A DNA stretch of 64,000 nt from a virus. The position numbers and the translations under genes are program-made. This document shows positions 1 to 64,000 of this stretch, piece by piece. Each line of letters begins with the position of its first letter. Within the stretch, counting starts at the first letter, position 1. The DNA lies in IMG/VR virus record IMGVR_UViG_3300020420_000873, positions 6,982 through 70,981 of that record, one strand, 5' to 3'. The notes under the pieces were generated by a model. The model saw only the letters and a list, made by a program, of their open reading frames with translations, was not told the DNA's origin and searched no databases.

Positions 1-2
1 AT

Positions 3-401
3 ACAAGCCATGTTACATATATTACTAAAACGTACATCCCAATACTGTGCTGATACTTGTTTTAAAGTTCCATCATCTTCAGTGATATCATTTACATCAT
101 TTTTAATTTTACTTGTCCATGGATGATGTTGTTCTAAGATTGTTCTAAAACTTTCTCCCAGTTCTTCTTCTTTTCTATAACATCTTTCACAACCTTTTGG
201 TTCAATGTTGTTCATCATTTCCTTACGCATGGTCTTGGCTTTAGAAGAATTCATTATTTCTTCGTAACTATCAGTTTTTATATTTCCCCAAAAGTTACTC
301 GATGACCAGTGTAAACAACAAGGCATGACAGTACCATCTGGATTTGTACTTAATCCGATCCAAGGTAAAGGACACCACGTTTTTGATTTTTGCCTGCTCA
401 T
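3..401 (-). CDS. Radical SAM protein with N-terminal twitch/SPASM-like domain (runs off window edge)
   Basis: Hand translation from ATG 401: MSRQKSKTWCPLPW..PCC..GCERC..FSNICNMAC. Same architecture as 3929..5083. Not in the ORF track. Confidence 0.85.
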   Translation of the reverse strand, partial: MSRQKSKTWCPLPWIGLSTNPDGTVMPCCLHWSSSNFWGNIKTDSYEEIMNSSKAKTMRKEMMNNIEPKGCERCYRKEEELGESFRTILEQHHPWTSKIKNDVNDITEDDGTLKQVSAQYWDVRFSNICNMAC

Positions 402-415
402 ATGTATGTATTTAT

Positions 416-492
416 TGGCCTGCCCGGCAAGATTCGAACTTGCGACCTTCAGTTCCGCAAACTGACGCTCTATCCAACTGAGCTACGGGCAG
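416..492 (-). tRNA. tRNA-Arg(GCG)
   Basis: Acceptor stem CTGCCCG/CGGGCAG, anticodon arm TCAGT-TTGCGGA-ACTGA, T-loop TTCGAAT, encoded CCA. Confidence 0.93.
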
Positions 493-498
493 TTGTTT

Positions 499-573
499 TG
501 GCTGGGGTAGATGGATTCGAACCACCGAATGTCGGTACCAAAAACCGATGCCTTACCGCTTGGCTATACCCCA
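499..573 (-). tRNA. tRNA-Gln(TTG)
   Basis: TGGGGTATAGCCAAGCGGTAAGGC start, anticodon arm TCGGT-TTTTGGT-ACCGA, encoded CCA. Confidence 0.95.
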
Positions 574-583
574 ATGGTTCTAT

Positions 584-611
584 ATTATAAACTATTATTT
601 TATTTTGTCAA
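584..611 (-). promoter_or_regulatory. sigma70-type promoter for tRNA-Gln/Arg
   Basis: TTGACA-N16-TATAAT just upstream of tRNA-Gln. Confidence 0.75.
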
Positions 612-645
612 GTTGGTCAATAAATAATTGTAAGAGGTTTTAACA

Positions 646-1731
646 ATGGAAACATGGTATAATAACAACACATACGATTCAATTCAACAACCTGATTTTT
701 TTAACGAAAAAGAAATGAATTGGGTTAAAGACATTTATTGGAATATGTTTGATGATTTTTGCAAAACATATATGCCACATCACATAAGTGAAAAGAAGTA
801 TATCAGAATTGAAGAAGCAAACTTTACTAAAAGTCCTTGGCCAATTAGTTTTTATGGTACTGCCCCTGCTAATGTTATAACTTGGGGACAGATTGTTGGT
901 AAAGTTTATGATGTAGATGCTAATGGTGGACTATTACAACAATGTGATAAAATCACAATAGATTTCCAACCAAACAATGAAAATTGGGCGTGGTTGATAG
1001 ATCAATATCAAAAACCTTTTCTTGAAATAGCAGAGTTAATGGAACATAAGTTTGCTGAATTGGAACGTCCAGCATACGTCAAAGACATAGCATTCCATAA
1101 TATGGCTCATGGATTAAAAGTACACAATGACGGACAAGACATAAAAACTAAATTAAAAAATGCAGTTCCAAGACCAGACCATCATCCAAACTATGCACCT
1201 GAAGAATATACTGAAAAAGAAAGTGTGATGTATGCACATCAAGGATTAGTTAATTTGGATGCTCAAAAAGATAATGCTACAATTATTTTTGATCAATGGT
1301 TTCCTTACAGCACGTATTATGATATAGCAAATGACATTAACAATCTTGGTGAACCAAAAAGGCCAGTTATATCATTTGCCAAAGGTGATCAGTTTGAAAG
1401 ATTTGGAGAACACATTAGAGGTTTAACTAATAAACATTTCGACAAACAAGATTATATTCATATGTCTTATCCTTTGAAAAATTACAAAGACGTACAAAAA
1501 TTTAGAAAACTATTTCCAATAGATAAACTATTCGGCTTAACTTTAAACAAGATTCTATACTTTGGTCATCCAGGAACATTAATTAGTTGGGACAACAAAA
1601 GATACCATATGGCAAAACCATTTGCTGTTATAGATCAAATCAACAATGAACACGGATTCGTTGGTTATACAGGTATTGGTACAACTAATAGATTAATGCT
1701 ACAATACGAAACACAACTTCGAAACGACTAA
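646..1731 (+). CDS. Putative 2OG-Fe(II) oxygenase
   Basis: HND...YH...R spacing (KVHND, KRYHM, NRLML). GAGG RBS and ATAAATA upstream. Lies antisense within the tRNA array. Confidence 0.6.
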   Translation: METWYNNNTYDSIQQPDFFNEKEMNWVKDIYWNMFDDFCKTYMPHHISEKKYIRIEEANFTKSPWPISFYGTAPANVITWGQIVGKVYDVDANGGLLQQCDKITIDFQPNNENWAWLIDQYQKPFLEIAELMEHKFAELERPAYVKDIAFHNMAHGLKVHNDGQDIKTKLKNAVPRPDHHPNYAPEEYTEKESVMYAHQGLVNLDAQKDNATIIFDQWFPYSTYYDIANDINNLGEPKRPVISFAKGDQFERFGEHIRGLTNKHFDKQDYIHMSYPLKNYKDVQKFRKLFPIDKLFGLTLNKILYFGHPGTLISWDNKRYHMAKPFAVIDQINNEHGFVGYTGIGTTNRLMLQYETQLRND

Positions 1732-1733
1732 TA

Positions 1734-1810
1734 TGGTAGCAGTGGGTAGATTCGAACTACCGACCTTTCGAATATGAGTCGAATGCTCTAACCAACTGAG
1801 CTACACTGCC
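1734..1810 (-). tRNA. tRNA with CAT anticodon (probably elongator Met; Ile2 not excluded)
   Basis: GGCAGTG acceptor strand, anticodon arm TTCGA-CTCATAT-TCGAA, encoded CCA, no initiator GGG/CCC stem. Confidence 0.88.
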
Positions 1811-1813
1811 ATG

Positions 1814-1890
1814 TGGTAGGCGATGGAAGACTCGAACTTCCGACCCCCGCGTTATCAACACGGTGCTCTAACCAACTGAGCTAATCGCCC
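1814..1890 (-). tRNA. tRNA-Ile(GAT)
   Basis: GGGCGATTAGCTCAG start, anticodon arm CCGTG-TTGATAA-CGCGG, encoded CCA. Confidence 0.95.
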
Positions 1891-2387
1891 ATGTCGTATT
1901 CAAAGTTAACAGTAGTCTTGTTAACTCTAAATTCTTTAGCACCATTTTTTATATGAAACTTTCTTGCCATTTCAGTCATTGGTGATAAAGTGACTAATCT
2001 ATTTAAATGATTTGATTTCTTAATCATTTTATATACTTCATCTACTATTTTTCTTCCGCCACCACGTTTACGACTCCATACGGTATAAGCAACAGCAACT
2101 CTTCCTTGCACACCTGCTCTATGAATTGATTCCATATGAGCATCTTTACTCATACTATCTAGTTCTTCTACTGACGCTGGTACTTCATTAGTAAATGCAA
2201 AACACATCACAGCAACTATTTCGTCGCCGTCTTTGAGTCCATAAATTTTTCTTCCATATTGTTGTCTAAACCAGTTATCTAATTCTGGTCTTACAGGATC
2301 TTCTGAAGTGTCTATTTCGTTTAATTCTATTAGCTTGACCTTTTTAAGCCAATCAAATTTATCTAAAATTCTATTTAAAACGTCCAT
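1881..2387 (-). CDS. Phage protein, possible GNAT fold
   Basis: RKRGGGRKIV resembles acetyl-CoA motif A; ARKFHIKNGA resembles motif B. Stop codon lies inside tRNA-Ile. Confidence 0.5.
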   Translation of the reverse strand: MDVLNRILDKFDWLKKVKLIELNEIDTSEDPVRPELDNWFRQQYGRKIYGLKDGDEIVAVMCFAFTNEVPASVEELDSMSKDAHMESIHRAGVQGRVAVAYTVWSRKRGGGRKIVDEVYKMIKKSNHLNRLVTLSPMTEMARKFHIKNGAKEFRVNKTTVNFEYDMGD

Positions 2388-2392
2388 ACTGT

Positions 2393-2420
2393 ATAATACT
2401 TTCTTTTAAGTTTTTGTCAA
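2393..2420 (-). promoter_or_regulatory. sigma70-type promoter, probably giving a leaderless mRNA
   Basis: TTGACA-N16-TATTAT-N5-ATG. Confidence 0.65.
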
Positions 2421-2443
2421 GTACATGTTTACGACTGTTGTAT

Positions 2444-3034
2444 TTATGGTATAATCGGTGAAGTATCTAATACTGTGGCCACTAAATGGACTCTGTCCTC
2501 TTCGCCACCATTAAATGCATTATGATATCGTGTGTTGTCTGTAATCCAAACTGAGCCATCAGCAGGCATGTGTCTAACTTCTGTATCAATACACATACGA
2601 GCTCCTGGATTGGTTACAATTGGTATATGCAATCTTGGTTCAGGATCTCTATGCCAACTCAATGTTGTTCTTGGTAATTTCCATAACAACCTAATCCTAC
2701 CCAATTTATATTTGCTTGTTAGTTTTTCATACACTTCTTTAAAATATGTATCTTCAAACAATTTTACAAACTCAGAATATTGTGTTTCATCAATGGGTGC
2801 TTCTCTAGTTACTTCAACACCTGTGTGATCTGGTCTAGTCCAAAACAATCCTCTAACATTACCACCTGTGATTGAATTTGGATCTCCTGGAATTTGAGTA
2901 AGGCAAATTGCATTTATATCTCTTTCACCTAATGGTGATTGTCTTGCAACTCTTGTGTCAACTTCTTTTAATGCTGATTGAAGTTTTTCAATATCAAAAA
3001 TAATATCTGGATCTTTATAAAAGTTTGTGTGCAT
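2444..3034 (-). CDS. Asp/Asn beta-hydroxylase-like 2OG-Fe(II) oxygenase
   Basis: LSWHRD..RLHIPIVTN..YHNAFN..RVHLV. Confidence 0.8.
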   Translation of the reverse strand: MHTNFYKDPDIIFDIEKLQSALKEVDTRVARQSPLGERDINAICLTQIPGDPNSITGGNVRGLFWTRPDHTGVEVTREAPIDETQYSEFVKLFEDTYFKEVYEKLTSKYKLGRIRLLWKLPRTTLSWHRDPEPRLHIPIVTNPGARMCIDTEVRHMPADGSVWITDNTRYHNAFNGGEEDRVHLVATVLDTSPIIP

Positions 3035-3035
3035 A

Positions 3036-3194
3036 TTACATATTTATTACTGTTGCAAGTAATACTCCTATTGCTCCAACTATTGTTAACAATACAATAA
3101 TTTTAATCCAAAAAATACTAGTTGGGATTTCTTCCCATTTCTTTTTTTGTTCTTTACTTAAAGGAGGATTTACTTGCCACACGTTCCAACCCAT
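3036..3194 (-). CDS. Small membrane protein (52 aa)
   Basis: Hand translation MGWNVW..FWIKIIVLLTIVGAIGVLL. TAATG coupling to the upstream gene. Confidence 0.6.
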   Translation of the reverse strand: MGWNVWQVNPPLSKEQKKKWEEIPTSIFWIKIIVLLTIVGAIGVLLATVINM

Positions 3195-3466
3195 TATTCT
3201 TCTTTGTACGGTCCGCCACGTTTGATTGTATCAAGGATCATTTCCATGTCGTCAAATGCATCTCGCTCTTCTGATAAACTATTTTTGTATGCAATTTTAA
3301 TTGCTTTGTTTAACACAGTAGGTTTAATATCTAATTCTTCTGCAATATGTTTTACTGTATCTCGTAGCCCTGCTCTTAAATCATCTGTTTCTTGTAGCAC
3401 CTGTGTTGCTTCATCGAACAATTTGATCAGCTTTGCTTTTTCTTCTTGGTTAATTGTTAATGCCAT
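3194..3466 (-). CDS. T4 DsbA-like dsDNA-binding protein
   Basis: 90-aa helical protein; LRDTVKHIAEELDIKPTVLNKAIKIAYK resembles the phage DsbA family. Confidence 0.65.
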   Translation of the reverse strand: MALTINQEEKAKLIKLFDEATQVLQETDDLRAGLRDTVKHIAEELDIKPTVLNKAIKIAYKNSLSEERDAFDDMEMILDTIKRGGPYKEE

Positions 3467-3467
3467 T

Positions 3468-3671
3468 TTATCTTCCTAATTTTTTAGATCTACCCAACGG
3501 CAGTTCTTGTTGCTTTTCATAGACGCCGCCTTTTTTAGCTTCCCATTCAACACGTACCATTTTACTTTTTGTGTTTGCTTGAAAAGATTTTACTGCTCTT
3601 CTGTATCCTAATGCGTCTACAGTTTTTGTTTCTTCTCCGTCATAGAACGTAAACGTTCTCATTTTTGCCAT
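3468..3671 (-). CDS. Small basic hypothetical protein
   Basis: Strong AGGAGG RBS, 67 aa. Confidence 0.75.
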   Translation of the reverse strand: MAKMRTFTFYDGEETKTVDALGYRRAVKSFQANTKSKMVRVEWEAKKGGVYEKQQELPLGRSKKLGR

Positions 3672-3693
3672 AACCCTCCTTGGTTATAATTTA

Positions 3694-3864
3694 CTAGTAT
3701 TTAACTTTCTGCTCTAAATGTCTTATTTCCCAACCTTTACCTTTTTCTTTTTTCTGTAGGTCAACCCACACATTTTGAGCATCTAATTTTTGATATACTG
3801 AGTTGATGTTAGTTAAATTATCTTTTAACTTTTTTACCAATTCAACTACTTTTGGATCTTTCAT
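3694..3864 (-). CDS. Small hypothetical protein (56 aa)
   Basis: Hand translation MKDPKVVELVKKLKDNL..EQKVKY. Fills the intergenic gap. Confidence 0.55.
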   Translation of the reverse strand: MKDPKVVELVKKLKDNLTNINSVYQKLDAQNVWVDLQKKEKGKGWEIRHLEQKVKY

Positions 3865-3928
3865 AATCATTGCCTTTCAAATAAATACTATAATATTGTA
3901 ATATGATACAATAGTCAAGAGAAATTAT

Positions 3929-5083
3929 ATGGAAAAGAGAGAAACCCCAAACGTTAAATATTTCTGCAGTCTTCCTTTTAACGGTGCACAAATAAATGAA
4001 GAAGGAACAGTCAGGCCTTGTTGTAATTGGGATCCTGCTGATCAAAATGATTGGCCTAATATGAAAGATGGCCTAACCAATGCAGTTCAACATCCTCGTT
4101 TCCAAGAAGTTCGTGATAATATGCTTAATGATATATACACTCCAGGATGTAGAAGATGCTTTGAAAATGAAAAAGCAAAGAAAGATAGCACAAGACTAGC
4201 TAATTTAAGTCGTGATAAAGACTGGATCAAACAAAACTTTGATAATAACTTGTTTAACAAAGACTTCTATGAATTGCATTATCTAGACACCACGTTCAGT
4301 ATACTATGTAATTTGAGTTGCAGAATGTGTAGTGGTATGGTAAGCAGTACATTTGGTAAAATAATTGAAAAAGATAATATAACAGATAGTTATGATATAA
4401 GTGAAGTTGATATTGATGTTTCTAAATTAGATCGTATAAAATTTGTAGGTGGTGAACCATTAATGGAGCCAAAGCACAATTTATTTTTAGAAAAAATTGT
4501 TAGAGATGGAGTTGATTTAAAAAATTTGGATTTAGTTTATCACACAAACGCAACTAAATTACCAACAAAAGCAGTACAAGAAATTTGGAAAAAATGTAAA
4601 TCTGTGTTGATAAATTTAAGTATTGATGGATACAAAGATACTAACTGGATACAAAGACCAGGTTCATACACTTGGGATGATATTGAAAGAGTTTGTAAAC
4701 AATACAAAGAATGGTCACAACAATCAGAAAATATTAGAATAAGAGTCAGTTCTGTAATAACAAAAATAAATATTTTTCATCTACACGAATTAGAAAAATG
4801 GATCGATGATTTTTGGGGACAAGAATTCTATGAAAAGGATGACTCTTTCTTCGGAGCATATTGTATAGAATGGCCAAGGCAGTTATCTATATGTGATTGG
4901 TATCTTAATGAAGAGAAAAAGAAGAAAGTTAATGAATATATTTTTAAAATAAAAAACAACAAAATTAGGAATCATATCAAGTTTTGGATTAAAAACAATG
5001 TTGGAAGATATTATGGAAAATTTGATTATGAACAAGAAATGTTAAACGACTATTGGAAGTACGATATTGACAAATACTTGTAA
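3929..5083 (+). CDS. Radical SAM protein, N-terminal twitch domain
   Basis: CSLPF..PCC..GCRRC, then CNLSCRMC, GGEP, LSIDG. Confidence 0.9.
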   Translation: MEKRETPNVKYFCSLPFNGAQINEEGTVRPCCNWDPADQNDWPNMKDGLTNAVQHPRFQEVRDNMLNDIYTPGCRRCFENEKAKKDSTRLANLSRDKDWIKQNFDNNLFNKDFYELHYLDTTFSILCNLSCRMCSGMVSSTFGKIIEKDNITDSYDISEVDIDVSKLDRIKFVGGEPLMEPKHNLFLEKIVRDGVDLKNLDLVYHTNATKLPTKAVQEIWKKCKSVLINLSIDGYKDTNWIQRPGSYTWDDIERVCKQYKEWSQQSENIRIRVSSVITKINIFHLHELEKWIDDFWGQEFYEKDDSFFGAYCIEWPRQLSICDWYLNEEKKKKVNEYIFKIKNNKIRNHIKFWIKNNVGRYYGKFDYEQEMLNDYWKYDIDKYL

Positions 5084-5095
5084 GAGGATTATAAT
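5067..5095 (+). promoter_or_regulatory. Consensus sigma70-type promoter
   Basis: TTGACA-N17-TATAAT, 8 nt before ATG 5104. Confidence 0.7.
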
Positions 5096-5103
5096 TATAA
5101 AGT

Positions 5104-6153
5104 ATGAACTTAGATAACATAAAACAATATGAAATTGAAATAACATCAAAATGCAATGCAAGATGTCCTGGATGTTCTCGTACACACAATGGTCAAACAC
5201 ATCCTGACTTAAAGATGTTAGAAATTTCACTATCTGATTTTAAAGATATCTTTCCTCCACACACAATTAAAGATAGATCATTTGGCTTTTCTGGTGTATA
5301 CGGTGATCCTGGGATGGCGAAAGACATACTACCTATATGTGAATATATTTTAGATAACCATCCATCTAAAGTTTGGTTAGACACAAATGGTGGTATGCAA
5401 ACTGAAAAGTTTTGGTATGATTTATCGCAATTGAGTTTCAAACATAATCACAAGTTGACTGTTGGATTCAACATAGATGGTTACAAAGACAGCAACCATA
5501 TCTATCGTGTAAATGTAATATGGGATAAACTTGTAAAAAATATATCAGCATACTCACAAGGACAAGGTAAAGCTACTTGGTCTTACATAGAATTTGATCA
5601 TAACACTAGCGATATTGACAATGCACGACAAATGGCAAAAGAACTTGGATTTGATTTTAGAGTCAGAAGGTCATCAAGAAATCAAATCAAAGCACCATGG
5701 AAAACTAACAAAGCAACTATCACAACAAATAAAAAAGAAATACAACATACACAGGCACAAACAAAATTTAACATAACTAAAAAAATAGAAAGCACTCCAA
5801 TAAAAAATAAAAAGTTTAACGATATAAAATGTAGACTTATACATGAACAAAAGGCATACATATCACATGATATGAGATTATGGCCATGCTGTTGGGTTGG
5901 AGATATGTATCATGACTCTATACGACCAAGTGTCCAAAGGCAAGGTCGACAAAAGTTATTTGACATAGAAGAACGTTATGGAAAGAACTGGAACGACCTT
6001 AAACACAATTCATTAAACAATATTCTTAGTCATGAATATTACGATTCTGTTCTAGAAGATTCTTGGAACACAGAACACGACTTATATATTAAAAGATGTG
6101 TAATTGAATGTGGTGGGCATGGATCAAGAGCAAAAGTAGAATACCAAAAGTAA
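5104..6153 (+). CDS. Radical SAM protein, C-terminal SPASM/twitch domain
   Basis: CNARCPGC, GDP, TNGG, C-terminal WPCC..RCVIEC. Confidence 0.9.
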   Translation: MNLDNIKQYEIEITSKCNARCPGCSRTHNGQTHPDLKMLEISLSDFKDIFPPHTIKDRSFGFSGVYGDPGMAKDILPICEYILDNHPSKVWLDTNGGMQTEKFWYDLSQLSFKHNHKLTVGFNIDGYKDSNHIYRVNVIWDKLVKNISAYSQGQGKATWSYIEFDHNTSDIDNARQMAKELGFDFRVRRSSRNQIKAPWKTNKATITTNKKEIQHTQAQTKFNITKKIESTPIKNKKFNDIKCRLIHEQKAYISHDMRLWPCCWVGDMYHDSIRPSVQRQGRQKLFDIEERYGKNWNDLKHNSLNNILSHEYYDSVLEDSWNTEHDLYIKRCVIECGGHGSRAKVEYQK

Positions 6154-6154
6154 A

Positions 6155-6355
6155 TTAAGATTTTTTCTTAAATGTATCTGCTGTCAACCCTGCCTTAGCA
6201 AATGCATCAGCAAATGCTGTATTAATCATTTTTGATTCTTTAGTTTTAAATTGTTTAGGCTGGTTGTTCTTTGCAGGTTTTTTCTTCTGCTTTGGTTTGA
6301 TAATTTTTTTCTTAGGCGTATCTTCACCTATAATGTATGTTTGCTTCTTTTTCAT
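6155..6355 (-). CDS. Lys-rich hypothetical protein
   Basis: ORF in a run of small minus-strand genes. Confidence 0.55.
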   Translation of the reverse strand: MKKKQTYIIGEDTPKKKIIKPKQKKKPAKNNQPKQFKTKESKMINTAFADAFAKAGLTADTFKKKS

Positions 6356-6400
6356 AGACTGCTCGATCGTATGTTGTATTTATATAGATACCTTTATAAC

Positions 6401-6643
6401 CTACTTATAATGGTCTTTATCTATGTATTTTGCCTGTTCCCTAATATACAACCACCAGTCGACAAGCAATAATTGAGATAAAGTACCAAACGGTGTTAGT
6501 ATATAACCAAATAAAAAAGGAAGACCAAGTATAAAGAAAACAACTGTCATTAGATATCCTAATGGTCTTTCAGGTTGCCATTCTAGCCACTTTGGCGGTT
6601 GATGTGGTTTTTTATTTCTGAAGTCATTAAATTCGTGTTGCAT
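6401..6643 (-). CDS. Small membrane protein
   Basis: Likely start MQHEF; hydrophobic central segment. Confidence 0.6.
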   Translation of the reverse strand: MQHEFNDFRNKKPHQPPKWLEWQPERPLGYLMTVVFFILGLPFLFGYILTPFGTLSQLLLVDWWLYIREQAKYIDKDHYK

Positions 6644-6644
6644 A

Positions 6645-6926
6645 TTACTTGTACTTATGCAAGTCTTCAAGAACACCCATTGCCATAGCAGATGTCATTC
6701 TTAAATTACCAGACGTTCTGCCAATCCTTTGCAGATGTGCTTTGGCAGTATCGTTGTATTTGATACCATAATGTTTTTTGACATATTTGGCGAACTCAAG
6801 TATTTCTCCTTCAAGTTCTTCTAACCACCAGACTTTCATGTCTACTTCCGATGCAACAGAATGCTTAACTTCTGCTGGGTCTAATTTAATATGATCGTAG
6901 TTCTTTTTTACAGATTTCCTTGCCAT
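6645..6926 (-). CDS. Hypothetical protein
   Basis: 93-aa ORF with AAGGTGG RBS. Confidence 0.7.
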   Translation of the reverse strand: MARKSVKKNYDHIKLDPAEVKHSVASEVDMKVWWLEELEGEILEFAKYVKKHYGIKYNDTAKAHLQRIGRTSGNLRMTSAMAMGVLEDLHKYK

Positions 6927-7090
6927 GGTTCCACCTTAGTTTTTTTTGTTTTTTTAGATAAGTTTTCTTGACCTTCTTCTAAATCACTTACCAAATCTTT
7001 AATATCATCACATAGTATTGTAAGGTCTTTTAGTTTTTCATCTAAGGTGTCTGCTTTTTTATATATTTTATCTAATAATTTTTTATTCAT
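6908..7090 (-). CDS. Coiled-coil hypothetical protein
   Basis: Likely start MNKKLL, overlapping neighbours. Confidence 0.55.
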   Translation of the reverse strand: MNKKLLDKIYKKADTLDEKLKDLTILCDDIKDLVSDLEEGQENLSKKTKKTKVEPWQGNL

Positions 7091-7340
7091 CTTTACCATC
7101 AATTTTTTTTAAGAATTTCTTTTTCCATATCGAGTGTAAAACATAAAACCATATACCATTTATAGAAGGCTCAATCAATGCTACTGCACCTGCTTCCCAT
7201 AAACTCGCACCAGTCATCATAGTAACAACTGTCATTGCAATAACAATATGTCCGCAAGTATAAATTAATGCAAGAACAAACGAATCTCCCTTAATGAAAC
7301 TTTTTAATGCTCCAAATATTCCTTGTGTAAATTCTGACAT
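7083..7340 (-). CDS. DUF2061-like membrane protein
   Basis: IYTCGHIVIAM..AGAVALIEP.ING.WFY pattern; GAGG RBS. Confidence 0.65.
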   Translation of the reverse strand: MSEFTQGIFGALKSFIKGDSFVLALIYTCGHIVIAMTVVTMMTGASLWEAGAVALIEPSINGIWFYVLHSIWKKKFLKKIDGKDE

Positions 7341-7477
7341 TTAAAACCTCTTATCTAAGAAATATACTACAATTGGCAATGCCAATATCGCAATGATGTA
7401 TGTTTCTAATGTTGTTAATTCGTATCCGCATTGCAGAATACATTCACCCCACCAATTGTTTATAGCTTCAATCACTG

Positions 7478-7753
7478 CTACCCAACCGGTTCAAGTTTGC
7501 CATTTTTATCAGTAAACCAAGTATAACCTGCAATCTTTGCCTGCTTATCATAGCCTTTTAAGTTATAAGCAAAAAGAAGTTCTGGTTGATGTGTATTCCT
7601 AATCAATCCATATCTTGACTGCCTATTACCCTCAAGTATATAACTGGCCTGTTTAGTTGTTGGATCTTCAACAAGCTCTACCTTAAATTTGTGTTTACCT
7701 ATCTGCACTTCTGTGCTTTTCAGCAAATCACCGTGTTTTTCAACATCACTCAT
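7478..7753 (-). CDS. Hypothetical (early) protein
   Basis: GAGG RBS and own promoter at 7792-7819. Confidence 0.7.
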   Translation of the reverse strand: MSDVEKHGDLLKSTEVQIGKHKFKVELVEDPTTKQASYILEGNRQSRYGLIRNTHQPELLFAYNLKGYDKQAKIAGYTWFTDKNGKLEPVG

Positions 7754-7791
7754 AATATTTTGTACCTCATTTATTAATTATGTATTTCTAT

Positions 7792-7819
7792 AATATAACA
7801 CATTATAGATATCTGTCAA
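7792..7819 (-). promoter_or_regulatory. Early-type promoter related to the moxR/vWA promoters
   Basis: TTGACAGATATCTATAATGTGT-TATATT, 16-nt spacer. Confidence 0.6.
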
Positions 7820-7953
7820 GTGAAAAGACGCCTATACACCCAATTTTTTTGTCAATAAAATAGCGGATTTCCAACAAATTTAGATAAAATACACTATAAT
7901 AGATAAATAAAACTGTATATACTAAAGAATAATACGTATAAGGAGAGCTCAAT

Positions 7954-8229
7954 ATGTTTATATCATGGAAAACAGATGGTTCTGCAGGTGCTGTAGATTT
8001 AATGAAGGGTCGTTTAGAAAACAACGATTTCAGCGATTATATCACGTGGGCATCAGTAAACGGCAGAATTAACTTCAAATATGAAATGGTTGGCGACGAT
8101 TTAGTAATCACAGAAGAGTGGAATATCGATAGAGCGGCTTATGACGCACTTGACATTGATAACTCAGACGGTGAAGGCAATCCATTACCAATGGAAGAAA
8201 CTACTGATCATTTATCATTTGATGAATAA
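7954..8229 (+). CDS. Small acidic protein with strong expression signals; candidate substrate of the cluster
   Basis: AAGGAG RBS, GATAAATA upstream, frequent TTC/AAC/ATC codons, Asp/Asn/Glu-rich. Confidence 0.8.
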   Translation: MFISWKTDGSAGAVDLMKGRLENNDFSDYITWASVNGRINFKYEMVGDDLVITEEWNIDRAAYDALDIDNSDGEGNPLPMEETTDHLSFDE

Positions 8230-8230
8230 T

Positions 8231-8250
8231 TTTAATAATTAATTATTAAA
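8231..8250. terminator. Perfect 20-bp AT palindrome between convergent genes
   Basis: TTTAATAATT|AATTATTAAA. Confidence 0.4.
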
Positions 8251-8253
8251 GGC

Positions 8254-8844
8254 TCACTGTTGTAAAAACGATGGTGAGCTTTTATAATACTCATACACAT
8301 CATTTATAGTCATACCATAATCAAAATCAAGCTGAAAACCATAACGGGTCATAGTTTCACCACCTTTGGCACTGTGTAATTGTCCTGTGTTAACTACAAC
8401 AGGATGACTGTAATATAGTGTTTTGGTTTCTTCTCTTTTATTATTATACCAAGTAATTGAACCACCTGCGGGTTTAAACTCTACAAGTAATGCTACCATT
8501 CTTTGCACATCTCTGTGAATATTTAAAAACCAACCAGGAGACATTTTTGTGTATTGTTTCCTAACAATAAGGCTTGTTGGCATGTTTAAAACTTTACAGG
8601 TATCTTTTACTATTTGTTCAACTAGCGGATTACTATTAAATTCTGCTCCATGATCAACATCTTGATAATAAACCCATTCGTTATCATTTTGATCTTCTTC
8701 AATACCTTCTTCATACGTTACTTGATGTCCTGCATAAGCTACGTCAACTTTTTGAAACTTGTCACGTAGACTATCAATTGCATTTATGTTTGCTTCGTTA
8801 TCTATTTTTAATTGTGGTAGTTCAAAATATTCAAAGTGCTTCAT
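8254..8844 (-). CDS. 2OG-Fe(II) oxygenase-like protein
   Basis: IHRD..NTGQLH..TRYGFQL. Confidence 0.7.
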   Translation of the reverse strand: MKHFEYFELPQLKIDNEANINAIDSLRDKFQKVDVAYAGHQVTYEEGIEEDQNDNEWVYYQDVDHGAEFNSNPLVEQIVKDTCKVLNMPTSLIVRKQYTKMSPGWFLNIHRDVQRMVALLVEFKPAGGSITWYNNKREETKTLYYSHPVVVNTGQLHSAKGGETMTRYGFQLDFDYGMTINDVYEYYKSSPSFLQQ

Positions 8845-9602
8845 TTTCTGTCTCCGAACTCTATTGCGTAATCTTTATATTTTTCCCAACTACGTGTTAA
8901 TGTTTCTAAATGCTTATCTGGATCAATTGACCCTGTAGTTGTAACTACAAATTTTTGTTGTTCAATTTTTTTAGCACCATGCGGACGATCTAATTCATTT
9001 AATACAAATGTGTTTGTATCCATTGGTAGTTCCATAAATTTATAATCTTTTGGATCTTGCTGTTCTAAACTTTCTGTCCAAAATAAACTAGGATCACGTA
9101 CATCATTTATCAATAATCTATAACCAGAAGGTTCCAAAGGTCTCAATGTAGAATGATCTGATTGAGATAGTCCTGGTACATCCATGTGTAAAGGTACATC
9201 TCTACGTTGTCTAATTAATTCTGCATGATTACATTGTATTGGTAGTTGTTCTATTAGTTTTACTATACCATAAAGCTCTTTTGGTAATGCAGGATTAACA
9301 TTTACTTTTCTTTTTCTAGTTAATCTGTTCAACCAACTTTCTCTAACTTTATCTGCTTTACCAAAATCATCTTCATCAAGCTGTCCTAATATACAAACTA
9401 TTCGCCAAAGTTCATGTGGTGCTGTTTCTACATAAGGTGCATTTTCTAATTTATCAGCTGAATATGATTCTGTAACTACATCTGGTGGCCACATGTAATT
9501 TCTATCGTGGAACACTTCAAGTTCATCTAAATCAATTTTTTGATAAGGCAAATCAATTGGTAGGAAACATACGTTACGAAAATCTTTATATTCTTTTTTC
9601 AT
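8841..9602 (-). CDS. 2OG-Fe(II) oxygenase-like protein (paralog of 10328..10993)
   Basis: LHMD..EPSGYR..FVLN..PHG. Confidence 0.65.
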   Translation of the reverse strand: MKKEYKDFRNVCFLPIDLPYQKIDLDELEVFHDRNYMWPPDVVTESYSADKLENAPYVETAPHELWRIVCILGQLDEDDFGKADKVRESWLNRLTRKRKVNVNPALPKELYGIVKLIEQLPIQCNHAELIRQRRDVPLHMDVPGLSQSDHSTLRPLEPSGYRLLINDVRDPSLFWTESLEQQDPKDYKFMELPMDTNTFVLNELDRPHGAKKIEQQKFVVTTTGSIDPDKHLETLTRSWEKYKDYAIEFGDRK

Positions 9603-10344
9603 CCTTGTGCCTCTTATCTAATAAAAAAGTTTTTATAATCCATGCTGGTAAATCTATTTCCCACCACTTCTCTTTGTTGTTCCAACTTTGTGGTTTTTGG
9701 TGGTGTGTGTTATGTAGCCCACTACCAAGTGTGATTAAATTTACCCATGTATTATTTGTACTTCCATCTGGTGTATTAAACAATCTGTAACCCCATTTAT
9801 GACATAATACATTTACAGCACCAGCACTATGAAATGTTATTACTGCTGGTATTGATATTAAAAATACTGCTATACGCCAATCAATTAAAGCAACGATTCC
9901 ATATACACCTAATAGTAATTTTAAATAATGTTGATGTATAAATTTAATCCATTTATCTTTAATTAAATCTTTTACAAATCTTGTTTCAATTGTAAAAGGC
10001 TCCCAGAATGTTGTCCATATTCTCCATGCTGATTGACCACCATGTGGATCTTCTTTAGTTTCAGGCACTGCGTGATGTTTTCTATGTACTCCACACCATG
10101 CAATTGGTGAACCAAAACAGTTAAACATGCTTAACACAATTAACATTCTTGATTTCCAATATGACGTTTCAAAACTTTTGTGTGATAGATACCTATGTAA
10201 AGCAATTTCGCCACCAACTTTACCAAACATAATCCAGCCAATAAGAGATAGCCATAACCAACTTAGATCTGCATACATCAAACCTACTATAAGCAGTAAG
10301 TGGTTAGCTAATAAAATTAGTTTTAATTTATATTCGTAGCTCAT
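9586..10344 (-). CDS. Membrane fatty-acid desaturase (delta-9-like)
   Basis: Three His boxes HRYLSH, HRKHH, HNTHH; DPH; WEID; TM segments. Confidence 0.9.
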   Translation of the reverse strand: MSYEYKLKLILLANHLLLIVGLMYADLSWLWLSLIGWIMFGKVGGEIALHRYLSHKSFETSYWKSRMLIVLSMFNCFGSPIAWCGVHRKHHAVPETKEDPHGGQSAWRIWTTFWEPFTIETRFVKDLIKDKWIKFIHQHYLKLLLGVYGIVALIDWRIAVFLISIPAVITFHSAGAVNVLCHKWGYRLFNTPDGSTNNTWVNLITLGSGLHNTHHQKPQSWNNKEKWWEIDLPAWIIKTFLLDKRHKDEKRI

Positions 10345-10993
10345 TCTTTTTTATAACCTGTGTATTGTATTTATTCGCACTTCGCTCTATCAACTTTTGA
10401 TGTGCAGATTTAATTACCTTTCCTAATATAAAACCAACTATACGATCGTCATCAACACCTTCTTTAACATCAACTCCATGTGGTTGTGTGCAATTGTTAA
10501 TTAAAAAAGCATCTGTTTCTTCAGGAATAGTACAAAAATGTTTAGGTTGATTGCTCATATCTTTGCTATAGTCGTAGTCTTTACACATGTATAAGCTATC
10601 GCGTGATCCACTTACTACAAATCTATAACCTATAGGTTCATTTTCTCGTTGATGATCGAACATTTCTTGCGTAATTGTCATGTGATGTGGGTGCGGTGCT
10701 TTAACATAATTACCATCCACATGTGGAGCAACATTTCCTGTTGACCTTGCTATCCTTACGTAAAATTTATATTCAAAAGGAAAATATGTATCTATCCAAT
10801 GTAATAGTTCTGGATACTTTTGTTTAGCAAAATCATTCCAAGGTTTCATTTCACCAAATGGAACTGATAGATCTTTCACTCCTAATAATGTTTCTTCTTT
10901 CCACCATGCAAACTTTTCTCCACCGATAAAATTATCTAGTATTGATTGTTTGTTTGGAATTGGTGGTATGTCTAAAGGGGTGAATACTATCAT
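10328..10993 (-). CDS. 2OG-Fe(II) oxygenase-like protein
   Basis: PHVD..EPIGYR..FLIN..PHG..R. Confidence 0.65.
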   Translation of the reverse strand: MIVFTPLDIPPIPNKQSILDNFIGGEKFAWWKEETLLGVKDLSVPFGEMKPWNDFAKQKYPELLHWIDTYFPFEYKFYVRIARSTGNVAPHVDGNYVKAPHPHHMTITQEMFDHQRENEPIGYRFVVSGSRDSLYMCKDYDYSKDMSNQPKHFCTIPEETDAFLINNCTQPHGVDVKEGVDDDRIVGFILGKVIKSAHQKLIERSANKYNTQVIKKNELRI

Positions 10994-11751
10994 CTTTGTA
11001 CAAATGCTTTCTCTACTACAAATTGTCCCGGTATAGAAGTATTTCCTTCTTGCATACCCAATGACTCAAAGTGTTCTATTAAATCTTTATTAAGACCTTG
11101 TGATCCACATATCATAAATCTATCATCTTTTGTGTCTAAACTTTGTCCTACAGTATCTGAAAACAGTCTACCATTTTTTATCCATTCAGTAATTCTTCCC
11201 TTGCGTGGCCAATCTTGTTGTGTTAATGTATTAAAGTATCTAAAGTTGCCTTGTGTAAGTGCTTTCCATTCTTCATTAAACCAATTAAGTGGCTCATGGT
11301 ATGCTAATTCATTTTCATATTGTACTGTGTGAGTAAGTATAACTTTTTCAAAGCGTTCATAGGTTGCAGGATCTTTTATTATTCCTAAGAAAGGTGCAAG
11401 TCCTGTGCCTGTTGATATCAAGTATAGATTGCGTCCAGGCATTAAATAATCAATCACAAGTGTGCCTGTTGACCTAGGATTAACTAACACTTCATCTCCT
11501 ACCTTAAGATGTTGTAATTTAGAAGTTAATGGACCATCATCAATTTTAATTGATAGAAATTCTAAATAGTCTTCATGATTAGCAGAAGCAATCGAATATG
11601 CTCTCATTATTTTCTTGCCTTCATGCTCCATGCCAATCATTGCAAATTCACCATTGTTAAATTTATTTGGATAGTTTCTCGTAGTTTTAAAAGAAAAAGT
11701 TTTATCACTCCAATGTTTTACCCAAGTTACTGTTTCTTTATTAACTGCCAT
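10990..11751 (-). CDS. fpr: Ferredoxin/flavodoxin-NADP+ reductase
   Basis: RAYSIAS, GPLTS, TGTGLAPF, MICGS, VEKAF. Confidence 0.93.
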   Translation of the reverse strand: MAVNKETVTWVKHWSDKTFSFKTTRNYPNKFNNGEFAMIGMEHEGKKIMRAYSIASANHEDYLEFLSIKIDDGPLTSKLQHLKVGDEVLVNPRSTGTLVIDYLMPGRNLYLISTGTGLAPFLGIIKDPATYERFEKVILTHTVQYENELAYHEPLNWFNEEWKALTQGNFRYFNTLTQQDWPRKGRITEWIKNGRLFSDTVGQSLDTKDDRFMICGSQGLNKDLIEHFESLGMQEGNTSIPGQFVVEKAFVQR

Positions 11752-12965
11752 TAAACGTTCCTCGTGTTACCATATTCAACAACTGTACAATTTTCTATTT
11801 GTGGACATTGTCTCCAAGGGTCAACAATAATTGATCCTTTTGGAAAATCATATTTGGCTTTATCATCTGTGCCATATGTTACCTTTGGATTGTGTGCTAA
11901 TAGATAAACTGCTGTGCCTAAATCTTTAGGAGGTGTATCACCTGTGTGTTCATCTTTGTAATACAATGTTCTACCTGCTTTTTCAATGTAGTGTCCAATA
12001 AGCAAACTGTATGATCCGTTAGTGTAAGGCACGTGAGGTTTATATGCTTTACCTACAATTACAATTGGCAAATTGTATGACATTAATTTTTTAGCAAGAT
12101 TTTCTGCTTGTACTTCTCTAGCACCCATGATAGCATCAAACAAATCATAACCTAAGCCTAAATGGTCTGCCATCCAACGTAATGCAATATTATCTCTTGG
12201 GTGACAAGCACCACCATCTCCCATACCTGCTGTCATATATTTTGGTCCCATGATACGCATGTCTGAATATGCAAGTGCAGAAGTTACCACATCAACATTG
12301 ATGTTACCTTGTTTTTCTGCTACATCTTGAATCATGTTTACCAAACCAATCTTTGCTGAAATAAATGTGTTGTAAAATATTTTAATTGATTCACATTCAT
12401 CCCAAGTACCAACTACATACCTTGGACTGTTTTGCATCATTGGTTTGTAAAAATCAATAAGTTCTTTGGCATCACCTGTCTTTGATCCATCTTCTGTTCC
12501 AATCATAATCATTTCAGGATTAACCATATCCCATTTTACTGAACCCATGGCAATCAAATAAGGATTGTATACAAAACGTGCATTAGTAATTAATGGCTCT
12601 AGTTCACGTCTTGTTGTGCCTGGTAGTACAGTTGATATAAGAACCACTAGTTGTTTTTTATTCACAAACTGATTAACTTCTTGCAAAATATTTTTTACAA
12701 TTGTGTAATCAAAATCTTTTGGTTCTAAATGTGCTGTTGGTGTCGAACCATCATAACGTGGATCATGTGGTGTTGGTGCCGCAATAAAAACAATGTCTTT
12801 GTCTTTTACTGCTTCAGCAATAGATCCTTTCATTGCAAAATTTTCTGGCTTTCTTGGCTCTACGTCATAACCTTCAACCATATATTGTTGTGCCATTACT
12901 TCTGCACAATCTTGTCCAAGTTTACCGCAACCTATCATTGCGACTTTTGTATTTTTTAATTTCAT
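11751..12965 (-). CDS. UDP-glucose/GDP-mannose dehydrogenase family
   Basis: GCGKLG, PTP, STVLPGTT, K..YN, GGACHPRD. Confidence 0.9.
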   Translation of the reverse strand: MKLKNTKVAMIGCGKLGQDCAEVMAQQYMVEGYDVEPRKPENFAMKGSIAEAVKDKDIVFIAAPTPHDPRYDGSTPTAHLEPKDFDYTIVKNILQEVNQFVNKKQLVVLISTVLPGTTRRELEPLITNARFVYNPYLIAMGSVKWDMVNPEMIMIGTEDGSKTGDAKELIDFYKPMMQNSPRYVVGTWDECESIKIFYNTFISAKIGLVNMIQDVAEKQGNINVDVVTSALAYSDMRIMGPKYMTAGMGDGGACHPRDNIALRWMADHLGLGYDLFDAIMGAREVQAENLAKKLMSYNLPIVIVGKAYKPHVPYTNGSYSLLIGHYIEKAGRTLYYKDEHTGDTPPKDLGTAVYLLAHNPKVTYGTDDKAKYDFPKGSIIVDPWRQCPQIENCTVVEYGNTRNV

Positions 12966-14446
12966 GAATATACCCTCACTTTGTGTTTTTGTTCAAATGC
13001 ATCTGCATGTTGTCTTGTATTTACTAACGGCTCACCTTTGATATTAAGACTGGTGTTTAGTAACATTGGACAACCTGTTTCATCATAGAACTTTTTAATT
13101 AAATTATAAAATCCTGGTGCCTCTTTTTGTGTAACAGTTTGTACACGTGAAGTACCATCAGCATGTATTATTGCTGGAAACTCTTGTGGCTTTCTACATA
13201 TAGCAACTGCCTGCATGTATGGAGACTCTGTAATACCGCCAGGCATTGTAAAATACTCATGTACATGTTCTTCAAGTATGGCAGGAGCAAAAGGTCTAAA
13301 CTTTTGTCGTTTTTTAATATCGTTTACTCTGTCTTTGATTTCACCTCCCCTTGGGTCTGCTAATAAACTTCTATTACCTAATGCCCTTGGCCCAAACTCT
13401 GCTTTACCACTTGCTACTCCTATGATGTTTCCATTTATAAGAGCTTCACAGGCAGAATCCACAGGATAATTACCTTCTATGTTTGTACCTAAAAAAGGAC
13501 CTTGCCAATTTACTTTGTCACCATAACCTAATGCGGCCGCTCCTAACGAGTTACCTGCATCACCTGGATTAGGCATGATCCATATGTTTTTGTTTTTATT
13601 ATACAGCAATGAGTTAGCTACACAATTAAGTGCTACTCCTCCCATCCACACAATATTTTTTTGTGAACTGTAAGTACTTGCTATCTCAAATAATTTAAGA
13701 ATTTTCTTTTCAATAACCTGTTGTATTGATGCCGCAGTATCATATTTAAATTGTTCATCAATCATAGGTATATGAGGCATCCAATCTTGTATACCAGCAT
13801 GAACGTTTTGAGTTAACTTCAATGGATCACGTTTATCAAAAAAATGATCTTCAATTTGTTTTGCATACTTTGGTTCACCATACGCCGCCATACCCATTAA
13901 AATATATTCTTCTTCATTTGCTTTTAGTCCGACTCTTTGAGTAAATGCTGAATACAATAAACCTAGTGAATGTGGGTACTGATACGTTTTTAATCTTTTT
14001 AAATTATTTGGTGCTGTGTATTCCCATATTGATATAGTATCAAACTCTCCAATAGCATCAGCAACAATAACACAGGCACTGTTGTAAGGTGATGTGTATG
14101 CTCCGGCGGCCGCATGTGCTTTGTGATGTTCTACATATTCTAACTTATGTGGTATCATATGTTGAAACTGTTTCATATACATTTTTGGTAGATTGCAAGA
14201 TTGAAATACCTCACCCCATTGACCTGCAACCATTTGTCTGCGTTTTTTTAGCCACGGTCTTTCATGCCATATAACACGATCTGGATCACCATATTCCAAT
14301 GCTTCATTTATCATTTCATTACATAAGTCAGAGTCATTTTTAATTCTTGTGTATCTTTCTGTGTGTCCGGCAAATACTATTTCGCCATCTTTAACTACAG
14401 ATAAAGATCCATCATGGCCCAATCCACATATACCCCAAATTATCAT
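12962..14446 (-). CDS. NodU/CmcH-type carbamoyltransferase
   Basis: HD, ERYTRIK, HHKAHAA, GGVALNC, EFGPRALGNRS, FRPFAP, LLNTSLN. Confidence 0.93.
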   Translation of the reverse strand: MIIWGICGLGHDGSLSVVKDGEIVFAGHTERYTRIKNDSDLCNEMINEALEYGDPDRVIWHERPWLKKRRQMVAGQWGEVFQSCNLPKMYMKQFQHMIPHKLEYVEHHKAHAAAGAYTSPYNSACVIVADAIGEFDTISIWEYTAPNNLKRLKTYQYPHSLGLLYSAFTQRVGLKANEEEYILMGMAAYGEPKYAKQIEDHFFDKRDPLKLTQNVHAGIQDWMPHIPMIDEQFKYDTAASIQQVIEKKILKLFEIASTYSSQKNIVWMGGVALNCVANSLLYNKNKNIWIMPNPGDAGNSLGAAALGYGDKVNWQGPFLGTNIEGNYPVDSACEALINGNIIGVASGKAEFGPRALGNRSLLADPRGGEIKDRVNDIKKRQKFRPFAPAILEEHVHEYFTMPGGITESPYMQAVAICRKPQEFPAIIHADGTSRVQTVTQKEAPGFYNLIKKFYDETGCPMLLNTSLNIKGEPLVNTRQHADAFEQKHKVRVYS

Positions 14447-14964
14447 TTTGCACTCACCATCATTTGTTTTATTTCAAAAGGTTGATCTATAATCCATTTT
14501 ATAGTATCAATTATATTTTCATATGATAATTTTGCACCATCATATTCTTTATTAAATTCTGTGTCGACATATCCCAAACCCAACGTTGTAACTTTACATT
14601 TCCTTTTTTGATTGTGTAATAATTCTGCTTGTGAATGTAAAGCAACTTTTTCTACAGGATATTGATTATGTACTACTTGCCAATTATTGTAAGGAACAGT
14701 ATCAACACCTATATTAATTATTAGCTTATCTTGATTCTGCCATGCTTCAAAAACATCATTAAGCAATTCAACTTGTCCAAATCCTTCATGTGCATTGTTT
14801 ACAAAAATATCACAATCGCTTATAGCTTGAACTATTTTAGCTCTTGAATCTTTATTGTTTATATCATAGCCTGTTGATTTGCTGAATCCAAGACTGTTTG
14901 GAAATGCATCATAAATTGCTTTGCCAATTCTTTTTGTGTGTCCTGATACTGCTACTGTCTTCAT
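14443..14964 (-). CDS. Compact SDR-family oxidoreductase
   Basis: SGHTKRIG, FVNNA, YPVEK (YxxxK), GYVDT. Confidence 0.75.
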   Translation of the reverse strand: MKTVAVSGHTKRIGKAIYDAFPNSLGFSKSTGYDINNKDSRAKIVQAISDCDIFVNNAHEGFGQVELLNDVFEAWQNQDKLIINIGVDTVPYNNWQVVHNQYPVEKVALHSQAELLHNQKRKCKVTTLGLGYVDTEFNKEYDGAKLSYENIIDTIKWIIDQPFEIKQMMVSAK

Positions 14965-15834
14965 TTAAATTCTCTCATATGCTTGTGTTAAACACACACG
15001 GTTTATACCATTTTCTCTTTTAAATCTATCCCATTCTTTGTCATCTGTTGTTCCAATCAAATAAGAATCACTTGGTGTTAAATTAAAATGTTTACAAATT
15101 AAGTTTTGTTTCTCACTATACTCTTCTTTTTTCGCAAACACACTACTGTTCATTGTTACTGCTCTAAACACATCGATAATTGCATGATTAAAATAACCAA
15201 CACCTTGAAGCTCTTGTTGTATCAATTCAGCTTCTCTAACAAAACGCACTCCAGCTCTCAACAATCCAAGTCCATAAGGTTTTGAACAACTCCAAAAAAT
15301 TTCTTTAACGTTCTCATACAAATTTAATCTGTACTGACCAGTAGTACCAACAAATGCTAAATCTAGATAAATTGGACATATTTGTCTTGATCCAACTTCA
15401 TCATACCTTCTATCAAAATTTCCTGTTGCACTAAATGGATTACTCATATACAGAGGTACACCTATTTGTAAGTCATTCACTGACCTAGCAACATGTACAG
15501 GTTTTTTCATAAACGTTGGATATCTGTATTCACCTTCAAATACTTGATACTTTTTAACCTTAGTACACATCCAGTCAATGCTTTCATGTATACCATTTGT
15601 AGGATAAGCCCATCTCATTTCAGATAAATCAATCAATGGTTCTAAATAATTCCTAATTTGGTTTTGACAATTTTCCCAACGAACCCTTCTTCTTACTGAA
15701 GGTGTTTTATCATTCTCATCAGTGCTTTCAATGTAAGATCCATAACTACTGGTTAGCATATTCTTAATTGTCATATCTGTTGGCGAATGTATTGCTTTAC
15801 TTTTACCAAATGTTTCGTTTGTTATATTTTTCAT
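14965..15834 (-). CDS. PLP-dependent aminotransferase-like (fold type I) protein
   Basis: SNPFSATG, LDLAF, SCSKPYGL..LRAG. Confidence 0.7.
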   Translation of the reverse strand: MKNITNETFGKSKAIHSPTDMTIKNMLTSSYGSYIESTDENDKTPSVRRRVRWENCQNQIRNYLEPLIDLSEMRWAYPTNGIHESIDWMCTKVKKYQVFEGEYRYPTFMKKPVHVARSVNDLQIGVPLYMSNPFSATGNFDRRYDEVGSRQICPIYLDLAFVGTTGQYRLNLYENVKEIFWSCSKPYGLGLLRAGVRFVREAELIQQELQGVGYFNHAIIDVFRAVTMNSSVFAKKEEYSEKQNLICKHFNLTPSDSYLIGTTDDKEWDRFKRENGINRVCLTQAYERI

Positions 15835-15835
15835 A

Positions 15836-16522
15836 TTACCTTTGCTTCATGTGTTTACATACTCCTGCAAGTGTTTGATCGTTGACATCAACGTTTACAA
15901 CCAACCAATATGCAGGGTCTGGTGTTGTATTAAACAAGTAATGTACTTTTGCTGTATCAACAAAGTATAAAAGACCTTGTTGCCATTGTAATACTTTATC
16001 TTCAAGTATAAAAGTCATGCCGGGAGTATCACAGTTTTTTAATGGCATTATTAATCTAAAAGTATCAAATACTAATTTGTTTGATTGATGAAAGTCATAT
16101 TCATCTGGATGATCTCTATGTGGTGGAAAAAATCCTCCAGTGTTTAATTTTAATATGTGTGTTCTAAATATATGTCCTTCAAAAGGTTGTAGACATTCTT
16201 TCAGAGACTCCCATTCATAAACTGGTGTCGGAACTTTAAAATCTCGTTCTGTCCATTCAGTACCATTTTCTTTATTATACTCATACACACTATCCAGATC
16301 TGGTCTTCCTGACAACCCTCCATCTAAACTTGTAATACTTAATCCTTGCCTTGGATAATCTTTTCTTGGATTGTATTGTACATATTTAAATTGTTCTTCT
16401 GTCCAGTCAATGAACTTAGAAGAATCCTTCATACGTAAACGCAAAGGATACTGTGATCCAAACGTTGTTAAATCTCTGTATAAGCTATTCTTGTTCATTC
16501 GTATGTTCTGTCTCCTGGCCAT
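15836..16522 (-). CDS. Asp/Asn beta-hydroxylase-like 2OG-Fe(II) oxygenase
   Basis: GGFFPPHRD..DTAKVHYLFN. Confidence 0.75.
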   Translation of the reverse strand: MARRQNIRMNKNSLYRDLTTFGSQYPLRLRMKDSSKFIDWTEEQFKYVQYNPRKDYPRQGLSITSLDGGLSGRPDLDSVYEYNKENGTEWTERDFKVPTPVYEWESLKECLQPFEGHIFRTHILKLNTGGFFPPHRDHPDEYDFHQSNKLVFDTFRLIMPLKNCDTPGMTFILEDKVLQWQQGLLYFVDTAKVHYLFNTTPDPAYWLVVNVDVNDQTLAGVCKHMKQR

Positions 16523-17655
16523 AAGGGTAATTTAGTTCCTTCAGCTCTTTTTGGTATCTTTGAATCAGCACTTGATACACAACTTTGTGAAATACATTTT
16601 TTTGGCTTGTCAAATAATTTAAATCCTGTTTCAATATTTCCAAGCGGTTCATCATGACAACTATAACTCCTTTTTATGCTACCATCTGGTTCTCTAATAA
16701 TAATTGATCTGTATCCTGAAGAACATTCCCATCCTTCAAATTTATTAAAATTAAATGCGTTAAATCTTTCTGCTTGATCCATAAAGTATGGATTGTTTTC
16801 TTTATCTCTAAATTCAACTTGAAAATGCTGTGGCACTCCTTGTGAATATGTTTGCTTTTGCATTGTTCGATCATCATCTATTTTAAATGTTGGTTTTGGT
16901 CTTTGTACATGTTTATTTTTTTCTTCAGTGAATCCACGTTGTGGCATTCCGTTGTATAACTTGTCAAGCATTTCTTTCGAGTAGCCTTCAACGACCGTTG
17001 ACGCTGTAGGATCTGATTGAGGTTTGAGCGTAACGTTAATACCTCTATTGTGGAAGTATAATGATTCCTCATATAGTTCATCGAACCATTCTGGAACCAT
17101 AACTTGGTTGATTGTGACTTGGACATCGTGTTCTTGGACAAAGCATAACTTGTCTGCGAACTGTTCTCTTTTCTCTTGTGAGTTAACGTGTTCCCTGTGG
17201 TATGAAGCCGTGATACTGGCTCTATGGAACGGTGCGACTGCTTTAACATATTGTTCAAACCATTTCATGTTTCTACTGCAATTACTTGTCATGTGTACAG
17301 AAGTATAGTTAGTGTTTGGAGTATCATCAGCCAGATGCTGAAGAATATCAAGATAACCAGGATGAAACGTAGGCTCGCCTCCAGAAAGACTGAAGTGGAA
17401 ACTATTAAATCCTCTATCTCTTGCTTGTCTTTTGATCTCATCAATGGTGGCAAGACAAAGCTCAGTAGGCCTATGATCTTTTCTGTCACTCCTAGCATAC
17501 GGCCAACAGTAGCTACACCTATAGTTACAAAACCTACCAAGAAGCCAACTGACTGTAAAAAGATCCCTATACAGCATAGTACGTTGTCCCACACGTACAA
17601 GCTCAGGGTACGGAATTTTTGTAAAATCATATTCACTCCATTTTAAATCATTCAT
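16495..17655 (-). CDS. Radical SAM protein with C-terminal twitch domain
   Basis: CNYRCSYC, GGEP, TSN, WEC..SC..C..SC. ATGA-coupled start MNDLK. Confidence 0.9.
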   Translation of the reverse strand: MNDLKWSEYDFTKIPYPELVRVGQRTMLYRDLFTVSWLLGRFCNYRCSYCWPYARSDRKDHRPTELCLATIDEIKRQARDRGFNSFHFSLSGGEPTFHPGYLDILQHLADDTPNTNYTSVHMTSNCSRNMKWFEQYVKAVAPFHRASITASYHREHVNSQEKREQFADKLCFVQEHDVQVTINQVMVPEWFDELYEESLYFHNRGINVTLKPQSDPTASTVVEGYSKEMLDKLYNGMPQRGFTEEKNKHVQRPKPTFKIDDDRTMQKQTYSQGVPQHFQVEFRDKENNPYFMDQAERFNAFNFNKFEGWECSSGYRSIIIREPDGSIKRSYSCHDEPLGNIETGFKLFDKPKKCISQSCVSSADSKIPKRAEGTKLPLWPGDRTYE

Positions 17656-18872
17656 TGCCAATACTCCTTAAACTCTGGATATACTTCTAAAAAATCAGTG
17701 TTGTTTAATCTATCCATAGTTTCAATGTATTCCTTTGTCGAACTTGGCAACATATTGTTTTCAATGTCAGTATTGTTCATATAATCCAATACATAGTTTG
17801 ACCATTTAACTATTTTGGCCAAACGGTTCTCCTTCAAGTTTTTTAAATTATCTATTTTATTATAAACTCTTTTTGTTACAATGTCTTTCATTTTCTTTGG
17901 TATATGCTGAATATTTAAAGCTTCAGGATATTGTACCAGACTGCAATGAAAAGGACAATCTAACGATTGATAATAATCAATTATATCATCAAATCTAGAA
18001 ATGTTATACAATGAAACTGTACATGTTGTTGTTAAATTAAAAACTTCCGATGGTAATTTGGATTTCAATGTTTTTATATTATTTTCAACAGCCTTCAAAT
18101 CACTTCCTGTTCTTAAATAGCCATGTATTTTTTTATCACCATCTAAACTTACACGACAGTTTATGCGTTTAAATTTGCTCCAAAGATCACTAATATGCCT
18201 ATCTTTTAGTACTATGTTGTTTAAATTTGTATTGTACTCTAACGTAATGTTATTTGCATATGGTAATAGTTTTTCTAACGCATCATAATGCTGAGGTTGG
18301 ATCAATGGTTCTCCTCCTGCTATAACTATTTCTTCTACTCTTGGCCCTATATCATTAACAACTTGATTAAAAGTTTCTAATGGTAATTTTGCTATGCCAC
18401 GCCATGTACTTGTTTCAGTCAATTGGTATTTGTCAAATAAACGTTTTACTTCGTCATGCTTGTTTACTGCAACTGCCCACGTTGAACTATATATTGACGA
18501 GCAGTGTCTACATCTCAAATCACACACATTACCAAAACGTAACTCGATTGTTTTAACGTTCATTGGCAACTCACCATCGTTTACTTGTTTTAAAACATCC
18601 GGTATATACTTTTCATAATCTTGATTACACTGTTGCCTAGTTGATACAACATTTGCTTTTTCCATATCCCAACAACTTTTACAACCTTCATGCTGTATTC
18701 CATTCATTAGATTGTTACGTATTTTTTTATAATTTTCGTTGTTCCATATTTCTTTTAATGTTTTGTCTCCATAGTGTCCTAACGAATCATGATTACGCCA
18801 ACAAGCACTAACAAATCCTTTTGGCTTTAAGTTCATATGAATAAACGGCATTATGCAGAATGTTTTAGACAT
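17652..18872 (-). CDS. Radical SAM protein, N-terminal twitch domain
   Basis: CIMPF..GCKSC, CDLRCRHC, GGEP, SLDG. Confidence 0.9.
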   Translation of the reverse strand: MSKTFCIMPFIHMNLKPKGFVSACWRNHDSLGHYGDKTLKEIWNNENYKKIRNNLMNGIQHEGCKSCWDMEKANVVSTRQQCNQDYEKYIPDVLKQVNDGELPMNVKTIELRFGNVCDLRCRHCSSIYSSTWAVAVNKHDEVKRLFDKYQLTETSTWRGIAKLPLETFNQVVNDIGPRVEEIVIAGGEPLIQPQHYDALEKLLPYANNITLEYNTNLNNIVLKDRHISDLWSKFKRINCRVSLDGDKKIHGYLRTGSDLKAVENNIKTLKSKLPSEVFNLTTTCTVSLYNISRFDDIIDYYQSLDCPFHCSLVQYPEALNIQHIPKKMKDIVTKRVYNKIDNLKNLKENRLAKIVKWSNYVLDYMNNTDIENNMLPSSTKEYIETMDRLNNTDFLEVYPEFKEYWQ

Positions 18873-20133
18873 GTATCACCTCTGCTAGTTCTGGAAATGT
18901 TGTACGCCAATTTTCACTTCGAACATCATCAATTAGATTTGCTTTTTCTAGAAATTCATTTGAGAGATCGTTTGAAATATAGTTCAATCCTTTTGATACT
19001 TTACTGTAACTTTTTTCTACAATAGATAATATTACTTCATTATTATTGTGTGTTGATATTAATTGTTTTTTATGTTGCTGTACTATTTCTTTTATCTTAG
19101 ACTGATTGTTAGAACTAAAATTTGACAATGAAAGATACTGTGGTGTTTGCGCCAGATGTAGATCTAAAAAGTCTTTAGTTATAATTTCTTTCGGAAAATG
19201 ATCAGCTATCCAATTTATAAATTCTTTTAGATACAGAACATTGTATATGGTTAAAGTATGTCCTATCACAACCGATACATTCAAATGTTGTTGACTTACT
19301 TTTACCCATTCTGTAGCTGAATCCATAACTTTTTTCCATTGCGATCCTTTTCTTAAAAATTCTGCTCTTTCGCCGATTGCATCAAGACTTAAATCTATTT
19401 TAGCACTTTTAAATTGTGGTATTAACTTTCTGTATTGTTCTTTTGGAAAGAATGAACAATTTGTAAAAACTTCTAAATGTATGTTTTTTGCTAGATCCCA
19501 TTTAACTAAATTAGATAAAAATGTTTGAAATTGATCATTTAAAAAAGGCTCACCTCCTGTTGCTTTTACATTTTTTAAATGCTTTACAGTATCATATTTT
19601 ATTGATGACAACGACTCATTTGTTTTTGGCAGTTGTTTTATAGTGATGTATTCGTGATGTTCATTGCCAAAAAAGTTTTTTATAAGACTTTCATTTTTAT
19701 CTAAATCTTCATCCCATGTTGTTGACAATTTAGGTCCACATGATCTACATTTTAAATTACAAAATCTTCCTGTTTGAATTTCAAGAAACTCTAATTCTGT
19801 TTCTGAATATTTAGGATCCTTATTATAGTCATAGCTTATCTCACTGTTTGTATCAATTGCACTTTCACGCATTGATTTAATGCCTGCTTCTTCATCTTGA
19901 TAGCATCTCCAACATCCTTTTATTTTTTTACCATTTAATGATTTGTTTCTTATTGTTTCCCATATTTTTTTATAACCTTTATCAAACGATTTAGGATAAA
20001 CTTGTCCATCATCTTTGTATCTACAGCATGGTACAATCGATCCGTCTGGAACTTGCATTACCGCACCGCGGAACAAATATGGGCAATAGGTTTTGTTGTT
20101 TTTCAAATCAATCATTTTATAAGTATACAGCAA
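18865..20133 (-). CDS. Radical SAM protein, N-terminal twitch domain
   Basis: CPYLF..PCC..GCWRC, CNLKCRSC, GGEP. Start may be MIDLK. Confidence 0.9.
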   Translation of the reverse strand: MLYTYKMIDLKNNKTYCPYLFRGAVMQVPDGSIVPCCRYKDDGQVYPKSFDKGYKKIWETIRNKSLNGKKIKGCWRCYQDEEAGIKSMRESAIDTNSEISYDYNKDPKYSETELEFLEIQTGRFCNLKCRSCGPKLSTTWDEDLDKNESLIKNFFGNEHHEYITIKQLPKTNESLSSIKYDTVKHLKNVKATGGEPFLNDQFQTFLSNLVKWDLAKNIHLEVFTNCSFFPKEQYRKLIPQFKSAKIDLSLDAIGERAEFLRKGSQWKKVMDSATEWVKVSQQHLNVSVVIGHTLTIYNVLYLKEFINWIADHFPKEIITKDFLDLHLAQTPQYLSLSNFSSNNQSKIKEIVQQHKKQLISTHNNNEVILSIVEKSYSKVSKGLNYISNDLSNEFLEKANLIDDVRSENWRTTFPELAEVIHV

Positions 20134-20180
20134 AATTCCAATTAATTCAATATAAAATACGTACTTTATATATTTATGAC

Positions 20181-20209
20181 TTGCACAATATGATAAATAT
20201 GTGTATAAT
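20181..20209 (+). promoter_or_regulatory. sigma70-type promoter with a nested GATAAATA late box
   Basis: TTGCAC-N17-TATAAT; spacer contains GATAAATA. Confidence 0.55.
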
Positions 20210-20233
20210 AATGTTTATTAGGAGAACAAATCA

Positions 20234-21049
20234 ATGTTAATAAGGAAAAAATATCAATTGCCAACTATGTGGAAATTCCAAAACCACAAGTTTGATATTA
20301 AAAAATTACAACAAGAAGCATTAAAATTAGCAAATGATTATGGCAATGTAATGGACACAAATAAAGCATTGTGTTCTAACAATCACGAATTAGTAATGAG
20401 TGTCTATAAACATTTTAAACAAATTAATCTTACAGAGTTTGATCCACAAGGCGAAGCACCAACTGTTGAGTCATGTGAAGCTATGGGTAAAACTGCTGGT
20501 ACTGGTGATGAGTCAATTAGTAAGATTGCCAAATATAGATTAAAAGCAAGACGTGGAGAAAATTTAGATCCGGCACTTAATGAACATAATTATAATACTC
20601 CAACAGAAAAATACAAAGGTACTTACTTTGAAGAAGTAGTGAATTCATTTAAAGCAGATGCAATTAGAGTAAGACTTGTAAGATTAGACCCAGGTAAAAC
20701 ATTAACTCCACATATTGATTATGATCCAACTTATGCTGTAAGAGTTATTATCCCTATTTTTGCAGAAGAAGAAGCAACAAATTACTTTTGGAGAAAAAGT
20801 AAACAAGAAGCATATCATTTAAAAGCTGATGGTTCAGCATACTTTTTGAATATTGGATTTACACACACAGTAGTAAATTCTGGTAACACACCAAGAATTA
20901 GTTTGATGTTTAGTTTAAAAAATCAATCAGATTTACAAGAAATTCCAGAAGACGATTGGAACGAAAAAAACAATATGGGTGATTTACAAATTGAAAAAGA
21001 ATACAAAGAACACAAGGCGGAAGCAGATGCCCAACCAGTGGCTGTTTAA
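20234..21049 (+). CDS. Asp/Asn beta-hydroxylase-like 2OG-Fe(II) oxygenase
   Basis: LTPHID..IPI..GFTHTVVNSG..RISL; AGGAG RBS. Confidence 0.8.
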   Translation: MLIRKKYQLPTMWKFQNHKFDIKKLQQEALKLANDYGNVMDTNKALCSNNHELVMSVYKHFKQINLTEFDPQGEAPTVESCEAMGKTAGTGDESISKIAKYRLKARRGENLDPALNEHNYNTPTEKYKGTYFEEVVNSFKADAIRVRLVRLDPGKTLTPHIDYDPTYAVRVIIPIFAEEEATNYFWRKSKQEAYHLKADGSAYFLNIGFTHTVVNSGNTPRISLMFSLKNQSDLQEIPEDDWNEKNNMGDLQIEKEYKEHKAEADAQPVAV

Positions 21050-21353
21050 AACAGAAATAAAAGAATCAAAAATACACGGACAAGGAAGGTTTGCTTTAGA
21101 AAACATTCCGATCGGCAGAAGAGTAGTTGAGCTCAAAGGTGCAATTGTTCCTAAAGAAGAAGCTCCTGGAAAATTTCCGGTTAGTTTAACACATAACATG
21201 AACTGTGATGATAGCTACGTTAATCATAGTGAAGATTCAAATCTTGCTTACCTAGGTGGTACTAGTTTTATTGCTTGTAAAAATATTAAAAAAGGCGATG
21301 AACTTACTATGGACTACAGCCAATTTGCTGGCGATAGAAAATTTTTGTTTTAA
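21027..21353 (+). CDS. SET-domain methyltransferase
   Basis: SKIHGQG.FA, YVNHS, IKKGDELTMDY. Likely start MPNQW. Confidence 0.85.
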   Translation: MPNQWLFKTEIKESKIHGQGRFALENIPIGRRVVELKGAIVPKEEAPGKFPVSLTHNMNCDDSYVNHSEDSNLAYLGGTSFIACKNIKKGDELTMDYSQFAGDRKFLF

Positions 21354-22039
21354 TTTTTAAACTTATCTTTCCAATTCATATTGGCATATGGCCATCCTGT
21401 TATAACAACACGACATCCTGGTTTGCCATTTCTTACTGGATCTACATAATGAGCTGATCCTACTCTCATCAATACACAGGTATTTCTTTTTGGTTTTATT
21501 GCTAAAGGTCCTACTAGGTATGGATCTTGTTTTGATTCTTTAGACATTTTTGTTACAAACTTTTCCCAATTTGCACGTTCTCTCGGATGACTTTGAAAAT
21601 GATCCTCTAACATAATCTCGTTTGGAAACACTAACTCTCCGCCATCTTCTGTTGTTAAATAATTTACAAAAACAAATTCACCATATATGTCTTTACGTTC
21701 TGTGTGTACATTGTAGATACTGTTTGGATTAAAAGTTTTTGTTGTAAACTGTAAAACATTTTTTTCATTAATGTCTTGTATTAATATTGGTTTGTAAACA
21801 TCTGCAAGTACTTGATTTAATTTTTCAATAACTGCCACAACCACTTCTTTATCTTTGTGTACATTATATTTTACATGATTATAATTATAATATGACTCAC
21901 TTATAATATGGGGTTGTTCATCACCATCTAACTCTTTAGTTTCTGATTGCTGTATTTTTTCAAGTGTTTGATCAACTAGACTTTCACTAATAAAGTTTTC
22001 TGTATACCAAACTTCATCTTTAACTAATTCGGTCCACAT
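21350..22039 (-). CDS. 2OG-Fe(II) oxygenase, HxE variant
   Basis: VHTE, GGELVFP, SAHYV, RVVITGW. TAATG-coupled start MWTEL. Confidence 0.75.
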   Translation of the reverse strand: MWTELVKDEVWYTENFISESLVDQTLEKIQQSETKELDGDEQPHIISESYYNYNHVKYNVHKDKEVVVAVIEKLNQVLADVYKPILIQDINEKNVLQFTTKTFNPNSIYNVHTERKDIYGEFVFVNYLTTEDGGELVFPNEIMLEDHFQSHPRERANWEKFVTKMSKESKQDPYLVGPLAIKPKRNTCVLMRVGSAHYVDPVRNGKPGCRVVITGWPYANMNWKDKFKN

Positions 22040-22806
22040 TAGTGACATGCCTCTGGTTTTGGTTCAGAATGTCTTTTGGCATCAAAGTAATAATTAAAAT
22101 TACAATGTCTATCTAATCCATTTATTAAATCTTTAGTAGCATATGGCCATCCTGTTACAACTTGTCTTGAATCTGTTGCTACTTCTCCTTTTAATGGATT
22201 TACGTAATGAGCTGACCCAATAGCAAAAACCACGCATTTGTTATAGACTGGCTTTACAACTACATCATTTAAGTAACGCATCGGAAATCCTTTTGATTCA
22301 ACCAACTCGATGTTTTCTTGCCATCTAGACTTTTGCTTTGGAAATTTTTGTAAATGTTTTTCTACACCTTCACGACTAGGAAATACTAATTCTCCTCCAT
22401 CTTCTGTAGAAAGAAAATGCATGAAAGCATATGGACCATACTTGTCAATTGGCTCTGTGTGTAAATCATACCACCCACGTTTTGAAAAACTTTTTGTAAA
22501 CAATTGCAAACCTTCTAAGTTGTCCATTGGTACAGATGTTTCAGTTAATGGTTGCATTAGCTCATTTACTTTGCCCATGTATAAATCAATTAGTACTCTA
22601 TCTTTGTGTATATCAGTTCTATGGACTGTGTAATTATATGTCGTTGCATTAACTCCAGAATTTCTAAAGTTTGGTAATATTGCTTCGCCGGGCTCTAATT
22701 CAGTTTTACCTGCTGTTGACATATTTTGTTTTATTTGACTGATGGTATTATCGTCAAGGAAGTTATCATATTCCCATAATTCGTTTTTTACTAGTTCTTT
22801 CCACAT
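22039..22806 (-). CDS. 2OG-Fe(II) oxygenase, HxE variant (tandem paralog)
   Basis: LHTE, GGELVFP, SAHYV, RQVVTGW. Confidence 0.75.
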   Translation of the reverse strand: MWKELVKNELWEYDNFLDDNTISQIKQNMSTAGKTELEPGEAILPNFRNSGVNATTYNYTVHRTDIHKDRVLIDLYMGKVNELMQPLTETSVPMDNLEGLQLFTKSFSKRGWYDLHTEPIDKYGPYAFMHFLSTEDGGELVFPSREGVEKHLQKFPKQKSRWQENIELVESKGFPMRYLNDVVVKPVYNKCVVFAIGSAHYVNPLKGEVATDSRQVVTGWPYATKDLINGLDRHCNFNYYFDAKRHSEPKPEACH

Positions 22807-24587
22807 TATCTTTCACTCCCTATAGCAACTGCTTCAGTTGGTTTAATACGAGCGTCTGTACCATACATGCTCATATCAAATTCTTTTTTCCATTGTGCTA
22901 CATCATATTTAACCAATTTTTCCGGAAACACTTTTGATAAGTCTTCTACAAACTGATCTTGATTATGCCAGAATTGATATATTTCATCAGCTCTTAAACA
23001 TCTTGAAAAATACAAATAAGTCGCTAAATCTTTTACTTCTGTTCTTGGTTCGTCTTTAAATATGTTTCTAATTATTTGTCTGTTCTTTTCTACTAATTTA
23101 ATCATTAAAGGCATTTTATCTAAATGTTTATAAAACCATTTAGCCTGAAACTGTATATCATGCTGTGTGTCAAATAGATCTTTCATTGTATGACTTAATG
23201 CTCTTGAGTTGTGAAAATTATGATAGAACCACCAATAGTCAAACATACGAACTACTTCATCTTCGTCGTATGAAAAACATCTGTGCATGATTTCTATTTC
23301 TTCAAACTCATACGTGCTACGTTCATCTCTGTACTCTGGATGTTTATGTAATTGTTTATAACCAAGTCCTGAAAAAGAATATGGAAAAGCAAGTATTTTA
23401 GATTTGACTTTGTGTTCTTTTTGAAATTTGTCTGTGTACAATTCTGTGTTTGGTACTAAATTTAAAAAGTACGAACGCATAAAATCAATACCAAGTTCAT
23501 AATCTTTGTTCAATGAATACAACCAACTATCTGCTGTTTCACCTGGTAATGCAATAATCATTTCACTTGTTACTGGTAATCCTTTTGATTTAAAACTATC
23601 AATTAAAGGTACAAGTTTATCATTGTTAATGTTTGCTCTGTTAATAACTTTAAGTGTATCTTTTGCATGTGTTTGAAAACTTACTTTTAAATTACGTTGA
23701 TCAGCATCTAAGTTATTGTGTATGATATCTATAATTTCTGGTAACCATTTGCTACCATTCTTTGCAAGTCCGCTGTAAGATATTTTAGGATTATTGCCTG
23801 TTGCTTCTTTGTTTGCTTTCATTTTTTTAACAACATCTAAATCTCTTGGTAACATACCAAAGTTAGCATCAAGTATTTCTACTTCTGCTATGTTTGTGTG
23901 TTTGTATATAAAATCTAATTGTTCATTGACAGGATCCATATCAAACTTTGTAACTTTGGATCTTGCTTGTCCTCCCCAATCACAAAACGCACATTTAAAA
24001 GGACATCCACGATTGGTTTCAAATGATGCTTTTACTCTTTTTTCTTCTGCTAGTATAGAATCAAACACTCCGTCTAAATATGGTGTAGGCATTTCGTCAG
24101 TTCCAATTTGATAAAGTTTACGTCCTACTTCTACATTATTCCAGCCTAATCCAAAACTACCATCATGTGTACTCATAGGAGCATCTATATTTTGTAAAAA
24201 CTTGCTAACTAACTTTTCACCAGGACCGACCCAAAATATATCTATGTAAGGATGATCTTTTGCAAACTGTTCTGCAAGTTTAGGATCTTCAGGTACATTG
24301 GGTCCACCATACATTGTGATTCCATTTGGATTAATATCTTTATAGTGACTCATCATTTGATCATTGTATGCCTGATTCCAAACGTAACACGTCAAACCAA
24401 ATACATCTATGTTTTTAAATTGTTCTGTGTATTCTTCTATAGGTTTGTATTTGTATAAAGGTTCATTAAACTTGTACTTTGATTTTATTTCAGGTATCTT
24501 GTTACAGTAACTTATAAGGCACGCCGCGGCATATGGCAACCATGTTTCATGAATAACTGAAATTGTACCTAGTTGGACCGTCTTCAT
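22806..24587 (-). CDS. Cobalamin-binding radical SAM enzyme
   Basis: N-terminal B12-binding-like region (GLTCYVWN, GGP, GPGE), then ETNRGCPFKCAFCDW, DANFG, LPGET. Confidence 0.88.
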   Translation of the reverse strand: MKTVQLGTISVIHETWLPYAAACLISYCNKIPEIKSKYKFNEPLYKYKPIEEYTEQFKNIDVFGLTCYVWNQAYNDQMMSHYKDINPNGITMYGGPNVPEDPKLAEQFAKDHPYIDIFWVGPGEKLVSKFLQNIDAPMSTHDGSFGLGWNNVEVGRKLYQIGTDEMPTPYLDGVFDSILAEEKRVKASFETNRGCPFKCAFCDWGGQARSKVTKFDMDPVNEQLDFIYKHTNIAEVEILDANFGMLPRDLDVVKKMKANKEATGNNPKISYSGLAKNGSKWLPEIIDIIHNNLDADQRNLKVSFQTHAKDTLKVINRANINNDKLVPLIDSFKSKGLPVTSEMIIALPGETADSWLYSLNKDYELGIDFMRSYFLNLVPNTELYTDKFQKEHKVKSKILAFPYSFSGLGYKQLHKHPEYRDERSTYEFEEIEIMHRCFSYDEDEVVRMFDYWWFYHNFHNSRALSHTMKDLFDTQHDIQFQAKWFYKHLDKMPLMIKLVEKNRQIIRNIFKDEPRTEVKDLATYLYFSRCLRADEIYQFWHNQDQFVEDLSKVFPEKLVKYDVAQWKKEFDMSMYGTDARIKPTEAVAIGSER

Positions 24588-25192
24588 ATTACCTCTGCAA
24601 CATTATCTATAACACCATCGTGCTTGTATTTTATAATTGATTTAGTTGGTTCCCATTTATAATTTGGATCTATGTAGTAGCTATATACAAATTGTATCAT
24701 ATCCGACTTAGGCGAATCATGAAACACAAAGTCTTTTTCTAATGTTAATTTTTTATAATCTTCATCGTCAAACCAACTGTTATCACCACCCACATATTTT
24801 TTCTTATGTTGAAACAGTTCATTAATTGCTTTGTCATTGACATCATGCGTCCAATAGTAATGTTTGAATCCATTTTCTTTTGCCCAAGCAATTTGATGTT
24901 TCATCATTTTAAATCCATAACGTCCATGCCTATATTTTTTTAAAATATGATATCTGCATTTTCTAATTGATTCAGGTGTTCCTGTAATAAAACTTCTTTC
25001 AGCATAACTTATACTAGCAACTGTACCTTCGACTATTGCTAACCATAAACTGCTTTGATCATCTAGATCATCTATATCAAATTTGTTTTCCGCATAAGTT
25101 CCTGCACTTCCTTCTTGTTTTGCTTTGGCAAGAAAGTCTTTTACCATATGTTTGTGTGATAGATTGTATTGTACAATTTCTTCCATGTTCAT
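24584..25192 (-). CDS. GNAT-family acyltransferase
   Basis: ILKKYRHGRYGFKMM..AWAKENGF resembles motif A. Confidence 0.7.
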   Translation of the reverse strand: MNMEEIVQYNLSHKHMVKDFLAKAKQEGSAGTYAENKFDIDDLDDQSSLWLAIVEGTVASISYAERSFITGTPESIRKCRYHILKKYRHGRYGFKMMKHQIAWAKENGFKHYYWTHDVNDKAINELFQHKKKYVGGDNSWFDDEDYKKLTLEKDFVFHDSPKSDMIQFVYSYYIDPNYKWEPTKSIIKYKHDGVIDNVAEVI

Positions 25193-25840
25193 TTACTTGT
25201 ACCATGATTCAACGGATATATTTTTTATATGAACGTTGCTTGGTTGATTGATTATATAAAATACTGATTCAGCCAACTTCTCTGATGATATTGGATTTAT
25301 TCCCATTGGTATAGTCCTTTTATATTCTGGTACTTTATCAAATAGTCCTGTATCAACCCATCCTGGTCTTACTATAGAAACTTTACATTTGCCCCTGCCA
25401 TAAACACCAAAGTTATCAACTATTGATTCTAAAGCAACTTTCTGATGATAGTAACTTTTATCTTTTTCAATTTTTTCATTGTGATCTTTTGCTGTTGATC
25501 CTATGTTGATTATTAGTTTATTTTTCTTTTGCCACAAATTATAAACTGCATATAAAAGATCTATTTGAGCCCATTGCAAATGAGCATTATTAATGAATAC
25601 ATCATAATCTTTTATTTCTTTTAAAAATCTTTGTGTATCTTCTGACCATTCAAATTGTTGTTTATCATCAACTTTATCATCTGATGTATATACTTTTCCA
25701 ATGTTTTTTAAATTAAATCCAGTTACACGACTAAAGCCTACCATATCGTGGCCATAGCTTTCTCCCATTTCATAAATGGCTTTACCAATTCCTGAAGTGT
25801 GTCCTGTTATTGCAATTTTATACTTTGACTTTGGATCCAT
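25193..25840 (-). CDS. SDR-family oxidoreductase
   Basis: TGHTSGIG, FINNA, NIGS, YYHQK, PGWVDT. Confidence 0.85.
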   Translation of the reverse strand: MDPKSKYKIAITGHTSGIGKAIYEMGESYGHDMVGFSRVTGFNLKNIGKVYTSDDKVDDKQQFEWSEDTQRFLKEIKDYDVFINNAHLQWAQIDLLYAVYNLWQKKNKLIINIGSTAKDHNEKIEKDKSYYHQKVALESIVDNFGVYGRGKCKVSIVRPGWVDTGLFDKVPEYKRTIPMGINPISSEKLAESVFYIINQPSNVHIKNISVESWYK

Positions 25841-26591
25841 TTTTTACCTCTAATAATTTTATAAACCAGCCGCCTACATCAATTTCCCACCACTTGTATT
25901 TAAAACTCGCATTGTTAGGATTTGCATGATGATTGTTGTGCCAGCCTTCTCCCCACATTAATATTCCTAGTAAAGGAATATTAGTTGAGTTATCAGAAGT
26001 TTGGTGATTTCTATATCCAATCATGTGTGTAAGAGTGTTAATAAATGATCCTGCATTCCACAGTATCATTGCTGGAAACAAATAAGCTGACACTAACAAC
26101 ATTGGATCAATCATATACCATGTTCCTGCAATTGCTAGATGTATTAAGAAATAATATCTGTGTGTGAATAGATGAAATTTATTTCTAATAAGTTTAACAA
26201 CATACCTTGGATTAGGTGTGTCAAACATGCTTAACCATTGTACTTTTAAAAAACCTTTGTAGGTCGGCGAGTGCGGATCATCTTCACTATCAGTGTGTAC
26301 ATGATGTTCTCTATGAATAGCTACCCATCCTATAGTTGACCCAGTTAGACCATATGTGCCTGCTAAAGATCCAAAATAATGAAACCACTTAGGTGCTTTC
26401 CAACTTGCATGACTTAACAATCTATGATATGTCATAGTCATACCAAAGCATCCTGTGATAAAATATACAAAAAATGCTATCGCCCAATGATACCAAGAAC
26501 CATACATAATCATTGGTATGATACTTAGATGTGCGATCAATTGAGCAATGAACAAAAAGTATTGATCTTTAGTTGTTTTCTGCGTTTTCAT
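25818..26591 (-). CDS. Membrane fatty-acid desaturase (delta-9-like)
   Basis: HRLLSH, HREHH, DPHSP, GEGWHNNHH, WEID. Confidence 0.92.
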   Translation of the reverse strand: MKTQKTTKDQYFLFIAQLIAHLSIIPMIMYGSWYHWAIAFFVYFITGCFGMTMTYHRLLSHASWKAPKWFHYFGSLAGTYGLTGSTIGWVAIHREHHVHTDSEDDPHSPTYKGFLKVQWLSMFDTPNPRYVVKLIRNKFHLFTHRYYFLIHLAIAGTWYMIDPMLLVSAYLFPAMILWNAGSFINTLTHMIGYRNHQTSDNSTNIPLLGILMWGEGWHNNHHANPNNASFKYKWWEIDVGGWFIKLLEVKNGSKVKV

Positions 26592-26643
26592 GGTTTTCCT
26601 TTATTAACACAATTATAACAATATTTATCCTATTTCACAAGTG

Positions 26644-28506
26644 TTAAAATTTCATTTTCCAGCCAATAGTAATATTTCTACCACCTTGGTTATAACCATC
26701 TGGACGCTCATAATGATCATCTGTTATGTTTTTTACATTTAAAACAATTTCAGAATCCTGTGTTAAATAGTAACCTGCTGTAAGATCTCCAGTAGTTCTT
26801 TCTTTAACTGTAATTGTTGACCAATTGCCAGAATCAATATCTCTATGATCACCATAGTACAATATGCTAGGGCTAATATAGTAGTTGTCTTTAGCATAAG
26901 TTATACCAGATCTGATAATTGTATGAGGTCTACGTTTTAACCAAGTACCCGATGAATCTTCAGCTGATGATAATGCAATATTGTTAACAAAACTAAAGTT
27001 ACCTACATAATAATTAAAGTCAATGTCGGCACCTTTCATAGTAGATACACCATTGCTATCATTACTATAAGTTGAATTAGAATATGTAATCATATCTTCT
27101 ACATCTGTTGAGTAAAGAGCTATGTCAAACATGTGTGACTTACCTTTGTTATTGTATCCTATTTCTCTACTTACTGACGTTTCTGGTTTAAGATTTGGAT
27201 TACCTGTATAACCATAGTTGTCTGCTCCATACATTTCATATAGTGTTGGTGATTTATAACCAGTTGATTGACTTATACGAAATCCATTGTATGAAGTACC
27301 AATTGAATATGTCGACTGACCATTTGCAATCGAGTGTTCGTCATATCTTACACCACCTGAAATGATAAAGTTGTTTTCAAATGAGTAATCAAAACTATGA
27401 TAAGTTCCTATTACAGATGCTGACTTGTCAACCGTTGAATTATAACTGCCTGTGTTGTTAAAGTCTACATCAAATCCTGTTGCATCTACACCTGTTTTTG
27501 TTGACAACTTATCTGAACTTGTTATCCAATCAAGTGATCCATGTGTAGCAACAGAATCGTAACTATCTATTTCAGTTCCGTTGACATATTCTCTATCCCA
27601 CATTGTATGATCAACAACTGTTTTTATTTTTCCATACTTTACATCAGTTGATGTTTGCATTTGTCCAAAATAAAATTTAGTTTCATTTGTGTAATCTAAA
27701 TCATCTGCACCTGAGGCATCAATATCTGCGTTGGTTGTATTTGTTACTCCTGTAAATTTTATTTGAGTATCATCAAGAGTTACAATATGTCCAAAGTTGA
27801 ACCCTAACACGTCATAGCCATCTGGTTCAGTACCTTTTGGATAGACTGATATTCCATCTGATCCTTCTGCATATATACCAAAATTAAAATAATCTTTTCC
27901 ATATGTGTAAGACATTGTATTAGTATCATGCGAACCATGTGATAATGATATCTCATTTCTTTTGTAATCAGAAGTTTGAATATCAATTACTCCACCAACT
28001 GCATTAGGTCCATAGTTAGTACTCATTGGTCCTGTGTATAGATGTAATCCATCTGCAAAGTGTATGTTAATATTATTTAAATCTGTAGCACCATTGGTTG
28101 TTGAGTAATCAGTTATTGCTGATCCATTAATTGTTACAAGTGTGTGATTTGAATTGGTTCCTCTTGTAAACAAAGATGTTTGTTGTCCAGCTGGACCTGA
28201 TCTAACTGCATTAAAACTTGGTGCATCTTCTAATGCTTCTGATAATATACTTGATCCTTCTTTCTTTTCGTCATCTAACCAAATAAAAGTATCTGTATAA
28301 ATTTGGTCTGCTTTCTGTGATGATGTCATTGTATGAAAAACTGGAATATCAATCACTAGTGCATCACACACGATTGTTTCATCTTTCATTTCTTCCCAGT
28401 AACATAAACGTTCATCTGCCTGTGCAGGCTTTATTAAAAATGCTACAAGTAGGATGGCCAGTACGATCACACCTCTACCTATATGCCTTTGATTTTCACT
28501 GTTCAT
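26644..28506 (-). CDS. BtuB-like TonB-dependent outer-membrane receptor
   Basis: Signal peptide (AQA), plug SLFTRGTNSNHTLVTING, YG.NAVGGVI, PTLYEMY..GNPNLKPE, LKRRP, terminal Phe. Confidence 0.85.
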   Translation of the reverse strand: MNSENQRHIGRGVIVLAILLVAFLIKPAQADERLCYWEEMKDETIVCDALVIDIPVFHTMTSSQKADQIYTDTFIWLDDEKKEGSSILSEALEDAPSFNAVRSGPAGQQTSLFTRGTNSNHTLVTINGSAITDYSTTNGATDLNNINIHFADGLHLYTGPMSTNYGPNAVGGVIDIQTSDYKRNEISLSHGSHDTNTMSYTYGKDYFNFGIYAEGSDGISVYPKGTEPDGYDVLGFNFGHIVTLDDTQIKFTGVTNTTNADIDASGADDLDYTNETKFYFGQMQTSTDVKYGKIKTVVDHTMWDREYVNGTEIDSYDSVATHGSLDWITSSDKLSTKTGVDATGFDVDFNNTGSYNSTVDKSASVIGTYHSFDYSFENNFIISGGVRYDEHSIANGQSTYSIGTSYNGFRISQSTGYKSPTLYEMYGADNYGYTGNPNLKPETSVSREIGYNNKGKSHMFDIALYSTDVEDMITYSNSTYSNDSNGVSTMKGADIDFNYYVGNFSFVNNIALSSAEDSSGTWLKRRPHTIIRSGITYAKDNYYISPSILYYGDHRDIDSGNWSTITVKERTTGDLTAGYYLTQDSEIVLNVKNITDDHYERPDGYNQGGRNITIGWKMKF

Positions 28507-29035
28507 ATATGCCTTTCCTATTAACTATCATTAGATAGATATTGTTGAAAGGTCGAGATAACGCCACTGTTAAAGATACCATCAAAGCAGTATACACCAC
28601 TGTACCTAAAATTGTATTTTGGAAAAATGGTATTGCCATTGTATAACACATTATCAATCCTTCTAATGTATTAGGATAGTAATCCCACATAATCCAAACA
28701 GCAAAATTTGTTACTATGTAAAATAACACAGATGATAATAGCGTCATTATCGCTAATGATACATATTTTCTTCCAAACTGCATAGCCCATTTACTAATCA
28801 CAGTTGACATTGCTATTGCTCCGTACACCCATAACATATAGGAATGAAATCCAATAAACACATCTCCAATGAACATTGCCATTAATGGTACTGCCATTGC
28901 CATCCAACGATCATTAATGATGTATGGTGCAAATATAGCCGCGGCCAATATGGGTGTAAAATTTGGAGGATGTGGTATGAGTCTACCTAAGGCAAGAATG
29001 CCAGAAATATATAAAAACGATAATATAATCTTCAT
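28496..29035 (-). CDS. DUF6580-like putative vitamin transport membrane protein
   Basis: RLIPHPPNFTP..SSVLFYIVTNF.VW..YP..GLIMCY..AIPFF.N. Confidence 0.75.
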   Translation of the reverse strand: MKIILSFLYISGILALGRLIPHPPNFTPILAAAIFAPYIINDRWMAMAVPLMAMFIGDVFIGFHSYMLWVYGAIAMSTVISKWAMQFGRKYVSLAIMTLLSSVLFYIVTNFAVWIMWDYYPNTLEGLIMCYTMAIPFFQNTILGTVVYTALMVSLTVALSRPFNNIYLMIVNRKGIYEQ

Positions 29036-29091
29036 AATAGTATTACCCCAACCTCTATTGTTAAATACGGTAATTTGTAATACTATTTATA
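29036..29091 (-). promoter_or_regulatory. Late box TATAAATA overlapping an RBS-region hairpin
   Basis: 11-bp IR 29036-46/29077-87; TATAAATA at 29084-91; TTGACA further upstream. Confidence 0.55.
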
Positions 29092-29128
29092 ACACAATTT
29101 CCTAAATCTGTCAATATGTTATGTTTTA

Positions 29129-29470
29129 CTAGTTTTTCTTTCGAAAAGCAGAATTAAACATTCGATGAACATTCTCGTGTACTGTGTTTTCTAAAGAACT
29201 CATATCAATGTAAATTTCCATGTTAACTATGTCGTGATAGTTTTCAGCAACCTTTTCCCAGTCAACTTGGCCACGAACTGGTATTGTGTTATAGATGTCA
29301 TCTTTAGTCATTAGGCTTGTTGTGCCATCTTTATGGAATAATTTTATTTTATCAACAAAATGTGCTGGTATTTTTTTTGGATGTATTTCGTGCATGATCC
29401 GATCAAACTCGCTATGATCTTGTGCACCTTGTGATGGTATAAATTTTCTATTTGGATTTTGTTCTGTCAT
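29129..29470 (-). CDS. Hypothetical phage protein
   Basis: 113-aa ORF. Confidence 0.75.
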   Translation of the reverse strand: MTEQNPNRKFIPSQGAQDHSEFDRIMHEIHPKKIPAHFVDKIKLFHKDGTTSLMTKDDIYNTIPVRGQVDWEKVAENYHDIVNMEIYIDMSSLENTVHENVHRMFNSAFRKKN

Positions 29471-29471
29471 A

Positions 29472-29514
29472 AAAAACCTGCCTACGTACTAGTATTTATC
29501 ATAGGCAGGTTTTT
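29472..29514 (-). terminator. Terminator/RBS-sequestering hairpin with a late box in the loop
   Basis: 13-bp IR AAAAACCTGCCTA/TAGGCAGGTTTTT; loop contains GATAAATA. Confidence 0.7.
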
Positions 29515-29520
29515 ATAAAC

Positions 29521-30147
29521 TTATGCAGGTGATTCTGCGGCAGTTTCTTTTTTAGGTCTGCCTCTTGGTCTTTTTGGTTCAGCATAAGCTAATTCTTTTC
29601 CTAGCTTTTTCTGTATACCTGGAGACACTGATTCTGCTTCATGACGCTTTTTTAAAGCATCTGCTTCTAGCATTTCTGCTTGAATTAACAAATTCCTTGC
29701 TATACCATCTTGATCATTTTCATCAGCTGGCTGTGTCATTGCACCTGCCTTAGTTGATGAATCTGGTGTTTGTGGTATTGCTGGATCTTGTTTAGTTTCA
29801 TTCACCATTTGTTGATATGCATTAAATTCTTTCAAAGGTAAAGTATCTGTAGGTGACGGAATTAAAGTCACTGTGTCTACTGGAACTCTTCTTAGAAATC
29901 CTTTTTCATGCAAAGTATTCAATATATTCTTACCGTCCCAAAACAATTTTCTGCCAAGTACTTCATATAGTTTATTAGTTTCTTGACCTTCTGGTGATTC
30001 AACTGCCTGCATTAATCCATCATGATATTTTGGATCTAACGCATCAACATCTACTACCAAGCAATTGTCTTGATCTTCTGGTATTGATGGAAATACAACT
30101 ACGACACGTCTGCCTGTTGAGTCCACTTTCCCTGTATGCTTTATCAT
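29521..30147 (-). CDS. Phage protein with C-terminal AT-hook
   Basis: KRPRGRPKK; AGGAG RBS. Confidence 0.75.
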   Translation of the reverse strand: MIKHTGKVDSTGRRVVVVFPSIPEDQDNCLVVDVDALDPKYHDGLMQAVESPEGQETNKLYEVLGRKLFWDGKNILNTLHEKGFLRRVPVDTVTLIPSPTDTLPLKEFNAYQQMVNETKQDPAIPQTPDSSTKAGAMTQPADENDQDGIARNLLIQAEMLEADALKKRHEAESVSPGIQKKLGKELAYAEPKRPRGRPKKETAAESPA

Positions 30148-30176
30148 TATTATTCTCCTAATTGCAATTATTATTT

Positions 30177-30497
30177 TTATTCAGGTTTTGCCTGAGTTGT
30201 TTGTGCATCGCCAATCTTACCTTCATCTACTGCTCCACTATCAGCATCAGCTTTTTTCTGTGCATCTTGTTGAGCTTTTTGTTGATCTGCGACATGCTGT
30301 AAAAACTTTGTAAGTTTGTCTGCAATACCGCCAACATTAGTAAGTTCATTGGCTCTGAACGCACCTCTTGAACTTGCCACATCAATTACATTTAACAAAG
30401 CCTGTAAATCAGCAATTGACAATTGTGGTGCCTCTGCCGATGGAGCTTGGTTAGGTGCTTCTTGAGTAGCCTGTGTTTGTGCTTGTTCTTCAGCCAT
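30177..30497 (-). CDS. Hypothetical phage protein
   Basis: AAGGAG RBS; core LSIADLQALLNVIDVASSRGAFRANEL. Confidence 0.8.
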   Translation of the reverse strand: MAEEQAQTQATQEAPNQAPSAEAPQLSIADLQALLNVIDVASSRGAFRANELTNVGGIADKLTKFLQHVADQQKAQQDAQKKADADSGAVDEGKIGDAQTTQAKPE

Positions 30498-30563
30498 AAT
30501 TTATTCTCCTTAATTAAGTTCTTTTATTATAGTATACTTTAATATTTATCGTCAACCTCTTTT

Positions 30564-31109
30564 TTAAGCGACTTTAATTAAATTATCATCCCATTTCAAA
30601 TAGGATTTCCAACTATGGTGAGGAATCATCAAAGGAAATTGTGATCTTTTACTGGCCAATTCCCAATAGTCTGGTTTGTACGGCATTTGTTTTGGCCTGA
30701 TATCTCTACTACCTTTTTCAACATTACAAGTGGTACATGAAGTTACAATGTTTTCCCAATGTGCATGACCTCCTGCAGATCTTGGAATAACATGGTCAAG
30801 TGTGAGATCTTTCCAGTTTGAATCATTGTATTCACAACCACAATATTGACATGTGAACAAATCTCTTAGATAAACATTGTTTCTAGAAAATCTCGGATGC
30901 CTTGCCAAATTTAAATATTGTTTTGATATCAACACACTCGGAACGTGCATTTCTGTGGAAGGGCTGTGGATAATCCAATCGTCATAGTATTCTAATACTT
31001 TGAACTTATCAAGCCAAATTAATTTAATTGAAAGATGCCAATTGACCGCACTAATGGGCAATAAACTTAACGGAGACCCGTCTGCATTTAGAATTAATGT
31101 ATCACTCAT
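30564..31109 (-). CDS. HNH endonuclease (McrA-like)
   Basis: RD.FTCQYCG, TLDHVIPRS.GG, WENIV.SC..CN..K. Confidence 0.9.
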   Translation of the reverse strand: MSDTLILNADGSPLSLLPISAVNWHLSIKLIWLDKFKVLEYYDDWIIHSPSTEMHVPSVLISKQYLNLARHPRFSRNNVYLRDLFTCQYCGCEYNDSNWKDLTLDHVIPRSAGGHAHWENIVTSCTTCNVEKGSRDIRPKQMPYKPDYWELASKRSQFPLMIPHHSWKSYLKWDDNLIKVA

Positions 31110-31193
31110 TGTCTTAATCGCTTATATTTAGCTTTATTAACATTATATATAAAGCACCATGTTATAGACCATCTTCCATGGTTAAATAATAGT

Positions 31194-31691
31194 ATGGCAC
31201 GTTTATTTTTTATATTTGTATTTTTATTTACATTTTTAAATACTGCAAGTGCAAACCAGCCAGGTTCTAGCACTGATGCAAAATATCAATTTCTAGCTGA
31301 AGACTTTAGAACATATTCAGTATGTCAATCTATTCATCAAAACCTTTCAATGTTTATTGCTATTAACTATGGTGTTGGTGCAAACTTAAATTTTCCTCCT
31401 GAATGGCTAGAACAACAACGTGGACTTATACAAAACATTATTTCACAAGAAAGACAATTTGGTGAAAAATTAGAAGTAGTAATTAATAAACTTCACGAAG
31501 AATATGGTTTTCCTATACAAGGATTAAACGAACAAAAAAGATTAAATCAATCAAACACTACTCAAGGAATTATTTTTTCAATCTCTTCATCTATAGGTGA
31601 TCCAGATAAAGCGGCAATCATTATTAAAAATATGCTTATGGAATCACAAACATGTAGAGCTTACGAATCTAAGTTTAATTACGAGGATTAG
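31194..31691 (+). CDS. Secreted/periplasmic hypothetical protein
   Basis: Signal peptide ending ASA; two Cys. Confidence 0.7.
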   Translation: MARLFFIFVFLFTFLNTASANQPGSSTDAKYQFLAEDFRTYSVCQSIHQNLSMFIAINYGVGANLNFPPEWLEQQRGLIQNIISQERQFGEKLEVVINKLHEEYGFPIQGLNEQKRLNQSNTTQGIIFSISSSIGDPDKAAIIIKNMLMESQTCRAYESKFNYED

Positions 31692-31693
31692 AA

Positions 31694-31909
31694 ATGAAAA
31701 ACATATTCACTGAACACCCTCACAGTGTTGATGAAAATTATTTTACTCATATGCGTCATTCATTATCGTATAGTGTAAAATTTATTTGGTTGGCTTTCAT
31801 GACTTTGGTACATGCATTTTTTCCTTTTCTTTTTACTAATTCAAGTAGCAAGTTGGTTAAAAAGATTAATGATCATTTAGATGATCGCTTAACCAAAAGC
31901 AACCAGTAA
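31694..31909 (+). CDS. DUF6356-like small protein
   Basis: FTEHP.SV.E.YF.H..LVHAFFPFLF. Confidence 0.65.
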   Translation: MKNIFTEHPHSVDENYFTHMRHSLSYSVKFIWLAFMTLVHAFFPFLFTNSSSKLVKKINDHLDDRLTKSNQ

Positions 31910-32016
31910 AGATAGGAAAACAAAAAGACTCAATCCAGTAAGTAAGATAATTTTTACCGTTCCTTTAAGACCAAAAGCCCAAAGAAACAATACAAGAATA
32001 AGTAAGAACCAAAACA

Positions 32017-33246
32017 TTAGATGTTCTCATAATGAGTTGTTACACCAAATGGTGCTTCAAGTTCTTTATCATGATTTGAATGTATTACCCAAAGTGTATC
32101 ACAATAATTTTCATCACCCCAAGAACCCCAAGGATAACCATCTGTGAACACAATCAACTTCTTAGGTTGTACACCATTTTCTTTCATCCAAGTCCAATTG
32201 GCTTCAAATTCTGTACCACCAAAGCCACCTGGTTGATAATCTGTGATATCTTTGTCTGGCGTAAATATTTCCGGATTGTGTACTTCTGTATCAAAACTCC
32301 ATACATGAACTTTGTAATCTTGAAACGAATCCATAATACCTTTCACTTCACCTAAGAATATTTTTAGTTGTTTGTCACTGATTGATCCTGACGTATCAAT
32401 TGCAACACACACATCAACTGCTGGTTCAGGTTGTAGTCCAGGCAATATAGCATCTACTGACCAACCTTTTCTTGAAGGTCTCATAAATGAATAGTCTGAT
32501 TTTACAACTGACGTTATATGTTGATCTAACAACGAACGCCAATCCATTTTAGGCTCAGTCATATTTTTAATCAAACGTTCAACACCTTTAGGTATGTTAC
32601 CTGCGCCTGCCGCCTGTGCCGCCTGTAGTACTGCATTTTTAATTTCGTCTTTTAACTTATCTTTTTCTGCTTTAGACATAGCAGGTTGTTTGCCATCTTT
32701 GCCTTTTCCGTCTTTGCCATTACCATCTTTATCTTTGTCACCTGGTTTTCCTTCACCATCTAAATGCATATCAAGAGTTAATTTAATTTCAACTTGATTT
32801 TTCTTAAGTTCAGAATAAATTTCATCTGAGTTTTTATCATAATATTTAGGATCATGTAAACCTTCTTTAGGCATTTTACCCAATCCTTCACGTACCAATT
32901 GACCATTAATAACATAGTCAGTTGCCATGTTCCAAATCTGTGGCTGTCTACCTTCTCTACGTTCCATGTGATCATATACGCAATGCATCACTTCATGACC
33001 AATAAGAAAGTCTAGCTCATCTGATGTCAAAGGAGTAATAAATTCTCTGTTGTAAAATAAATGCATACCATCGGTTGCCGCGGTTGGACACCAATCGTCA
33101 GCATTTTTAAGTTTTAATCTTGTTGCAAGATTGCCAAAAAACGGATGTTTCAATAAAAGACGTACTCTACTTTGTACAATTCTTTCACGAATTTCGTGAT
33201 CTTCTTGTATGTTTATCTTTTTCTTTAGTGCAGTTTTCTTTGCCAT
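32017..33246 (-). CDS. Metallopeptidase-like/vWA protein (DUF2201 type), MoxR partner
   Basis: HPFFG, TAATDG, HEVMH, MIDAS DTSGS, GGT, FTDG. Confidence 0.9.
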   Translation of the reverse strand: MAKKTALKKKINIQEDHEIRERIVQSRVRLLLKHPFFGNLATRLKLKNADDWCPTAATDGMHLFYNREFITPLTSDELDFLIGHEVMHCVYDHMERREGRQPQIWNMATDYVINGQLVREGLGKMPKEGLHDPKYYDKNSDEIYSELKKNQVEIKLTLDMHLDGEGKPGDKDKDGNGKDGKGKDGKQPAMSKAEKDKLKDEIKNAVLQAAQAAGAGNIPKGVERLIKNMTEPKMDWRSLLDQHITSVVKSDYSFMRPSRKGWSVDAILPGLQPEPAVDVCVAIDTSGSISDKQLKIFLGEVKGIMDSFQDYKVHVWSFDTEVHNPEIFTPDKDITDYQPGGFGGTEFEANWTWMKENGVQPKKLIVFTDGYPWGSWGDENYCDTLWVIHSNHDKELEAPFGVTTHYENI

Positions 33247-33269
33247 TTTGTTTCTCTCTGTTTATATTA

Positions 33270-33302
33270 TATATAATAGCATCATATAGGTATCTGTCAA
33301 CC
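33270..33302 (-). repeat. 33-bp promoter, copy 1
   Basis: GGTTGACAGATACCTATATGATGCTATTATATA, identical to 37489-37521. Confidence 0.85.
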
Positions 33303-33342
33303 TCTTTTTGGCCAGAAAAAAGTCAATAATATCAACAATTTA

Positions 33343-33660
33343 TTACACGCCACCATAGTAATAACTGATTAATCCTGATAAAAATATAAATGTAGCCACA
33401 CTATTAATGAAGATTAATGCTCTATCGTGCCATAAAAAGCCAACAATTCCCCAACCTATCACTCCAGTTAAGTGAAACCATAGATTAAATGGCTGTACAT
33501 CAGCTGACGTGAATGCCATTCCTATTAAAATAATAAAACTTGATGCCCATTTGATGTACCAAGACAGATCGTATTTAGGTGTCACTTTTTTAAATACCCT
33601 TGATGAATTTAACTTTTTTATTTTATCGTTAAGTTTTTCGTTAATTGGTTCTATTGTCAT
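33343..33660 (-). CDS. DUF6552-like membrane protein
   Basis: WYIKW.SS..PFNL..GW..VG.LWHDRALI..N. Confidence 0.65.
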   Translation of the reverse strand: MTIEPINEKLNDKIKKLNSSRVFKKVTPKYDLSWYIKWASSFIILIGMAFTSADVQPFNLWFHLTGVIGWGIVGFLWHDRALIFINSVATFIFLSGLISYYYGGV

Positions 33661-33841
33661 ACTCTTTTTTTGTTATCATTTCTAATTCTACTGCATCTAC
33701 TTTAGCATATTTGTATAAAAAGTCAACCGATTCCATTAAGCTGGCATAAGTTTTCTCCCACCAATAAACTGATGAAGACAACTCTCCTCTTGTCACGGTT
33801 ACTTTGTAATACACGTCACTCACGATGCTATTTTCTCCCAT
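33641..33841 (-). CDS. Hypothetical protein
   Basis: Small ORF in operon; start uncertain. Confidence 0.55.
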   Translation of the reverse strand: MGENSIVSDVYYKVTVTRGELSSSVYWWEKTYASLMESVDFLYKYAKVDAVELEMITKKEYDNRTN

Positions 33842-34050
33842 GCTAAAAATCCTTTAACAATATCTTTGTCTTTAGCTTTTTTAAATGCAAAATAACTTCC
33901 GCCTGCTATGTAATACCAACCTGTGGCATTTCTCCTAACTGTTACTGCAAGTTCTTTCTCTACTTGTTTATCAAGTATAGGAAGATCAATCACATAGTAT
34001 TCACCTTTGTAATTCATGAATTCTTTTCTTGTTAGTTTCCTAGACTTCAT
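33820..34050 (-). CDS. Hypothetical protein
   Basis: Overlap-coupled ORF. Confidence 0.6.
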   Translation of the reverse strand: MKSRKLTRKEFMNYKGEYYVIDLPILDKQVEKELAVTVRRNATGWYYIAGGSYFAFKKAKDKDIVKGFLAWEKIAS

Positions 34051-34420
34051 TGATTGCTTTCTCTATTTTTTTATAATAGTCATCAAACGTTTCTGCTTCT
34101 TCTCTGGTCAGGTATGCTACAGAACCAAAACAAGGATAGCCATTTACACCACTTGGAAACCGATCTTTCATATTTGCATAAAACATACAAGGCTTGTCTT
34201 GATGCATTCCTTGACCCATATCAGGTGACATCAGCATCAATGGCATGAACACACTTGGTATATCGTTGGGATCATGTATTTGAAAACTAGTAAACACTTC
34301 TCCACGATATACTTGTTGTGCCAACTCTTTTAAAAACTCCTTTGACTTTGAAGGACGTTTCTTACGACTTTTTTTATTAACTTTATATTCTTTTATATCT
34401 TCTTTTTTTATTTCAAGCAT
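34040..34420 (-). CDS. Hypothetical protein
   Basis: Likely start MLEIK; VFMPL..NGYPCF.S. Confidence 0.65.
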   Translation of the reverse strand: MLEIKKEDIKEYKVNKKSRKKRPSKSKEFLKELAQQVYRGEVFTSFQIHDPNDIPSVFMPLMLMSPDMGQGMHQDKPCMFYANMKDRFPSGVNGYPCFGSVAYLTREEAETFDDYYKKIEKAINEV

Positions 34421-35435
34421 ATTCTTTCTTATTTTTGTAGACACCTTTTAAGGCACAACTTTTGATACATCTAGGTAAATGATTATCGTGAGATGCATAC
34501 CATCTTTCTTTTAAAGATGTATAAAAACTATTTTGTAATATTTCACTAATAGTATTTTTTGTAAGATCATTAAAATCTTTATCATCAGACATTACCACGT
34601 CGTTATATGATTTTTTAGATTGATCATACAAATAGCAACAAGGCCACATTGTCATATCAGCACCAATGTAAACTTCTGGTTCATTATAGTGTTGACATGT
34701 GATTGTTTTTACAATGTCATTTATTGTCTTTACACTTTTTTCTTTTATTACTTTCTGTAACTTTGTCAAGTCATTGTGTGGTAATTTCTTTGACGCAGTT
34801 AATTTTACTTCGGTATCCATTTTTTTAGTTTTATGAACTTTTTTTGCAAGAACATTACGACCACTTGTTCTTTTAATAAATCTAAAACCAAGTTCGTTTG
34901 ATAGTTGTTTTGCCTTTTCGTATTCATGTTCATTGTGAGCAAATGGAATAAACACCCATGCACCTTTTCCTCCTGCTTGAGAAAATGCTTTCATGTTCCT
35001 TAAAAGAATATCCCATTTAACATTTACTCGATAAATGTGATTAGTTTCTTCAAATCCGTCTACACTGAAGTCAACTTTTAAATTTTTAACTTTGGCAAGT
35101 TTGCTCCACCACTCTGGTGTATTGTAACCACCGTTGGTACTAATGATTACATTACCACCTTTATTGCCCAACCATTCACATATTTCTAAACATTGTGAAT
35201 GGACTATTGGATCTCCTAATACTCCACATAATTTAAATTCTTTACCTTTTACTGATTCTTCAGTTTTAAAAAGATTCATAATATTTTCTAATGATATTTC
35301 TGAATTCCCTCTCAATGGCATACCCATTTCTGTTCTGGCACATAAAGGACATTGTGCGTTACAATTGGCACTGATTTCTAATTCATATTTTTTTATGTCA
35401 GCTTCAATCATCTTTGTCCTTGTCATATCCATCAC
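34413..35435 (-). CDS. Radical SAM protein, C-terminal twitch (paralog of 5104..6153)
   Basis: CNAQCPLC, GDP, TNGG, NHIYRVNV.WD, WPCC, RCIKSC. Confidence 0.9.
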   Translation of the reverse strand: MMDMTRTKMIEADIKKYELEISANCNAQCPLCARTEMGMPLRGNSEISLENIMNLFKTEESVKGKEFKLCGVLGDPIVHSQCLEICEWLGNKGGNVIISTNGGYNTPEWWSKLAKVKNLKVDFSVDGFEETNHIYRVNVKWDILLRNMKAFSQAGGKGAWVFIPFAHNEHEYEKAKQLSNELGFRFIKRTSGRNVLAKKVHKTKKMDTEVKLTASKKLPHNDLTKLQKVIKEKSVKTINDIVKTITCQHYNEPEVYIGADMTMWPCCYLYDQSKKSYNDVVMSDDKDFNDLTKNTISEILQNSFYTSLKERWYASHDNHLPRCIKSCALKGVYKNKKEYA

Positions 35436-35688
35436 TCATTGATTCATTAATATCATTTAAGTATCCAGCGAAACAATTTGGTGGATTAGTGTACTCAGGT
35501 GAAAGAGTAGGATCATATACAAATTTTGTGTAACAATAAGTGCAATGTTTGTGATCATCATCTCCCATAGTATAATAAGTGTGTGGATGATCGTTAGGTG
35601 GTTCACAGCCAATGCAAATAAAACCTTTGGTACCAATCTTTATTTCAGATACTCCAATGTCATTTTTATAAAAATATTTTCCTGCCAT
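35404..35688 (-). CDS. zf-CHCC zinc-finger protein
   Basis: C.G..PP.DHPH.Y..C.YC...F.Y. Confidence 0.75.
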   Translation of the reverse strand: MAGKYFYKNDIGVSEIKIGTKGFICIGCEPPNDHPHTYYTMGDDDHKHCTYCYTKFVYDPTLSPEYTNPPNCFAGYLNDINESMSDGYDKDKDD

Positions 35689-35870
35689 TAATGAACTGTT
35701 TTGCTACCTTTAAGTAAACCCATCTCACTCATATTTTCATATAGTTTATTTTTTGTAGATTTCCAAAAATTAAGAGACCAATCATCGCAAGAATTTTCAA
35801 TAGCGATATCACAATTTTTTAATAATCTATTATACATTCTTTGTAGATCTTCTTTTGTTGCTATTATCAT
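35688..35870 (-). CDS. Hypothetical protein
   Basis: TAATG-coupled on both sides. Confidence 0.65.
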   Translation of the reverse strand: MIIATKEDLQRMYNRLLKNCDIAIENSCDDWSLNFWKSTKNKLYENMSEMGLLKGSKTVH

Positions 35871-36283
35871 TATTTTTTCTCCTGGTTTGATTCTATTCCA
35901 TATTTTGCAAGTAGCATACTAAAATACTTTTCTGTTTTTCTTATAGCCTGTGCAAGTTTAGGACTGATGTCTGTACTGAACAATTCAGTGTATTCCCATA
36001 TACCTTTTTCATTGTGAGGTTTAAAATAACCATTTACTGCTTGGTCATGTAGCTCTTGTGTATATGATTGAATCTTATACAATTCGTTATTGTGTATGTA
36101 ATTAAAAATACATCCATTGCATTCGACATATTTTTCGTACCATCTTGATTCAGCAAGATTTGGTTTTTCTAGTTTAGTTATTTCTCTATCTTCATTAAAA
36201 TATAAAAAATGAGATACGTTATCCCACTTTGTGTCAGGATGTTTTAAACTTTTTAATTTAAAAATGAATATTTTGTTTTGCAT
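35870..36283 (-). CDS. Hypothetical protein
   Basis: 137-aa ORF; GATAAGTA 5 nt upstream. Confidence 0.6.
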   Translation of the reverse strand: MQNKIFIFKLKSLKHPDTKWDNVSHFLYFNEDREITKLEKPNLAESRWYEKYVECNGCIFNYIHNNELYKIQSYTQELHDQAVNGYFKPHNEKGIWEYTELFSTDISPKLAQAIRKTEKYFSMLLAKYGIESNQEKK

Positions 36284-36305
36284 ACTATTACTTATCTTAT
36301 AGGGC

Positions 36306-36355
36306 GGGGAACTGATCTACGTTTTAAGAGCAGAGAGAGGCAGATCTAGTTCCCC
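36306..36355 (-). ncRNA. GC-rich stem-loop downstream of moxR with CUCUCUCUG in the loop
   Basis: 15-bp stem with one bulge and one GU pair, 19-nt loop, no U-tract. Confidence 0.5.
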
Positions 36356-36365
36356 TAACGGCATT

Positions 36366-37457
36366 CTAAACGTCTACGATTAGTTTGCCGTATCTCTTAT
36401 AAAACTCCTTAAAGCTCTTAAGCTCTTTAGGGGAAAACGGTAGTTGATGATTTTTTAGTGCTATTCTGGCACCTAATACTACCATTTCAGTTTCAAAATT
36501 GTCCATCATGTATTGCAAGAAACAATCTGCCATTGAATGCCAAGGAGCCATTTTCTTATTCTTCTGCGCCTTTTCACATTCGTCTTTAAGTTCATAACAC
36601 AATGAAGTAATCAACGAGTACATAGCACTCACTTCATTTGTGTCAAGTTTCTTAACCTTACCACTCAAAATATCACTTGGGTTTGGTAATTTACCAGCAA
36701 CCTCTCTATGTGCATTAAATTTAACTGCAAGGCCTTCGCCTACTGCACCTGTGATAATATCTGTAAGTTGTGAACCTTGTAAACCACTTGACTCTAACAT
36801 GTCACTTACAAATGACCAAGATCTTGGAGTAGCAAATGCTCTAGAAGAACTTCTTGGATCAAAGTCATACAAGTCATTTTTAGCAAATGTTAAGTAACCA
36901 ACTACATCTGGATGGATGCCATTGTTAGTTGCCCAATTTTGCCAGTCTTCAAAGTTAACTGCCATTTCAATATGCAACATTCTGTTAGCAAGTGGTGAAG
37001 GCATTCTATAAGTAACACCTCTATCACTTTCTCTGTTACCAGCCGCCACAATTGACACACCAGCTGGCAATTTATAAGTACCAATCCTTCTATTAAGAAT
37101 TAGCTGATAAGCCGCCGCCTGTACACTCTGTGGTGCCGCATTAATTTCATCCAAGAATAAGATGTCCGTTGCTTTCGGATCACTTGGAAGATCAACTGGT
37201 GGTGCCCAATCCATTTTGTTTTCTTTAGAATTAAAGTATGGAATACCACGCAAGTCTGTTGGTTCTAAAAGAAGCAATCTCAAATCAATGACATTTCTTT
37301 TGCTGTCTTTACCAATTTGTTCAATAATTTCTGATTTACCTATTCCTGGAGGACCCCATATCATCACAGGACGTTGTGCGTTAATACAAGCAATAATCTC
37401 AGCTTTTACGTCTGCTGGTCTTACTGTTCTGCTGTCTGTTGTAGTTGTTTTTACCAT
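36366..37457 (-). CDS. MoxR-like AAA+ ATPase
   Basis: GPPGIGKS, LFLDEIN, AAGNR, PLANR, TPRSW. Confidence 0.92.
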   Translation of the reverse strand: MVKTTTTDSRTVRPADVKAEIIACINAQRPVMIWGPPGIGKSEIIEQIGKDSKRNVIDLRLLLLEPTDLRGIPYFNSKENKMDWAPPVDLPSDPKATDILFLDEINAAPQSVQAAAYQLILNRRIGTYKLPAGVSIVAAGNRESDRGVTYRMPSPLANRMLHIEMAVNFEDWQNWATNNGIHPDVVGYLTFAKNDLYDFDPRSSSRAFATPRSWSFVSDMLESSGLQGSQLTDIITGAVGEGLAVKFNAHREVAGKLPNPSDILSGKVKKLDTNEVSAMYSLITSLCYELKDECEKAQKNKKMAPWHSMADCFLQYMMDNFETEMVVLGARIALKNHQLPFSPKELKSFKEFYKRYGKLIVDV

Positions 37458-37488
37458 TTTATCTCTCTCTGTTTAAATGTTTATTAAG

Positions 37489-37521
37489 TATATAATAGCA
37501 TCATATAGGTATCTGTCAACC
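37489..37521 (-). repeat. 33-bp promoter, copy 2
   Basis: Identical to 33270-33302; TTGACA-N16-TATTAT with extended TG. Confidence 0.85.
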
Positions 37522-37587
37522 AGAAAAATGCATTTTGTTGGTTAAAAAAAGCCAATAAAATCAATGGTTTAAAAGAAAGTTAAAAAA

Positions 37588-37971
37588 TTAATCAAAATTT
37601 GGTGAATAATCTTGGTTATTTACTGTGCAATTTCTTGACCAAAGTTCAACATCACCATCGATTAGTTTAAGATCTACGGCATCTTTTTCGTTGAAAACTA
37701 CAATCTTCTTATTATCAATGTAGTATGGAAGAAGCATTTCTTTTTCAAGATTATGTATGTGAATTGTCTTCACACTAAATGGTTGTTTAATTTTGATTAC
37801 ATATGAAGGAAAATGTTCTTCTAAAATTTGTATGCCTATTTTTGTTAGCCGTAAGGAATTATCACTTAATCTGCTCACAAACATATTAAGTATTTGTGCT
37901 TCGGTTATGCCTTTAGATTTGACATAATCGATCACAATTTTTTTATTATGGTTGATTAATTGGTGTGACAT
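37588..37971 (-). CDS. Hypothetical phage protein
   Basis: 127-aa ORF, SLRLTK.G..PYYI. Confidence 0.7.
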   Translation of the reverse strand: MSHQLINHNKKIVIDYVKSKGITEAQILNMFVSRLSDNSLRLTKIGIQILEEHFPSYVIKIKQPFSVKTIHIHNLEKEMLLPYYIDNKKIVVFNEKDAVDLKLIDGDVELWSRNCTVNNQDYSPNFD

Positions 37972-38251
37972 TCAACTTCTTTCCAGCTGTTAAAACATGC
38001 ACTGAAAAGTCGTTACATTTGAACAGTGCATTCAATTTTTCTGCTAAATTAATTGCGTGTCCTGAATTTGAAAATGATACTTTCTTATATTTTGGTCCTG
38101 GATAATTCACAAGTGTGTTCAAAGACCTAAGGTTCACTGGAGCATCTTTATAGAAAACCGCATAGATGGCTTCTGCCTTAAGAACTTGCTCACTCTTATA
38201 GTTCTTAGGATTTGTAAATTCTAGTAATATTTCCGGTTTTGGTCTACTCAT
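37946..38251 (-). CDS. Hypothetical phage protein
   Basis: MSRPKP.ILLE..PKYKKVSFSN.GHA.NLA; GGAG RBS and GATAAATA. Confidence 0.75.
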   Translation of the reverse strand: MSRPKPEILLEFTNPKNYKSEQVLKAEAIYAVFYKDAPVNLRSLNTLVNYPGPKYKKVSFSNSGHAINLAEKLNALFKCNDFSVHVLTAGKKLNVTPINQP

Positions 38252-38296
38252 TTTTGCTCCATTATATACATATATTTATCCTTGTATGTAAGAAAA

Positions 38297-40276
38297 TTAC
38301 ATATAACTTACTAAAACCTTGGCACTTCCTTGTGATGATGAACCAATGTTTAAATAAGCATTAATAGTTGCGTCTGAGCCGGTAGTGTATTGATATGCTG
38401 GCTGTATAGCATAGGTACCTGTTGATGTTAAGTCTATGTCGTTGTTTGTTACAAGTCTATCTGCGTCTCCTGAATCACCTACTGTAAGTGTTGCGTTGGC
38501 ATCATCAAATGCCTGTGTAACTTCAATTGACACTAGTGTAACTCTTGAACCATCTGAAACTGTTCCAACTGCGGTAGTACCTGAACCGCCGGCTTGTGTT
38601 ACAGTTGCTGAAAGTGTGTTTGCGTCTGTGTTCGCAGAATCTTCGTCTGCAAGTAACTGCCATTGTCCGCCACTGTAAACAAAGAAACCATATTCGCCAT
38701 TGCCGGTATCTATCACAAATACTGTGTCACCGACTGTAGCCGATAGAGCATTTCTGGCAGTTATGTCTGCCACAACTGTTGTTCCACCACCTCCTGCAAC
38801 AATACCTTGTTCTACTGTTACTGCTAATGGTGGTCGACCGTTGTGTACTGAATATATTCCTAAATCATTTAATGGTGTTCCTGTTGTTTCATCTAACAAT
38901 ATTTCTCCACCATCTGTTCTTGTTAATTTTATAAAAGCACCAGATGACGCACCTGTTGATAAAGGCCAACCTGATCCTGATGATGCACCTGCTACAGGAT
39001 TACCTTGTCCGTCATTACCTGTGTTGACGATTGTAATTGCACCACCTGATGAATTTGTTAATACAACGTTTGTTCCTGATTTACTTGCTGTAATGTTTGT
39101 CGGACCTGCCGCATTAACATCTGCAATAATATCATCAGCAATACCAACTGCAATACCATAAGTCGCTTGACCTGATGTTGTTGTTGAGAAAGTCACTGCC
39201 GTTCCATTGATTGTAATTGAACCACCTGGATATATACCAACTAGTCCGTATGCTAAACTTTCTGTTGCTGTAGTTGCCGTCGATGGTGACGGTGAACTTG
39301 ATGCTGTTACACCATGTGTTGATGTACTACCATTGATATCTGATATTGTTTGTGTTAAATTACCACCAGTAAATGTAACTGCTGTTTCATTAATTTCTAA
39401 TACATCACTTGCTGTTGTTGTAGGATCTACTTGAGTTCCTGTGATTGATGAAGGAACAGCATCTGCTATTTTTAAAAACTGCACCTTGCCTGAAGATGAA
39501 TTAGTTGTTAATCCACCTGCTGTTGAATTATCTGTGTAAATAAAATCTCCCACTGATCCAGGTATAGCAGGATTAAAGTCAATAATTCTTGTGTTTGGTC
39601 TCATCATAAATTGGTTTGGTCCTGGACCTGGATTAGTTACAGTACCAATTGTTTTATTTGCTGATGCTGTTGTTGTTTTTGCAAAACCTGATGCTGTAAT
39701 TGATATAACATCTCCCACACTAAATCCATGTGATGTTTGATCTAATACATAATGCATTTGTGGATTCAAATATTGAAATCTTGAGTTAATGTTTTGATAA
39801 AATGTGCTACTTGTAATTGATGCAGGTACTGGATCAATCATTGGGTGACCGTTTTCATTAAGTTGAAATATCACTGACGGACCTGTACTAAAAATACCGT
39901 TACCTGATGTTGATCTAAATGTATTGTATCTTAACCAATCTTCGACAACCATTGTTACTGATGTTGTTGATTTCGCTGATATAGAAATAACTCTACAGCA
40001 TATACCTGTTGTTGCTTCTGCGATCCAATCGCCAACTTGCACGTCAAGTCCATTATATTCAAAATCTTTTCTTGTTAAGTGTGAACCATGGTTCTGTGTT
40101 GTAACTGTTACAGTAACATTCCATCTGTAATATTTTGGGTTCGAACCACTTGACCACCATTTGTCACCTAGTCCATCATTGTGTGGCCATTGTGCGTTGT
40201 TACTGATCGAATCAGTTGTGCAACTTAAAACTTTTGCTGGTTTGTTTACGTCTATAAAATTGGTTTTGTAGGCCAT
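38297..40276 (-). CDS. Virion structural protein
   Basis: Thr/Gly/Ser-rich beta-type sequence, repeated IN(E/G)TAVTF, next to the fibre gene. Confidence 0.75.
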   Translation of the reverse strand: MAYKTNFIDVNKPAKVLSCTTDSISNNAQWPHNDGLGDKWWSSGSNPKYYRWNVTVTVTTQNHGSHLTRKDFEYNGLDVQVGDWIAEATTGICCRVISISAKSTTSVTMVVEDWLRYNTFRSTSGNGIFSTGPSVIFQLNENGHPMIDPVPASITSSTFYQNINSRFQYLNPQMHYVLDQTSHGFSVGDVISITASGFAKTTTASANKTIGTVTNPGPGPNQFMMRPNTRIIDFNPAIPGSVGDFIYTDNSTAGGLTTNSSSGKVQFLKIADAVPSSITGTQVDPTTTASDVLEINETAVTFTGGNLTQTISDINGSTSTHGVTASSSPSPSTATTATESLAYGLVGIYPGGSITINGTAVTFSTTTSGQATYGIAVGIADDIIADVNAAGPTNITASKSGTNVVLTNSSGGAITIVNTGNDGQGNPVAGASSGSGWPLSTGASSGAFIKLTRTDGGEILLDETTGTPLNDLGIYSVHNGRPPLAVTVEQGIVAGGGGTTVVADITARNALSATVGDTVFVIDTGNGEYGFFVYSGGQWQLLADEDSANTDANTLSATVTQAGGSGTTAVGTVSDGSRVTLVSIEVTQAFDDANATLTVGDSGDADRLVTNNDIDLTSTGTYAIQPAYQYTTGSDATINAYLNIGSSSQGSAKVLVSYM

Positions 40277-40279
40277 CTA

Positions 40280-43200
40280 TTAGCCTCCCATAACCAAGTG
40301 TACCCATGTATGAGTAACCGTACCAAATGATCTTGATGCACCTGCATCACCTTCTGCCGCTTTGATCTTCATTGAACTAAAAGATCCAAATGCAGTTGGT
40401 GATCCTGATGATCCTCCACCTGGTATTTCTCTCAACGTAATATCTTTGTTTAATGGTGTAACATTATATTTGTTTGCTGAATAGTTGTAACCATATAATG
40501 TAACACTTCCTGGTGGATAATTATAACCTGTAAAGTTAATTGTTATGTCACCGCCTGCCGCTGAATCAATTGATACACTTGATATACCTGATGTTTTGTC
40601 TGTTATGCTTGATAATTGACCATTTGTTGCATAGTTAATTTTAAATCTTTGGATATCAGTTCCACCACCACCTGATATAGTTGTAAACGATAACTGTCCT
40701 GAACCATTTGTTACAAGTGCTTGACCGTTTGTACCATCTGTGATTGCCGCCGGCGATGCCGTAGCAAATACTGGTAAGTGTCCTGAAGCATCTGGTAAGT
40801 TGATTGTGTTGTCTGCTGTTGGATCAACTGCTTGAAGTTTTGTTTCATTTGTATCTGCTGTTGAACCTTCAAAAGCAATACTTGTGATACTGTTGATGTT
40901 TGGATCTAAACTTAATGATAATGCAAATGACGCCGCGTCAACATTAATCTGTCCTGATGTACCTAATACTTGTAATGTTTCTGAAGCAAGTGTAACACTA
41001 CCTGTACCTGTGTTACCTGCTGTGTTAAGTGTGCCACCACCTGTTGCATCTGTTTTCCATTTGAATGAAGTTGATGAATGATCGTAGTATAATACCTTGC
41101 CATCATCTGATGCCGCAACTGCGTCTACATTTGATAATGATGTTAAACTTTGTCCTGTTATGTTTGTTAGGTATCCCGCTGATGCATGGTTACCCCAACC
41201 ATATGCTGTATCCCAATTTGATGAGTTTGCAAGTTGACTGTTGTTTGCTAGTTTAATCCAGTTACCGCCATGTGCAAAATATCCTGCTCCAGTGCCGTGT
41301 ACGTGAGCAAACATACCATGGTATGTTGATGCATTTGGTAAGTCACCTTCTGCACTGTAAACATTTGAGTATAAAATTTTTCCTGTTGTAGTAATGTTGT
41401 TACTACCCATGTTAAGGTTGGTACCTTGTACGGCACTAATTGCTCTTGCATTTGTAAAGTATTCATTTGATCCTTCAGCAACATCATCTGTTGTTAATGA
41501 ATCCCAACTTAACTGTCCAGCACCATTTGTTTTTAAATATTGATTTGCTGAACCATCTGCTTGTGGCCATTTTTGACCATCAAGTATGATATCACCTGTG
41601 TTGTGTGGAGTAATTGTGATGTTACCATTTGATGCTGTAGTTGTTATACCTAAGTTACCTGCCGCTGATAAGTTTGGTGATGAACCTGTTGTTGTTACTG
41701 ATCCAACTGTTAACTCATCAGTTGTTTTGTTGTATGTAAATCCTGAGTCACCAGCAAATGAACCACCATCATTAAATTGAACTTGTGTATTTGATCCACC
41801 TGGTGTTCCGCCGCCACCTGACTGTGCCACCCAAGCATAGTCTGAGCCATTCCAACTTAACACATATCCTGATGTTGGATTTGATTGATTCAAGTGTGAA
41901 TCAATTGCACCATTTAATCCTGCTGTTGTTTGATAACCAGCACTGCCATGATCACCCCAACCATATGCTGTATCCCATTGACCAACTTTTGTGTCAGTGA
42001 TAACATTTGTACCCATGTCAATTGTGTTACCATTGGCATCTAATGTGCCGCCTAACTGTGGAGTAGTGTCTTCTACAACATTGTTGATTGATACTGCTTG
42101 TACTCTTGCGTCAGTGTAGTATAAATTAGTTGAACCTTCTGACAATGCATCTGTGTCTGCTGGAGAAGTATCATTGCCTGGTACCCAAGCACTACCGCTC
42201 CATTTTAAAACCTGTCCTGATGATACACCTGATGTATTAACATCTGATAGTGCATTGATACTTGCCGCGGCAATACGTGCATCTGCTCTTGCATTTGTGA
42301 AGTATAAGTTTGTTACTTCTGGTATGTCTGCTGTATTAACTTGTCCGCCACCTGTACCAAAATCAATCATTGTGTCTGTGATTGAATCTGCCGCTGGTGT
42401 AAATGAAATATTAGTTATCTGTGAACCATCCACTGCTGGTATTTTTGCTGAACCATCTAATTGTAAAATTTTGTTTGCTGTTGTTCCAACATCAACGTTT
42501 AGTGTTTGTGTGTGGTCACCTGCTGTTGTATCTTGTGTTCCTGTTAAACCTGTGCCTGCTGTGATGTTAACTCTTGTAATATCACCTGAGCCTGCCGCTG
42601 ATGGAATAAACGCCGAACCATCCCATGCCAACACTTGTCCTATTGCGACACCTGACGTGCTAACATCTGTTAATGCATCGATCGATGACGCACCAATACG
42701 TGCATCTGCTCTGGCATCTGCTCTTGCATTTGTAAAGTATAAGTTTGTTCCTTCTGCTAAATTTGTTGTTGATTTAGTTCCTAGTCTTGTATCGAAATCT
42801 GAATTGAAAGTTGAATAAACTGTATCTGTATCATTTGCTGGTGCCCATGCACTGCCGTTCCATTTTAAAACCTGTCCTGATGTAGCACCTGTGTTAACAT
42901 CAGATATATCAGTTAATGATGCCGCACCAATACGTGCATCTGCTCTTGCATTTGTAAAGTATAGGTTTGATCCTTCTGATACATCACCTGTGTCTTTACT
43001 TGCTAATCTTGTATCAAAGTCTGTGTTATCAAATGCATCTGTGATTCCGTAACCAGCTATTGTAGTTGGCTTGCCTGTTAGTGAAGCAAATGATTGTGCC
43101 GGTACTGATGTCAAGTAACCTGGATCTGCAACAAATTCTAATGCGTTAGAACCTGCGTTAACTTTTACGAATCTACTTGCCGCACCTGAGAAGTTTGCTG

Positions 43201-45166
43201 GTGTATCTGATAAACCTGTGAACGTTGCCGATCCACCTCCACCTGAAGCATCATCTGCCATTTCCCAGTTACCAGATGAACTGTTGTATTTTAGAATCTT
43301 GTCATTTGCTATACCTGTTGTGTCAACGTCTGTCAAAGCACCAATACTTGCCGCCGCTATTCTGGCATCTGCTCTCGCATTTGTGAAGTATAAGTTTGTT
43401 TGTTCTGGTATGTCTGCTGTTGATACTTGATCAGCACCTGTACCAAAATCAATCATTGTGTCTTTGATCGAATCTGCCGCAATTGATGTTAAGTATCCTG
43501 CCGCACCATGGTCTCCCCAACCATATGCTGTATCCCAGTTTGCTTTGCCTAATGCGTTTACCCTAGCATTGACTCTTGCATCTGTATAATATAAGTTTGT
43601 GCCTTCTGCTAAATTTGTTGTTGATTTAGTTGCTAATCTATTATCAAAATCTGTATCTGTATAACCTGCGTTAGTTACCCAAGCATAATCTGAACCATTC
43701 CAACTTAATACATAACCTGCTGTTGGATTTGATTGATTTAAATGTGTGTCTACATCTGAATTTGTGTAACCAGCTGGCATGTTTGTAAGTGCCGAACCAT
43801 CTACTGCTGGTAGTTTTGCTGAACCATCTAGCTGTACAATTTTACCTGCACTTGTTCCAACATCAACGTTTAGTGTTGCTGAACCTGATGTTGCACCGCC
43901 TGTTAAACCTGTGCCGGCAACAACTGCTGTAATGTCTCCTGCACCTGTGCTTGATGGTGCCCAATATGAATTTGCATTATCCCATGCAAGTACTTGTCCA
44001 TCTGTTGGAGCCGCTGTGTGTACGTTTGATAAAGCACTTAACTGTGCCGCACTAATACGTCCATCTGCTCTTGCATTTGTGAAATATAAATTTGTACCTT
44101 CTGGTAAGTTGGTTGTTGATTTTGTTGCCAACCTATTATCAAATGTGGTATTGAAATCTGCTGTTGCTAGTTTTGTTGCAATTGAATTTGTTATTGTTGT
44201 TGAAAAGTTTGCATCATCACCTAGCGCCGCCGCTAATTCGTTTAATGTATCTAATGCTCCTGGAGCCGAATCAACAAGTGCATCAATTTTTAATTGTGCT
44301 CTTGCATCTGCTCTAGCATCTGTATAATATAAATTTGTTCCTTCAGCAACGTCTGTTGTATTTAAAACATCAAACTCAACTGCACTTTCACCTGAATTAA
44401 CTCTTAAGTATTTTCCTGCGTCACCTGTGAAGTTTGCTGGAGTATCTGATAAGCCAACGAATGTTGCAGAACCACCTCCGCCTCCACCGCTGTTATCTGT
44501 ACCAACTTCCCAATTTGTTGTTGATGAATTATATTTTAAAACTGATCCATTTACTGCACCTGAAGTATCTACATCACCAATATTTGCAATTGAATCAATT
44601 GCTCCTGCCACTGATGCTCTACCATAAAAATAATCTGCATAAATGTTTAACCATTTGTATGAGTTTGAACCTAATGAATATGTGCTGTCTGTATCTGGTA
44701 AAACGTTAGCATTATTTTTAACTGTGAACGAATCAATTTCTGCTTTTGAATAAACTGATAGATTTGATCTTGCTGTTGCTAATGATGTTACTGATGCTAA
44801 ATTATCTGACTTTCTTAAAAAGTCTGATGCCGCAACACCACCTAATTTACCTGCATCAACATTTGCTGAAACTAGTTGAAAAGTTAAATCGTTTGTGTTT
44901 GCTGTTACACTAATACCACTTGCCGCATTGGCTATTAATGATTTTAGCTGTAGGTTATCGCCTGATTTTGACGTAAATAAACCAGAACCTGTACCTAGAT
45001 TTAATGCTGTTGTATCGTTTGATGCTGTGATTGTAATGTTATTAGCATCTGCTGTTAATGTTACATTTGTACCGCCTACAAGTGATTTAAACTGTAGATC
45101 ATCACCTACTTTTTGTGCAAAAATCCCTTGCCCTGTACCTAAATTTGACGCCGTGTTATCAGACAT
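40280..45166 (-). CDS. Repeat-rich fibre protein (1628 aa)
   Basis: Nine NLY(F/Y)T(N/D)AR-type repeats, GQVL(K/A)W repeats, APGALDTLNELAAALGDD fibre motif. Confidence 0.85.
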   Translation of the reverse strand: MSDNTASNLGTGQGIFAQKVGDDLQFKSLVGGTNVTLTADANNITITASNDTTALNLGTGSGLFTSKSGDNLQLKSLIANAASGISVTANTNDLTFQLVSANVDAGKLGGVAASDFLRKSDNLASVTSLATARSNLSVYSKAEIDSFTVKNNANVLPDTDSTYSLGSNSYKWLNIYADYFYGRASVAGAIDSIANIGDVDTSGAVNGSVLKYNSSTTNWEVGTDNSGGGGGGSATFVGLSDTPANFTGDAGKYLRVNSGESAVEFDVLNTTDVAEGTNLYYTDARADARAQLKIDALVDSAPGALDTLNELAAALGDDANFSTTITNSIATKLATADFNTTFDNRLATKSTTNLPEGTNLYFTNARADGRISAAQLSALSNVHTAAPTDGQVLAWDNANSYWAPSSTGAGDITAVVAGTGLTGGATSGSATLNVDVGTSAGKIVQLDGSAKLPAVDGSALTNMPAGYTNSDVDTHLNQSNPTAGYVLSWNGSDYAWVTNAGYTDTDFDNRLATKSTTNLAEGTNLYYTDARVNARVNALGKANWDTAYGWGDHGAAGYLTSIAADSIKDTMIDFGTGADQVSTADIPEQTNLYFTNARADARIAAASIGALTDVDTTGIANDKILKYNSSSGNWEMADDASGGGGSATFTGLSDTPANFSGAASRFVKVNAGSNALEFVADPGYLTSVPAQSFASLTGKPTTIAGYGITDAFDNTDFDTRLASKDTGDVSEGSNLYFTNARADARIGAASLTDISDVNTGATSGQVLKWNGSAWAPANDTDTVYSTFNSDFDTRLGTKSTTNLAEGTNLYFTNARADARADARIGASSIDALTDVSTSGVAIGQVLAWDGSAFIPSAAGSGDITRVNITAGTGLTGTQDTTAGDHTQTLNVDVGTTANKILQLDGSAKIPAVDGSQITNISFTPAADSITDTMIDFGTGGGQVNTADIPEVTNLYFTNARADARIAAASINALSDVNTSGVSSGQVLKWSGSAWVPGNDTSPADTDALSEGSTNLYYTDARVQAVSINNVVEDTTPQLGGTLDANGNTIDMGTNVITDTKVGQWDTAYGWGDHGSAGYQTTAGLNGAIDSHLNQSNPTSGYVLSWNGSDYAWVAQSGGGGTPGGSNTQVQFNDGGSFAGDSGFTYNKTTDELTVGSVTTTGSSPNLSAAGNLGITTTASNGNITITPHNTGDIILDGQKWPQADGSANQYLKTNGAGQLSWDSLTTDDVAEGSNEYFTNARAISAVQGTNLNMGSNNITTTGKILYSNVYSAEGDLPNASTYHGMFAHVHGTGAGYFAHGGNWIKLANNSQLANSSNWDTAYGWGNHASAGYLTNITGQSLTSLSNVDAVAASDDGKVLYYDHSSTSFKWKTDATGGGTLNTAGNTGTGSVTLASETLQVLGTSGQINVDAASFALSLSLDPNINSITSIAFEGSTADTNETKLQAVDPTADNTINLPDASGHLPVFATASPAAITDGTNGQALVTNGSGQLSFTTISGGGGTDIQRFKINYATNGQLSSITDKTSGISSVSIDSAAGGDITINFTGYNYPPGSVTLYGYNYSANKYNVTPLNKDITLREIPGGGSSGSPTAFGSFSSMKIKAAEGDAGASRSFGTVTHTWVHLVMGG

Positions 45167-45223
45167 ATTTTATCATACCCTTTACAAATATTTGTATTAT
45201 ATGTATTTATTATCAAACTGGAA

Positions 45224-45601
45224 TTAGTGGTTCAAAAGAATTGAAGCAACTGCACCAGCTGAGGCATTAAAAACTAATGCTTTAATATAAACATAGTTGC
45301 CAGTAAATGTGTATGCTGTAGTGCCTGTGTATGTAGTAAATGATTGTGCATTTGATCCATTTAATGGTATTCTAAACCAATCATTTGCTGTAGGTGTTGT
45401 TGCTAACGTGGCTTCAAGTGCAAATGACCCTGTAAATCCACTACCTTTAAAAGCAACTGTATGTAATCCATCAGCAAAACCATAATATGAGTCTGCTGGT
45501 ATATTCGCTGAAGTTATACTTGTTCCTGTATAACTCCATGGCAAGGAAATTGAATTTCCTGCACTATCTTTTGTTAACATTTGTATACTGGTTCTCGACA
45601 T
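45224..45601 (-). CDS. Small beta-rich virion protein
   Basis: GLHTVAF..FTG...LEATL..W..FTGNYVYIKA; late box upstream. Confidence 0.65.
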   Translation of the reverse strand: MSRTSIQMLTKDSAGNSISLPWSYTGTSITSANIPADSYYGFADGLHTVAFKGSGFTGSFALEATLATTPTANDWFRIPLNGSNAQSFTTYTGTTAYTFTGNYVYIKALVFNASAGAVASILLNH

Positions 45602-45612
45602 AATAAACTTAT

Positions 45613-47472
45613 TTATCCAAAGGTTATACCACTGTCCACAATAACACCACCTTCTATTGTTATCAAAGCTGATGCATCATTGACTGTTAGTGCGAATGAT
45701 CTGTCTTCATATTCAAAGCTGTTTGTTGATCTAACAACAAAATTATATGTGCCACTTGCATTTGAATCAGGAGTACCAGATAATATTCCGCCACTGTTTA
45801 AAGACATCGTTCCAGGTATACTGCCAGACTGAATCGCGTGTGAAACAGAATGTAATTGTTCAGTTGCTCCATTTCTAAATGTAGCTGACAAATCAAAACT
45901 ACCACTCACTTCTTCATTCAATGGTGCAAGAGAACCACTGGCAGTTGCCCAAGTAATTGTATAATCTTGATATGGTTGATACGCACGATTACGATTAGTT
46001 AATCCTGCTCCCCAGTCAGTGATTGCATTGTCAATGTCTCCATCACCTAGAAGAAATGTTTGTGCCGAAATTTGATTTGCTTTTGTTGTTACTGCACCAT
46101 ATGTTGATGCATCTCTATCAAAATAACATGCAACTTGACCTGCCACCTGTGGTGACGCCATAGATGTGCCTTGCAATTTTCTCAAATAATATCCAGTTGA
46201 TCCTATTTGCACTGCTGAACCAGAATTAATATATGCACTCTGTATTGCCACCCCTGGTGCCCATATTGTTAATGGTTCACCATAGTTTGAAAAAGATGCT
46301 TTTGCTAAACTAGAGTCGTGTGCTTGTACTGAAATGTCATGCCTTGTTGTTGTGCCTGATTCTATCCAAGCATTTGATGGAGATTGCCCATTGTTGGTTG
46401 CTTGAAAATACATTGTTCTGTTGAAACTTCCGCCCGGAGGTGCACCCGGTGTTCCTGATCTTGGTCCTGTGCCATGAACATTTGGATCATGTGCTGAAGC
46501 ATCTTCTTTGTAAATTTTTTCACCACCACCATATCCCATGTCATTGCCACTATCATAAAAATACCAATAACCTGAATTCCATCCTGTTTCAGTAGAATCA
46601 TAAACTCTTTCATTATCATTACCAGCAGATGCAACAACCACTATACCTGCATTGTTCATATTTTTAATCAGTGTGTCGTATGAACTTGATCTTGTCATGT
46701 GATATTGACTGCTTGGAATATTACTTGGATCCCATGCCGCTGTAGTAATAAAGTATGATGGATGGTTTGGTGGATAATAAGTTGATGTTGCCCAACTCAT
46801 GTTTACCACTGTTGGTCTACCTGTGCCTTTTGAATTGTGCCACGATGTGATGTATCCCATCGAACTTGCTGAGTATCCATAACTTACACTACCTAAGTTT
46901 GTTGTGAAAACATAAATTTGTGCATCTCTGGCCCATCCTTGTGTTCTACCTGCCACTGTGCCTGCAACATGTGTGCCGTGTCCATTTGAATCTGTGTAAA
47001 AACTTGCTCCTTGTGTTCCACCCCAATTTATTTGATTTATTCTCGATGATGAATTTGAAGCAAGATCATTAAACTCGGGGTGTCCTACAACAATACCTGT
47101 GTCCATTATAACACAATCAACATTTGCCCCTGTGTTTGAATATGTAAAGTTTGTTGACAATGTAGTACTGCTCTGTGTCATTTGTGCAAGACCCCAATTA
47201 TGATGTGATGCATTGTTTGTCCAGGAAGTGTTTGGATCAATTGTAGCTGTGCCTTGCTCTTTGAATCTTAATTTCTTTTCATACTCTTCACTGTTTGCTC
47301 CGGCCACTTTTTCTGATTTCAACCACTTGTCAAACACATCTCTTGATTCCATTTCTACCCAAATAATTTCAGGAATAGAAGCGTCAGTGATTGTGACTCC
47401 ATCAGCTTCAAGTTCAATGATTAGCTGTTCTTTTGTAATAATATCTAAGTTAGGTACAATTAGTGCTTTCAT
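45613..47472 (-). CDS. S8 subtilisin-like protease with C-terminal Ig-like domain
   Basis: MDTGI, GHGTHVAG, SAGND, GTSMASP; GSIPG..L...G.LSGTP. Confidence 0.92.
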   Translation of the reverse strand: MKALIVPNLDIITKEQLIIELEADGVTITDASIPEIIWVEMESRDVFDKWLKSEKVAGANSEEYEKKLRFKEQGTATIDPNTSWTNNASHHNWGLAQMTQSSTTLSTNFTYSNTGANVDCVIMDTGIVVGHPEFNDLASNSSSRINQINWGGTQGASFYTDSNGHGTHVAGTVAGRTQGWARDAQIYVFTTNLGSVSYGYSASSMGYITSWHNSKGTGRPTVVNMSWATSTYYPPNHPSYFITTAAWDPSNIPSSQYHMTRSSSYDTLIKNMNNAGIVVVASAGNDNERVYDSTETGWNSGYWYFYDSGNDMGYGGGEKIYKEDASAHDPNVHGTGPRSGTPGAPPGGSFNRTMYFQATNNGQSPSNAWIESGTTTRHDISVQAHDSSLAKASFSNYGEPLTIWAPGVAIQSAYINSGSAVQIGSTGYYLRKLQGTSMASPQVAGQVACYFDRDASTYGAVTTKANQISAQTFLLGDGDIDNAITDWGAGLTNRNRAYQPYQDYTITWATASGSLAPLNEEVSGSFDLSATFRNGATEQLHSVSHAIQSGSIPGTMSLNSGGILSGTPDSNASGTYNFVVRSTNSFEYEDRSFALTVNDASALITIEGGVIVDSGITFG

Positions 47473-47481
47473 GTGTTAATC

Positions 47482-47537
47482 CTACTATATGACACCTTAA
47501 AACAGGATTAAGACGCCATTATATAGTAGTATTTATA
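47482..47537 (-). promoter_or_regulatory. TATAAATA late box followed by a leader hairpin over the S8 RBS
   Basis: TATAAATA at 47530-37; hairpin 47482-47529 with three GU pairs on the minus strand. Confidence 0.6.
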
Positions 47538-47552
47538 AATTAATTCAGTCAT

Positions 47553-47582
47553 AAAAAAAGGGCGACATAAAGCCGCCCTTTT
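47553..47582 (-). terminator. Rho-independent terminator
   Basis: AAAAGGGCG..CGCCC followed by a U-run on the minus strand. Confidence 0.85.
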
Positions 47583-47615
47583 ATGTATTTTGTATTCTAG
47601 CTAATCAATTAATGA

Positions 47616-47924
47616 TTACGCTCTTGTTTGATCAAAGTCTGCTAAGATAGTTGTTGCCGCACCTGTTACGCCTAATGCGTTTGATGAATCTGCAACGTAT
47701 GTAATTGTGCTTTGTAAAGCAACTTGTACGTTATCTGCTTGATCGTCTGAAGTATAACCATCTACAGCCGCTACTGTGTGACCTTCTGTTTTAAGAGCTT
47801 GGATCATAGTAGTTAATTCTGCACGAGTGATGTTTGTTTTCGCAATGTTAATGATCTGTGTTCTTGGACCTAGACCATTACCGTTATCACCTGTTGGTTT
47901 ACCTGAAGTTGGACCGAATGACAT
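47616..47924 (-). CDS. Small protein, probably an abundant late/virion protein
   Basis: AAGGAG RBS, late box and 5' hairpin (about 47954-47983), own terminator. Confidence 0.75.
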   Translation of the reverse strand: MSFGPTSGKPTGDNGNGLGPRTQIINIAKTNITRAELTTMIQALKTEGHTVAAVDGYTSDDQADNVQVALQSTITYVADSSNALGVTGAATTILADFDQTRA

Positions 47925-48043
47925 AATATTGTCTCCTTAAATTTTTTTAAAACTGCAATATGACCCATATTGTTCATATCGCAATCATTACAGTTTTATT
48001 TATCCTAAAGAGGCCTGTATTATGTAATAATATATAGAATTCT

Positions 48044-48496
48044 TTAAATTAAGCCTGAAAAAGTACCTTGTTTATTAATTGTAAGGCACTGATTACGATT
48101 TTCTTCTTTTGATTTGTACGACACATGAACCCAACCACTTCTTGGATCTTTGCCATTATAAAACTCTAATATGAGTTGGTCGAAGTCTAAATTGTTTTTG
48201 ATCCATTCAGCTAGATCTCTATTGCTGATCGTTGGTACTTCAATGTCTGCGGCTTCACCAAAACAATGCTGTGATTTTTTAGAACCACCAATTGCTGTGT
48301 TTAATTTTTTACATCTGTATCCAGAATTGATCACTGTGGGACCAAATTTATCTCTAACAGGTTGCAATACTTGTTCTGCCAATGTTTGCATTTTTGCAAC
48401 AATGTCAGGATCTTTTGGTAAATTATCTATTCCTTTTCTTAATGCTGTTTGACTTTTGCAGAGTTCTGCGAGTGAAAAATTATCAGTGAGTTTCAT
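48044..48496 (-). CDS. Peptidase M15A family (probable endolysin)
   Basis: SGYRC..LN..IGG...SQH..GEAAD, WVHVS. Confidence 0.9.
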   Translation of the reverse strand: MKLTDNFSLAELCKSQTALRKGIDNLPKDPDIVAKMQTLAEQVLQPVRDKFGPTVINSGYRCKKLNTAIGGSKKSQHCFGEAADIEVPTISNRDLAEWIKNNLDFDQLILEFYNGKDPRSGWVHVSYKSKEENRNQCLTINKQGTFSGLI

Positions 48497-48788
48497 GAAC
48501 GTGCTCCTTACTATCTAACTCATACTTCGATTTAAAGTAATCGTGTGTTACATATGATGCTGTAACAAATCCTGCCGCAAATATTAAAATATAAATTATT
48601 GTGTTTTTTATATTCTTTGCAAAACCACCTTTGCCTTTGTTTTTCTTGTATGCTCTCCACATCCACCAAAAACCTGCAATGGTTAATATAATGCTGATAG
48701 CAATTACCCATGGATTGTTTGCAACTGTGGCGCCTGCGGCACCAAATATCAAGAACAATAATCCGTTAATATAACAGGCTGGACACAT
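48483..48788 (-). CDS. Small multi-TM protein, holin candidate
   Basis: Two or three TM segments, overlaps the M15 gene, N-terminal CPAC. Confidence 0.4.
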   Translation of the reverse strand: MCPACYINGLLFLIFGAAGATVANNPWVIAISIILTIAGFWWMWRAYKKNKGKGGFAKNIKNTIIYILIFAAGFVTASYVTHDYFKSKYELDSKEHVHETH

Positions 48789-49252
48789 TAGTTTGGCCTA
48801 TTGCCTAAGTCGGCAATTCCTTCTTCCATTTCGGCGTATGTTTTGTAACCTGTTTTTACACTATCTTGTTTTGGATAAAATATCTCACAACCATTTTCAC
48901 CATCTTCTGATACTTCTATTCTAACATCACGTTTTGGATATTTTTGTTTAATTTGTTGATAGATATCATCTGCCATCATTTCACATGATCTATAATCAAG
49001 TTGAATTGTACCTTTTTCATACAAACTTTCCAACCATCTTTTAAATTGTATAAATTCAATATCTCTATCATTATGGAAAACTTCAATAGCAACTTTAAAA
49101 TGAAAAATATGCCTGTGTGGATATCCTAAAAATGATACATCATCATCTCCACCTGTTGCTAGATTAGGATCATCAAGTGCCGCTGGATACTTATGTATTC
49201 CTTCTTTTCTAAATGTTACCCATATTAATTTTTTCATTATGCTACCGTCCAT
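48788..49252 (-). CDS. QueD/PTPS-like T-fold protein
   Basis: GIH..HRH.FHF, SCEM.A, VSEDGENG. Start may be MKKLI. Confidence 0.65.
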   Translation of the reverse strand: MDGSIMKKLIWVTFRKEGIHKYPAALDDPNLATGGDDDVSFLGYPHRHIFHFKVAIEVFHNDRDIEFIQFKRWLESLYEKGTIQLDYRSCEMMADDIYQQIKQKYPKRDVRIEVSEDGENGCEIFYPKQDSVKTGYKTYAEMEEGIADLGNRPN

Positions 49253-49343
49253 ATCATTATTAATGCTATTAATGTTATTCCTACCAAATCATATATCCAT
49301 TCATTCTTCATATAATATAATATAATGCCTTATAGTTATTTTG

Positions 49344-49568
49344 TCAATCAAAGTCTGTTCTAACAATGTGCTTTCTTAATGCCCTAACAAGTTCTTCAAT
49401 TTTATCAATTACAGAAATTAAACTTTTATCTGTTATATAAGATTGTCTTGAACGTAATTTATCATATTCTTTAAGTGGAATAGTTACTGTACCACCTTCA
49501 TTTTCATAAGACATATCTTCGCCATATTCTTTATGATCATCATACATTCTTTTATCTTCTTCTGTCAT
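49344..49568 (-). CDS. Hypothetical protein
   Basis: GGAGG RBS. Confidence 0.7.
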   Translation of the reverse strand: MTEEDKRMYDDHKEYGEDMSYENEGGTVTIPLKEYDKLRSRQSYITDKSLISVIDKIEELVRALRKHIVRTDFD

Positions 49569-49735
49569 ACACCTCCATTTTTTAGTTTATCTTTTGCTAT
49601 CAGTTTTTCTTTTTTTAAATTTAATAATTCTTCTTTGGTCGACCAATCCCTAGCATGTTTTCTTAATTGTTCTGCTTCATTAACTTTTCTTTTTAGTTCC
49701 TTGTGCTTTTGTCTTAGTTCTTGTGCTGTTACCAT
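49565..49735 (-). CDS. DUF465/YdcH-like small coiled-coil protein (56 aa)
   Basis: Hand translation MVTAQELRQKHKEL..LKKEKLIAKDKL; AAGGAGG RBS. Confidence 0.65.
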   Translation of the reverse strand: MVTAQELRQKHKELKRKVNEAEQLRKHARDWSTKEELLNLKKEKLIAKDKLKNGGV

Positions 49736-49901
49736 TTTTCCTCCTTGCCTCTCAAAACATCTAAAACTCTACGTGATCCAATCTTATCTAATTTTTTGTT
49801 CACTTTTTCAATTTCTTTGTTTATCAAAGCCTGTGTTTTTATTAAACCTAATTTTTGACCTAGTAAGGACATTTCTTCAGAATGAATTTCTATTTTACTT
49901 T

Positions 49902-50159
49902 TCATGTTTTCAGTATCACTGGATACGATTTTGCTTTTTTAGTTTTTGGTTTTGTTGTTTTCTTTTTTAATAAATCTTTTGCTTTAGGAGCCAGTTTGTT
50001 TAATCTAAAAGATAGCATTTTTCTTGATCCACTAGATGTAACAACAACTGGTTGTCCATTTTCATCTTTTTTAATATCTGTAATTTTAGTTGCAACGTTT
50101 CTAAAACGACCAACTTCAATAGTGTCGCCAACATTTATTTTTAGTGTCAATGACCTCAT
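49902..50159 (-). CDS. Basic hypothetical protein
   Basis: ATGA-coupled start MRSLTLKINVGD. Confidence 0.65.
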   Translation of the reverse strand: MRSLTLKINVGDTIEVGRFRNVATKITDIKKDENGQPVVVTSSGSRKMLSFRLNKLAPKAKDLLKKKTTKPKTKKAKSYPVILKT

Positions 50160-50680
50160 ACTGGCTTGTCCTTTTTGTACTGATTCCAATCTGTGTAATT
50201 GTTTGGCACTTTGATTGTTTCTATAGTGGTTGACCAAACGCCTGAATTTGTTGCTTCAAAATCTTCATCATCTAATTTTATATTAATTGTGCCTTTTATC
50301 TTATCAATGTTAGGAACAACAATTGCATAAGTTAAACTGAATCTAGAATTTGAAAGAAAACTTTTAAGTTCTTGTGGCACTGTTACAGGATCAACGTCAA
50401 CAGTTACATGGAATTTTGCATTTAAGCATTCTTTGATTAAATGTATCATTGGTGCTGTCCACTTGTCCTTCCAATTTTTGAAAGAATGATTTGCACCAAA
50501 ATAAATTTGCTCAACATCGCCGTGTTTTAAGACTTTGTTGATAAAATGTACTGGTTCTTCTTTTGGAACACCAACTACAAAATATGTCAACATACCATGA
50601 CATGGTGTTCTTTCTACTTCTATACCAACAAAGTCTGTAACATTCTCTTTGATCTCTTTATTATCGTATTCTCGCTTCAT
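50156..50680 (-). CDS. Hypothetical phage protein
   Basis: Start MKREY 6 nt after a TTGACA-N16-TATTAT promoter; G.EVE.TP..IYFGANHSF. Confidence 0.75.
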   Translation of the reverse strand: MKREYDNKEIKENVTDFVGIEVERTPCHGMLTYFVVGVPKEEPVHFINKVLKHGDVEQIYFGANHSFKNWKDKWTAPMIHLIKECLNAKFHVTVDVDPVTVPQELKSFLSNSRFSLTYAIVVPNIDKIKGTINIKLDDEDFEATNSGVWSTTIETIKVPNNYTDWNQYKKDKPV

Positions 50681-50715
50681 TGTACAATAATAACACACAT
50701 ACAGATTTTGTCAAT

Positions 50716-51117
50716 CTATATGTCGCCTTCTTTTCGGTTTTCGCTTTTGGCCACATCAAATTCACCGGATGGATATCTGGCCAACAATTTTTCTTTATTT
50801 TTATTAATTACTTCATTTGGTTCAATACCCAATGCCATGCAACCTTGTGTCCAATACCACATCACATCGCCAAGTTCTTTAATCATATGAGTCTTGGTCT
50901 CATCTGTTAATGGTTTTCCTTGGAATACTAGTTTTTTAACAATTTCTGTAAACTCTCCTGATTCAGCTGAAAGGCCAAGTGCCGCTGTTAATAATCTTGG
51001 AACATCCCCATTTCCTAAATCATCTAATCTTTGCCTAAATGCAGTTGAATCTTTAGACTCACTACTAGTAACCTTATCCACGAATTGTGAATATTCTTTT
51101 AAATCAATCTCTGACAT
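50716..51117 (-). CDS. MazG-like NTP pyrophosphohydrolase
   Basis: GL.AESGE..EIVKK, ELGDV.WY, N..KL..RY. Confidence 0.88.
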   Translation of the reverse strand: MSEIDLKEYSQFVDKVTSSESKDSTAFRQRLDDLGNGDVPRLLTAALGLSAESGEFTEIVKKLVFQGKPLTDETKTHMIKELGDVMWYWTQGCMALGIEPNEVINKNKEKLLARYPSGEFDVAKSENRKEGDI

Positions 51118-51334
51118 CGTGTTTCTCCATTTGCTCTTCTACTTCATCTACAAGATCTTTTACATCTTGGTGCCACAATATTCTATCTTGTGGTATTGCT
51201 TGAATTAATTTTTTTACTGTTTTCTTTAATTGGTTGTATTTGTATTTCATGTTAGCGGCTTCATTACGATATTCATTAGCCATGTATTCTGCTGTCCATC
51301 TAGCACCTTGATCTGGTGGATAGTTATCACTCAT
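51104..51334 (-). CDS. Hypothetical protein
   Basis: TAATG-coupled ORF. Confidence 0.65.
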   Translation of the reverse strand: MSDNYPPDQGARWTAEYMANEYRNEAANMKYKYNQLKKTVKKLIQAIPQDRILWHQDVKDLVDEVEEQMEKHDVRD

Positions 51335-52860
51335 TATACTGTTTCTAACACTTTCTCTAGTTGTTCTAACTTTTCATCATTTGGATCACCTAGTTCTTCA
51401 TCTCCCATTGAACTTTGTGTTTCTACATCAAATAAATTGCTAAAGTTATTACCAGATTGACCAGTCCACCTTACACCTCTAATATCATGTAAGAATGCTT
51501 GGTTATCTTCTAACATCTGCATAGGCGTTTCTGATTTAAAGAAATCTTCAACAAAGGCATTAAAATATAATACGTTTCTCGGACACCAATCACTAAATTC
51601 AACTGATGTTTCTTTTTGTTTTGCTTTACGCCAATGTCTATAATCTGGCTTATGTATAGATGATTCAATATCAGTAATTTGATTTGCTTTCTGTACAATC
51701 TTAATGTGCTGATTAACATTATGACCCATCATTAATGCATAAGCAAATGAATCCCAAGATGTTTTTCCTTCTTTACCTACTTTGTTCAAATCACCAGGTC
51801 CATACCAACATATATCACCGATAGTAAGTCTTTTACCAATCTCCGACTCCCATGGAAACGGAATAGTAGAAAGTTTTAATGCTTTACTATCAGTTGCTTT
51901 GTCCATAATATATGACCATCGCTTGTTAGTGTGAACCGGTGAAGTGTACACCAAACCATGTGCTGTTGCCACAAATGCACTAGCACTATCATACGATACT
52001 GTAAGGTTTGGATTTACATGCTCTCTTAATTGTCTTTGAATTGATGTTAAGAAACAAGCCCAGTCTAGTTTACTGGTACCAAGAAAGTGTATCCAGTCTC
52101 GATTATCGAGCAACTTAGAATCTCGCAATATGATTAAGCGTCGGAGAGCCATAGTCATATCACACATGTTGTTTCCTCCAAATGCCCAACCTTCAAATGG
52201 AAAATGCTTTACAGCATCATACCATACATCTCCAGTTGGAATATCAAAGCCTTGGAGCACGTTTAAGAACTTGGTTTGACCAAGCCTATTCTTTAAAAAA
52301 TATTCATTGTTATGTACTGTACCTGCAATACAATCACCATACGATTTTAATCCTGTTTTTGGACTATGTGTGGCATCACTTGCCCAACTAGGAATATCTA
52401 ACACCATTGACCAATCTGCTGTAAGTTCTAACCAATGTAAAATCTTATCACGCATTTTGTTTGCTGATTGTCCTTTAAAGTTTTGCCAATCAAACTTCAA
52501 TACACCTTTACCAATTTGATAACCACCAGAGTCACCTACAATAATTGTGTCTTTCTTATCTCTTGTGTGGAACATTGATTCGTTCACAATAGATTTTTCA
52601 ACATCTAAATGTGCATGACCGGCTGAATACAAACCATATTTGTAATTGAAGTAACCTTTGTCTTTGTTGAAAAAATTTAATCCTTCAATGCCGTTTTCAA
52701 ATCCTTTTGGAATCCTATCATTTGGCACAAACTGTTTATCAGTGCCAATTGTTTGTTGTTGCTTACTTACATAAGTCTGATAAAAACCACTGACCGCTGG
52801 CAAAAATACTGCATAGTCCTTATGGCTGGCTGTTAGATCTTCTCCGTATGGTTTAGACAC
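51334..52860 (-). CDS. TGT-fold (DpdA-like) guanine transglycosylase
   Basis: DSGGYQ, LDIP, VLQG, GWAFGG, HFLGT, SYDS. Confidence 0.75.
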   Translation of the reverse strand: MSKPYGEDLTASHKDYAVFLPAVSGFYQTYVSKQQQTIGTDKQFVPNDRIPKGFENGIEGLNFFNKDKGYFNYKYGLYSAGHAHLDVEKSIVNESMFHTRDKKDTIIVGDSGGYQIGKGVLKFDWQNFKGQSANKMRDKILHWLELTADWSMVLDIPSWASDATHSPKTGLKSYGDCIAGTVHNNEYFLKNRLGQTKFLNVLQGFDIPTGDVWYDAVKHFPFEGWAFGGNNMCDMTMALRRLIILRDSKLLDNRDWIHFLGTSKLDWACFLTSIQRQLREHVNPNLTVSYDSASAFVATAHGLVYTSPVHTNKRWSYIMDKATDSKALKLSTIPFPWESEIGKRLTIGDICWYGPGDLNKVGKEGKTSWDSFAYALMMGHNVNQHIKIVQKANQITDIESSIHKPDYRHWRKAKQKETSVEFSDWCPRNVLYFNAFVEDFFKSETPMQMLEDNQAFLHDIRGVRWTGQSGNNFSNLFDVETQSSMGDEELGDPNDEKLEQLEKVLETV

Positions 52861-53603
52861 TATTGACTCCTAGCAGGAAGTATGTAATCATAAGTGGCTG
52901 TACCAGAATCAACTGATATCTGCATAGCACCTTGATCACTAAATGACATACTTGCTTGTGAAGTATCACTTAATTTTAAAATGCTTAATACCTGTGATAA
53001 CGGCCATGCCCATCCTTTTGATAATTTGCCTTTCACGTTTTGAGCAAATGGAATTTCAACTCTGTCGTTTGCTCCGTCGCCAATATAAAACTTTAATGTG
53101 TCACCATCTGTCTTTGCAACAAACGTTGGCTCAAAGCCACCCATAATACCATTAAAGTAAGTCAAGTCTTTAATATTTTGTTGTGTTGGCTGTACTGTAA
53201 TATCCCATTCAACACCTTTAAACTTGATTGTTTTTAATTGTTCTTCAATTAAAGAACTAACCATGAATCTATAGTTTGCAGTATAACCACCTGGTGATGT
53301 AAATTTAAGCTCTTCTGCTGTTTCAACACCATCTCTTGTGTTTGTTATAACTTCGATGTTTGCACCATCTTTGCCATATGCTTCATAATTCAAGTAACCT
53401 GATAATACACCAAGTCTACCCATTCCAATTAATCCAGGAACATTGTCTAATTTATTTTTTAGTTTACCTTTTAGGACAACTGTTCTATCATCATCCATTG
53501 CTTCAACACTTGTGCCTTCATCTGTGCTTTCAAGTTTCACTGCTTGAATAAAGCCTAACGAATGTGTGTGTTTTACAATATCTAGTAATACATCTCTTAA
53601 CAT
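52860..53603 (-). CDS. Sliding clamp (gp45-like)
   Basis: 247 aa, clamp-like sequence ending YDYILPA, near PolB. Confidence 0.65.
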   Translation of the reverse strand: MLRDVLLDIVKHTHSLGFIQAVKLESTDEGTSVEAMDDDRTVVLKGKLKNKLDNVPGLIGMGRLGVLSGYLNYEAYGKDGANIEVITNTRDGVETAEELKFTSPGGYTANYRFMVSSLIEEQLKTIKFKGVEWDITVQPTQQNIKDLTYFNGIMGGFEPTFVAKTDGDTLKFYIGDGANDRVEIPFAQNVKGKLSKGWAWPLSQVLSILKLSDTSQASMSFSDQGAMQISVDSGTATYDYILPARSQ

Positions 53604-53645
53604 TTTGTTTTACCTCCGACTTTCTTTATTTTTACTATATTAACA

Positions 53646-53849
53646 TTACTGACTGTCATTGTCAATATCTTTTTTGTGTTTTATCCACGCCCTATGATGA
53701 TGAAAATCAATTGATTGCATGGCCACTGATTTCCATATTTTATTGGCCTCTTCTTCAGTTTCAAAAGGTCCGTGAATCATTCTTGTTTTTAAATCCATAG
53801 TTGTATAGTCATTCGGATCTGTATGCATTCCTTCCACTACGTAATACAT
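53646..53849 (-). CDS. DUF4170-like small protein
   Basis: Y.V.G...D..GPF...EEA...W.......D..H.R..I. Confidence 0.55.
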   Translation of the reverse strand: MYYVVEGMHTDPNDYTTMDLKTRMIHGPFETEEEANKIWKSVAMQSIDFHHHRAWIKHKKDIDNDSQ

Positions 53850-53850
53850 A

Positions 53851-54630
53851 TTATTTTGTTCCGGCTATGGATTTTGTGTAATCTGCGGCTATTTTTATAT
53901 CAATCCATTCTTTTGGAGACATAGTTGGTTGCCATCCTAATTTTCTTAATTCTGTATTATCTGCTGTATTATCATCAGCTTCTGCATCTTGGCCTTCTTG
54001 AATTGGCACATCAAATCCTGCATATCTTACTATATCTGATACCCTATATCCTTCGCCTGTTCCTACTTCATAAGTAGGATTTTTATCTTTGGTTCCATTT
54101 TGAATAAAAATCATTATTGCTGATACAACATCTTCTACGTAAATTAAATCTCTTACATGTTCTGTAGCAAACTTAACTGTTCCATTTGCTATTCTTGACA
54201 TCAGCATTGTATCTCTTGCACCTTTGCCAAAAACTGTGGTGAATCTTAATCCTACTTGCCCAGGATGTGCTATAGCCTCCATGGCTTTTTTGCTTGTACC
54301 ATATGGAGACTTCCACCATGCATGTACACAGGATGATGACGCATACACTACTGGTATATCATTCCTATGACAAAGATCAAATATCTTTTTACTATATTCC
54401 ACATTGGTTTTCCAATACAATTGTGGTTCTTTTAAACTACGCCTTACATCAGCAATTGCGGCTAAATGCACAACCATATCAACACCAGATGGTATCCCTG
54501 CTAAAGAAAAATCTTTAATGTCTTTGCCATGAGCTCTATCCCATTCAACTACTTCATGCTTTGCTACTTTTAATCTTTGTACCAAATGTTTTCCAATAAA
54601 ACCTGTACTACCTGTTACAATTATCTTCAT
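53851..54630 (-). CDS. NAD-dependent epimerase/dehydratase
   Basis: TGSTGFIG, HLAA, YASSS, YGTSK. Confidence 0.9.
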   Translation of the reverse strand: MKIIVTGSTGFIGKHLVQRLKVAKHEVVEWDRAHGKDIKDFSLAGIPSGVDMVVHLAAIADVRRSLKEPQLYWKTNVEYSKKIFDLCHRNDIPVVYASSSCVHAWWKSPYGTSKKAMEAIAHPGQVGLRFTTVFGKGARDTMLMSRIANGTVKFATEHVRDLIYVEDVVSAIMIFIQNGTKDKNPTYEVGTGEGYRVSDIVRYAGFDVPIQEGQDAEADDNTADNTELRKLGWQPTMSPKEWIDIKIAADYTKSIAGTK

Positions 54631-57341
54631 GCTGATTCAAATAAACTTTCAAATACTGTTGATGTTTTCGTTGATTCTAAGTCCCAACCAAGTTCACTCA
54701 TTAAGTTACTAACTTTTTGATCGATAATTGATTGTTCCATGCCATCATGATCAAATGGCAATTCTTTAAACCATTTCGGAATATTTAATTCATCAATTGG
54801 ATAGGCTATAGATGTAAAGTTCATTGGATTTGATTTTAGTTTACATACAATAACTTTTTGTCCATCCATAATTGGCAATGAATATAAATCTTTATATGCA
54901 TCACGCATTGTGTTCCAATTAATACTTGCCCTCACATGACCTGGCATCACTGGCTTTTTAATTTTACCATTTCCAGCACCACTAGCCATGCGTGATGTTG
55001 CACGTTTGTATCTTTCAATATCTTGTACATATTTGGTTAAGTTATTGACACGTTTCGGAGTGCCTTTTTCCCAACCAGGTCTGTCTGCAAACTTACGTTT
55101 AAAATTTTGTATTTCTGTAAGTATATCTTTTTTATCAACTCCAGTTAAAATTTGTGTTAAGATATCTGATAAAAAGTTTTGTACAAAATCTGGTGTATCT
55201 GATCTTTTCAAATCAAGACCCATTGCTTTTAACTTACCAGGCTTGTCAACATCTTGTCTGTTACCTTCTAAATCATATATTAGTGCCGCATATCTTTTCT
55301 TTGTGATAAACAAACCTTTCGATGCAACCATTTCTCTACCACCAACAATTATTTGACCATTTTCACGTGGCACATTTGTTGCTTTCTGCATAAATGTTGG
55401 AAAAGATTTGTTTACTTCTTCTGCAACACTGTCATACAATTCAATAACACTATCTTTCGTCCAAGGAATCTTACCATCTTTGACATCTTGCTTAACCATT
55501 GGATATGCTGAAAAATAAACTGAATCTGTATCACCATACACAATTGCTTTACCTCTATGATCATATTCACCTGTCATGATTTGATTTGTTATAGCCGCCA
55601 TATGTTTTGTGATTGTTCTACCTGTAAGTGTAACTGATTGTCCAATACGTTGATCAAAAAACCTACAACCTGGATTTAAAATTGCACCATATAAACTATT
55701 CAAATTAATTTTTTTAACTAGCTGTCTTTTATCCCAAAACTCTATTTGTTCTTTATCACCATTTGAGATTGCTTCACGCATTTTACCTTGTAATACTTTT
55801 CTTTCTGCGAACCATGTTTCTAATAGCCCAGGAATAATTGCTTTAGTGGATGTATTAAATATTGTACCATTTGCTGACAAACACCAACCTTGATTCTGTT
55901 GAAATATAATCGCATAAACTTCTGCACCACTCATTTCTTCTGTTGTTCCATCTTCAAAGTCAACAATTATGTTCACTCCTCGATCTTGTTCCATTACTGC
56001 CGTGTACTCAATTGTACCAAACATTCCTTCCCAAGCGTCTGCGGCCGACTTCTTTTCTTTATGGATTTTATCATTAATATATTTTTCTGTGTGCGTTGGT
56101 CTTAATTGTCCAACAATAGTTTCAGGACCCATGTTCAAACATCTAATCACTGACGGATATAGCGAATTAATATCGATTGACGCAATCCAGTCATGTAAAC
56201 CTTTTTTAGGCGTTGCCACATAAGCACCAACAGCCGCACCAGACGAGTGTGGTTCTCGATAAGGTCTATTTGGAATAATAAATCCGCGTTTGTGTGCTTC
56301 ATTTACAATTGCTTGTTCTGTAACTGCAACTGCACCCATTGTTGTTTGTAACAAAACTGTATTTGCATGTGCCAATACGTTTGCTAAATCAATAAATTTT
56401 AATTTGTTATCAAGTTTTGCCAATAGTGCAACGTCTTGTCTATTATAAGCAATAAATTTTTCAAAGTCTTCGTTGTATAATTGATCAAGTGTACCTTCAT
56501 ATGGAATCTTTTTCTCACCAATTTCATATTCACCAATTGCATCAAGTCTATATGAGTGCATTTCATGATAAGTATATTTTCTATACAGTTCTAGATAATC
56601 TAAATGCACACGACCAAAGAAATCAAAAGTTTGTTGCTCGTTGCCAAACTTTGTAAATGTTCTTTCACGTGGATATAAATCCCATAAACTAAAACGTCTA
56701 ACATCATCTTTGCTTAATATCATTTCAGTTCTGTTTACAATATATGGAATATCAAAACCTTCACTGTTCCAACCACTTAATATATCTGCGTCTTCAATTA
56801 GATGTAAAAATGTATTAAGAAGTTGTGCTTCTGTTTCACATAATACAGTATTGTCAAACTTTTTAGCAATTGAATCTGCCATTTCAAAAGGCATATCTTT
56901 CGGAGCAAGACACAATGTTATTAAACTGTCAAGCCAATTTAGATGTAGTGTAATTGCTGTGATACGTTGATGAGGATCATCTGGCTTTGCGAAACCACGA
57001 TCTTTATCAAAGTCTACTTCAATATCAAATAATGCTATATGTAAATCTGGGGCTTCTTTTTCAAGATAGTTTTCTTCTAAACATCTAAAGACTGGGTTAA
57101 GGTCAGCTTCATACAATCTTTGACCTTCATACATTTTCTTTTCTTTTTGAAAAGACTTGTTGTTTGTTGTTTCAAATTTACTTAATGATCTTCCATATAT
57201 GGATGTGTGATCACCATCTTTGTCTTCATAATAAAACCTATATGTAGTTGGAAACGTTTTGTATACACGTTTACCATCAACACGTTCTACTATATTGATT
57301 TGATCTTTATCTCTATTTAAATATGCGTCTACGTAACTCAT
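54627..57341 (-). CDS. Family B DNA polymerase (gp43-like)
   Basis: DIEVD exonuclease motif, DINSLYPS, KINLNSLYG, YGDTDS, KKRY. Confidence 0.97.
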   Translation of the reverse strand: MSYVDAYLNRDKDQINIVERVDGKRVYKTFPTTYRFYYEDKDGDHTSIYGRSLSKFETTNNKSFQKEKKMYEGQRLYEADLNPVFRCLEENYLEKEAPDLHIALFDIEVDFDKDRGFAKPDDPHQRITAITLHLNWLDSLITLCLAPKDMPFEMADSIAKKFDNTVLCETEAQLLNTFLHLIEDADILSGWNSEGFDIPYIVNRTEMILSKDDVRRFSLWDLYPRERTFTKFGNEQQTFDFFGRVHLDYLELYRKYTYHEMHSYRLDAIGEYEIGEKKIPYEGTLDQLYNEDFEKFIAYNRQDVALLAKLDNKLKFIDLANVLAHANTVLLQTTMGAVAVTEQAIVNEAHKRGFIIPNRPYREPHSSGAAVGAYVATPKKGLHDWIASIDINSLYPSVIRCLNMGPETIVGQLRPTHTEKYINDKIHKEKKSAADAWEGMFGTIEYTAVMEQDRGVNIIVDFEDGTTEEMSGAEVYAIIFQQNQGWCLSANGTIFNTSTKAIIPGLLETWFAERKVLQGKMREAISNGDKEQIEFWDKRQLVKKINLNSLYGAILNPGCRFFDQRIGQSVTLTGRTITKHMAAITNQIMTGEYDHRGKAIVYGDTDSVYFSAYPMVKQDVKDGKIPWTKDSVIELYDSVAEEVNKSFPTFMQKATNVPRENGQIIVGGREMVASKGLFITKKRYAALIYDLEGNRQDVDKPGKLKAMGLDLKRSDTPDFVQNFLSDILTQILTGVDKKDILTEIQNFKRKFADRPGWEKGTPKRVNNLTKYVQDIERYKRATSRMASGAGNGKIKKPVMPGHVRASINWNTMRDAYKDLYSLPIMDGQKVIVCKLKSNPMNFTSIAYPIDELNIPKWFKELPFDHDGMEQSIIDQKVSNLMSELGWDLESTKTSTVFESLFESA

Positions 57342-58366
57342 TCAACATACACCTGGCCAAATTTGTTGCTAATAAAAGTTTGCCAATCAACATCTTCTTG
57401 TTTAACAAAACCCTCACCTGTAAGTTCATCTTTACAGTATGATACTATATTAGCACAAACTCCAGATGCTGTCGACCTCTGAATTGCACTCATGCCATCT
57501 TTTCCAAAGATATTTTTTTGGTATGACTTTTCTAACAATTTACCGCTCTTTATTCCTATTACTTTGATTAACATAACCACTACATCTTCTGTAGTATATG
57601 GTACTGTTTGATCAAATAGGTCACCTATTTTATCTTTGTTGCTTTGTAAGTTTAAGTCTTGTAGTAAGAAATTCATTTTATCTCTATGACCAGGATATCT
57701 AATTGTTTTATAACTTAAAGTTTTTACTTTGTCTTTAAATGTTTCACACATTGTTGCTACTCCACCTGACGTGTTAAATGCTTCATATCTTCTTCCATCA
57801 ATATAAATTCTTTCAACACCATCTAGTGGTGGTATTTTTAATTTTTTTCCATCTACAATTACATCACACAGATTACAATATTCATTGATTAAACCGTTTG
57901 TTGACCAAGTTAAATAATAACTCATTTCATTAGATGGATAACGTGGCAATGCACCAACTCTCATTTGTACATCATGCACTTCATCAAATTCTTTTATTAA
58001 ATTACTACCAATGATATTAACTGCACCAGGAGCCAGTCCACACTGAGGCATCATAAATGTTTTTGTATTTAAATTTTTGATATAGTCAGTTACTTCAACG
58101 TCTTCTGTTAAATCAAAATAAGCTACTCCCATTCTAGAGGCTACGTTTGCTATGCTTTTGTTTAAGTAATATGGAGCCGCAGAACACACTGCATCTTTAT
58201 TTTGTAAAAAATGTTCAATCTGTGTTTCGTTGGTTGCATCTAAAGACACAACTCCATGTTCTTGAACTGAATCTCCTATTGTTACTTCATAATATTCTGA
58301 TTTTAATAAACTTGCAATTGTTTTACCAATTTTTCCATTTCCAATAACTGCTATCCTATTTTTCAT
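57338..58366 (-). CDS. Saccharopine/lysine 6-dehydrogenase family
   Basis: GNGKIG, CGLAPG, TWS..GLINEY, EAFNTSGG, YKTIRYPGH. Confidence 0.85.
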   Translation of the reverse strand: MKNRIAVIGNGKIGKTIASLLKSEYYEVTIGDSVQEHGVVSLDATNETQIEHFLQNKDAVCSAAPYYLNKSIANVASRMGVAYFDLTEDVEVTDYIKNLNTKTFMMPQCGLAPGAVNIIGSNLIKEFDEVHDVQMRVGALPRYPSNEMSYYLTWSTNGLINEYCNLCDVIVDGKKLKIPPLDGVERIYIDGRRYEAFNTSGGVATMCETFKDKVKTLSYKTIRYPGHRDKMNFLLQDLNLQSNKDKIGDLFDQTVPYTTEDVVVMLIKVIGIKSGKLLEKSYQKNIFGKDGMSAIQRSTASGVCANIVSYCKDELTGEGFVKQEDVDWQTFISNKFGQVYVE

Positions 58367-58370
58367 AAAT

Positions 58371-58811
58371 TTATCCTATTAGTTTTTTTATTGTAGATAT
58401 TGAATATTCTCTTGCACCTTCATCATCGCCATCACATTCATGTCTATCAGCTATTCTGTTTGCTCCTAGCTCTTCCATGCGTTTATCAATTTTTTTACCA
58501 GCACCACAATAATATGTATGACTGCTATCTCCTAACGCACATACTCCATATTTAGTCTTGCTAAGATCTATATCAGCACCAGATAACTTATCAAAAAATG
58601 CTTCACCATTTGATGGGACATCTCCTTGACCTGTTGTACTTGAAATAAAAACTACATTTTCCATATTTTTAAATGAATCCATGTCAACATCATTCATTTC
58701 ATTTATTTCTACGTCAACATCTAAACTATCTTTTGTACTTTCGTAAACGTCAACTGCAACGTCTTCAGCAGTACCAAACATAGATGCCCACAATATGTTT
58801 ACTTTACTCAT
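58371..58811 (-). CDS. Flavodoxin
   Basis: ASMFGTAE, STTGQGDVP, ALGDS. Confidence 0.9.
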   Translation of the reverse strand: MSKVNILWASMFGTAEDVAVDVYESTKDSLDVDVEINEMNDVDMDSFKNMENVVFISSTTGQGDVPSNGEAFFDKLSGADIDLSKTKYGVCALGDSSHTYYCGAGKKIDKRMEELGANRIADRHECDGDDEGAREYSISTIKKLIG

Positions 58812-58819
58812 ATTCTCAC

Positions 58820-59119
58820 CTATTTTCTTTTCTTACCTTTCTTTTTAATACCATATGCTTCAGCAAGTTTGTTAGGTTCCATGCCGTCAACGGAAACCAC
58901 TTTGTCCATTGTAATCTTTTCCCATTGACCATCAACATTTGACCTTGCATTGAATATTGGTGTGCCGTCGTCTACTTCAATATTGTTTATAGTAAAACTA
59001 CCAACGTTATCAACTGTACCCATGCCACCAAAGGCTGTTGCTGAATACCATGCATCAACTTCTGTATCTTGTTTAATAATATTTCTTTTTATTAACTCTT
59101 GTCCGAGTGTTTTATCCAT
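58820..59119 (-). CDS. Hypothetical phage protein
   Basis: 99-aa ORF, VDGMEP.KLA. Confidence 0.7.
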   Translation of the reverse strand: MDKTLGQELIKRNIIKQDTEVDAWYSATAFGGMGTVDNVGSFTINNIEVDDGTPIFNARSNVDGQWEKITMDKVVSVDGMEPNKLAEAYGIKKKGKKRK

Positions 59120-59221
59120 AGTTTATTCTTTCTTTTTTCTTGTTGTTTTGCTGTACTGTATCCAATTAAGAATGACACTGCTATGACAGTACAAATAGCA
59201 AGTAAGTGCCAAATAACAAAA

Positions 59222-59833
59222 TTACTCATCTGCTTCTCCTTTAAATTGATCAAACGTAACTGCTGATTCAATTTTTATTATATGATGATTCAAAGCAAGT
59301 TTACATAGCATTACATCATCATGCTCTGTTAAGTATAATACAGGATTACACCAATATGATCTCCATCTTTCTTTTTCTTTCAACAATTGACTTAAAGTTG
59401 AGCCGTATCTAAATCTAGTTGGATCTTTTTCTGTAAAGAAACTAGAAAACCAATCAATAGACTTTTGCATATCAGTGTGAGCTCCAAAAGTAATTTTGTA
59501 TGGATATCTATCCCAAAATAATTTTTTTCTTGTGATAGAATCTTTATTTTGCATCAAATGTTCATAGTGTTTTTTGTTGTATGGTTCAAAAACTTTGCTT
59601 ACCCATTTACCATAATTATTAACCACGTATTCTAAATCTTTGCGTTTCTTAAAAAATAATTGTACTGATCTAGCATGACGCATCTGTTGTTCAGATTTTG
59701 GTATTTTTCTTAACCATTGGATCATTTTTCTCATGTTTGCATAATATTCATCCAAATCAAAAGATTCTTTTTCCATTACTGCTTTGTAAGGGAATTTACC
59801 ATAAAATAATTTTGTTGTTGTTTCAAATTGCAT
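59222..59833 (-). CDS. Hypothetical protein with internal duplication
   Basis: KLFYGKFPYK and KLFWDRYPYK halves. Confidence 0.7.
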   Translation of the reverse strand: MQFETTTKLFYGKFPYKAVMEKESFDLDEYYANMRKMIQWLRKIPKSEQQMRHARSVQLFFKKRKDLEYVVNNYGKWVSKVFEPYNKKHYEHLMQNKDSITRKKLFWDRYPYKITFGAHTDMQKSIDWFSSFFTEKDPTRFRYGSTLSQLLKEKERWRSYWCNPVLYLTEHDDVMLCKLALNHHIIKIESAVTFDQFKGEADE

Positions 59834-62064
59834 TATTGTTTATATTCTATTTCTAATTTATCATTAACTGCTTTAACTAATGCTGTTCCACCATTAATTA
59901 ATTTACCAAATAGTATTTCTTTTGATAATGGACGTTTAATGCTTTGATCAAATATTCTTTGCATTGGCCTTGCACCCATTGCCGGATCAAAACCTTTGTC
60001 AGCGACCCATTGTGCCGCCGTATCATCAAGCACCACGATAACTTTTTTATCTTTAAGCATTTCATTTGTTTCATCTTTAACTTTATGAACAATTTTTAAA
60101 ATGTTTTCTTTTGATAATTTGTTAAACTGTATTGTTGCATCAAGTCTGTTTCTAAACTCAGGTGCAAAGAAGTCTTTAACATAATCATCCGTTTTGTTTA
60201 TCGAGTCAGGAACCCCAATACCCATCGGTGGTTTTTCACTTGCCTGTGCACCTAAGTTAGAAGTTAAACACAAAATGACTTTGTTAAACATCACAGTTTT
60301 ACCTGTTGAAGATGTTAGTTTACCGTCATCCATTACTTGTAACAATACTTGTAATACTTCTGGTGCTGATTTTTCAACCTCGTCAAGCAATAATACACAG
60401 TTTGGATTGTCTTCTACATCGTTGATCAGTTGTCCTGATCCAATTGATCCTTCTGCATATCCTACATATCCTGGAGGTGCACCAATTAATTTTGATACTG
60501 AATGTCTTTCTTGATATTCTGACATATCATATTTTAATAATTTAATACCTAATGAATCTGCTAATTGTCTACAAACTTCTGTTTTACCAACACCTGTTGG
60601 ACCTACAAACAAGTAAGACCCAATTGGTTTGTTAAATGGTCTTAGCCCTGCTTTTGCAATCATGATCGAATCAACTAATTTTTCAATTGCTTCGTTTTGA
60701 CCATATACTTTTGTCTTAACTTTGCCTTCTAGTCCAGCATAGTTATCTGTTTGTTTTTCATCAATAACGTCCATAGGCACGTTTGAAATTTTACTTACTT
60801 GCTGTTGTATCATATGTTTTGTAACCGATGGTGCTTGAGCCAATTTTGCTTTTGCTCCTGCGGCATCAATTACATCAATTGCTTTATCTGGTAAAAATTT
60901 ATTATGTATAAATCTATCTGCAAGATCTACTGCTAAATCAACACAACCATCGTCATATTTTGTTTGGTGAAACTTTTCATAGTATGTAAGAATACCATTT
61001 AAAATTAATTTTGAATCTGTTTTACTTGGTTCACCTAAATCTAATCTTTGGAAACGTCTCATTAACGCACGATCTTTTTCAAAGTTTTCTCTGTACTCTT
61101 CTATTGTTGTTGTACCAATACATAATAATTTACCTTTTGCAAGTATTGGTTTCAGCAATGTACCAAAGTCCATGTTTGATTGTCCGGCACTACCTGCACC
61201 CATAATCATGTGTACTTCATCAATGAATAAGATAACATCTTTTTTCTGTTGTAATTTTTCTAATACTACTTTTGCACGTTCTTCAAAATCACCTCTAAAT
61301 TTTGTACCAGCTACTAATGAAGCAACGTCTAATGAGTAAACTGTTTTATCTTTAATTGCATCAGGCACTTGTTTATCTACAATCTTTTTTGCAATACCTT
61401 CTGCTATGGCTGTTTTACCAACACCAGGTTCACCAACAACAATACAATTATTCTTTTTACGTCTTGCAAGAATGTGTACAATGTCATCTAATTCTGGTTC
61501 TCTACCAATTAAAGAATCAATTCTACCGTCTTTTGCTTCTTGATTTAAATCAGTACAGTAGTCTTCAAATTTAATCGGACCACCACCTGGCTCACCACCT
61601 TGTTGTCTTTCTTGTAAATGTACATCTTCTCCATATCTTTCTTTTGTAAGCTGTTCTATGATTGCTTGTCTTGTGATATTATTTTTCTTTAAGAAGTATA
61701 ATGCATGGCTATTCTTTTCACTTAATAAACTTACAAATATATCTTTTATGGTTAATTTTTTTCTACCAGAAAATATAACCTGTGTTACTGCTCTATTGAA
61801 AACTCTCTCTAATGCTGAAGTTTTTCTTGGAGCATCTGTTGATTCTACAACAATGTCTTTTAATCTACTGTCAAGATACTGCATACAGTCGACCATGATT
61901 TGATCAACTTCACCTTTGACTTCAGTAATTAACGATTGTATTTCTTTTTCATTAACTAGTGCTAACAAAAGGTGTTCTAGAACTACATACTCGTGGTTAC
62001 GTTCTGAAGCATATTCCATTGCTTTATCTAGTACGGATTCTATTGGATCATATTCTTCAGCCAT
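59833..62064 (-). CDS. clpA: ClpA-like Hsp100 ATPase
   Basis: Clp-N HEY..LEHLLL, GEPGVGKT, GPTGVGKT, LIGAPPGYVGY, MGIG loop, GARP. Confidence 0.9.
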   Translation of the reverse strand: MAEEYDPIESVLDKAMEYASERNHEYVVLEHLLLALVNEKEIQSLITEVKGEVDQIMVDCMQYLDSRLKDIVVESTDAPRKTSALERVFNRAVTQVIFSGRKKLTIKDIFVSLLSEKNSHALYFLKKNNITRQAIIEQLTKERYGEDVHLQERQQGGEPGGGPIKFEDYCTDLNQEAKDGRIDSLIGREPELDDIVHILARRKKNNCIVVGEPGVGKTAIAEGIAKKIVDKQVPDAIKDKTVYSLDVASLVAGTKFRGDFEERAKVVLEKLQQKKDVILFIDEVHMIMGAGSAGQSNMDFGTLLKPILAKGKLLCIGTTTIEEYRENFEKDRALMRRFQRLDLGEPSKTDSKLILNGILTYYEKFHQTKYDDGCVDLAVDLADRFIHNKFLPDKAIDVIDAAGAKAKLAQAPSVTKHMIQQQVSKISNVPMDVIDEKQTDNYAGLEGKVKTKVYGQNEAIEKLVDSIMIAKAGLRPFNKPIGSYLFVGPTGVGKTEVCRQLADSLGIKLLKYDMSEYQERHSVSKLIGAPPGYVGYAEGSIGSGQLINDVEDNPNCVLLLDEVEKSAPEVLQVLLQVMDDGKLTSSTGKTVMFNKVILCLTSNLGAQASEKPPMGIGVPDSINKTDDYVKDFFAPEFRNRLDATIQFNKLSKENILKIVHKVKDETNEMLKDKKVIVVLDDTAAQWVADKGFDPAMGARPMQRIFDQSIKRPLSKEILFGKLINGGTALVKAVNDKLEIEYKQ

Positions 62065-62545
62065 TGTGTTTTAACCTTTTATTTAATTTTTTCATTGCCA
62101 TATCAAGTTTAAGTTTAGAAACTAATGTATCAAATGTTATTCCATTTAAATGATCAGTCTCATGTTGAAAAACTCTGCTCATCATTCCTTCAAGTTTTTC
62201 ATTAACTTTGTCTCCATTAGTATTTACATATTCTACAACAACATTAAGTGGACGTAAAACTTTTAAAAACAATCCAGGAAAACTTAAACACCCTTCATTA
62301 ATTAATCCTTCTTCGTCGCCCTTTTCTATTATTTTAGGATTAACAATTAACTTATAACGTGACTTATCACCCATTATAAAAAAACTTTTATCTAAACCTA
62401 CTTGCGGAGCCGCAAGACCAATACCATTATGTTGAGCCATGATTGTATGCATTTGTTCTGCTAATTTTACTACATTATCCATGTCTTCGTCAACACTTAT
62501 TGTGGGTTTTTTTAATATTTCTGCTGGTGCGTAAACTAGATCCAT
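62057..62545 (-). CDS. def: Peptide deformylase
   Basis: GIGLAAPQ, EGCLS, QHETDHLNG. Confidence 0.95.
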   Translation of the reverse strand: MDLVYAPAEILKKPTISVDEDMDNVVKLAEQMHTIMAQHNGIGLAAPQVGLDKSFFIMGDKSRYKLIVNPKIIEKGDEEGLINEGCLSFPGLFLKVLRPLNVVVEYVNTNGDKVNEKLEGMMSRVFQHETDHLNGITFDTLVSKLKLDMAMKKLNKRLKHNG

Positions 62546-63417
62546 TATCCTTTATCCTTAATTTGCTTTATCAATTCTTTTTGTTCTTTAGTTAACTCTT
62601 TAGGTATCCTATAATTTAACTTGATATATAAGTTTCCTTTTGTATTATTTAACTGCATACCTTTACCTTTAATTCTAATAACATCTTCTGGTTGTGTCAA
62701 AGGAGGTACTGTAACTGCAATAACCGTGTTAAAATGTTGCACATCAACTTTTGTTCCAAGCAATGCATCAAATATATCTATATCTAAATAAGTATATAGA
62801 TCATTGCCTTTCTTTGTAAAGTTTTTATGTCCTGCAATACTTAAAACTACATATAGGTCACCCGGTCTTAAATCACTATGTTGTTTAGATCCTAAACCAG
62901 CAAATTTAATCTGTGTTCCATTATCACATGCTTTTGGTATATCTATTTTAACATTTTGGTTTGTTCCGTCTGGCGTTTTTACAAGTACTTCTTTTGTTCG
63001 ACCATAGTAAACGTCTTCTAACGAAACTGTCAAGCTAATCCTTATATCTTGATTACGTAAAGGTTTAGCTTTCCTCTGCCTAAAAGTTTGATTTGATCTG
63101 TTACCAAAAAATTGTTCAAAAATATTTCCGAAACCTCCAGGACCATCTGCATCAATAATGATATCATCAAACCCGCCACTAAAATTAAATGGGCCATGGC
63201 CTCCTTGAGCTCCAAATCTTCTTTCCATATCATACTGCTGACGTTTTTGCTGATCACTCAAAGTATTGTTGGCTTCGTTTATTTTTTTAAATTGTGAATC
63301 ATCGCCACCATTAAGATCAGGATGATGTTCTTTAGCCAATTTTTTATAGGCTCTTTTAATCTCATCCTGTGATGCATTTTCAGATATTCCGAGTATTTTA
63401 TAATGATCCTGACTCAT
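62545..63417 (-). CDS. DnaJ/CbpA-like co-chaperone (no zinc finger)
   Basis: J domain HPD, G/F region, DnaJ C-terminal domain. Confidence 0.92.
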   Translation of the reverse strand: MSQDHYKILGISENASQDEIKRAYKKLAKEHHPDLNGGDDSQFKKINEANNTLSDQQKRQQYDMERRFGAQGGHGPFNFSGGFDDIIIDADGPGGFGNIFEQFFGNRSNQTFRQRKAKPLRNQDIRISLTVSLEDVYYGRTKEVLVKTPDGTNQNVKIDIPKACDNGTQIKFAGLGSKQHSDLRPGDLYVVLSIAGHKNFTKKGNDLYTYLDIDIFDALLGTKVDVQHFNTVIAVTVPPLTQPEDVIRIKGKGMQLNNTKGNLYIKLNYRIPKELTKEQKELIKQIKDKG

Positions 63418-63423
63418 TGTTTA

Positions 63424-63451
63424 AGTATATAACAGATTAAATAAATGTCAA
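63424..63451 (-). promoter_or_regulatory. sigma70-type promoter, probably giving a leaderless mRNA
   Basis: TTGACA-N16-TATACT-N6-ATG. Confidence 0.65.
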
Positions 63452-63454
63452 GTA

Positions 63455-63832
63455 TTATTTAGGTTTATTGTTGACTTCTTCTTCTTGATTATACTCTTCA
63501 TAATACTTTTTGTATTCTTCTAAAAGAGTATTTGTTTCTTGAAGTTTTGCTCTGATTTGTGCAAAGTTTTTGGCCAGTATTTCAAAGTCTCTGTCAGTCA
63601 ATCCAAACAATACTGGATCAATACCTTGCTCTTCTAACTTTTTAAATACTTCATCTGCATTTTCTGAATTAACGATTATCCATTTAATCTCTTCCATCTC
63701 TAATGGAGTAGGCATAGGATGATCTAAATTTTGTCTTGGTTCTTCAAGTGAAAATATTTTTACTCTTTTTTCTCCGATAGTACAACCTGATAAAAAAATT
63801 GTTGCTATTACTAATAAAATTATCTTATTCAT
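63455..63832 (-). CDS. Lipoprotein, probable o-spanin
   Basis: Lipobox LSGC after MNKIILL; C-terminal helix ending YY. Confidence 0.7.
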   Translation of the reverse strand: MNKIILLVIATIFLSGCTIGEKRVKIFSLEEPRQNLDHPMPTPLEMEEIKWIIVNSENADEVFKKLEEQGIDPVLFGLTDRDFEILAKNFAQIRAKLQETNTLLEEYKKYYEEYNQEEEVNNKPK

Positions 63833-64000
63833 ATGGTACATAAGAAGGGTTTGCTAATGCCGGACATTCTGGATTGATTTCCGATTTCTTAGTTGCCTTC
63901 AACTCCTCTTCTGTGTGTGGGGCTCCTGATGCTAATTCAATACATCTAGCCGCATTGTTGGCTCCATTGTTTATTATTTTTTCTAATAGCTCTGGCTTTT
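63825..64000 (-). CDS. 3' end of probable i-spanin (partial)
   Basis: Hand translation KPELLEKIINNGAN..RCIELASGA..NPECP; overlaps the lipoprotein gene. Confidence 0.55.
   Translation of the reverse strand, partial: KPELLEKIINNGANNAARCIELASGAPHTEEELKATKKSEINPECPALANPSYVPYE

What the first reader, a model, noticed from the sequence alone, without database searches (positions are those of the whole stretch)
7954..29035. Phage-encoded ~21 kb tailoring-enzyme cluster with its own vitamin importer and no scaffold synthase
Seen: a mostly overlap-coupled run of 7 2OG-Fe(II)-type oxygenases, 3 twitch radical SAMs, a B12 radical SAM, 2 desaturases, FNR, UDP-sugar dehydrogenase, carbamoyltransferase, 2 SDRs, a PLP enzyme, SET and GNAT. 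No NRPS, PKS or glycosyltransferase is present. Known: these are tailoring families of RiPP and natural-product clusters. Inference: a pathway that heavily modifies a ribosomal protein or peptide (possibly a virion component), or a host lipid or surface molecule.
Basis: partly seen in the sequence, partly recalled or inferred. Interest (0 to 1): 0.88.

Follow-up and report, generated by a model that had tools for sequence, protein, structure and literature searches.

The report
Jumbo-phage enzyme island with B12 importer
A giant uncultured ocean phage carries a packed block of about two dozen oxidising, methylating and radical enzymes together with what looks like its own vitamin B12 uptake pair and electron supply; the block is real and conserved, but it is built from separable modules and its product is still unknown.

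Summary
Window 7954-29035 carries 24 genes. 15 of the 19 same-strand junctions overlap, and 20 of the 24 genes show purifying selection.

The window is part of a 71-kb fragment of a marine jumbo myophage. A complete relative is 328 kb.

New here:
- **The run is not one pathway.** In a 342-kb relative it splits into two blocks more than 90 kb apart. One holds the N-twitch radical SAMs, the carbamoyltransferase and the NDP-sugar dehydrogenase. The other is an operon of desaturase, PLP enzyme, oxygenases, B12-radical-SAM, SET and SDRs.
- **The importer reading is supported.** The same receptor-DUF6580 pair sits behind a cobalamin riboswitch in 7 of 9 cellular loci. It is adjacent in 18 of 22 distant viral contigs.
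- **An electron supply is present.** The phage also encodes an FNR and a flavodoxin.
- **No glycosyltransferase was found.** GT1 and GT2 families are absent even from the complete relatives.

The substrate is unknown. I favour small-molecule, sugar or lipid tailoring over a ribosomal peptide. This scan has met the radical-SAM cassette before on other DNA (57 findings).

The parts
7954..8229 (+). g01, a 91-aa acidic ORF of unknown function. It is not reliably linked to the enzyme modules.
   Evidence: No Pfam or NCBIfam family. Homologues at 57-64% identity in G003 and G001, 30% in G002, none in G005. dN/dS 0.15-0.17.
8254..8844 (-). g02, a putative AspH-like cupin / 2OG oxygenase. Found only on this contig among the four close relatives.
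   Evidence: HxD...H seen by eye. Atlas feature hits at 0.93-0.96 to viral Asp/Asn beta-hydroxylase-like clusters. No Pfam hit. No homologue in G001-G003 or G005.
8841..9602 (-). g03, a divergent paralogue of g05 (Fe/2OG oxygenase-like).
   Evidence: hhalign against the g05 family gives 96% probability over the C-terminal half. HxD...H seen by eye.
9586..10344 (-). g04, a membrane di-iron desaturase of delta-9 type.
   Evidence: PF00487 at 6.1e-15. Three His boxes and hydrophobic segments. 88% identical in G003.
10328..10993 (-). g05, an Fe(II)/2OG oxygenase fold.
   Evidence: AF2 model with pLDDT 74.1. All Foldseek top hits are Fe/2OG oxygenases. H91, H172 and H198 are invariant in A4.
10990..11751 (-). 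g06, an Fpr-type ferredoxin/flavodoxin-NADP+ reductase.
   Evidence: PF00175 + PF00970. NF008178 at 2.8e-38, below its cut-off.
11751..12965 (-). g07, an NDP-sugar 6-dehydrogenase-like enzyme (module 1).
   Evidence: PF00984 + PF03721. TIGR03026 at 1.6e-38, below its cut-off. Found in 27 of 74 carbamoyltransferase loci. 64% identical in G005.
12962..14446 (-). g08, a NodU/CmcH/TobZ-type carbamoyltransferase (module 1).
   Evidence: PF16861 at 1.8e-54 and PF02543 at 1.1e-38. 74 viral loci. 147 phage records.
14443..14964 (-). g09, a short SDR-like protein and paralogue of g21.
   Evidence: Weak NCBIfam SDR hits at 7.7e-7. Cross-hits with g21. 52% identical in the G005 module 2 operon.
14965..15834 (-). 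g10, a short fold-type I PLP enzyme (HisC/CobD-like fold).
   Evidence: AF2 model with pLDDT 73.8. Foldseek gives 787 matches at E <= 0.001, led by aminotransferases. K185 and D158 are invariant.
15836..16522 (-). g11, an AspH-like cupin.
   Evidence: PF05118 at 0.0014 and Cupin_2 at 0.00034, both below cut-off. hhalign to g15 at 71%. 43-44% homologues next to the receptor in L204, L206 and L208.
16495..17661 (-). g12, a radical SAM enzyme with a C-terminal Cys group (module 1).
   Evidence: PF04055 at 1.4e-12. CX3CX2C at 45/49/52 and Cys 313/335/356/361. 69% identical in G005.
17652..18872 (-). g13, an N-terminal-twitch radical SAM (NF033640).
   Evidence: NF033640 at 1.7e-95, 320 bits against a cut-off of 170. 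N-terminal SPASM hit.
18865..20133 (-). g14, an N-terminal-twitch radical SAM (NF033640).
   Evidence: NF033640 at 1.3e-76, 258 bits.
20234..21049 (+). g15, an Asp/Asn beta-hydroxylase-like cupin.
   Evidence: PF05118 at 7.5e-6, above cut-off. 40% identical in the G005 module 2 operon.
20979..21353 (+). g16, a small SET-domain methyltransferase. The true start is probably downstream of 20979.
   Evidence: PF00856 at 3.9e-8, above cut-off. Relatives align over 105-116 of 124 residues. 36% identical in the G005 module 2 operon.
21350..22048 (-). g17, a 2OG-Fe(II) oxygenase (P4H-like family).
   Evidence: PF13640 at 3.9e-7, above cut-off.
22039..22806 (-). g18, a paralogue of g17.
   Evidence: Reciprocal tblastn hits at 31-34% identity, E 1e-30 to 1e-35. 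HxE...H seen by eye.
22806..24587 (-). g19, a class B (cobalamin-type) radical SAM and likely C-methyltransferase.
   Evidence: NF033712 KedN5 family at 5e-45, far below its cut-off. PF04055 at 2.2e-10. PF02310 at 0.0018, below cut-off. 92-94% identical in close relatives and 45% in G005.
24584..25192 (-). g20, a GNAT acyltransferase.
   Evidence: PF00583 at 1.4e-5. 39-41% homologues in L204 and L208. No hit in G005.
25193..25840 (-). g21, a short SDR.
   Evidence: adh_short at 1.4e-5, below cut-off.
25818..26591 (-). g22, a delta-9-type membrane desaturase.
   Evidence: PF00487 at 7.7e-15. His boxes seen. 74% identical in G005. 31% identical to a Pelagibacter phage Mosig gene.
26644..28506 (-). 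g23, a BtuB-like TonB-dependent outer-membrane receptor with a signal-peptide-like N-terminus.
   Evidence: Plug + barrel. TIGR01779 at 1e-52, below its cut-off. Best PDB match is E. coli BtuB at 7e-23, full length. Hydrophobic segment at residues 6-32.
28496..29035 (-). g24, a DUF6580 membrane protein and putative inner-membrane cobalamin transporter.
   Evidence: PF20221 at 3.9e-44. Four hydrophobic segments. Adjacent to the receptor in 18 of 22 distant viral loci and in 9 cellular loci, 7 of them behind a cobalamin riboswitch.
58371..58811 (-). A flavodoxin gene 30 kb away, the likely partner of the FNR.
   Evidence: PF00258 at 4.2e-28 at G000:65397-65777. Not found in G003 or G005.
2444..6153 (.). 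They are an AspH-like gene (2444-3034, -), an N-twitch radical SAM (3929-5083, +) and a radical SAM-like gene (5104-6153, +).
   Evidence: PF05118 at 1.2e-10; PF04055 + SPASM. NF033640 matches.

Best explanation
The run is a composite auxiliary-enzyme island of a marine jumbo myophage. It is built from three separable parts.

(1) Module 1 is a local copy of a phage-wide cassette. It holds N-terminal-twitch radical SAM enzymes (g13, g14 and g12), a NodU/TobZ-type carbamoyltransferase (g08) and an NDP-sugar dehydrogenase-like enzyme (g07). It most likely edits a sugar- or nucleotide-sugar-like small molecule.

(2) Module 2 is a second operon. It holds delta-9-type desaturases (g04, g22), AspH-like and P4H-like Fe/2OG oxygenases (g02, g03, g05, g11, g15, g17, g18) and a cobalamin-type radical SAM methyltransferase (g19). 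It also holds a short PLP enzyme (g10), two short SDRs (g09, g21), a SET methyltransferase (g16) and a GNAT (g20). I infer that it oxidises, desaturates and methylates a lipid- or amine-bearing envelope molecule of the infected cell.

(3) The third part is a cofactor supply. A BtuB-like outer-membrane receptor plus a DUF6580 membrane protein (g23, g24) would bring in cobalamin for g19. An Fpr-type FNR (g06) with the phage's flavodoxin (58371-58811) would pass NADPH electrons to the radical SAM clusters, the desaturases and the corrinoid.

Shown: gene content, conservation, modularity, and the cobalamin-regulon membership of the cellular receptor-DUF6580 pairs.

Inferred: the substrates, the direction of electron flow, and that the phage receptor still carries cobalamin.
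For: Modularity.
- In G005 (342 kb; DNA polymerase 55% identical) homologues of g07, g08, g12 and the N-twitch radical SAMs lie at 5-32 kb and 319-342 kb.
- Homologues of g22, g10, g15, g19, g17, g05, g16, g09 and g21 form one overlapped minus-strand operon at 121.9-131.0 kb.

Module 1 recurrence. Around 74 viral carbamoyltransferase loci (69 of them outside the close relatives L001-L004 and L069):
- N-twitch radical SAMs occur in 42 loci (121 proteins), the dehydrogenase in 28 and a g12-like gene in 16.
- Among the distant loci, module 2 genes are nearly absent: g10-like in 5, g19-like in 2, desaturase in 1.
- Neighbours there include a DegT aminotransferase, a class II aldolase-like gene and a shikimate-DH-like gene.
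- G003 holds 15 NF033640 members above cut-off and the own 71-kb contig holds 4.

Importer.
- E. coli BtuB is the best solved match, at 7e-23.
- Of 80 cellular receptor loci, 9 have DUF6580 directly after the receptor: 8 Pelagibacteraceae single-cell genomes and 1 Zixibacteria MAG.
- 7 of these 9 carry an AdoCbl-II or Cobalamin riboswitch just upstream.
- In the 2 such loci whose flanking proteins I scanned with Pfam (L096, L118), B12-binding radical SAMs sit beside the pair.
- In IMG/VR, 18 of 22 distant receptor loci keep DUF6580 adjacent.
- L204, L206 and L208 place the pair beside g11-, g10-, g05-, desaturase- and (L204, L208 only) GNAT-like genes.
- In the complete G003 the ribonucleotide reductase is class I (NrdA + NrdB). 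Of the B12-enzyme types I looked for, g19's ortholog is the only candidate found.

Electron supply. FNR and flavodoxin. That Fpr/flavodoxin reduces radical SAM enzymes in E. coli is established knowledge, recalled here.

Desaturase precedent. Cyanophage delta-9 lipid desaturases are described in PMC5776448 (abstract read).

Genes are functional. dN/dS is 0.04-0.34.

The phage is widespread. 17 runs hold at least half of the sampled words, and the 20 holding rows come from 15 studies.
Against: - No substrate is identified by any search.
- The four families best represented in module 2 (AspH-like, P4H-like, SET, GNAT) are best known as protein modifiers. This favours the rival reading.
- The AspH-like proteins have no hydrophobic segment, unlike what I recall for the membrane lipid hydroxylase LpxO.
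- g19's cobalamin dependence is not firm. PF02310 reaches only 18.5 bits against a cut-off of 32.1. A six-frame search of G000 and G003 found no B12-binding domain at E <= 0.01. NF033712 scores 154 bits against a cut-off of 700.
- Only 1 of 22 distant receptor loci has a g19-like gene within 10 kb. G005 has g19 but neither the receptor nor DUF6580.
- The phage receptor scores far below the BtuB equivalog cut-off (180 against 600 bits). It is only 27-30% identical to the riboswitch-controlled cellular ones.
- No riboswitch precedes the phage genes.
- The flavodoxin is absent from G003 and G005.
- No GT1 or GT2 glycosyltransferase exists to attach a sugar product.
Confidence: 0.45

Rival explanations
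1. It is a protein- or peptide-modifying battery. The AspH-like and P4H-like hydroxylases, SET, GNAT, B12-radical-SAM and twitch radical SAMs would decorate a ribosomally made substrate. That substrate could be a virion protein such as the repeat-rich 1628-aa tail fibre, a host protein, or a small precursor.
For: - PF05118, PF13640, PF00856 and PF00583 are families whose best-known members act on proteins (family knowledge recalled).
- SPASM/twitch radical SAMs and class B radical SAMs include many peptide maturases. Weak NCBIfam hits of g12-g14 to such maturases appear.
- The island lies 11 kb from a 1628-aa tail fibre that carries about ten repeats of an Asn/Asp-rich motif.
Against: - No precursor travels with the enzymes. 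g01 is absent from G005, which has both modules. In G001 it sits on the other side of the cluster.
- Pfam reports no PqqD/RRE-type domain in any radical SAM here.
- In NF033640 proteins the N-terminus is taken by the Cys cluster.
- In distant loci the cassette's neighbours are sugar-type enzymes.
- Desaturases, FNR, NDP-sugar dehydrogenase, carbamoyltransferase, SDRs and the PLP enzyme have no role in this reading.
- The tail fibre has no collagen-like repeats that would suit a P4H.
Confidence: 0.22
2. There is no common product. The island would be a hypervariable depot of unrelated auxiliary genes (lipid desaturases, hydroxylases, a vitamin importer, radical SAMs), each acting alone on host metabolism. 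They would be packed together only because this genome region tolerates insertions.
For: - The run splits into two blocks in G005.
- Gene gain and loss occurs among the four close relatives. g02 and g03 are unique to this contig. G002 carries three extra g05 paralogues. G003 has extra SDRs and radical SAMs. g22 is moved in G001.
- Radical SAM paralogues are scattered over G003 and G005.
- A single desaturase is a stand-alone AMG in cyanophages (PMC5776448, abstract).
Against: - Module 2 keeps a translationally coupled operon form, with much the same families, in G005 at 25-74% protein identity. Part of it recurs beside the importer in L204, L206 and L208.
- Module 1 genes recur together in dozens of contigs.
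- 15 of 19 junctions overlap.
Confidence: 0.2
3. It is a nucleotide or DNA hypermodification pathway. The oxygenases, radical SAMs, PLP enzyme and carbamoyltransferase would build a modified base or nucleoside that protects phage DNA or poisons the host.
For: - The best fold matches of g05 are a nucleoside-antibiotic hydroxylase, AlkB-type DNA repair oxygenases and PolD.
- Phages are known to hypermodify bases with radical SAM and PLP enzymes (recalled).
- The window also holds a TGT/DpdA-like gene at 51334-52860.
Against: - The DpdA-like gene is 22 kb away, among replication genes.
- No nucleotide kinase, hydroxymethylase or base transferase was seen in the 24 proteins.
- The fold matches are weak (E about 1e-4, TM 0.4-0.6) and generic for the fold.
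- Desaturases, the importer and SET are unexplained.
Confidence: 0.08

Closest known systems
NCBIfam NF033640, N_Twi_rSAM (twitch domain-containing radical SAM protein)
   Same: g13 and g14 pass the curated cut-off (320 and 258 bits against 170). The CX3CX2C motif and the N-terminal Cys set are invariant across 31 aligned viral members.
   Different: I found no member with a described function. The phrase search returned 6 papers, none of whose titles or abstract openings describe this family (listing only). Here the family is expanded to 4 members above cut-off in 71 kb and 15 in the complete relative.
E. coli BtuB, with the riboswitch-controlled receptor-DUF6580 pairs of Pelagibacteraceae
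   Same: Plug plus 22-strand-type barrel of BtuB size. BtuB is the best solved match. The gene pair with DUF6580 is the same as in cellular loci behind AdoCbl-II or Cobalamin riboswitches.
   Different: It is encoded by a phage. It is 27-30% identical to the cellular receptors. It has no riboswitch. The order is DUF6580 first, then the receptor, as in the other viral loci. It falls below the BtuB equivalog cut-off. DUF6580 has no solved relative by sequence or profile.
Cyanophage delta-9 lipid desaturases (vFAD; Roitman et al., PMC5776448)
   Same: A phage-encoded FA_desaturase family enzyme with delta-9-type His boxes (abstract read).
   Different: There are two paralogues about 31% identical to each other. 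They are embedded in an operon with oxygenases and an FNR. Cyanophage records gave no tblastn match at E <= 1e-5; the only true phage match is Pelagibacter phage Mosig at 31%. Activity is untested.
Class B cobalamin-dependent radical SAM methyltransferases (KedN5 family, NF033712)
   Same: This is the best NCBIfam match of g19, at 5e-45 over the B12 and radical SAM core. The CX3CX2C motif sits at 195/199/202.
   Different: The score is far below the family cut-off. The B12-binding domain is only weakly detectable. No match was found in 50,697 phage records. There are 3528 metagenomic relatives at E <= 1e-10, none with an informative name.
Phage radical-SAM tailoring islands noted earlier in this scan (for example e1-6058217, e1-5967871, e1-5320243)
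   Same: The same cassette of N-twitch radical SAMs, carbamoyltransferase, UGDH-like enzyme, SDR and 2OG oxygenase in large uncultured phages.
   Different: Here there are few radical SAMs in the run itself and no glycosyltransferase anywhere in the complete relatives. The run also adds a second oxygenase/desaturase/B12-radical-SAM module and a cobalamin importer pair.

Membership tests
NF033640 N_Twi_rSAM | Whole-protein score above the curated cut-off (170 bits) | tested here: met
   g13 scores 320 bits and g14 258 bits. g12 gives only 38.6 bits over the core, so g12 is not a member.
NF033640 N_Twi_rSAM | N-terminal auxiliary-cluster Cys set followed by the CX3CX2C radical SAM motif | tested here: met
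   C6, C24, C64, C67 and C117, C121, C124 are invariant in 31 sequences.
NF033640 N_Twi_rSAM | Reductive SAM cleavage and a defined substrate | not testable with these tools
   Needs biochemistry. The phrase search turned up no characterised member (listing only).
TonB-dependent vitamin B12 receptor (TIGR01779 / BtuB) | Plug domain plus beta-barrel, of BtuB-like size | tested here: met
   PF07715 at residues 81-173 and PF00593 at 182-594. Full-length alignment to BtuB chains.
TonB-dependent vitamin B12 receptor (TIGR01779 / BtuB) | Score above the equivalog cut-off | tested here: not met
   179.6 bits against 599.7, and 123.1 against 836 for PRK10641. I therefore file it as BtuB-like, not as BtuB.
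TonB-dependent vitamin B12 receptor (TIGR01779 / BtuB) | Membership of a cobalamin regulon (riboswitch) | tested here: inconclusive
   The phage copy has no riboswitch at gathering score or at E <= 1. Cellular receptor-DUF6580 pairs have one in 7 of 9 loci.
TonB-dependent vitamin B12 receptor (TIGR01779 / BtuB) | Cobalamin binding and transport | not testable with these tools
   Needs complementation or binding assays.
Fe(II)/2-oxoglutarate oxygenases (cupin/DSBH) | HxD/E...H metal triad | tested here: met
   Seen by eye in g02, g03, g05, g11, g15, g17 and g18. Invariant in the g05 family. The motif definition is recalled.
Fe(II)/2-oxoglutarate oxygenases (cupin/DSBH) | Family model above cut-off, or a DSBH fold | tested here: met
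   Met for g15 and g17 by Pfam and for g05 by fold. g11 is below cut-off. g02, g03 and g18 are supported only through paralogy, a feature search and the motif.
Class B cobalamin-dependent radical SAM methyltransferase | N-terminal B12-binding domain | tested here: inconclusive
   PF02310 at 0.0018, 18.5 bits against a cut-off of 32.1. No six-frame match in G000 or G003. NF033712 aligns over positions 62-391 of 624 at 5e-45.
Class B cobalamin-dependent radical SAM methyltransferase | CX3CX2C radical SAM core | tested here: met
   PF04055 at 2.2e-10. Cys at 195/199/202.
RiPP biosynthetic cluster | A precursor peptide gene that travels with the maturases | tested here: not met
   g01 has no hit in G005, which holds both modules, and is displaced in G001. 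Smaller ORFs were not screened exhaustively.
RiPP biosynthetic cluster | RiPP recognition element (PqqD-like) in or beside the maturases | tested here: not met
   No such Pfam family at E <= 0.01 in any of the proteins scanned. Divergent RREs could be missed.
Membrane delta-9 fatty-acid desaturase | FA_desaturase model above cut-off and three His boxes | tested here: met
   56.1 and 55.8 bits against a cut-off of 29.7. HRxxSH, HRxHH and HNxHH seen. Assignment of the motif to delta-9 enzymes is recalled.
Membrane delta-9 fatty-acid desaturase | Desaturation at C9 of an acyl chain | not testable with these tools
   Needs expression and fatty-acid analysis, as done for the cyanophage enzymes (PMC5776448, abstract).
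Fold-type I PLP enzyme | Aminotransferase-like fold with a conserved Schiff-base lysine | tested here: met
   Foldseek E 1.8e-9 to HisC-like chains. K185 invariant in 9 sequences. At 289 aa it is shorter than usual, and residues 1-51 are modelled poorly.

The most novel reading that the evidence does not exclude
A cosmopolitan jumbo phage, possibly of SAR11-type hosts, would make itself independent of its host's cofactor status. It would install its own outer-membrane cobalamin receptor and a DUF6580 inner-membrane transporter. DUF6580 would then be an unrecognised cobalamin transporter family. The phage would also bring its own NADPH-FNR-flavodoxin chain. Together these would run a battery of B12-, iron-sulfur- and iron-dependent enzymes that turn a host envelope lipid or sugar into a new, heavily oxidised and methylated compound made only in infected cells.
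Probability: 0.3. Interest if true: 0.85.

Novelty: new variant of a known kind. Interest (0 to 1): 0.68.

Why it matters
Phage auxiliary genes are usually single enzymes that patch a host pathway. Here a phage commits at least 21 kb to two multi-enzyme modules plus what looks like the uptake of a scarce vitamin and an electron supply.

If the importer works, three things follow:
- It would be the first case I know of where a phage encodes an outer-membrane vitamin receptor. None of the 50,697 phage records searched holds a true one.
- It would give DUF6580 a function. No paper in the library mentions that family.
- It would tie ocean B12 economics to viral infection.

The radical SAM family involved has no characterised member, yet it reaches 15 copies in one phage genome. 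The phage's DNA is near-identical in runs from many marine studies, so whatever it makes is made widely.

Tried and rejected
- **g01 as precursor.** Rejected as a linked substrate. It has no homologue in G005 and is displaced in G001.
- **Collagen-like target for the P4H-like enzymes.** No G-X-Y runs were found in the tail fibre or in any ORF of the contig.
- **Class II (B12) ribonucleotide reductase as the client of the importer.** G003 and G005 have NrdA + NrdB, which is class I.
- **BtuM identity for DUF6580.** There is no PDB match with either a single sequence or an 8-sequence profile at E <= 10. No relation is shown.
- **Ferredoxin (Fer2).** None in G000, G003 or G005.
- **PEP mutase in the phage.** Considered after the SAR11 loci but not searched.
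- **Sphingolipid-like pathway (PLP + SDR + GNAT + desaturase).** Considered. The g10 fold hits are led by HisC/CobD-type enzymes, and no alpha-oxoamine synthase appears among the top rows printed. It is kept only as a thought.
- **Host assignment.** The best cellular receptor hits are Pelagibacteraceae at 27-30%, and the only true phage match for the desaturase is a Pelagibacter phage. An FNR search in 5 such genomes found nothing. This is too weak to name a host.
- **Transcription.** Contigs from RNA libraries of two studies cover 29, 26 and 13 of 30 bins of window 9101-29100. Contigs cannot show transcription and DNA may be present in those libraries. I count this only as compatible with expression.
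- **Direct PDB sequence searches.** Searches with g10, g05 and g13 gave nothing useful.
- **Annotation of Ralstonia phage RsoM2USA around its carbamoyltransferase.** All entries are 'hypothetical protein'.
- **Literature.** Searches were seen as listings only. One search was an abstract. One search was passages, and the btuB mentioned there belongs to the host. No paper found describes this island, a phage-encoded BtuB or DUF6580. Supplements were not opened and may hold gene tables that I could not see.

Full report
**What the DNA is.** The window is the last 64 kb of a 70,981-base viral record. Its large genes match phage families: DNA polymerase phrog_262 at 8.8e-198, tail-fibre families and an ATP-dependent protease. 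By tblastn the polymerase is closest to jumbo phages of 350-490 kb. Sinorhizobium phage Phosso is 50.7% identical, and Atu_ph07, GAP32 and CBB are about 43%. A carbamoyltransferase scan of IMG/VR found close relatives. One of them, G003, is a 328,149-base genome with direct terminal repeats, rated 100% complete. The whole 71-kb contig is collinear with G003 between about 27 and 103 kb. The finding therefore lies in a fragment of a marine jumbo myophage. Seventeen public runs hold at least half of the sampled 31-mers of window 19200-29100. The 20 holding rows come from 15 studies, and one sample may be the source of this DNA.

**Checking the observation.** One search gives 24 gene models in 7954-29035. 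Of the 19 same-strand junctions, 15 overlap, 3 abut and 1 has a 52-nt gap. Pfam names 17 of the 24 proteins at E <= 0.01, and NCBIfam refines several. The named proteins are:
- two FA_desaturase proteins, both with delta-9-type His boxes;
- an Fpr-type FNR;
- an NDP-sugar dehydrogenase-like protein;
- a NodU/CmcH-type carbamoyltransferase;
- two NF033640 N-twitch radical SAMs above cut-off, plus a third radical SAM with a C-terminal four-Cys group;
- a KedN5-like cobalamin-type radical SAM;
- SET, GNAT and an SDR;
- a BtuB-like TonB receptor and DUF6580.

The seven proteins that Pfam leaves blank were resolved as follows:
- g18 is a paralogue of g17, and g09 is a paralogue of g21.
- g03 is related to g05, with hhalign at 96%.
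- A model of g05 matches only Fe/2OG oxygenases.
- A model of g10 has an aminotransferase fold with an invariant lysine.
- g02 has the HxD...H motif and an Atlas feature match to viral AspH-like clusters.
- g01 stays unknown.

dN/dS against the three close relatives is 0.04-0.34 in 54 pairs covering 20 genes, so these are working genes.

No ORF in the run exceeds 620 aa. No GT2 or GT1 glycosyltransferase is found in any of five related records, including the complete one.

The boundaries are loose on the left.

**Is it one pathway?** Synteny among the four close relatives (60-95% protein identity) says little, because their whole genomes are collinear. The informative comparison is G005, a 342-kb relative rated 92% complete whose polymerase is 55% identical. 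There the genes fall into two places.
- The dehydrogenase (64%), the carbamoyltransferase (52%), g12 (69%) and 14 N-twitch paralogues lie at 5-32 kb and 319-342 kb.
- A separate overlapped minus-strand operon lies at 121.9-131.0 kb. It reads desaturase (74%), g10-like PLP enzyme, g15-like hydroxylase, B12-type radical SAM (45%), g17-like and g05-like oxygenases, SET, and two SDRs. Five ORFs there match no gene of the run; one matches an ORF upstream of the window.
- The FNR sits alone at 145 kb.
- The receptor, DUF6580, GNAT, g01 and g02 are missing.

The distant loci agree with this split. Around the carbamoyltransferase in 74 viral loci the recurring partners are N-twitch radical SAMs (42 loci, 121 proteins), another radical SAM family (39), two unknown families (41 and 31) and the dehydrogenase (28). 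Other neighbours are DegT-, aldolase- and shikimate-dehydrogenase-like genes. Module 2 genes are nearly absent there. I therefore read the 21-kb run as two interleaved modules plus supply genes, not as one pathway with a missing scaffold.

**The importer.** The receptor has a plug and a barrel. Its best family is TonB-B12 at 1e-52, far below the equivalog cut-off. Its best solved match is E. coli BtuB at 7e-23 over the full length. Its N-terminus has one hydrophobic segment, followed by what I read as a signal-peptide cleavage site and a TonB-box-like stretch; both motifs are recalled. DUF6580 has four hydrophobic segments, no solved relative and no mention in the paper library.

A scan of 185,579 species genomes with a receptor alignment gave Pelagibacteraceae single-cell genomes as the best hits, at 27-30%. 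In 9 of the 80 loci kept, DUF6580 follows the receptor directly. Eight of these are Pelagibacteraceae and one is a Zixibacteria MAG. Seven of the nine carry a cobalamin-class riboswitch just upstream: six AdoCbl-II and one classic Cobalamin.

In the 2 of these loci whose flanking proteins I scanned with Pfam (L096, L118), the pair sits beside B12-binding radical SAMs (three in L118, one in L096). Nearby are PEP mutase, a TPP decarboxylase, NeuB and an rRNA operon. By recall this looks like the SAR11 hypervariable surface island. tblastn with g19 also hits L099.

DUF6580 was found in 32 of 121 sampled genomes of that family, most of them incomplete. In IMG/VR the receptor occurs in 26 contigs, and 18 of the 22 distant ones keep DUF6580 immediately upstream.

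No true phage in 50,697 records has the receptor, DUF6580 or g19. The full-length hits are bacterial contigs. One, labelled a phage, carries trpA, accD and folC.

**Weak points of the importer reading.** These must be stated plainly:
- g19's B12-binding domain is barely detectable.
- Only 1 of 22 distant receptor loci has a g19-like gene within 10 kb.
- G005 has g19 without the importer.
- The phage genes have no riboswitch.

On the other side, three distant contigs place the pair next to g11-, g10-, g05- and desaturase-like genes, and two of them (L204, L208) also carry a GNAT-like gene. This links the importer to module 2 as a whole. The relatives' ribonucleotide reductase is class I, which removes the obvious alternative client.

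**Electron supply.** g06 is an Fpr-type FNR. The contig also encodes a flavodoxin at 58371-58811 but no plant-type ferredoxin. By established knowledge, NADPH-Fpr-flavodoxin reduces radical SAM clusters and corrinoids in E. coli. The contig has 8 radical SAM genes, and G003 has 15 N-twitch members plus 6 weaker matches. The flavodoxin is absent from G003 and G005, so it is an extra and not a fixed part of the system.

**What it does.** No call identifies a substrate.
- For module 1, the sugar-type neighbours in distant phages favour a sugar-like small molecule. So do the substrate classes I recall for NodU/TobZ enzymes and for several twitch radical SAMs.
- For module 2 the evidence is ambiguous. 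The desaturases (the best-conserved genes of the module), the FNR, the SDRs and the PLP enzyme point to lipid or amine chemistry. AspH-like, P4H-like, SET and GNAT families point to proteins.

I prefer non-ribosomal envelope or small-molecule tailoring (0.45) over protein or peptide modification (0.22), a depot of unrelated genes (0.20) and nucleotide modification (0.08).

**Relation to earlier work.** This scan has noted the radical SAM cassette 57 times in at least 55 genomes. Those follow-ups also filed it under NF033640 with an unknown product. New here are the module 2 operon, the cobalamin pair with its riboswitch-based support, the FNR-flavodoxin pair, and the absence of GT1/GT2 glycosyltransferases from complete relatives. 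The searches found no paper that describes any of this.

**Verdict.** It is a new variant of the phage auxiliary-gene island, and interest is 0.68.

Noticed in passing
window 58371-58811 (-): A flavodoxin gene (PF00258, 4.2e-28) lies beside the replication genes. It is present on this contig but was not found in the complete relative G003 or in G005.
   Followed up: partly
L118 3861-12702; L096 1234-10376: In Pelagibacteraceae single-cell genomes, an AdoCbl-II riboswitch precedes a receptor-DUF6580 operon. In L118 the operon continues into two B12-binding radical SAMs. It sits beside PEP mutase/cytidylyltransferase, a TPP decarboxylase, NeuB and the rRNA operon. This looks like a cobalamin-dependent, phosphonate-type surface island.
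   Followed up: partly
G003 (whole genome) and G005: The complete 328-kb relative holds 15 NF033640 radical SAMs above cut-off, scattered from 74 to 296 kb. The 342-kb relative holds a similar number.
   Followed up: partly
window 29084-29091 (-), 47530-47537 (-), 6377-6384 (-): TATAAATA occurs only 3 times in 64 kb, against 8.8 expected from shuffles. One copy lies 49 nt upstream of the DUF6580 start codon, which would fit a T4-type late promoter.
   Followed up: no
window 40280-45166 (-): A 1628-aa tail-fibre protein in the G+C-richest part of the window. It carries about ten copies of an Asn/Asp-rich 'NLYFTNARADAR'-like repeat and several poly-Gly runs, but no collagen-like repeats.
   Followed up: no
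phage collection record CAKLQH020000002.1 (L189): A 254-kb record labelled 'Acinetobacter phage MD-2021a' carries trpA, trpB, accD, folC, btuB and baeSR. It is evidently a bacterial chromosome contig.
   Followed up: yes
window 14943-14965: A DNA run labelled with an organism name (X5, coded) holds the stretch at about 13x. It has 379 extra letters between g09 and g10, the same junction that is longer in G001 and G003.
   Followed up: no
window 3929-6153 (+), 34413-35435 (-): Radical SAMs here come in two mirror forms. One has the auxiliary Cys group N-terminal (C..CC..CxxC before CX3CX2C). The other has it C-terminal (C..CC..CxxxC after CX3CX2C).
   Followed up: partly
G002 (L085 12624-15518): The g05-type oxygenase is present as four tandem paralogues (38-78% identical to g05) in one close relative, against one or two elsewhere.
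   Followed up: no

Follow-up and report, generated by a model that had tools for sequence, protein, structure and literature searches.

Complementarity between the 3′ regions of phage moxR-like genes and the genes' own ribosome-binding sites: a candidate icaR-like contact

The moxR locus and its duplicated promoter

The window, i.e., the whole stretch of DNA that was analysed, covers 64 kb; the contig from which it comes is phage-like, measures 70,981 nt and has a G+C content of 34%. Among its genes are those of four tRNAs, a Lon-like protease, a DNA polymerase and tail-fibre-like proteins. The locus considered here is formed by two genes and by a promoter that is found ahead of each of them:

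36366–37457, minus strand: moxR-like AAA+ ATPase gene (363 aa; Pfam AAA_3, AAA and AAA_5)
32017–33246, minus strand: vWA-like partner gene (409 aa; phrog_1314)
37489–37519, minus strand: moxR promoter (TTGACA, 16 nt, TGcTATTAT as an extended -10; 11 of 12 matches, TG present)
33270–33300, minus strand: second, exact copy of the promoter before the vWA-like gene, from a 31-nt repeat search

The MoxR protein belongs to phrog_1297 (E 1.3e-101), and its score against the bpMoxR profile is under the cut-off of that profile. The vWA-like protein consists of a DUF2201_N domain (metallopeptidase-like, E 1.9e-43) and a DUF2201 domain (VWA-like, E 9.6e-20), the gene context being that of a MoxR AAA+ ATPase with a VWA partner. 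Between the two genes, a gap of ~3 kb is occupied by a radical-SAM/SPASM gene, a zf-CHCC gene, a DUF6552 gene and small ORFs. In most relatives moxR and vWA are adjoining or at most ~1 kb apart (the vWA gene beginning -1 to about 1000 nt after moxR), and the vWA genes of the relatives have their own promoter and an RBS that past the SD is unmatched to the anti-RBS of moxR described below.

The 31-nt promoter has two exact matches, before moxR and before vWA, where 0.00 are expected, and transcription of moxR would start near 37485. In both leaders the promoter is followed by TAAACAGAGAGA and, because the promoter was duplicated exactly before both genes, the two leader copies have to be counted as one event. 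The moxR leader is short (~28 nt) and unstructured (-3.4 kcal/mol, z 0.20). In this phage GAGG is enriched 16-fold ahead of start codons, which indicates that SD sites are in use, and the sequence CAGAGAGAG in the moxR leader is therefore taken as a weak SD variant.

A hairpin behind moxR and its complement in the moxR leader

Behind moxR, the minus strand encodes a hairpin in which the loop is complementary to the leader of the same gene:

36306–36355, minus strand: 3′ hairpin behind moxR (5′ arm 36355–36340, loop 36339–36321, 3′ arm 36320–36306)
36327–36340, minus strand: loop motif CCUCUCUCUGCUCU (anti-RBS, 14 nt), starting with an anti-SD-like CCUC
37463–37471, minus strand: target CAGAGAGAG in the moxR leader, -14 to -6 from the ATG, which is the SD position
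33253–33260, minus strand: CAGAGAGA in the vWA leader, an 8-nt match to the loop within the duplicated TAAACAGAGAGA leader

A preliminary description of this DNA had reported a 15-bp hairpin at 36306–36355, and its coordinates and sequences proved exact. In the RNA, read from 36355 down to 36306, the fold consists of 8 bp, a 1-nt bulge and 7 bp including one G-U pair, closed by the 19-nt loop CUCUCUCUGCUCUUAAAAC; its minimum free energy of -22.6 kcal/mol (z = -2.61) was equalled by 3 of 200 shuffled sequences. The loop segment CUCUCUCUG (36331–36339), located 27–35 nt past the moxR stop codon, is the exact complement of CAGAGAGAG upstream of moxR, as had been claimed, and the 8-nt match CAGAGAGA before vWA is likewise present. 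Next to the moxR target, UUUAA at 37473–37477 is predicted to form 5 more bp with UUAAA of the loop, such that the predicted duplex between loop and leader comprises 14 bp in two helices (9 + 5 bp) with an energy of -16.4 kcal/mol.

The stem is followed by GCCCUAUAAGAUAAG, which holds no U-tract, in agreement with the earlier observation of a hairpin devoid of a U-tail, and the next gene starts 23 nt beyond the hairpin. An intrinsic terminator was rejected for the hairpin of the window because of the missing U-tract and the 19-nt loop; the hairpin was also missing from the terminator scan. A search of the 64-kb window against Rfam 15 retrieved the four tRNAs only and no family at 36306–36355, and none of the top matches of a promoter scan fell between moxR and the hairpin. 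Parts of the stretch are found in six RNA-library runs, and the contigs of the four that were examined cover moxR. Three RNA-library contigs (36221–36419, 36175–36325 and 36291–36457) bridge the hairpin, which weakly suggests that transcription reads through to the next gene but could also come from DNA carry-over. One loose end of an RNA contig consists of the vWA leader joined to the shared promoter.

Within this genome, the match between hairpin and leader is close to the chance level. In the window, and likewise in the whole 70,981-nt contig, CAGAGAGA occurs three times (in the two leaders and as the complement of the loop) against 1.5 expected, and 20 of 100 shuffles reach at least three. 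When the 80 nt after the stop codon were compared with the -22 to +3 window of every gene for the 91 genes of the contig, the longest self-match was that of moxR (9 nt), but runs of at least 9 nt were also seen in 84 of 8190 mismatched gene pairs (1.0%), hence about one such gene is expected by chance among 91. A genome-wide habit of self-matching was rejected for this phage (91 genes, self 5.14 vs non-self 5.40). The 9-nt match exceeds chance only through the relatives.

An invariant loop on varying stems in the window's clade

Searches with the MoxR protein yielded 112 relatives in IMG/VR and 201 in metagenome contigs, and 80 of each were kept. The window's clade (clade A) is made up of 44 of these loci, with MoxR proteins 73–100% identical (L001–L003, L081–L118 and L124); those whose flank reached 80 nt or more provided, when the window itself was included, 31 distinct 80-nt 3′ sequences. 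The motif CCUCUCUCUGCUCU is unchanged in all 31, which answers positively the question of loop conservation raised in the preliminary description, and the stem and the distal part of the loop vary. A hairpin of 13–19 bp is formed in 31 of 31 sequences, and in the local minimum-energy folds the motif lies in the loop with at most the first 1–3 of its 14 nt paired. The stems differ by subclade (GGGGAACUAGAUCUG, GGGGACUAGUUCUA, GGGAAACUUGCUCA and GGGGAGCCUGCUCA), and two-sided, compensating changes were observed in 5 of 9 consensus pairs. Only nine consensus pairs could be scored because the gap-prone MAFFT alignment of the hairpin misplaces the bulge, and folds of the individual sequences were used besides.

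The stems of the clade contain 0–3 G-U pairs each. It had been suggested that G-U pairing favours this strand, which does not hold for the window taken alone (-22.6 kcal/mol for the sense strand vs -23.5 for the other) and is borne out by the family, in which the sense strand gives the better fold in 24 of 31 sequences (means of -22.2 vs -19.4 kcal/mol).

The leaders of the clade vary as well, remaining purine-rich and complementary to the loop (CAGAGAGAG, AAGAGAGAGG, GGAGAGAGG and GCAGAAAGAGG); the GCAGAAAGAGG leaders form 10 of 11 pairs, with one A-C mismatch that corresponds to G-U on the other strand. Most leaders of the clade end in the SD core GAGG, and the loop begins with CCUC. The loop is thus more conserved than its target in the moxR leader, and may therefore have another partner as well.

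The duplicated promoter is kept in the window's clade, and the 8-nt match before vWA is a consequence of the duplication of promoter and leader. As read by eye, the vWA leader of the window matches the loop over 8 nt, and this match shrinks to about 7 nt in L001 and to about 4 nt in L003. The vWA gene was rejected as a conserved second target, since outside the clade nothing past the SD matches and vWA gives no signal with its own RBS (see below). Of the proposal that the hairpin feeds back on both partners, the part on pairing with the moxR RBS is supported, since this RBS is matched by its own complement across clades, and the part on vWA, where the match is not conserved, is not supported. 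Regulation of both partners is possible in this lineage, though it would not be the conserved function.

Different sequences and their own complements in other moxR clades

Loci in which MoxR is ~60% identical carry other 3′ sequences, each complementary to its own SD-to-AUG stretch. Two more IMG/VR searches, with the L078 and L016 proteins, added members to clades C and D/E; they gave 518 and 319 relatives, of which 80 loci were kept. The pairs found outside the window's clade are as follows:

Clade B: 3′ element GUGAGAGUC, own RBS GACUCUCAC-AUG
Clade C: 3′ element GGGCUGUGU(U), own RBS (A)ACACAGCCC-AUG
Clade D: 3′ element UUGCGCUCC, own RBS GGAGCGCAA
Clade E: 3′ element UUGCUCCU, own RBS AGGAGCAA
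Clade F: 3′ element UUGACUCC, own RBS GGAGUCA or GGAGUUAA (U-G wobble)
Single lineage L308: 3′ element UACUCCUUU, own RBS AAAGGAGUA
Example of such a pair: GGGCUGUGUU / AACACAGCCC

Within each 7–13 kb locus, the motif and its complement are almost confined to these two places. The way in which the anti-RBS is presented differs between clades. In clades A and B it occupies the apical loop of a long hairpin. In clade C it sits atop a terminator-like hairpin with a U-tract, where part of it pairs with a nearby copy of the RBS sequence, and in clades D, E and F it is single-stranded, starts 2–25 nt past the stop codon and is followed by a terminator with a U-tract. Local mimics of the RBS take the form ACACA...UGUGU in the ACACAGCC clade (clade C) and GUCAAC...GUUGAC in the GGAGUUAAC clade. 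The spacer and the AUG, instead of the SD, are paired in two clades.

In a FastTree phylogeny of 105 representatives, each type forms its own clade, separated from the others by clades that lack the feature. The 105 clusters are distributed over type A (8), B (7), C (20), D (2), E (1), F (7), other strong pairing (7) and none (53). A megablast search of positions 33000–38000 against GenBank phages gave no match, and the relatives retrieved by a protein search were all at most 53% identical. PA5oct and Phosso, the closest cultured relatives that were inspected, lack the feature: either the terminator is a plain one or there is no complement.

Pairing statistics and controls across relatives

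For the comparison of each 3′ region with its own RBS, start codons were assigned by homology, identical sequences were merged, and loci were dropped if the start codon was unassignable or if the 3′ flank was shorter than 80 nt (18 of 161 in the data set of 50 clusters). The result was stable as the data set grew:

37 clusters: own-RBS run 6.84, mismatched 5.56
50 clusters: own-RBS run 6.88, mismatched 5.58
105 clusters (210 distinct RBS/3′ combinations): own-RBS Watson-Crick run 6.83, mismatched 5.51

For the 105 clusters, the mean duplex energy was -13.8 kcal/mol with the own RBS vs -10.7 kcal/mol for mismatched pairs, and none of 20,000 permutations reached the observed run or energy. Runs of at least 8 with the own RBS were found in 39 of 105 clusters vs 7.3% of mismatched pairs, and runs of at least 9 in 25 of 105 vs 2.8%. 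The mismatched shares are inflated by relatives of the same type, hence the test is conservative.

All runs of at least 8 are located between -15 and +2 of the start codon. Such runs were found in 39 of 104 clusters for the RBS window and in 3 of 104 and 1 of 104 for control windows at -60 to -36 and +41 to +65, respectively. The vWA genes, compared with their own 3′ regions in 39 clusters, showed no excess (5.15 vs 5.26, one cluster with a run of at least 8), and 3805 of 5000 permutations reached the observed mean.

Kinship was controlled by cutting a distance tree of MoxR into clades and comparing the median own-RBS run of each clade with the cross-clade rate in a binomial test. At the cuts used (distance 0.15–0.25), 29 clades included 6 with a median of at least 8 (p 0.003) and 5 with at least 9 (p 7e-5); for 20 clades the numbers were 4 (p 0.003) and 2 (p 0.008), and for 18 clades 4 (p 0.002) and 2 (p 0.007). 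Coarser cuts (0.30–0.40) lose the signal, with no clade reaching a median run of 8 at 0.40, because clades B, C and F are merged and power is lost.

Fine covariation and strand tests

At a finer scale, the RBS variants of clade B (CAC-AUG, CAUG, CAAUG and CAUAUG) correspond to loops ending in (AU)GUG, AUG, AUUG and UAUG, respectively, with L047, L141 and L154 as exceptions. In 53 combinations of the ACACAGCC clade, the number of C's before the AUG and of G's in the loop was (2,2) in 12, (2,3) in 7, (3,3) in 34 and (3,2) in none, and AA occurred with UU in 8 of 8. Mismatched ends in this clade were compatible with G-U on the sense strand in 20 cases and of the A-C type in 2.

Once phylogeny was taken into account by independent contrasts, single-position covariation in the ACACAGCC clade was not significant (p at least 0.5) in a test that was underpowered. 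Among five supported pairs of this clade that differ in the RBS, the loop follows in 1–2, changes in the opposite direction in none and is unchanged in 3–4; at the AA/UU position, the loop changed in none of three contrast pairs. A strand test based on duplex energies in 22 strong cases was near balance (sense better in 12, antisense better in 10). Covariation of loop and RBS, which had been put forward as a check, is seen between clades, and not for single bases within a clade when phylogeny is controlled. The case for pairing rests on the replacement of sequences between clades, together with the controls, rather than on single-base covariation.

Interpretation and alternative explanations

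As in icaR, the complement of the RBS belongs to the transcription unit of the gene itself and is placed in its 3′ untranslated part. The complementarity is conserved within the window's clade, is replaced by other pairs elsewhere and is restricted to the moxR RBS. Since the pairing is kept between clades as its sequences change, it appears to be under selection. We consider it probable (about 0.6) that the 3′ element of moxR is an icaR-like anti-RBS, which pairs with the SD-to-AUG region of its own gene. The two segments would then meet in vivo, presumably within one molecule (in cis rather than in trans), and the outcome would be repression.

In the mechanism proposed, the strong sigma-70-type promoter would yield an mRNA with a short unstructured leader, and ribosomes could therefore load while moxR is still being transcribed. 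The 3′ element would be made ~1.1 kb later, and its loop (CCUCUCUCUG...) would pair with CAGAGAGAG and UUUAA at about -16 kcal/mol, thereby closing the RBS and capping the output of MoxR per transcript. As it is the SD and/or the spacer and AUG that would be masked by the pairing, initiation is likely to be repressed, and the paired mRNA would probably be exposed to decay, in which RNase III may take part, as for icaR and for distal anti-SD-like sequences.

An elaboration of this scheme, which we think unlikely, is that the element works as a translation-sensing timer, the anti-RBS becoming available only after the full gene has been transcribed. An anti-RBS that lies within a ribosome footprint of the stop codon or is partly held by a local RBS mimic would be freed when terminating ribosomes melt the mimic, in such a way that each mRNA would count its own translation and then shut its own RBS. 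If true, the timer would be a family-wide and repeatedly re-invented 5′–3′ feedback device in phage mRNAs, and the invariant anti-SD-like loop of the window's lineage might, in addition, act in trans on other mRNAs.

The repressive cis contact has to be weighed against the possibility, rather unlikely in our view, that the hairpin is released or processed as a 3′-derived small RNA acting in trans on moxR, on vWA in this lineage and possibly on other mRNAs. Its architecture is that of classical antisense RNAs, with a long stem, a bulge and the complement of the target in the loop. The main argument for action in trans is that the loop is better conserved than the moxR leader, as would be expected for the seed of a multi-target RNA. 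Moreover, when the loop was compared with the 91 RBS windows of the contig, moxR ranked second (-16.4 kcal/mol) and vWA third (-15.8), with a median of -7.7; but an unrelated small gene scored best (-19.0), which is within what chance would produce for 91 windows. A small RNA of this kind is further disfavoured by the lack of a conserved internal promoter ahead of the hairpin, the sequence around the stop codon being variable (TAGAAT, TAATTT and TAAACA), by the missing U-tail, which would define a 3′ end, and by the vWA pairing not being conserved. Furthermore, in three other clades the anti-RBS is a bare single strand, a few to about 25 nt past the stop codon, with no stable hairpin.

The sign of the effect could also be the reverse. 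A protective pairing of the two ends, which would shield the leader or the 3′ end from ribonucleases and stabilise the moxR mRNA, has a precedent in hbs, where a 14-bp pairing between 5′- and 3′-UTR modulates RNase Y cleavage (PMC5737220), and the covariation points to a selected pairing and not to the sign of its effect. We regard protection as distinctly improbable, given that the SD and/or the spacer with the initial AUG bases lie in the paired stretch of every clade, which should exclude the 30S subunit, and that distal anti-SD-like sequences are described as inhibitory and destabilising (PMC12697547).

RNA complementarity between the two sites equals an inverted repeat in the DNA, and the two sites around moxR could in principle be bound by a regulator or serve in recombination, for example, with no pairing of RNA. 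This would agree with the near-even strand test (12 vs 10) and with a third, sense-oriented copy of GACTCTCAC that one subclade carries in the spacer of the next promoter. Several properties of the sites make it very improbable: the upstream copy is without exception placed from -15 to +2 around the start codon, in the transcript and downstream of the promoter, the downstream copy is always within a 3′ hairpin or ahead of a terminator, and among the neighbours examined no DNA-binding gene covaries with the motif. Also against it are the 20 to 2 excess of G-U-compatible over A-C ends in one clade, the GGAGUUAA/UUGACUCC pairs that require a U-G wobble, and the stems with 0–3 G-U pairs and a better sense fold in 24 of 31 sequences.

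Lastly, a hairpin that serves only as an intercistronic stabiliser, processing site or weak terminator, next to a coincidental match favoured by low-complexity (CU)n/(GA)n sequence, would fit the single 9-nt match expected among 91 genes, the three RNA-library contigs that cross into the next gene and the intercistronic RNase III hairpins of phages such as T7, but it is scarcely credible as it leaves unexplained a 14-nt loop that stays invariant as the stems vary, the replacement by other complementary pairs in five or six further clades and the silence of the control windows and of vWA, and a processing role is compatible with the anti-RBS explanation without being a substitute for it.

Comparison with known systems

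The closest counterpart of the anti-RBS element is the icaR mRNA of Staphylococcus aureus, in which a pyrimidine-rich anti-SD motif in the 3′-UTR pairs with the gene's own SD region; the pairing was demonstrated experimentally to block initiation and to create a substrate of RNase III (PMC3868564). Clades D, E and F, with UUGCGCUCC, UUGCUCCU and UUGACUCC, are direct anti-SD analogues of this system. The differences are that moxR is a phage gene and not a cellular regulator, with no sequence relation to icaR, and that its 3′ region measures about 50–80 nt whereas icaR has a long 3′-UTR. The window's clade displays the motif in the loop of a long hairpin, two moxR clades pair the spacer and AUG and not the SD, and the evidence for moxR is comparative whereas that for icaR is experimental.

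The effect of pairing at a distance was addressed in a preprint by Gill et al. (2025), in which pyrimidine-rich anti-SD-like sequences, placed hundreds of nt beyond an RBS, were seen to pair with it, to inhibit initiation and to promote decay (PMC12697547). These sequences were synthetic 8-mer substitutions in Bacillus subtilis reporters, and such sequences are stated there to be depleted from natural genes (PMC12697547). The physical principle is the same for moxR and the distance is similar (about 1.1 kb). In contrast to this depletion, the natural moxR element is conserved and tracks the RBS, which argues for selection in favour of the pairing.

In the hbs mRNA of Bacillus subtilis, the 14-bp pairing between the 5′- and 3′-UTR is protective and modulates the cleavage of the leader by RNase Y (PMC5737220). 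As for moxR, both untranslated ends of one bacterial mRNA pair, but the hbs pairing is not reported to extend over the RBS and thereby to block translation. Three natural cases of long-range pairing between the ends of a bacterial mRNA are named in the discussion of PMC12697547. A literature search for a phage case of pairing between a 3′ region and the gene's own RBS found none, a weak result as the search was insensitive to the term 3′-UTR, and among the papers listed by a search on MoxR and phages no title or opening of an abstract dealt with the regulation of a phage moxR.

Phage intercistronic hairpins that act as RNase III sites are well known, for instance in T7. Saito and Richardson (1981) reportedly found that, in the case of T7 gene 1.2, a downstream intercistronic hairpin region can pair with the RBS of the gene and lower its translation, an effect said to be tied to the cutting of the polycistronic early mRNA by RNase III. 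Both this region and that of moxR are phage intercistronic hairpin regions, and they share no sequence relation. The hairpin of the window's clade can also be compared with the RNA-OUT/RNA-IN pair of IS10, where the loop on top of a long, stable stem pairs with the target mRNA at its 5′ end and RBS. Antisense RNAs of the IS10 type are transcribed opposite the 5′ end of their target and act in trans, whereas the moxR element shares both strand and transcript with its target and lies 1.1 kb downstream of it.

The known natural cases were found one gene at a time, and here a whole phage gene family keeps the contact. The contact sequence is replaced clade by clade, which provides comparative evidence of selection, and the natural variants differ in their presentation (loop or single strand), in their target (SD or spacer and AUG) and in the presence of a local decoy. 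If the regulation is true, these phages would tune the dose of the chaperone-like ATPase MoxR after transcription. Further cases could be sought by the rule that emerges from this family, namely the comparison of a 3′ region with the gene's own RBS, with relatives as the control. The moxR element is thus best seen as a probable variation on a known type of regulation, partly supported at present, for which a phage gene family supplies comparative support.

Predicted pairing of the hairpin loop and RBS copies in relatives

When the loop of the hairpin behind moxR (36306-36355, minus strand) was compared with 91 genes, the best predicted pairing, at -19.0 kcal/mol, fell in the RBS region (AGAGAGC...AAGAGGUGA) of a small gene:

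Contig bases about 4244-4528, minus strand, outside the window: small gene with the top predicted loop pairing

In two clades of moxR loci, the anti-RBS, the 3' stretch complementary to the RBS of moxR, pairs in part with a nearby repeat of that RBS sequence, either as ACACA...UGUGU or as GUCAAC...GUUGAC. Both elements lie downstream of moxR:

L078, L167 and L176, about 25-45 nt past the moxR stop: anti-RBS and local RBS copy
L049, 4-20 nt past the moxR stop: anti-RBS and local RBS copy

In loci of the L167 type, an anti-RBS copy and an RBS-like copy make up the terminator stem itself. A local RBS copy paired to the anti-RBS looks like a decoy or a switch. In two further relatives, GACTCTCA(C) occurs a third time, in sense orientation (L036:7167-7175 and L047:4984-4991), within the spacer of the promoter after the moxR hairpin; from the loop copy it is about 35 nt further downstream. 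In transcripts that read through, this third copy could compete for pairing with the loop; alternatively, it could be a DNA-level site.

The gene after the hairpin encodes 137 aa and is preceded, about 8-12 nt upstream of its start, by GATAAGTA (36284-36305), which is conserved at the equivalent place in L001-L118 and has no likeness to a Shine-Dalgarno sequence.

The moxR-vWA island and the shared promoter

A 3-kb island (33343-36283, minus strand) keeps moxR and its vWA partner apart; it contains several small ORFs as well as the following genes:

33343-33660, minus strand: DUF6552 protein
34413-35435, minus strand: radical-SAM/SPASM protein
35404-35688, minus strand: zf-CHCC protein

In most relatives, the spacing from moxR to the vWA gene is -1 to about 1000 nt. 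The duplicated promoter, found before both genes, may have originated together with the insertion of the island. A contig from the RNA-library run X17 matches this promoter (37489-37518) and continues into the vWA leader, not the moxR leader. Promoter DNA sequence is thus represented in RNA-library data, a hint that X17 contains either products of read-through transcription or carried-over DNA.

Other genes of the phage

Four tRNA genes, Arg(GCG), Gln(UUG), Met(CAU) and Ile(GAU), are arranged as two pairs, and the single genome carries a second, separate radical-SAM gene besides that of the island, with a weak QueE-like match:

416-573 and 1734-1890, minus strand: tRNA gene pairs
18865-20115, minus strand: second radical-SAM gene
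59833-62064, minus strand: 743-aa protein with a match to phrog_4871, ATP-dependent protease (E 3e-246)

By this match, the phrog_4871-type protease makes a putative second AAA+ machine beside MoxR/vWA in a 71-kb phage.
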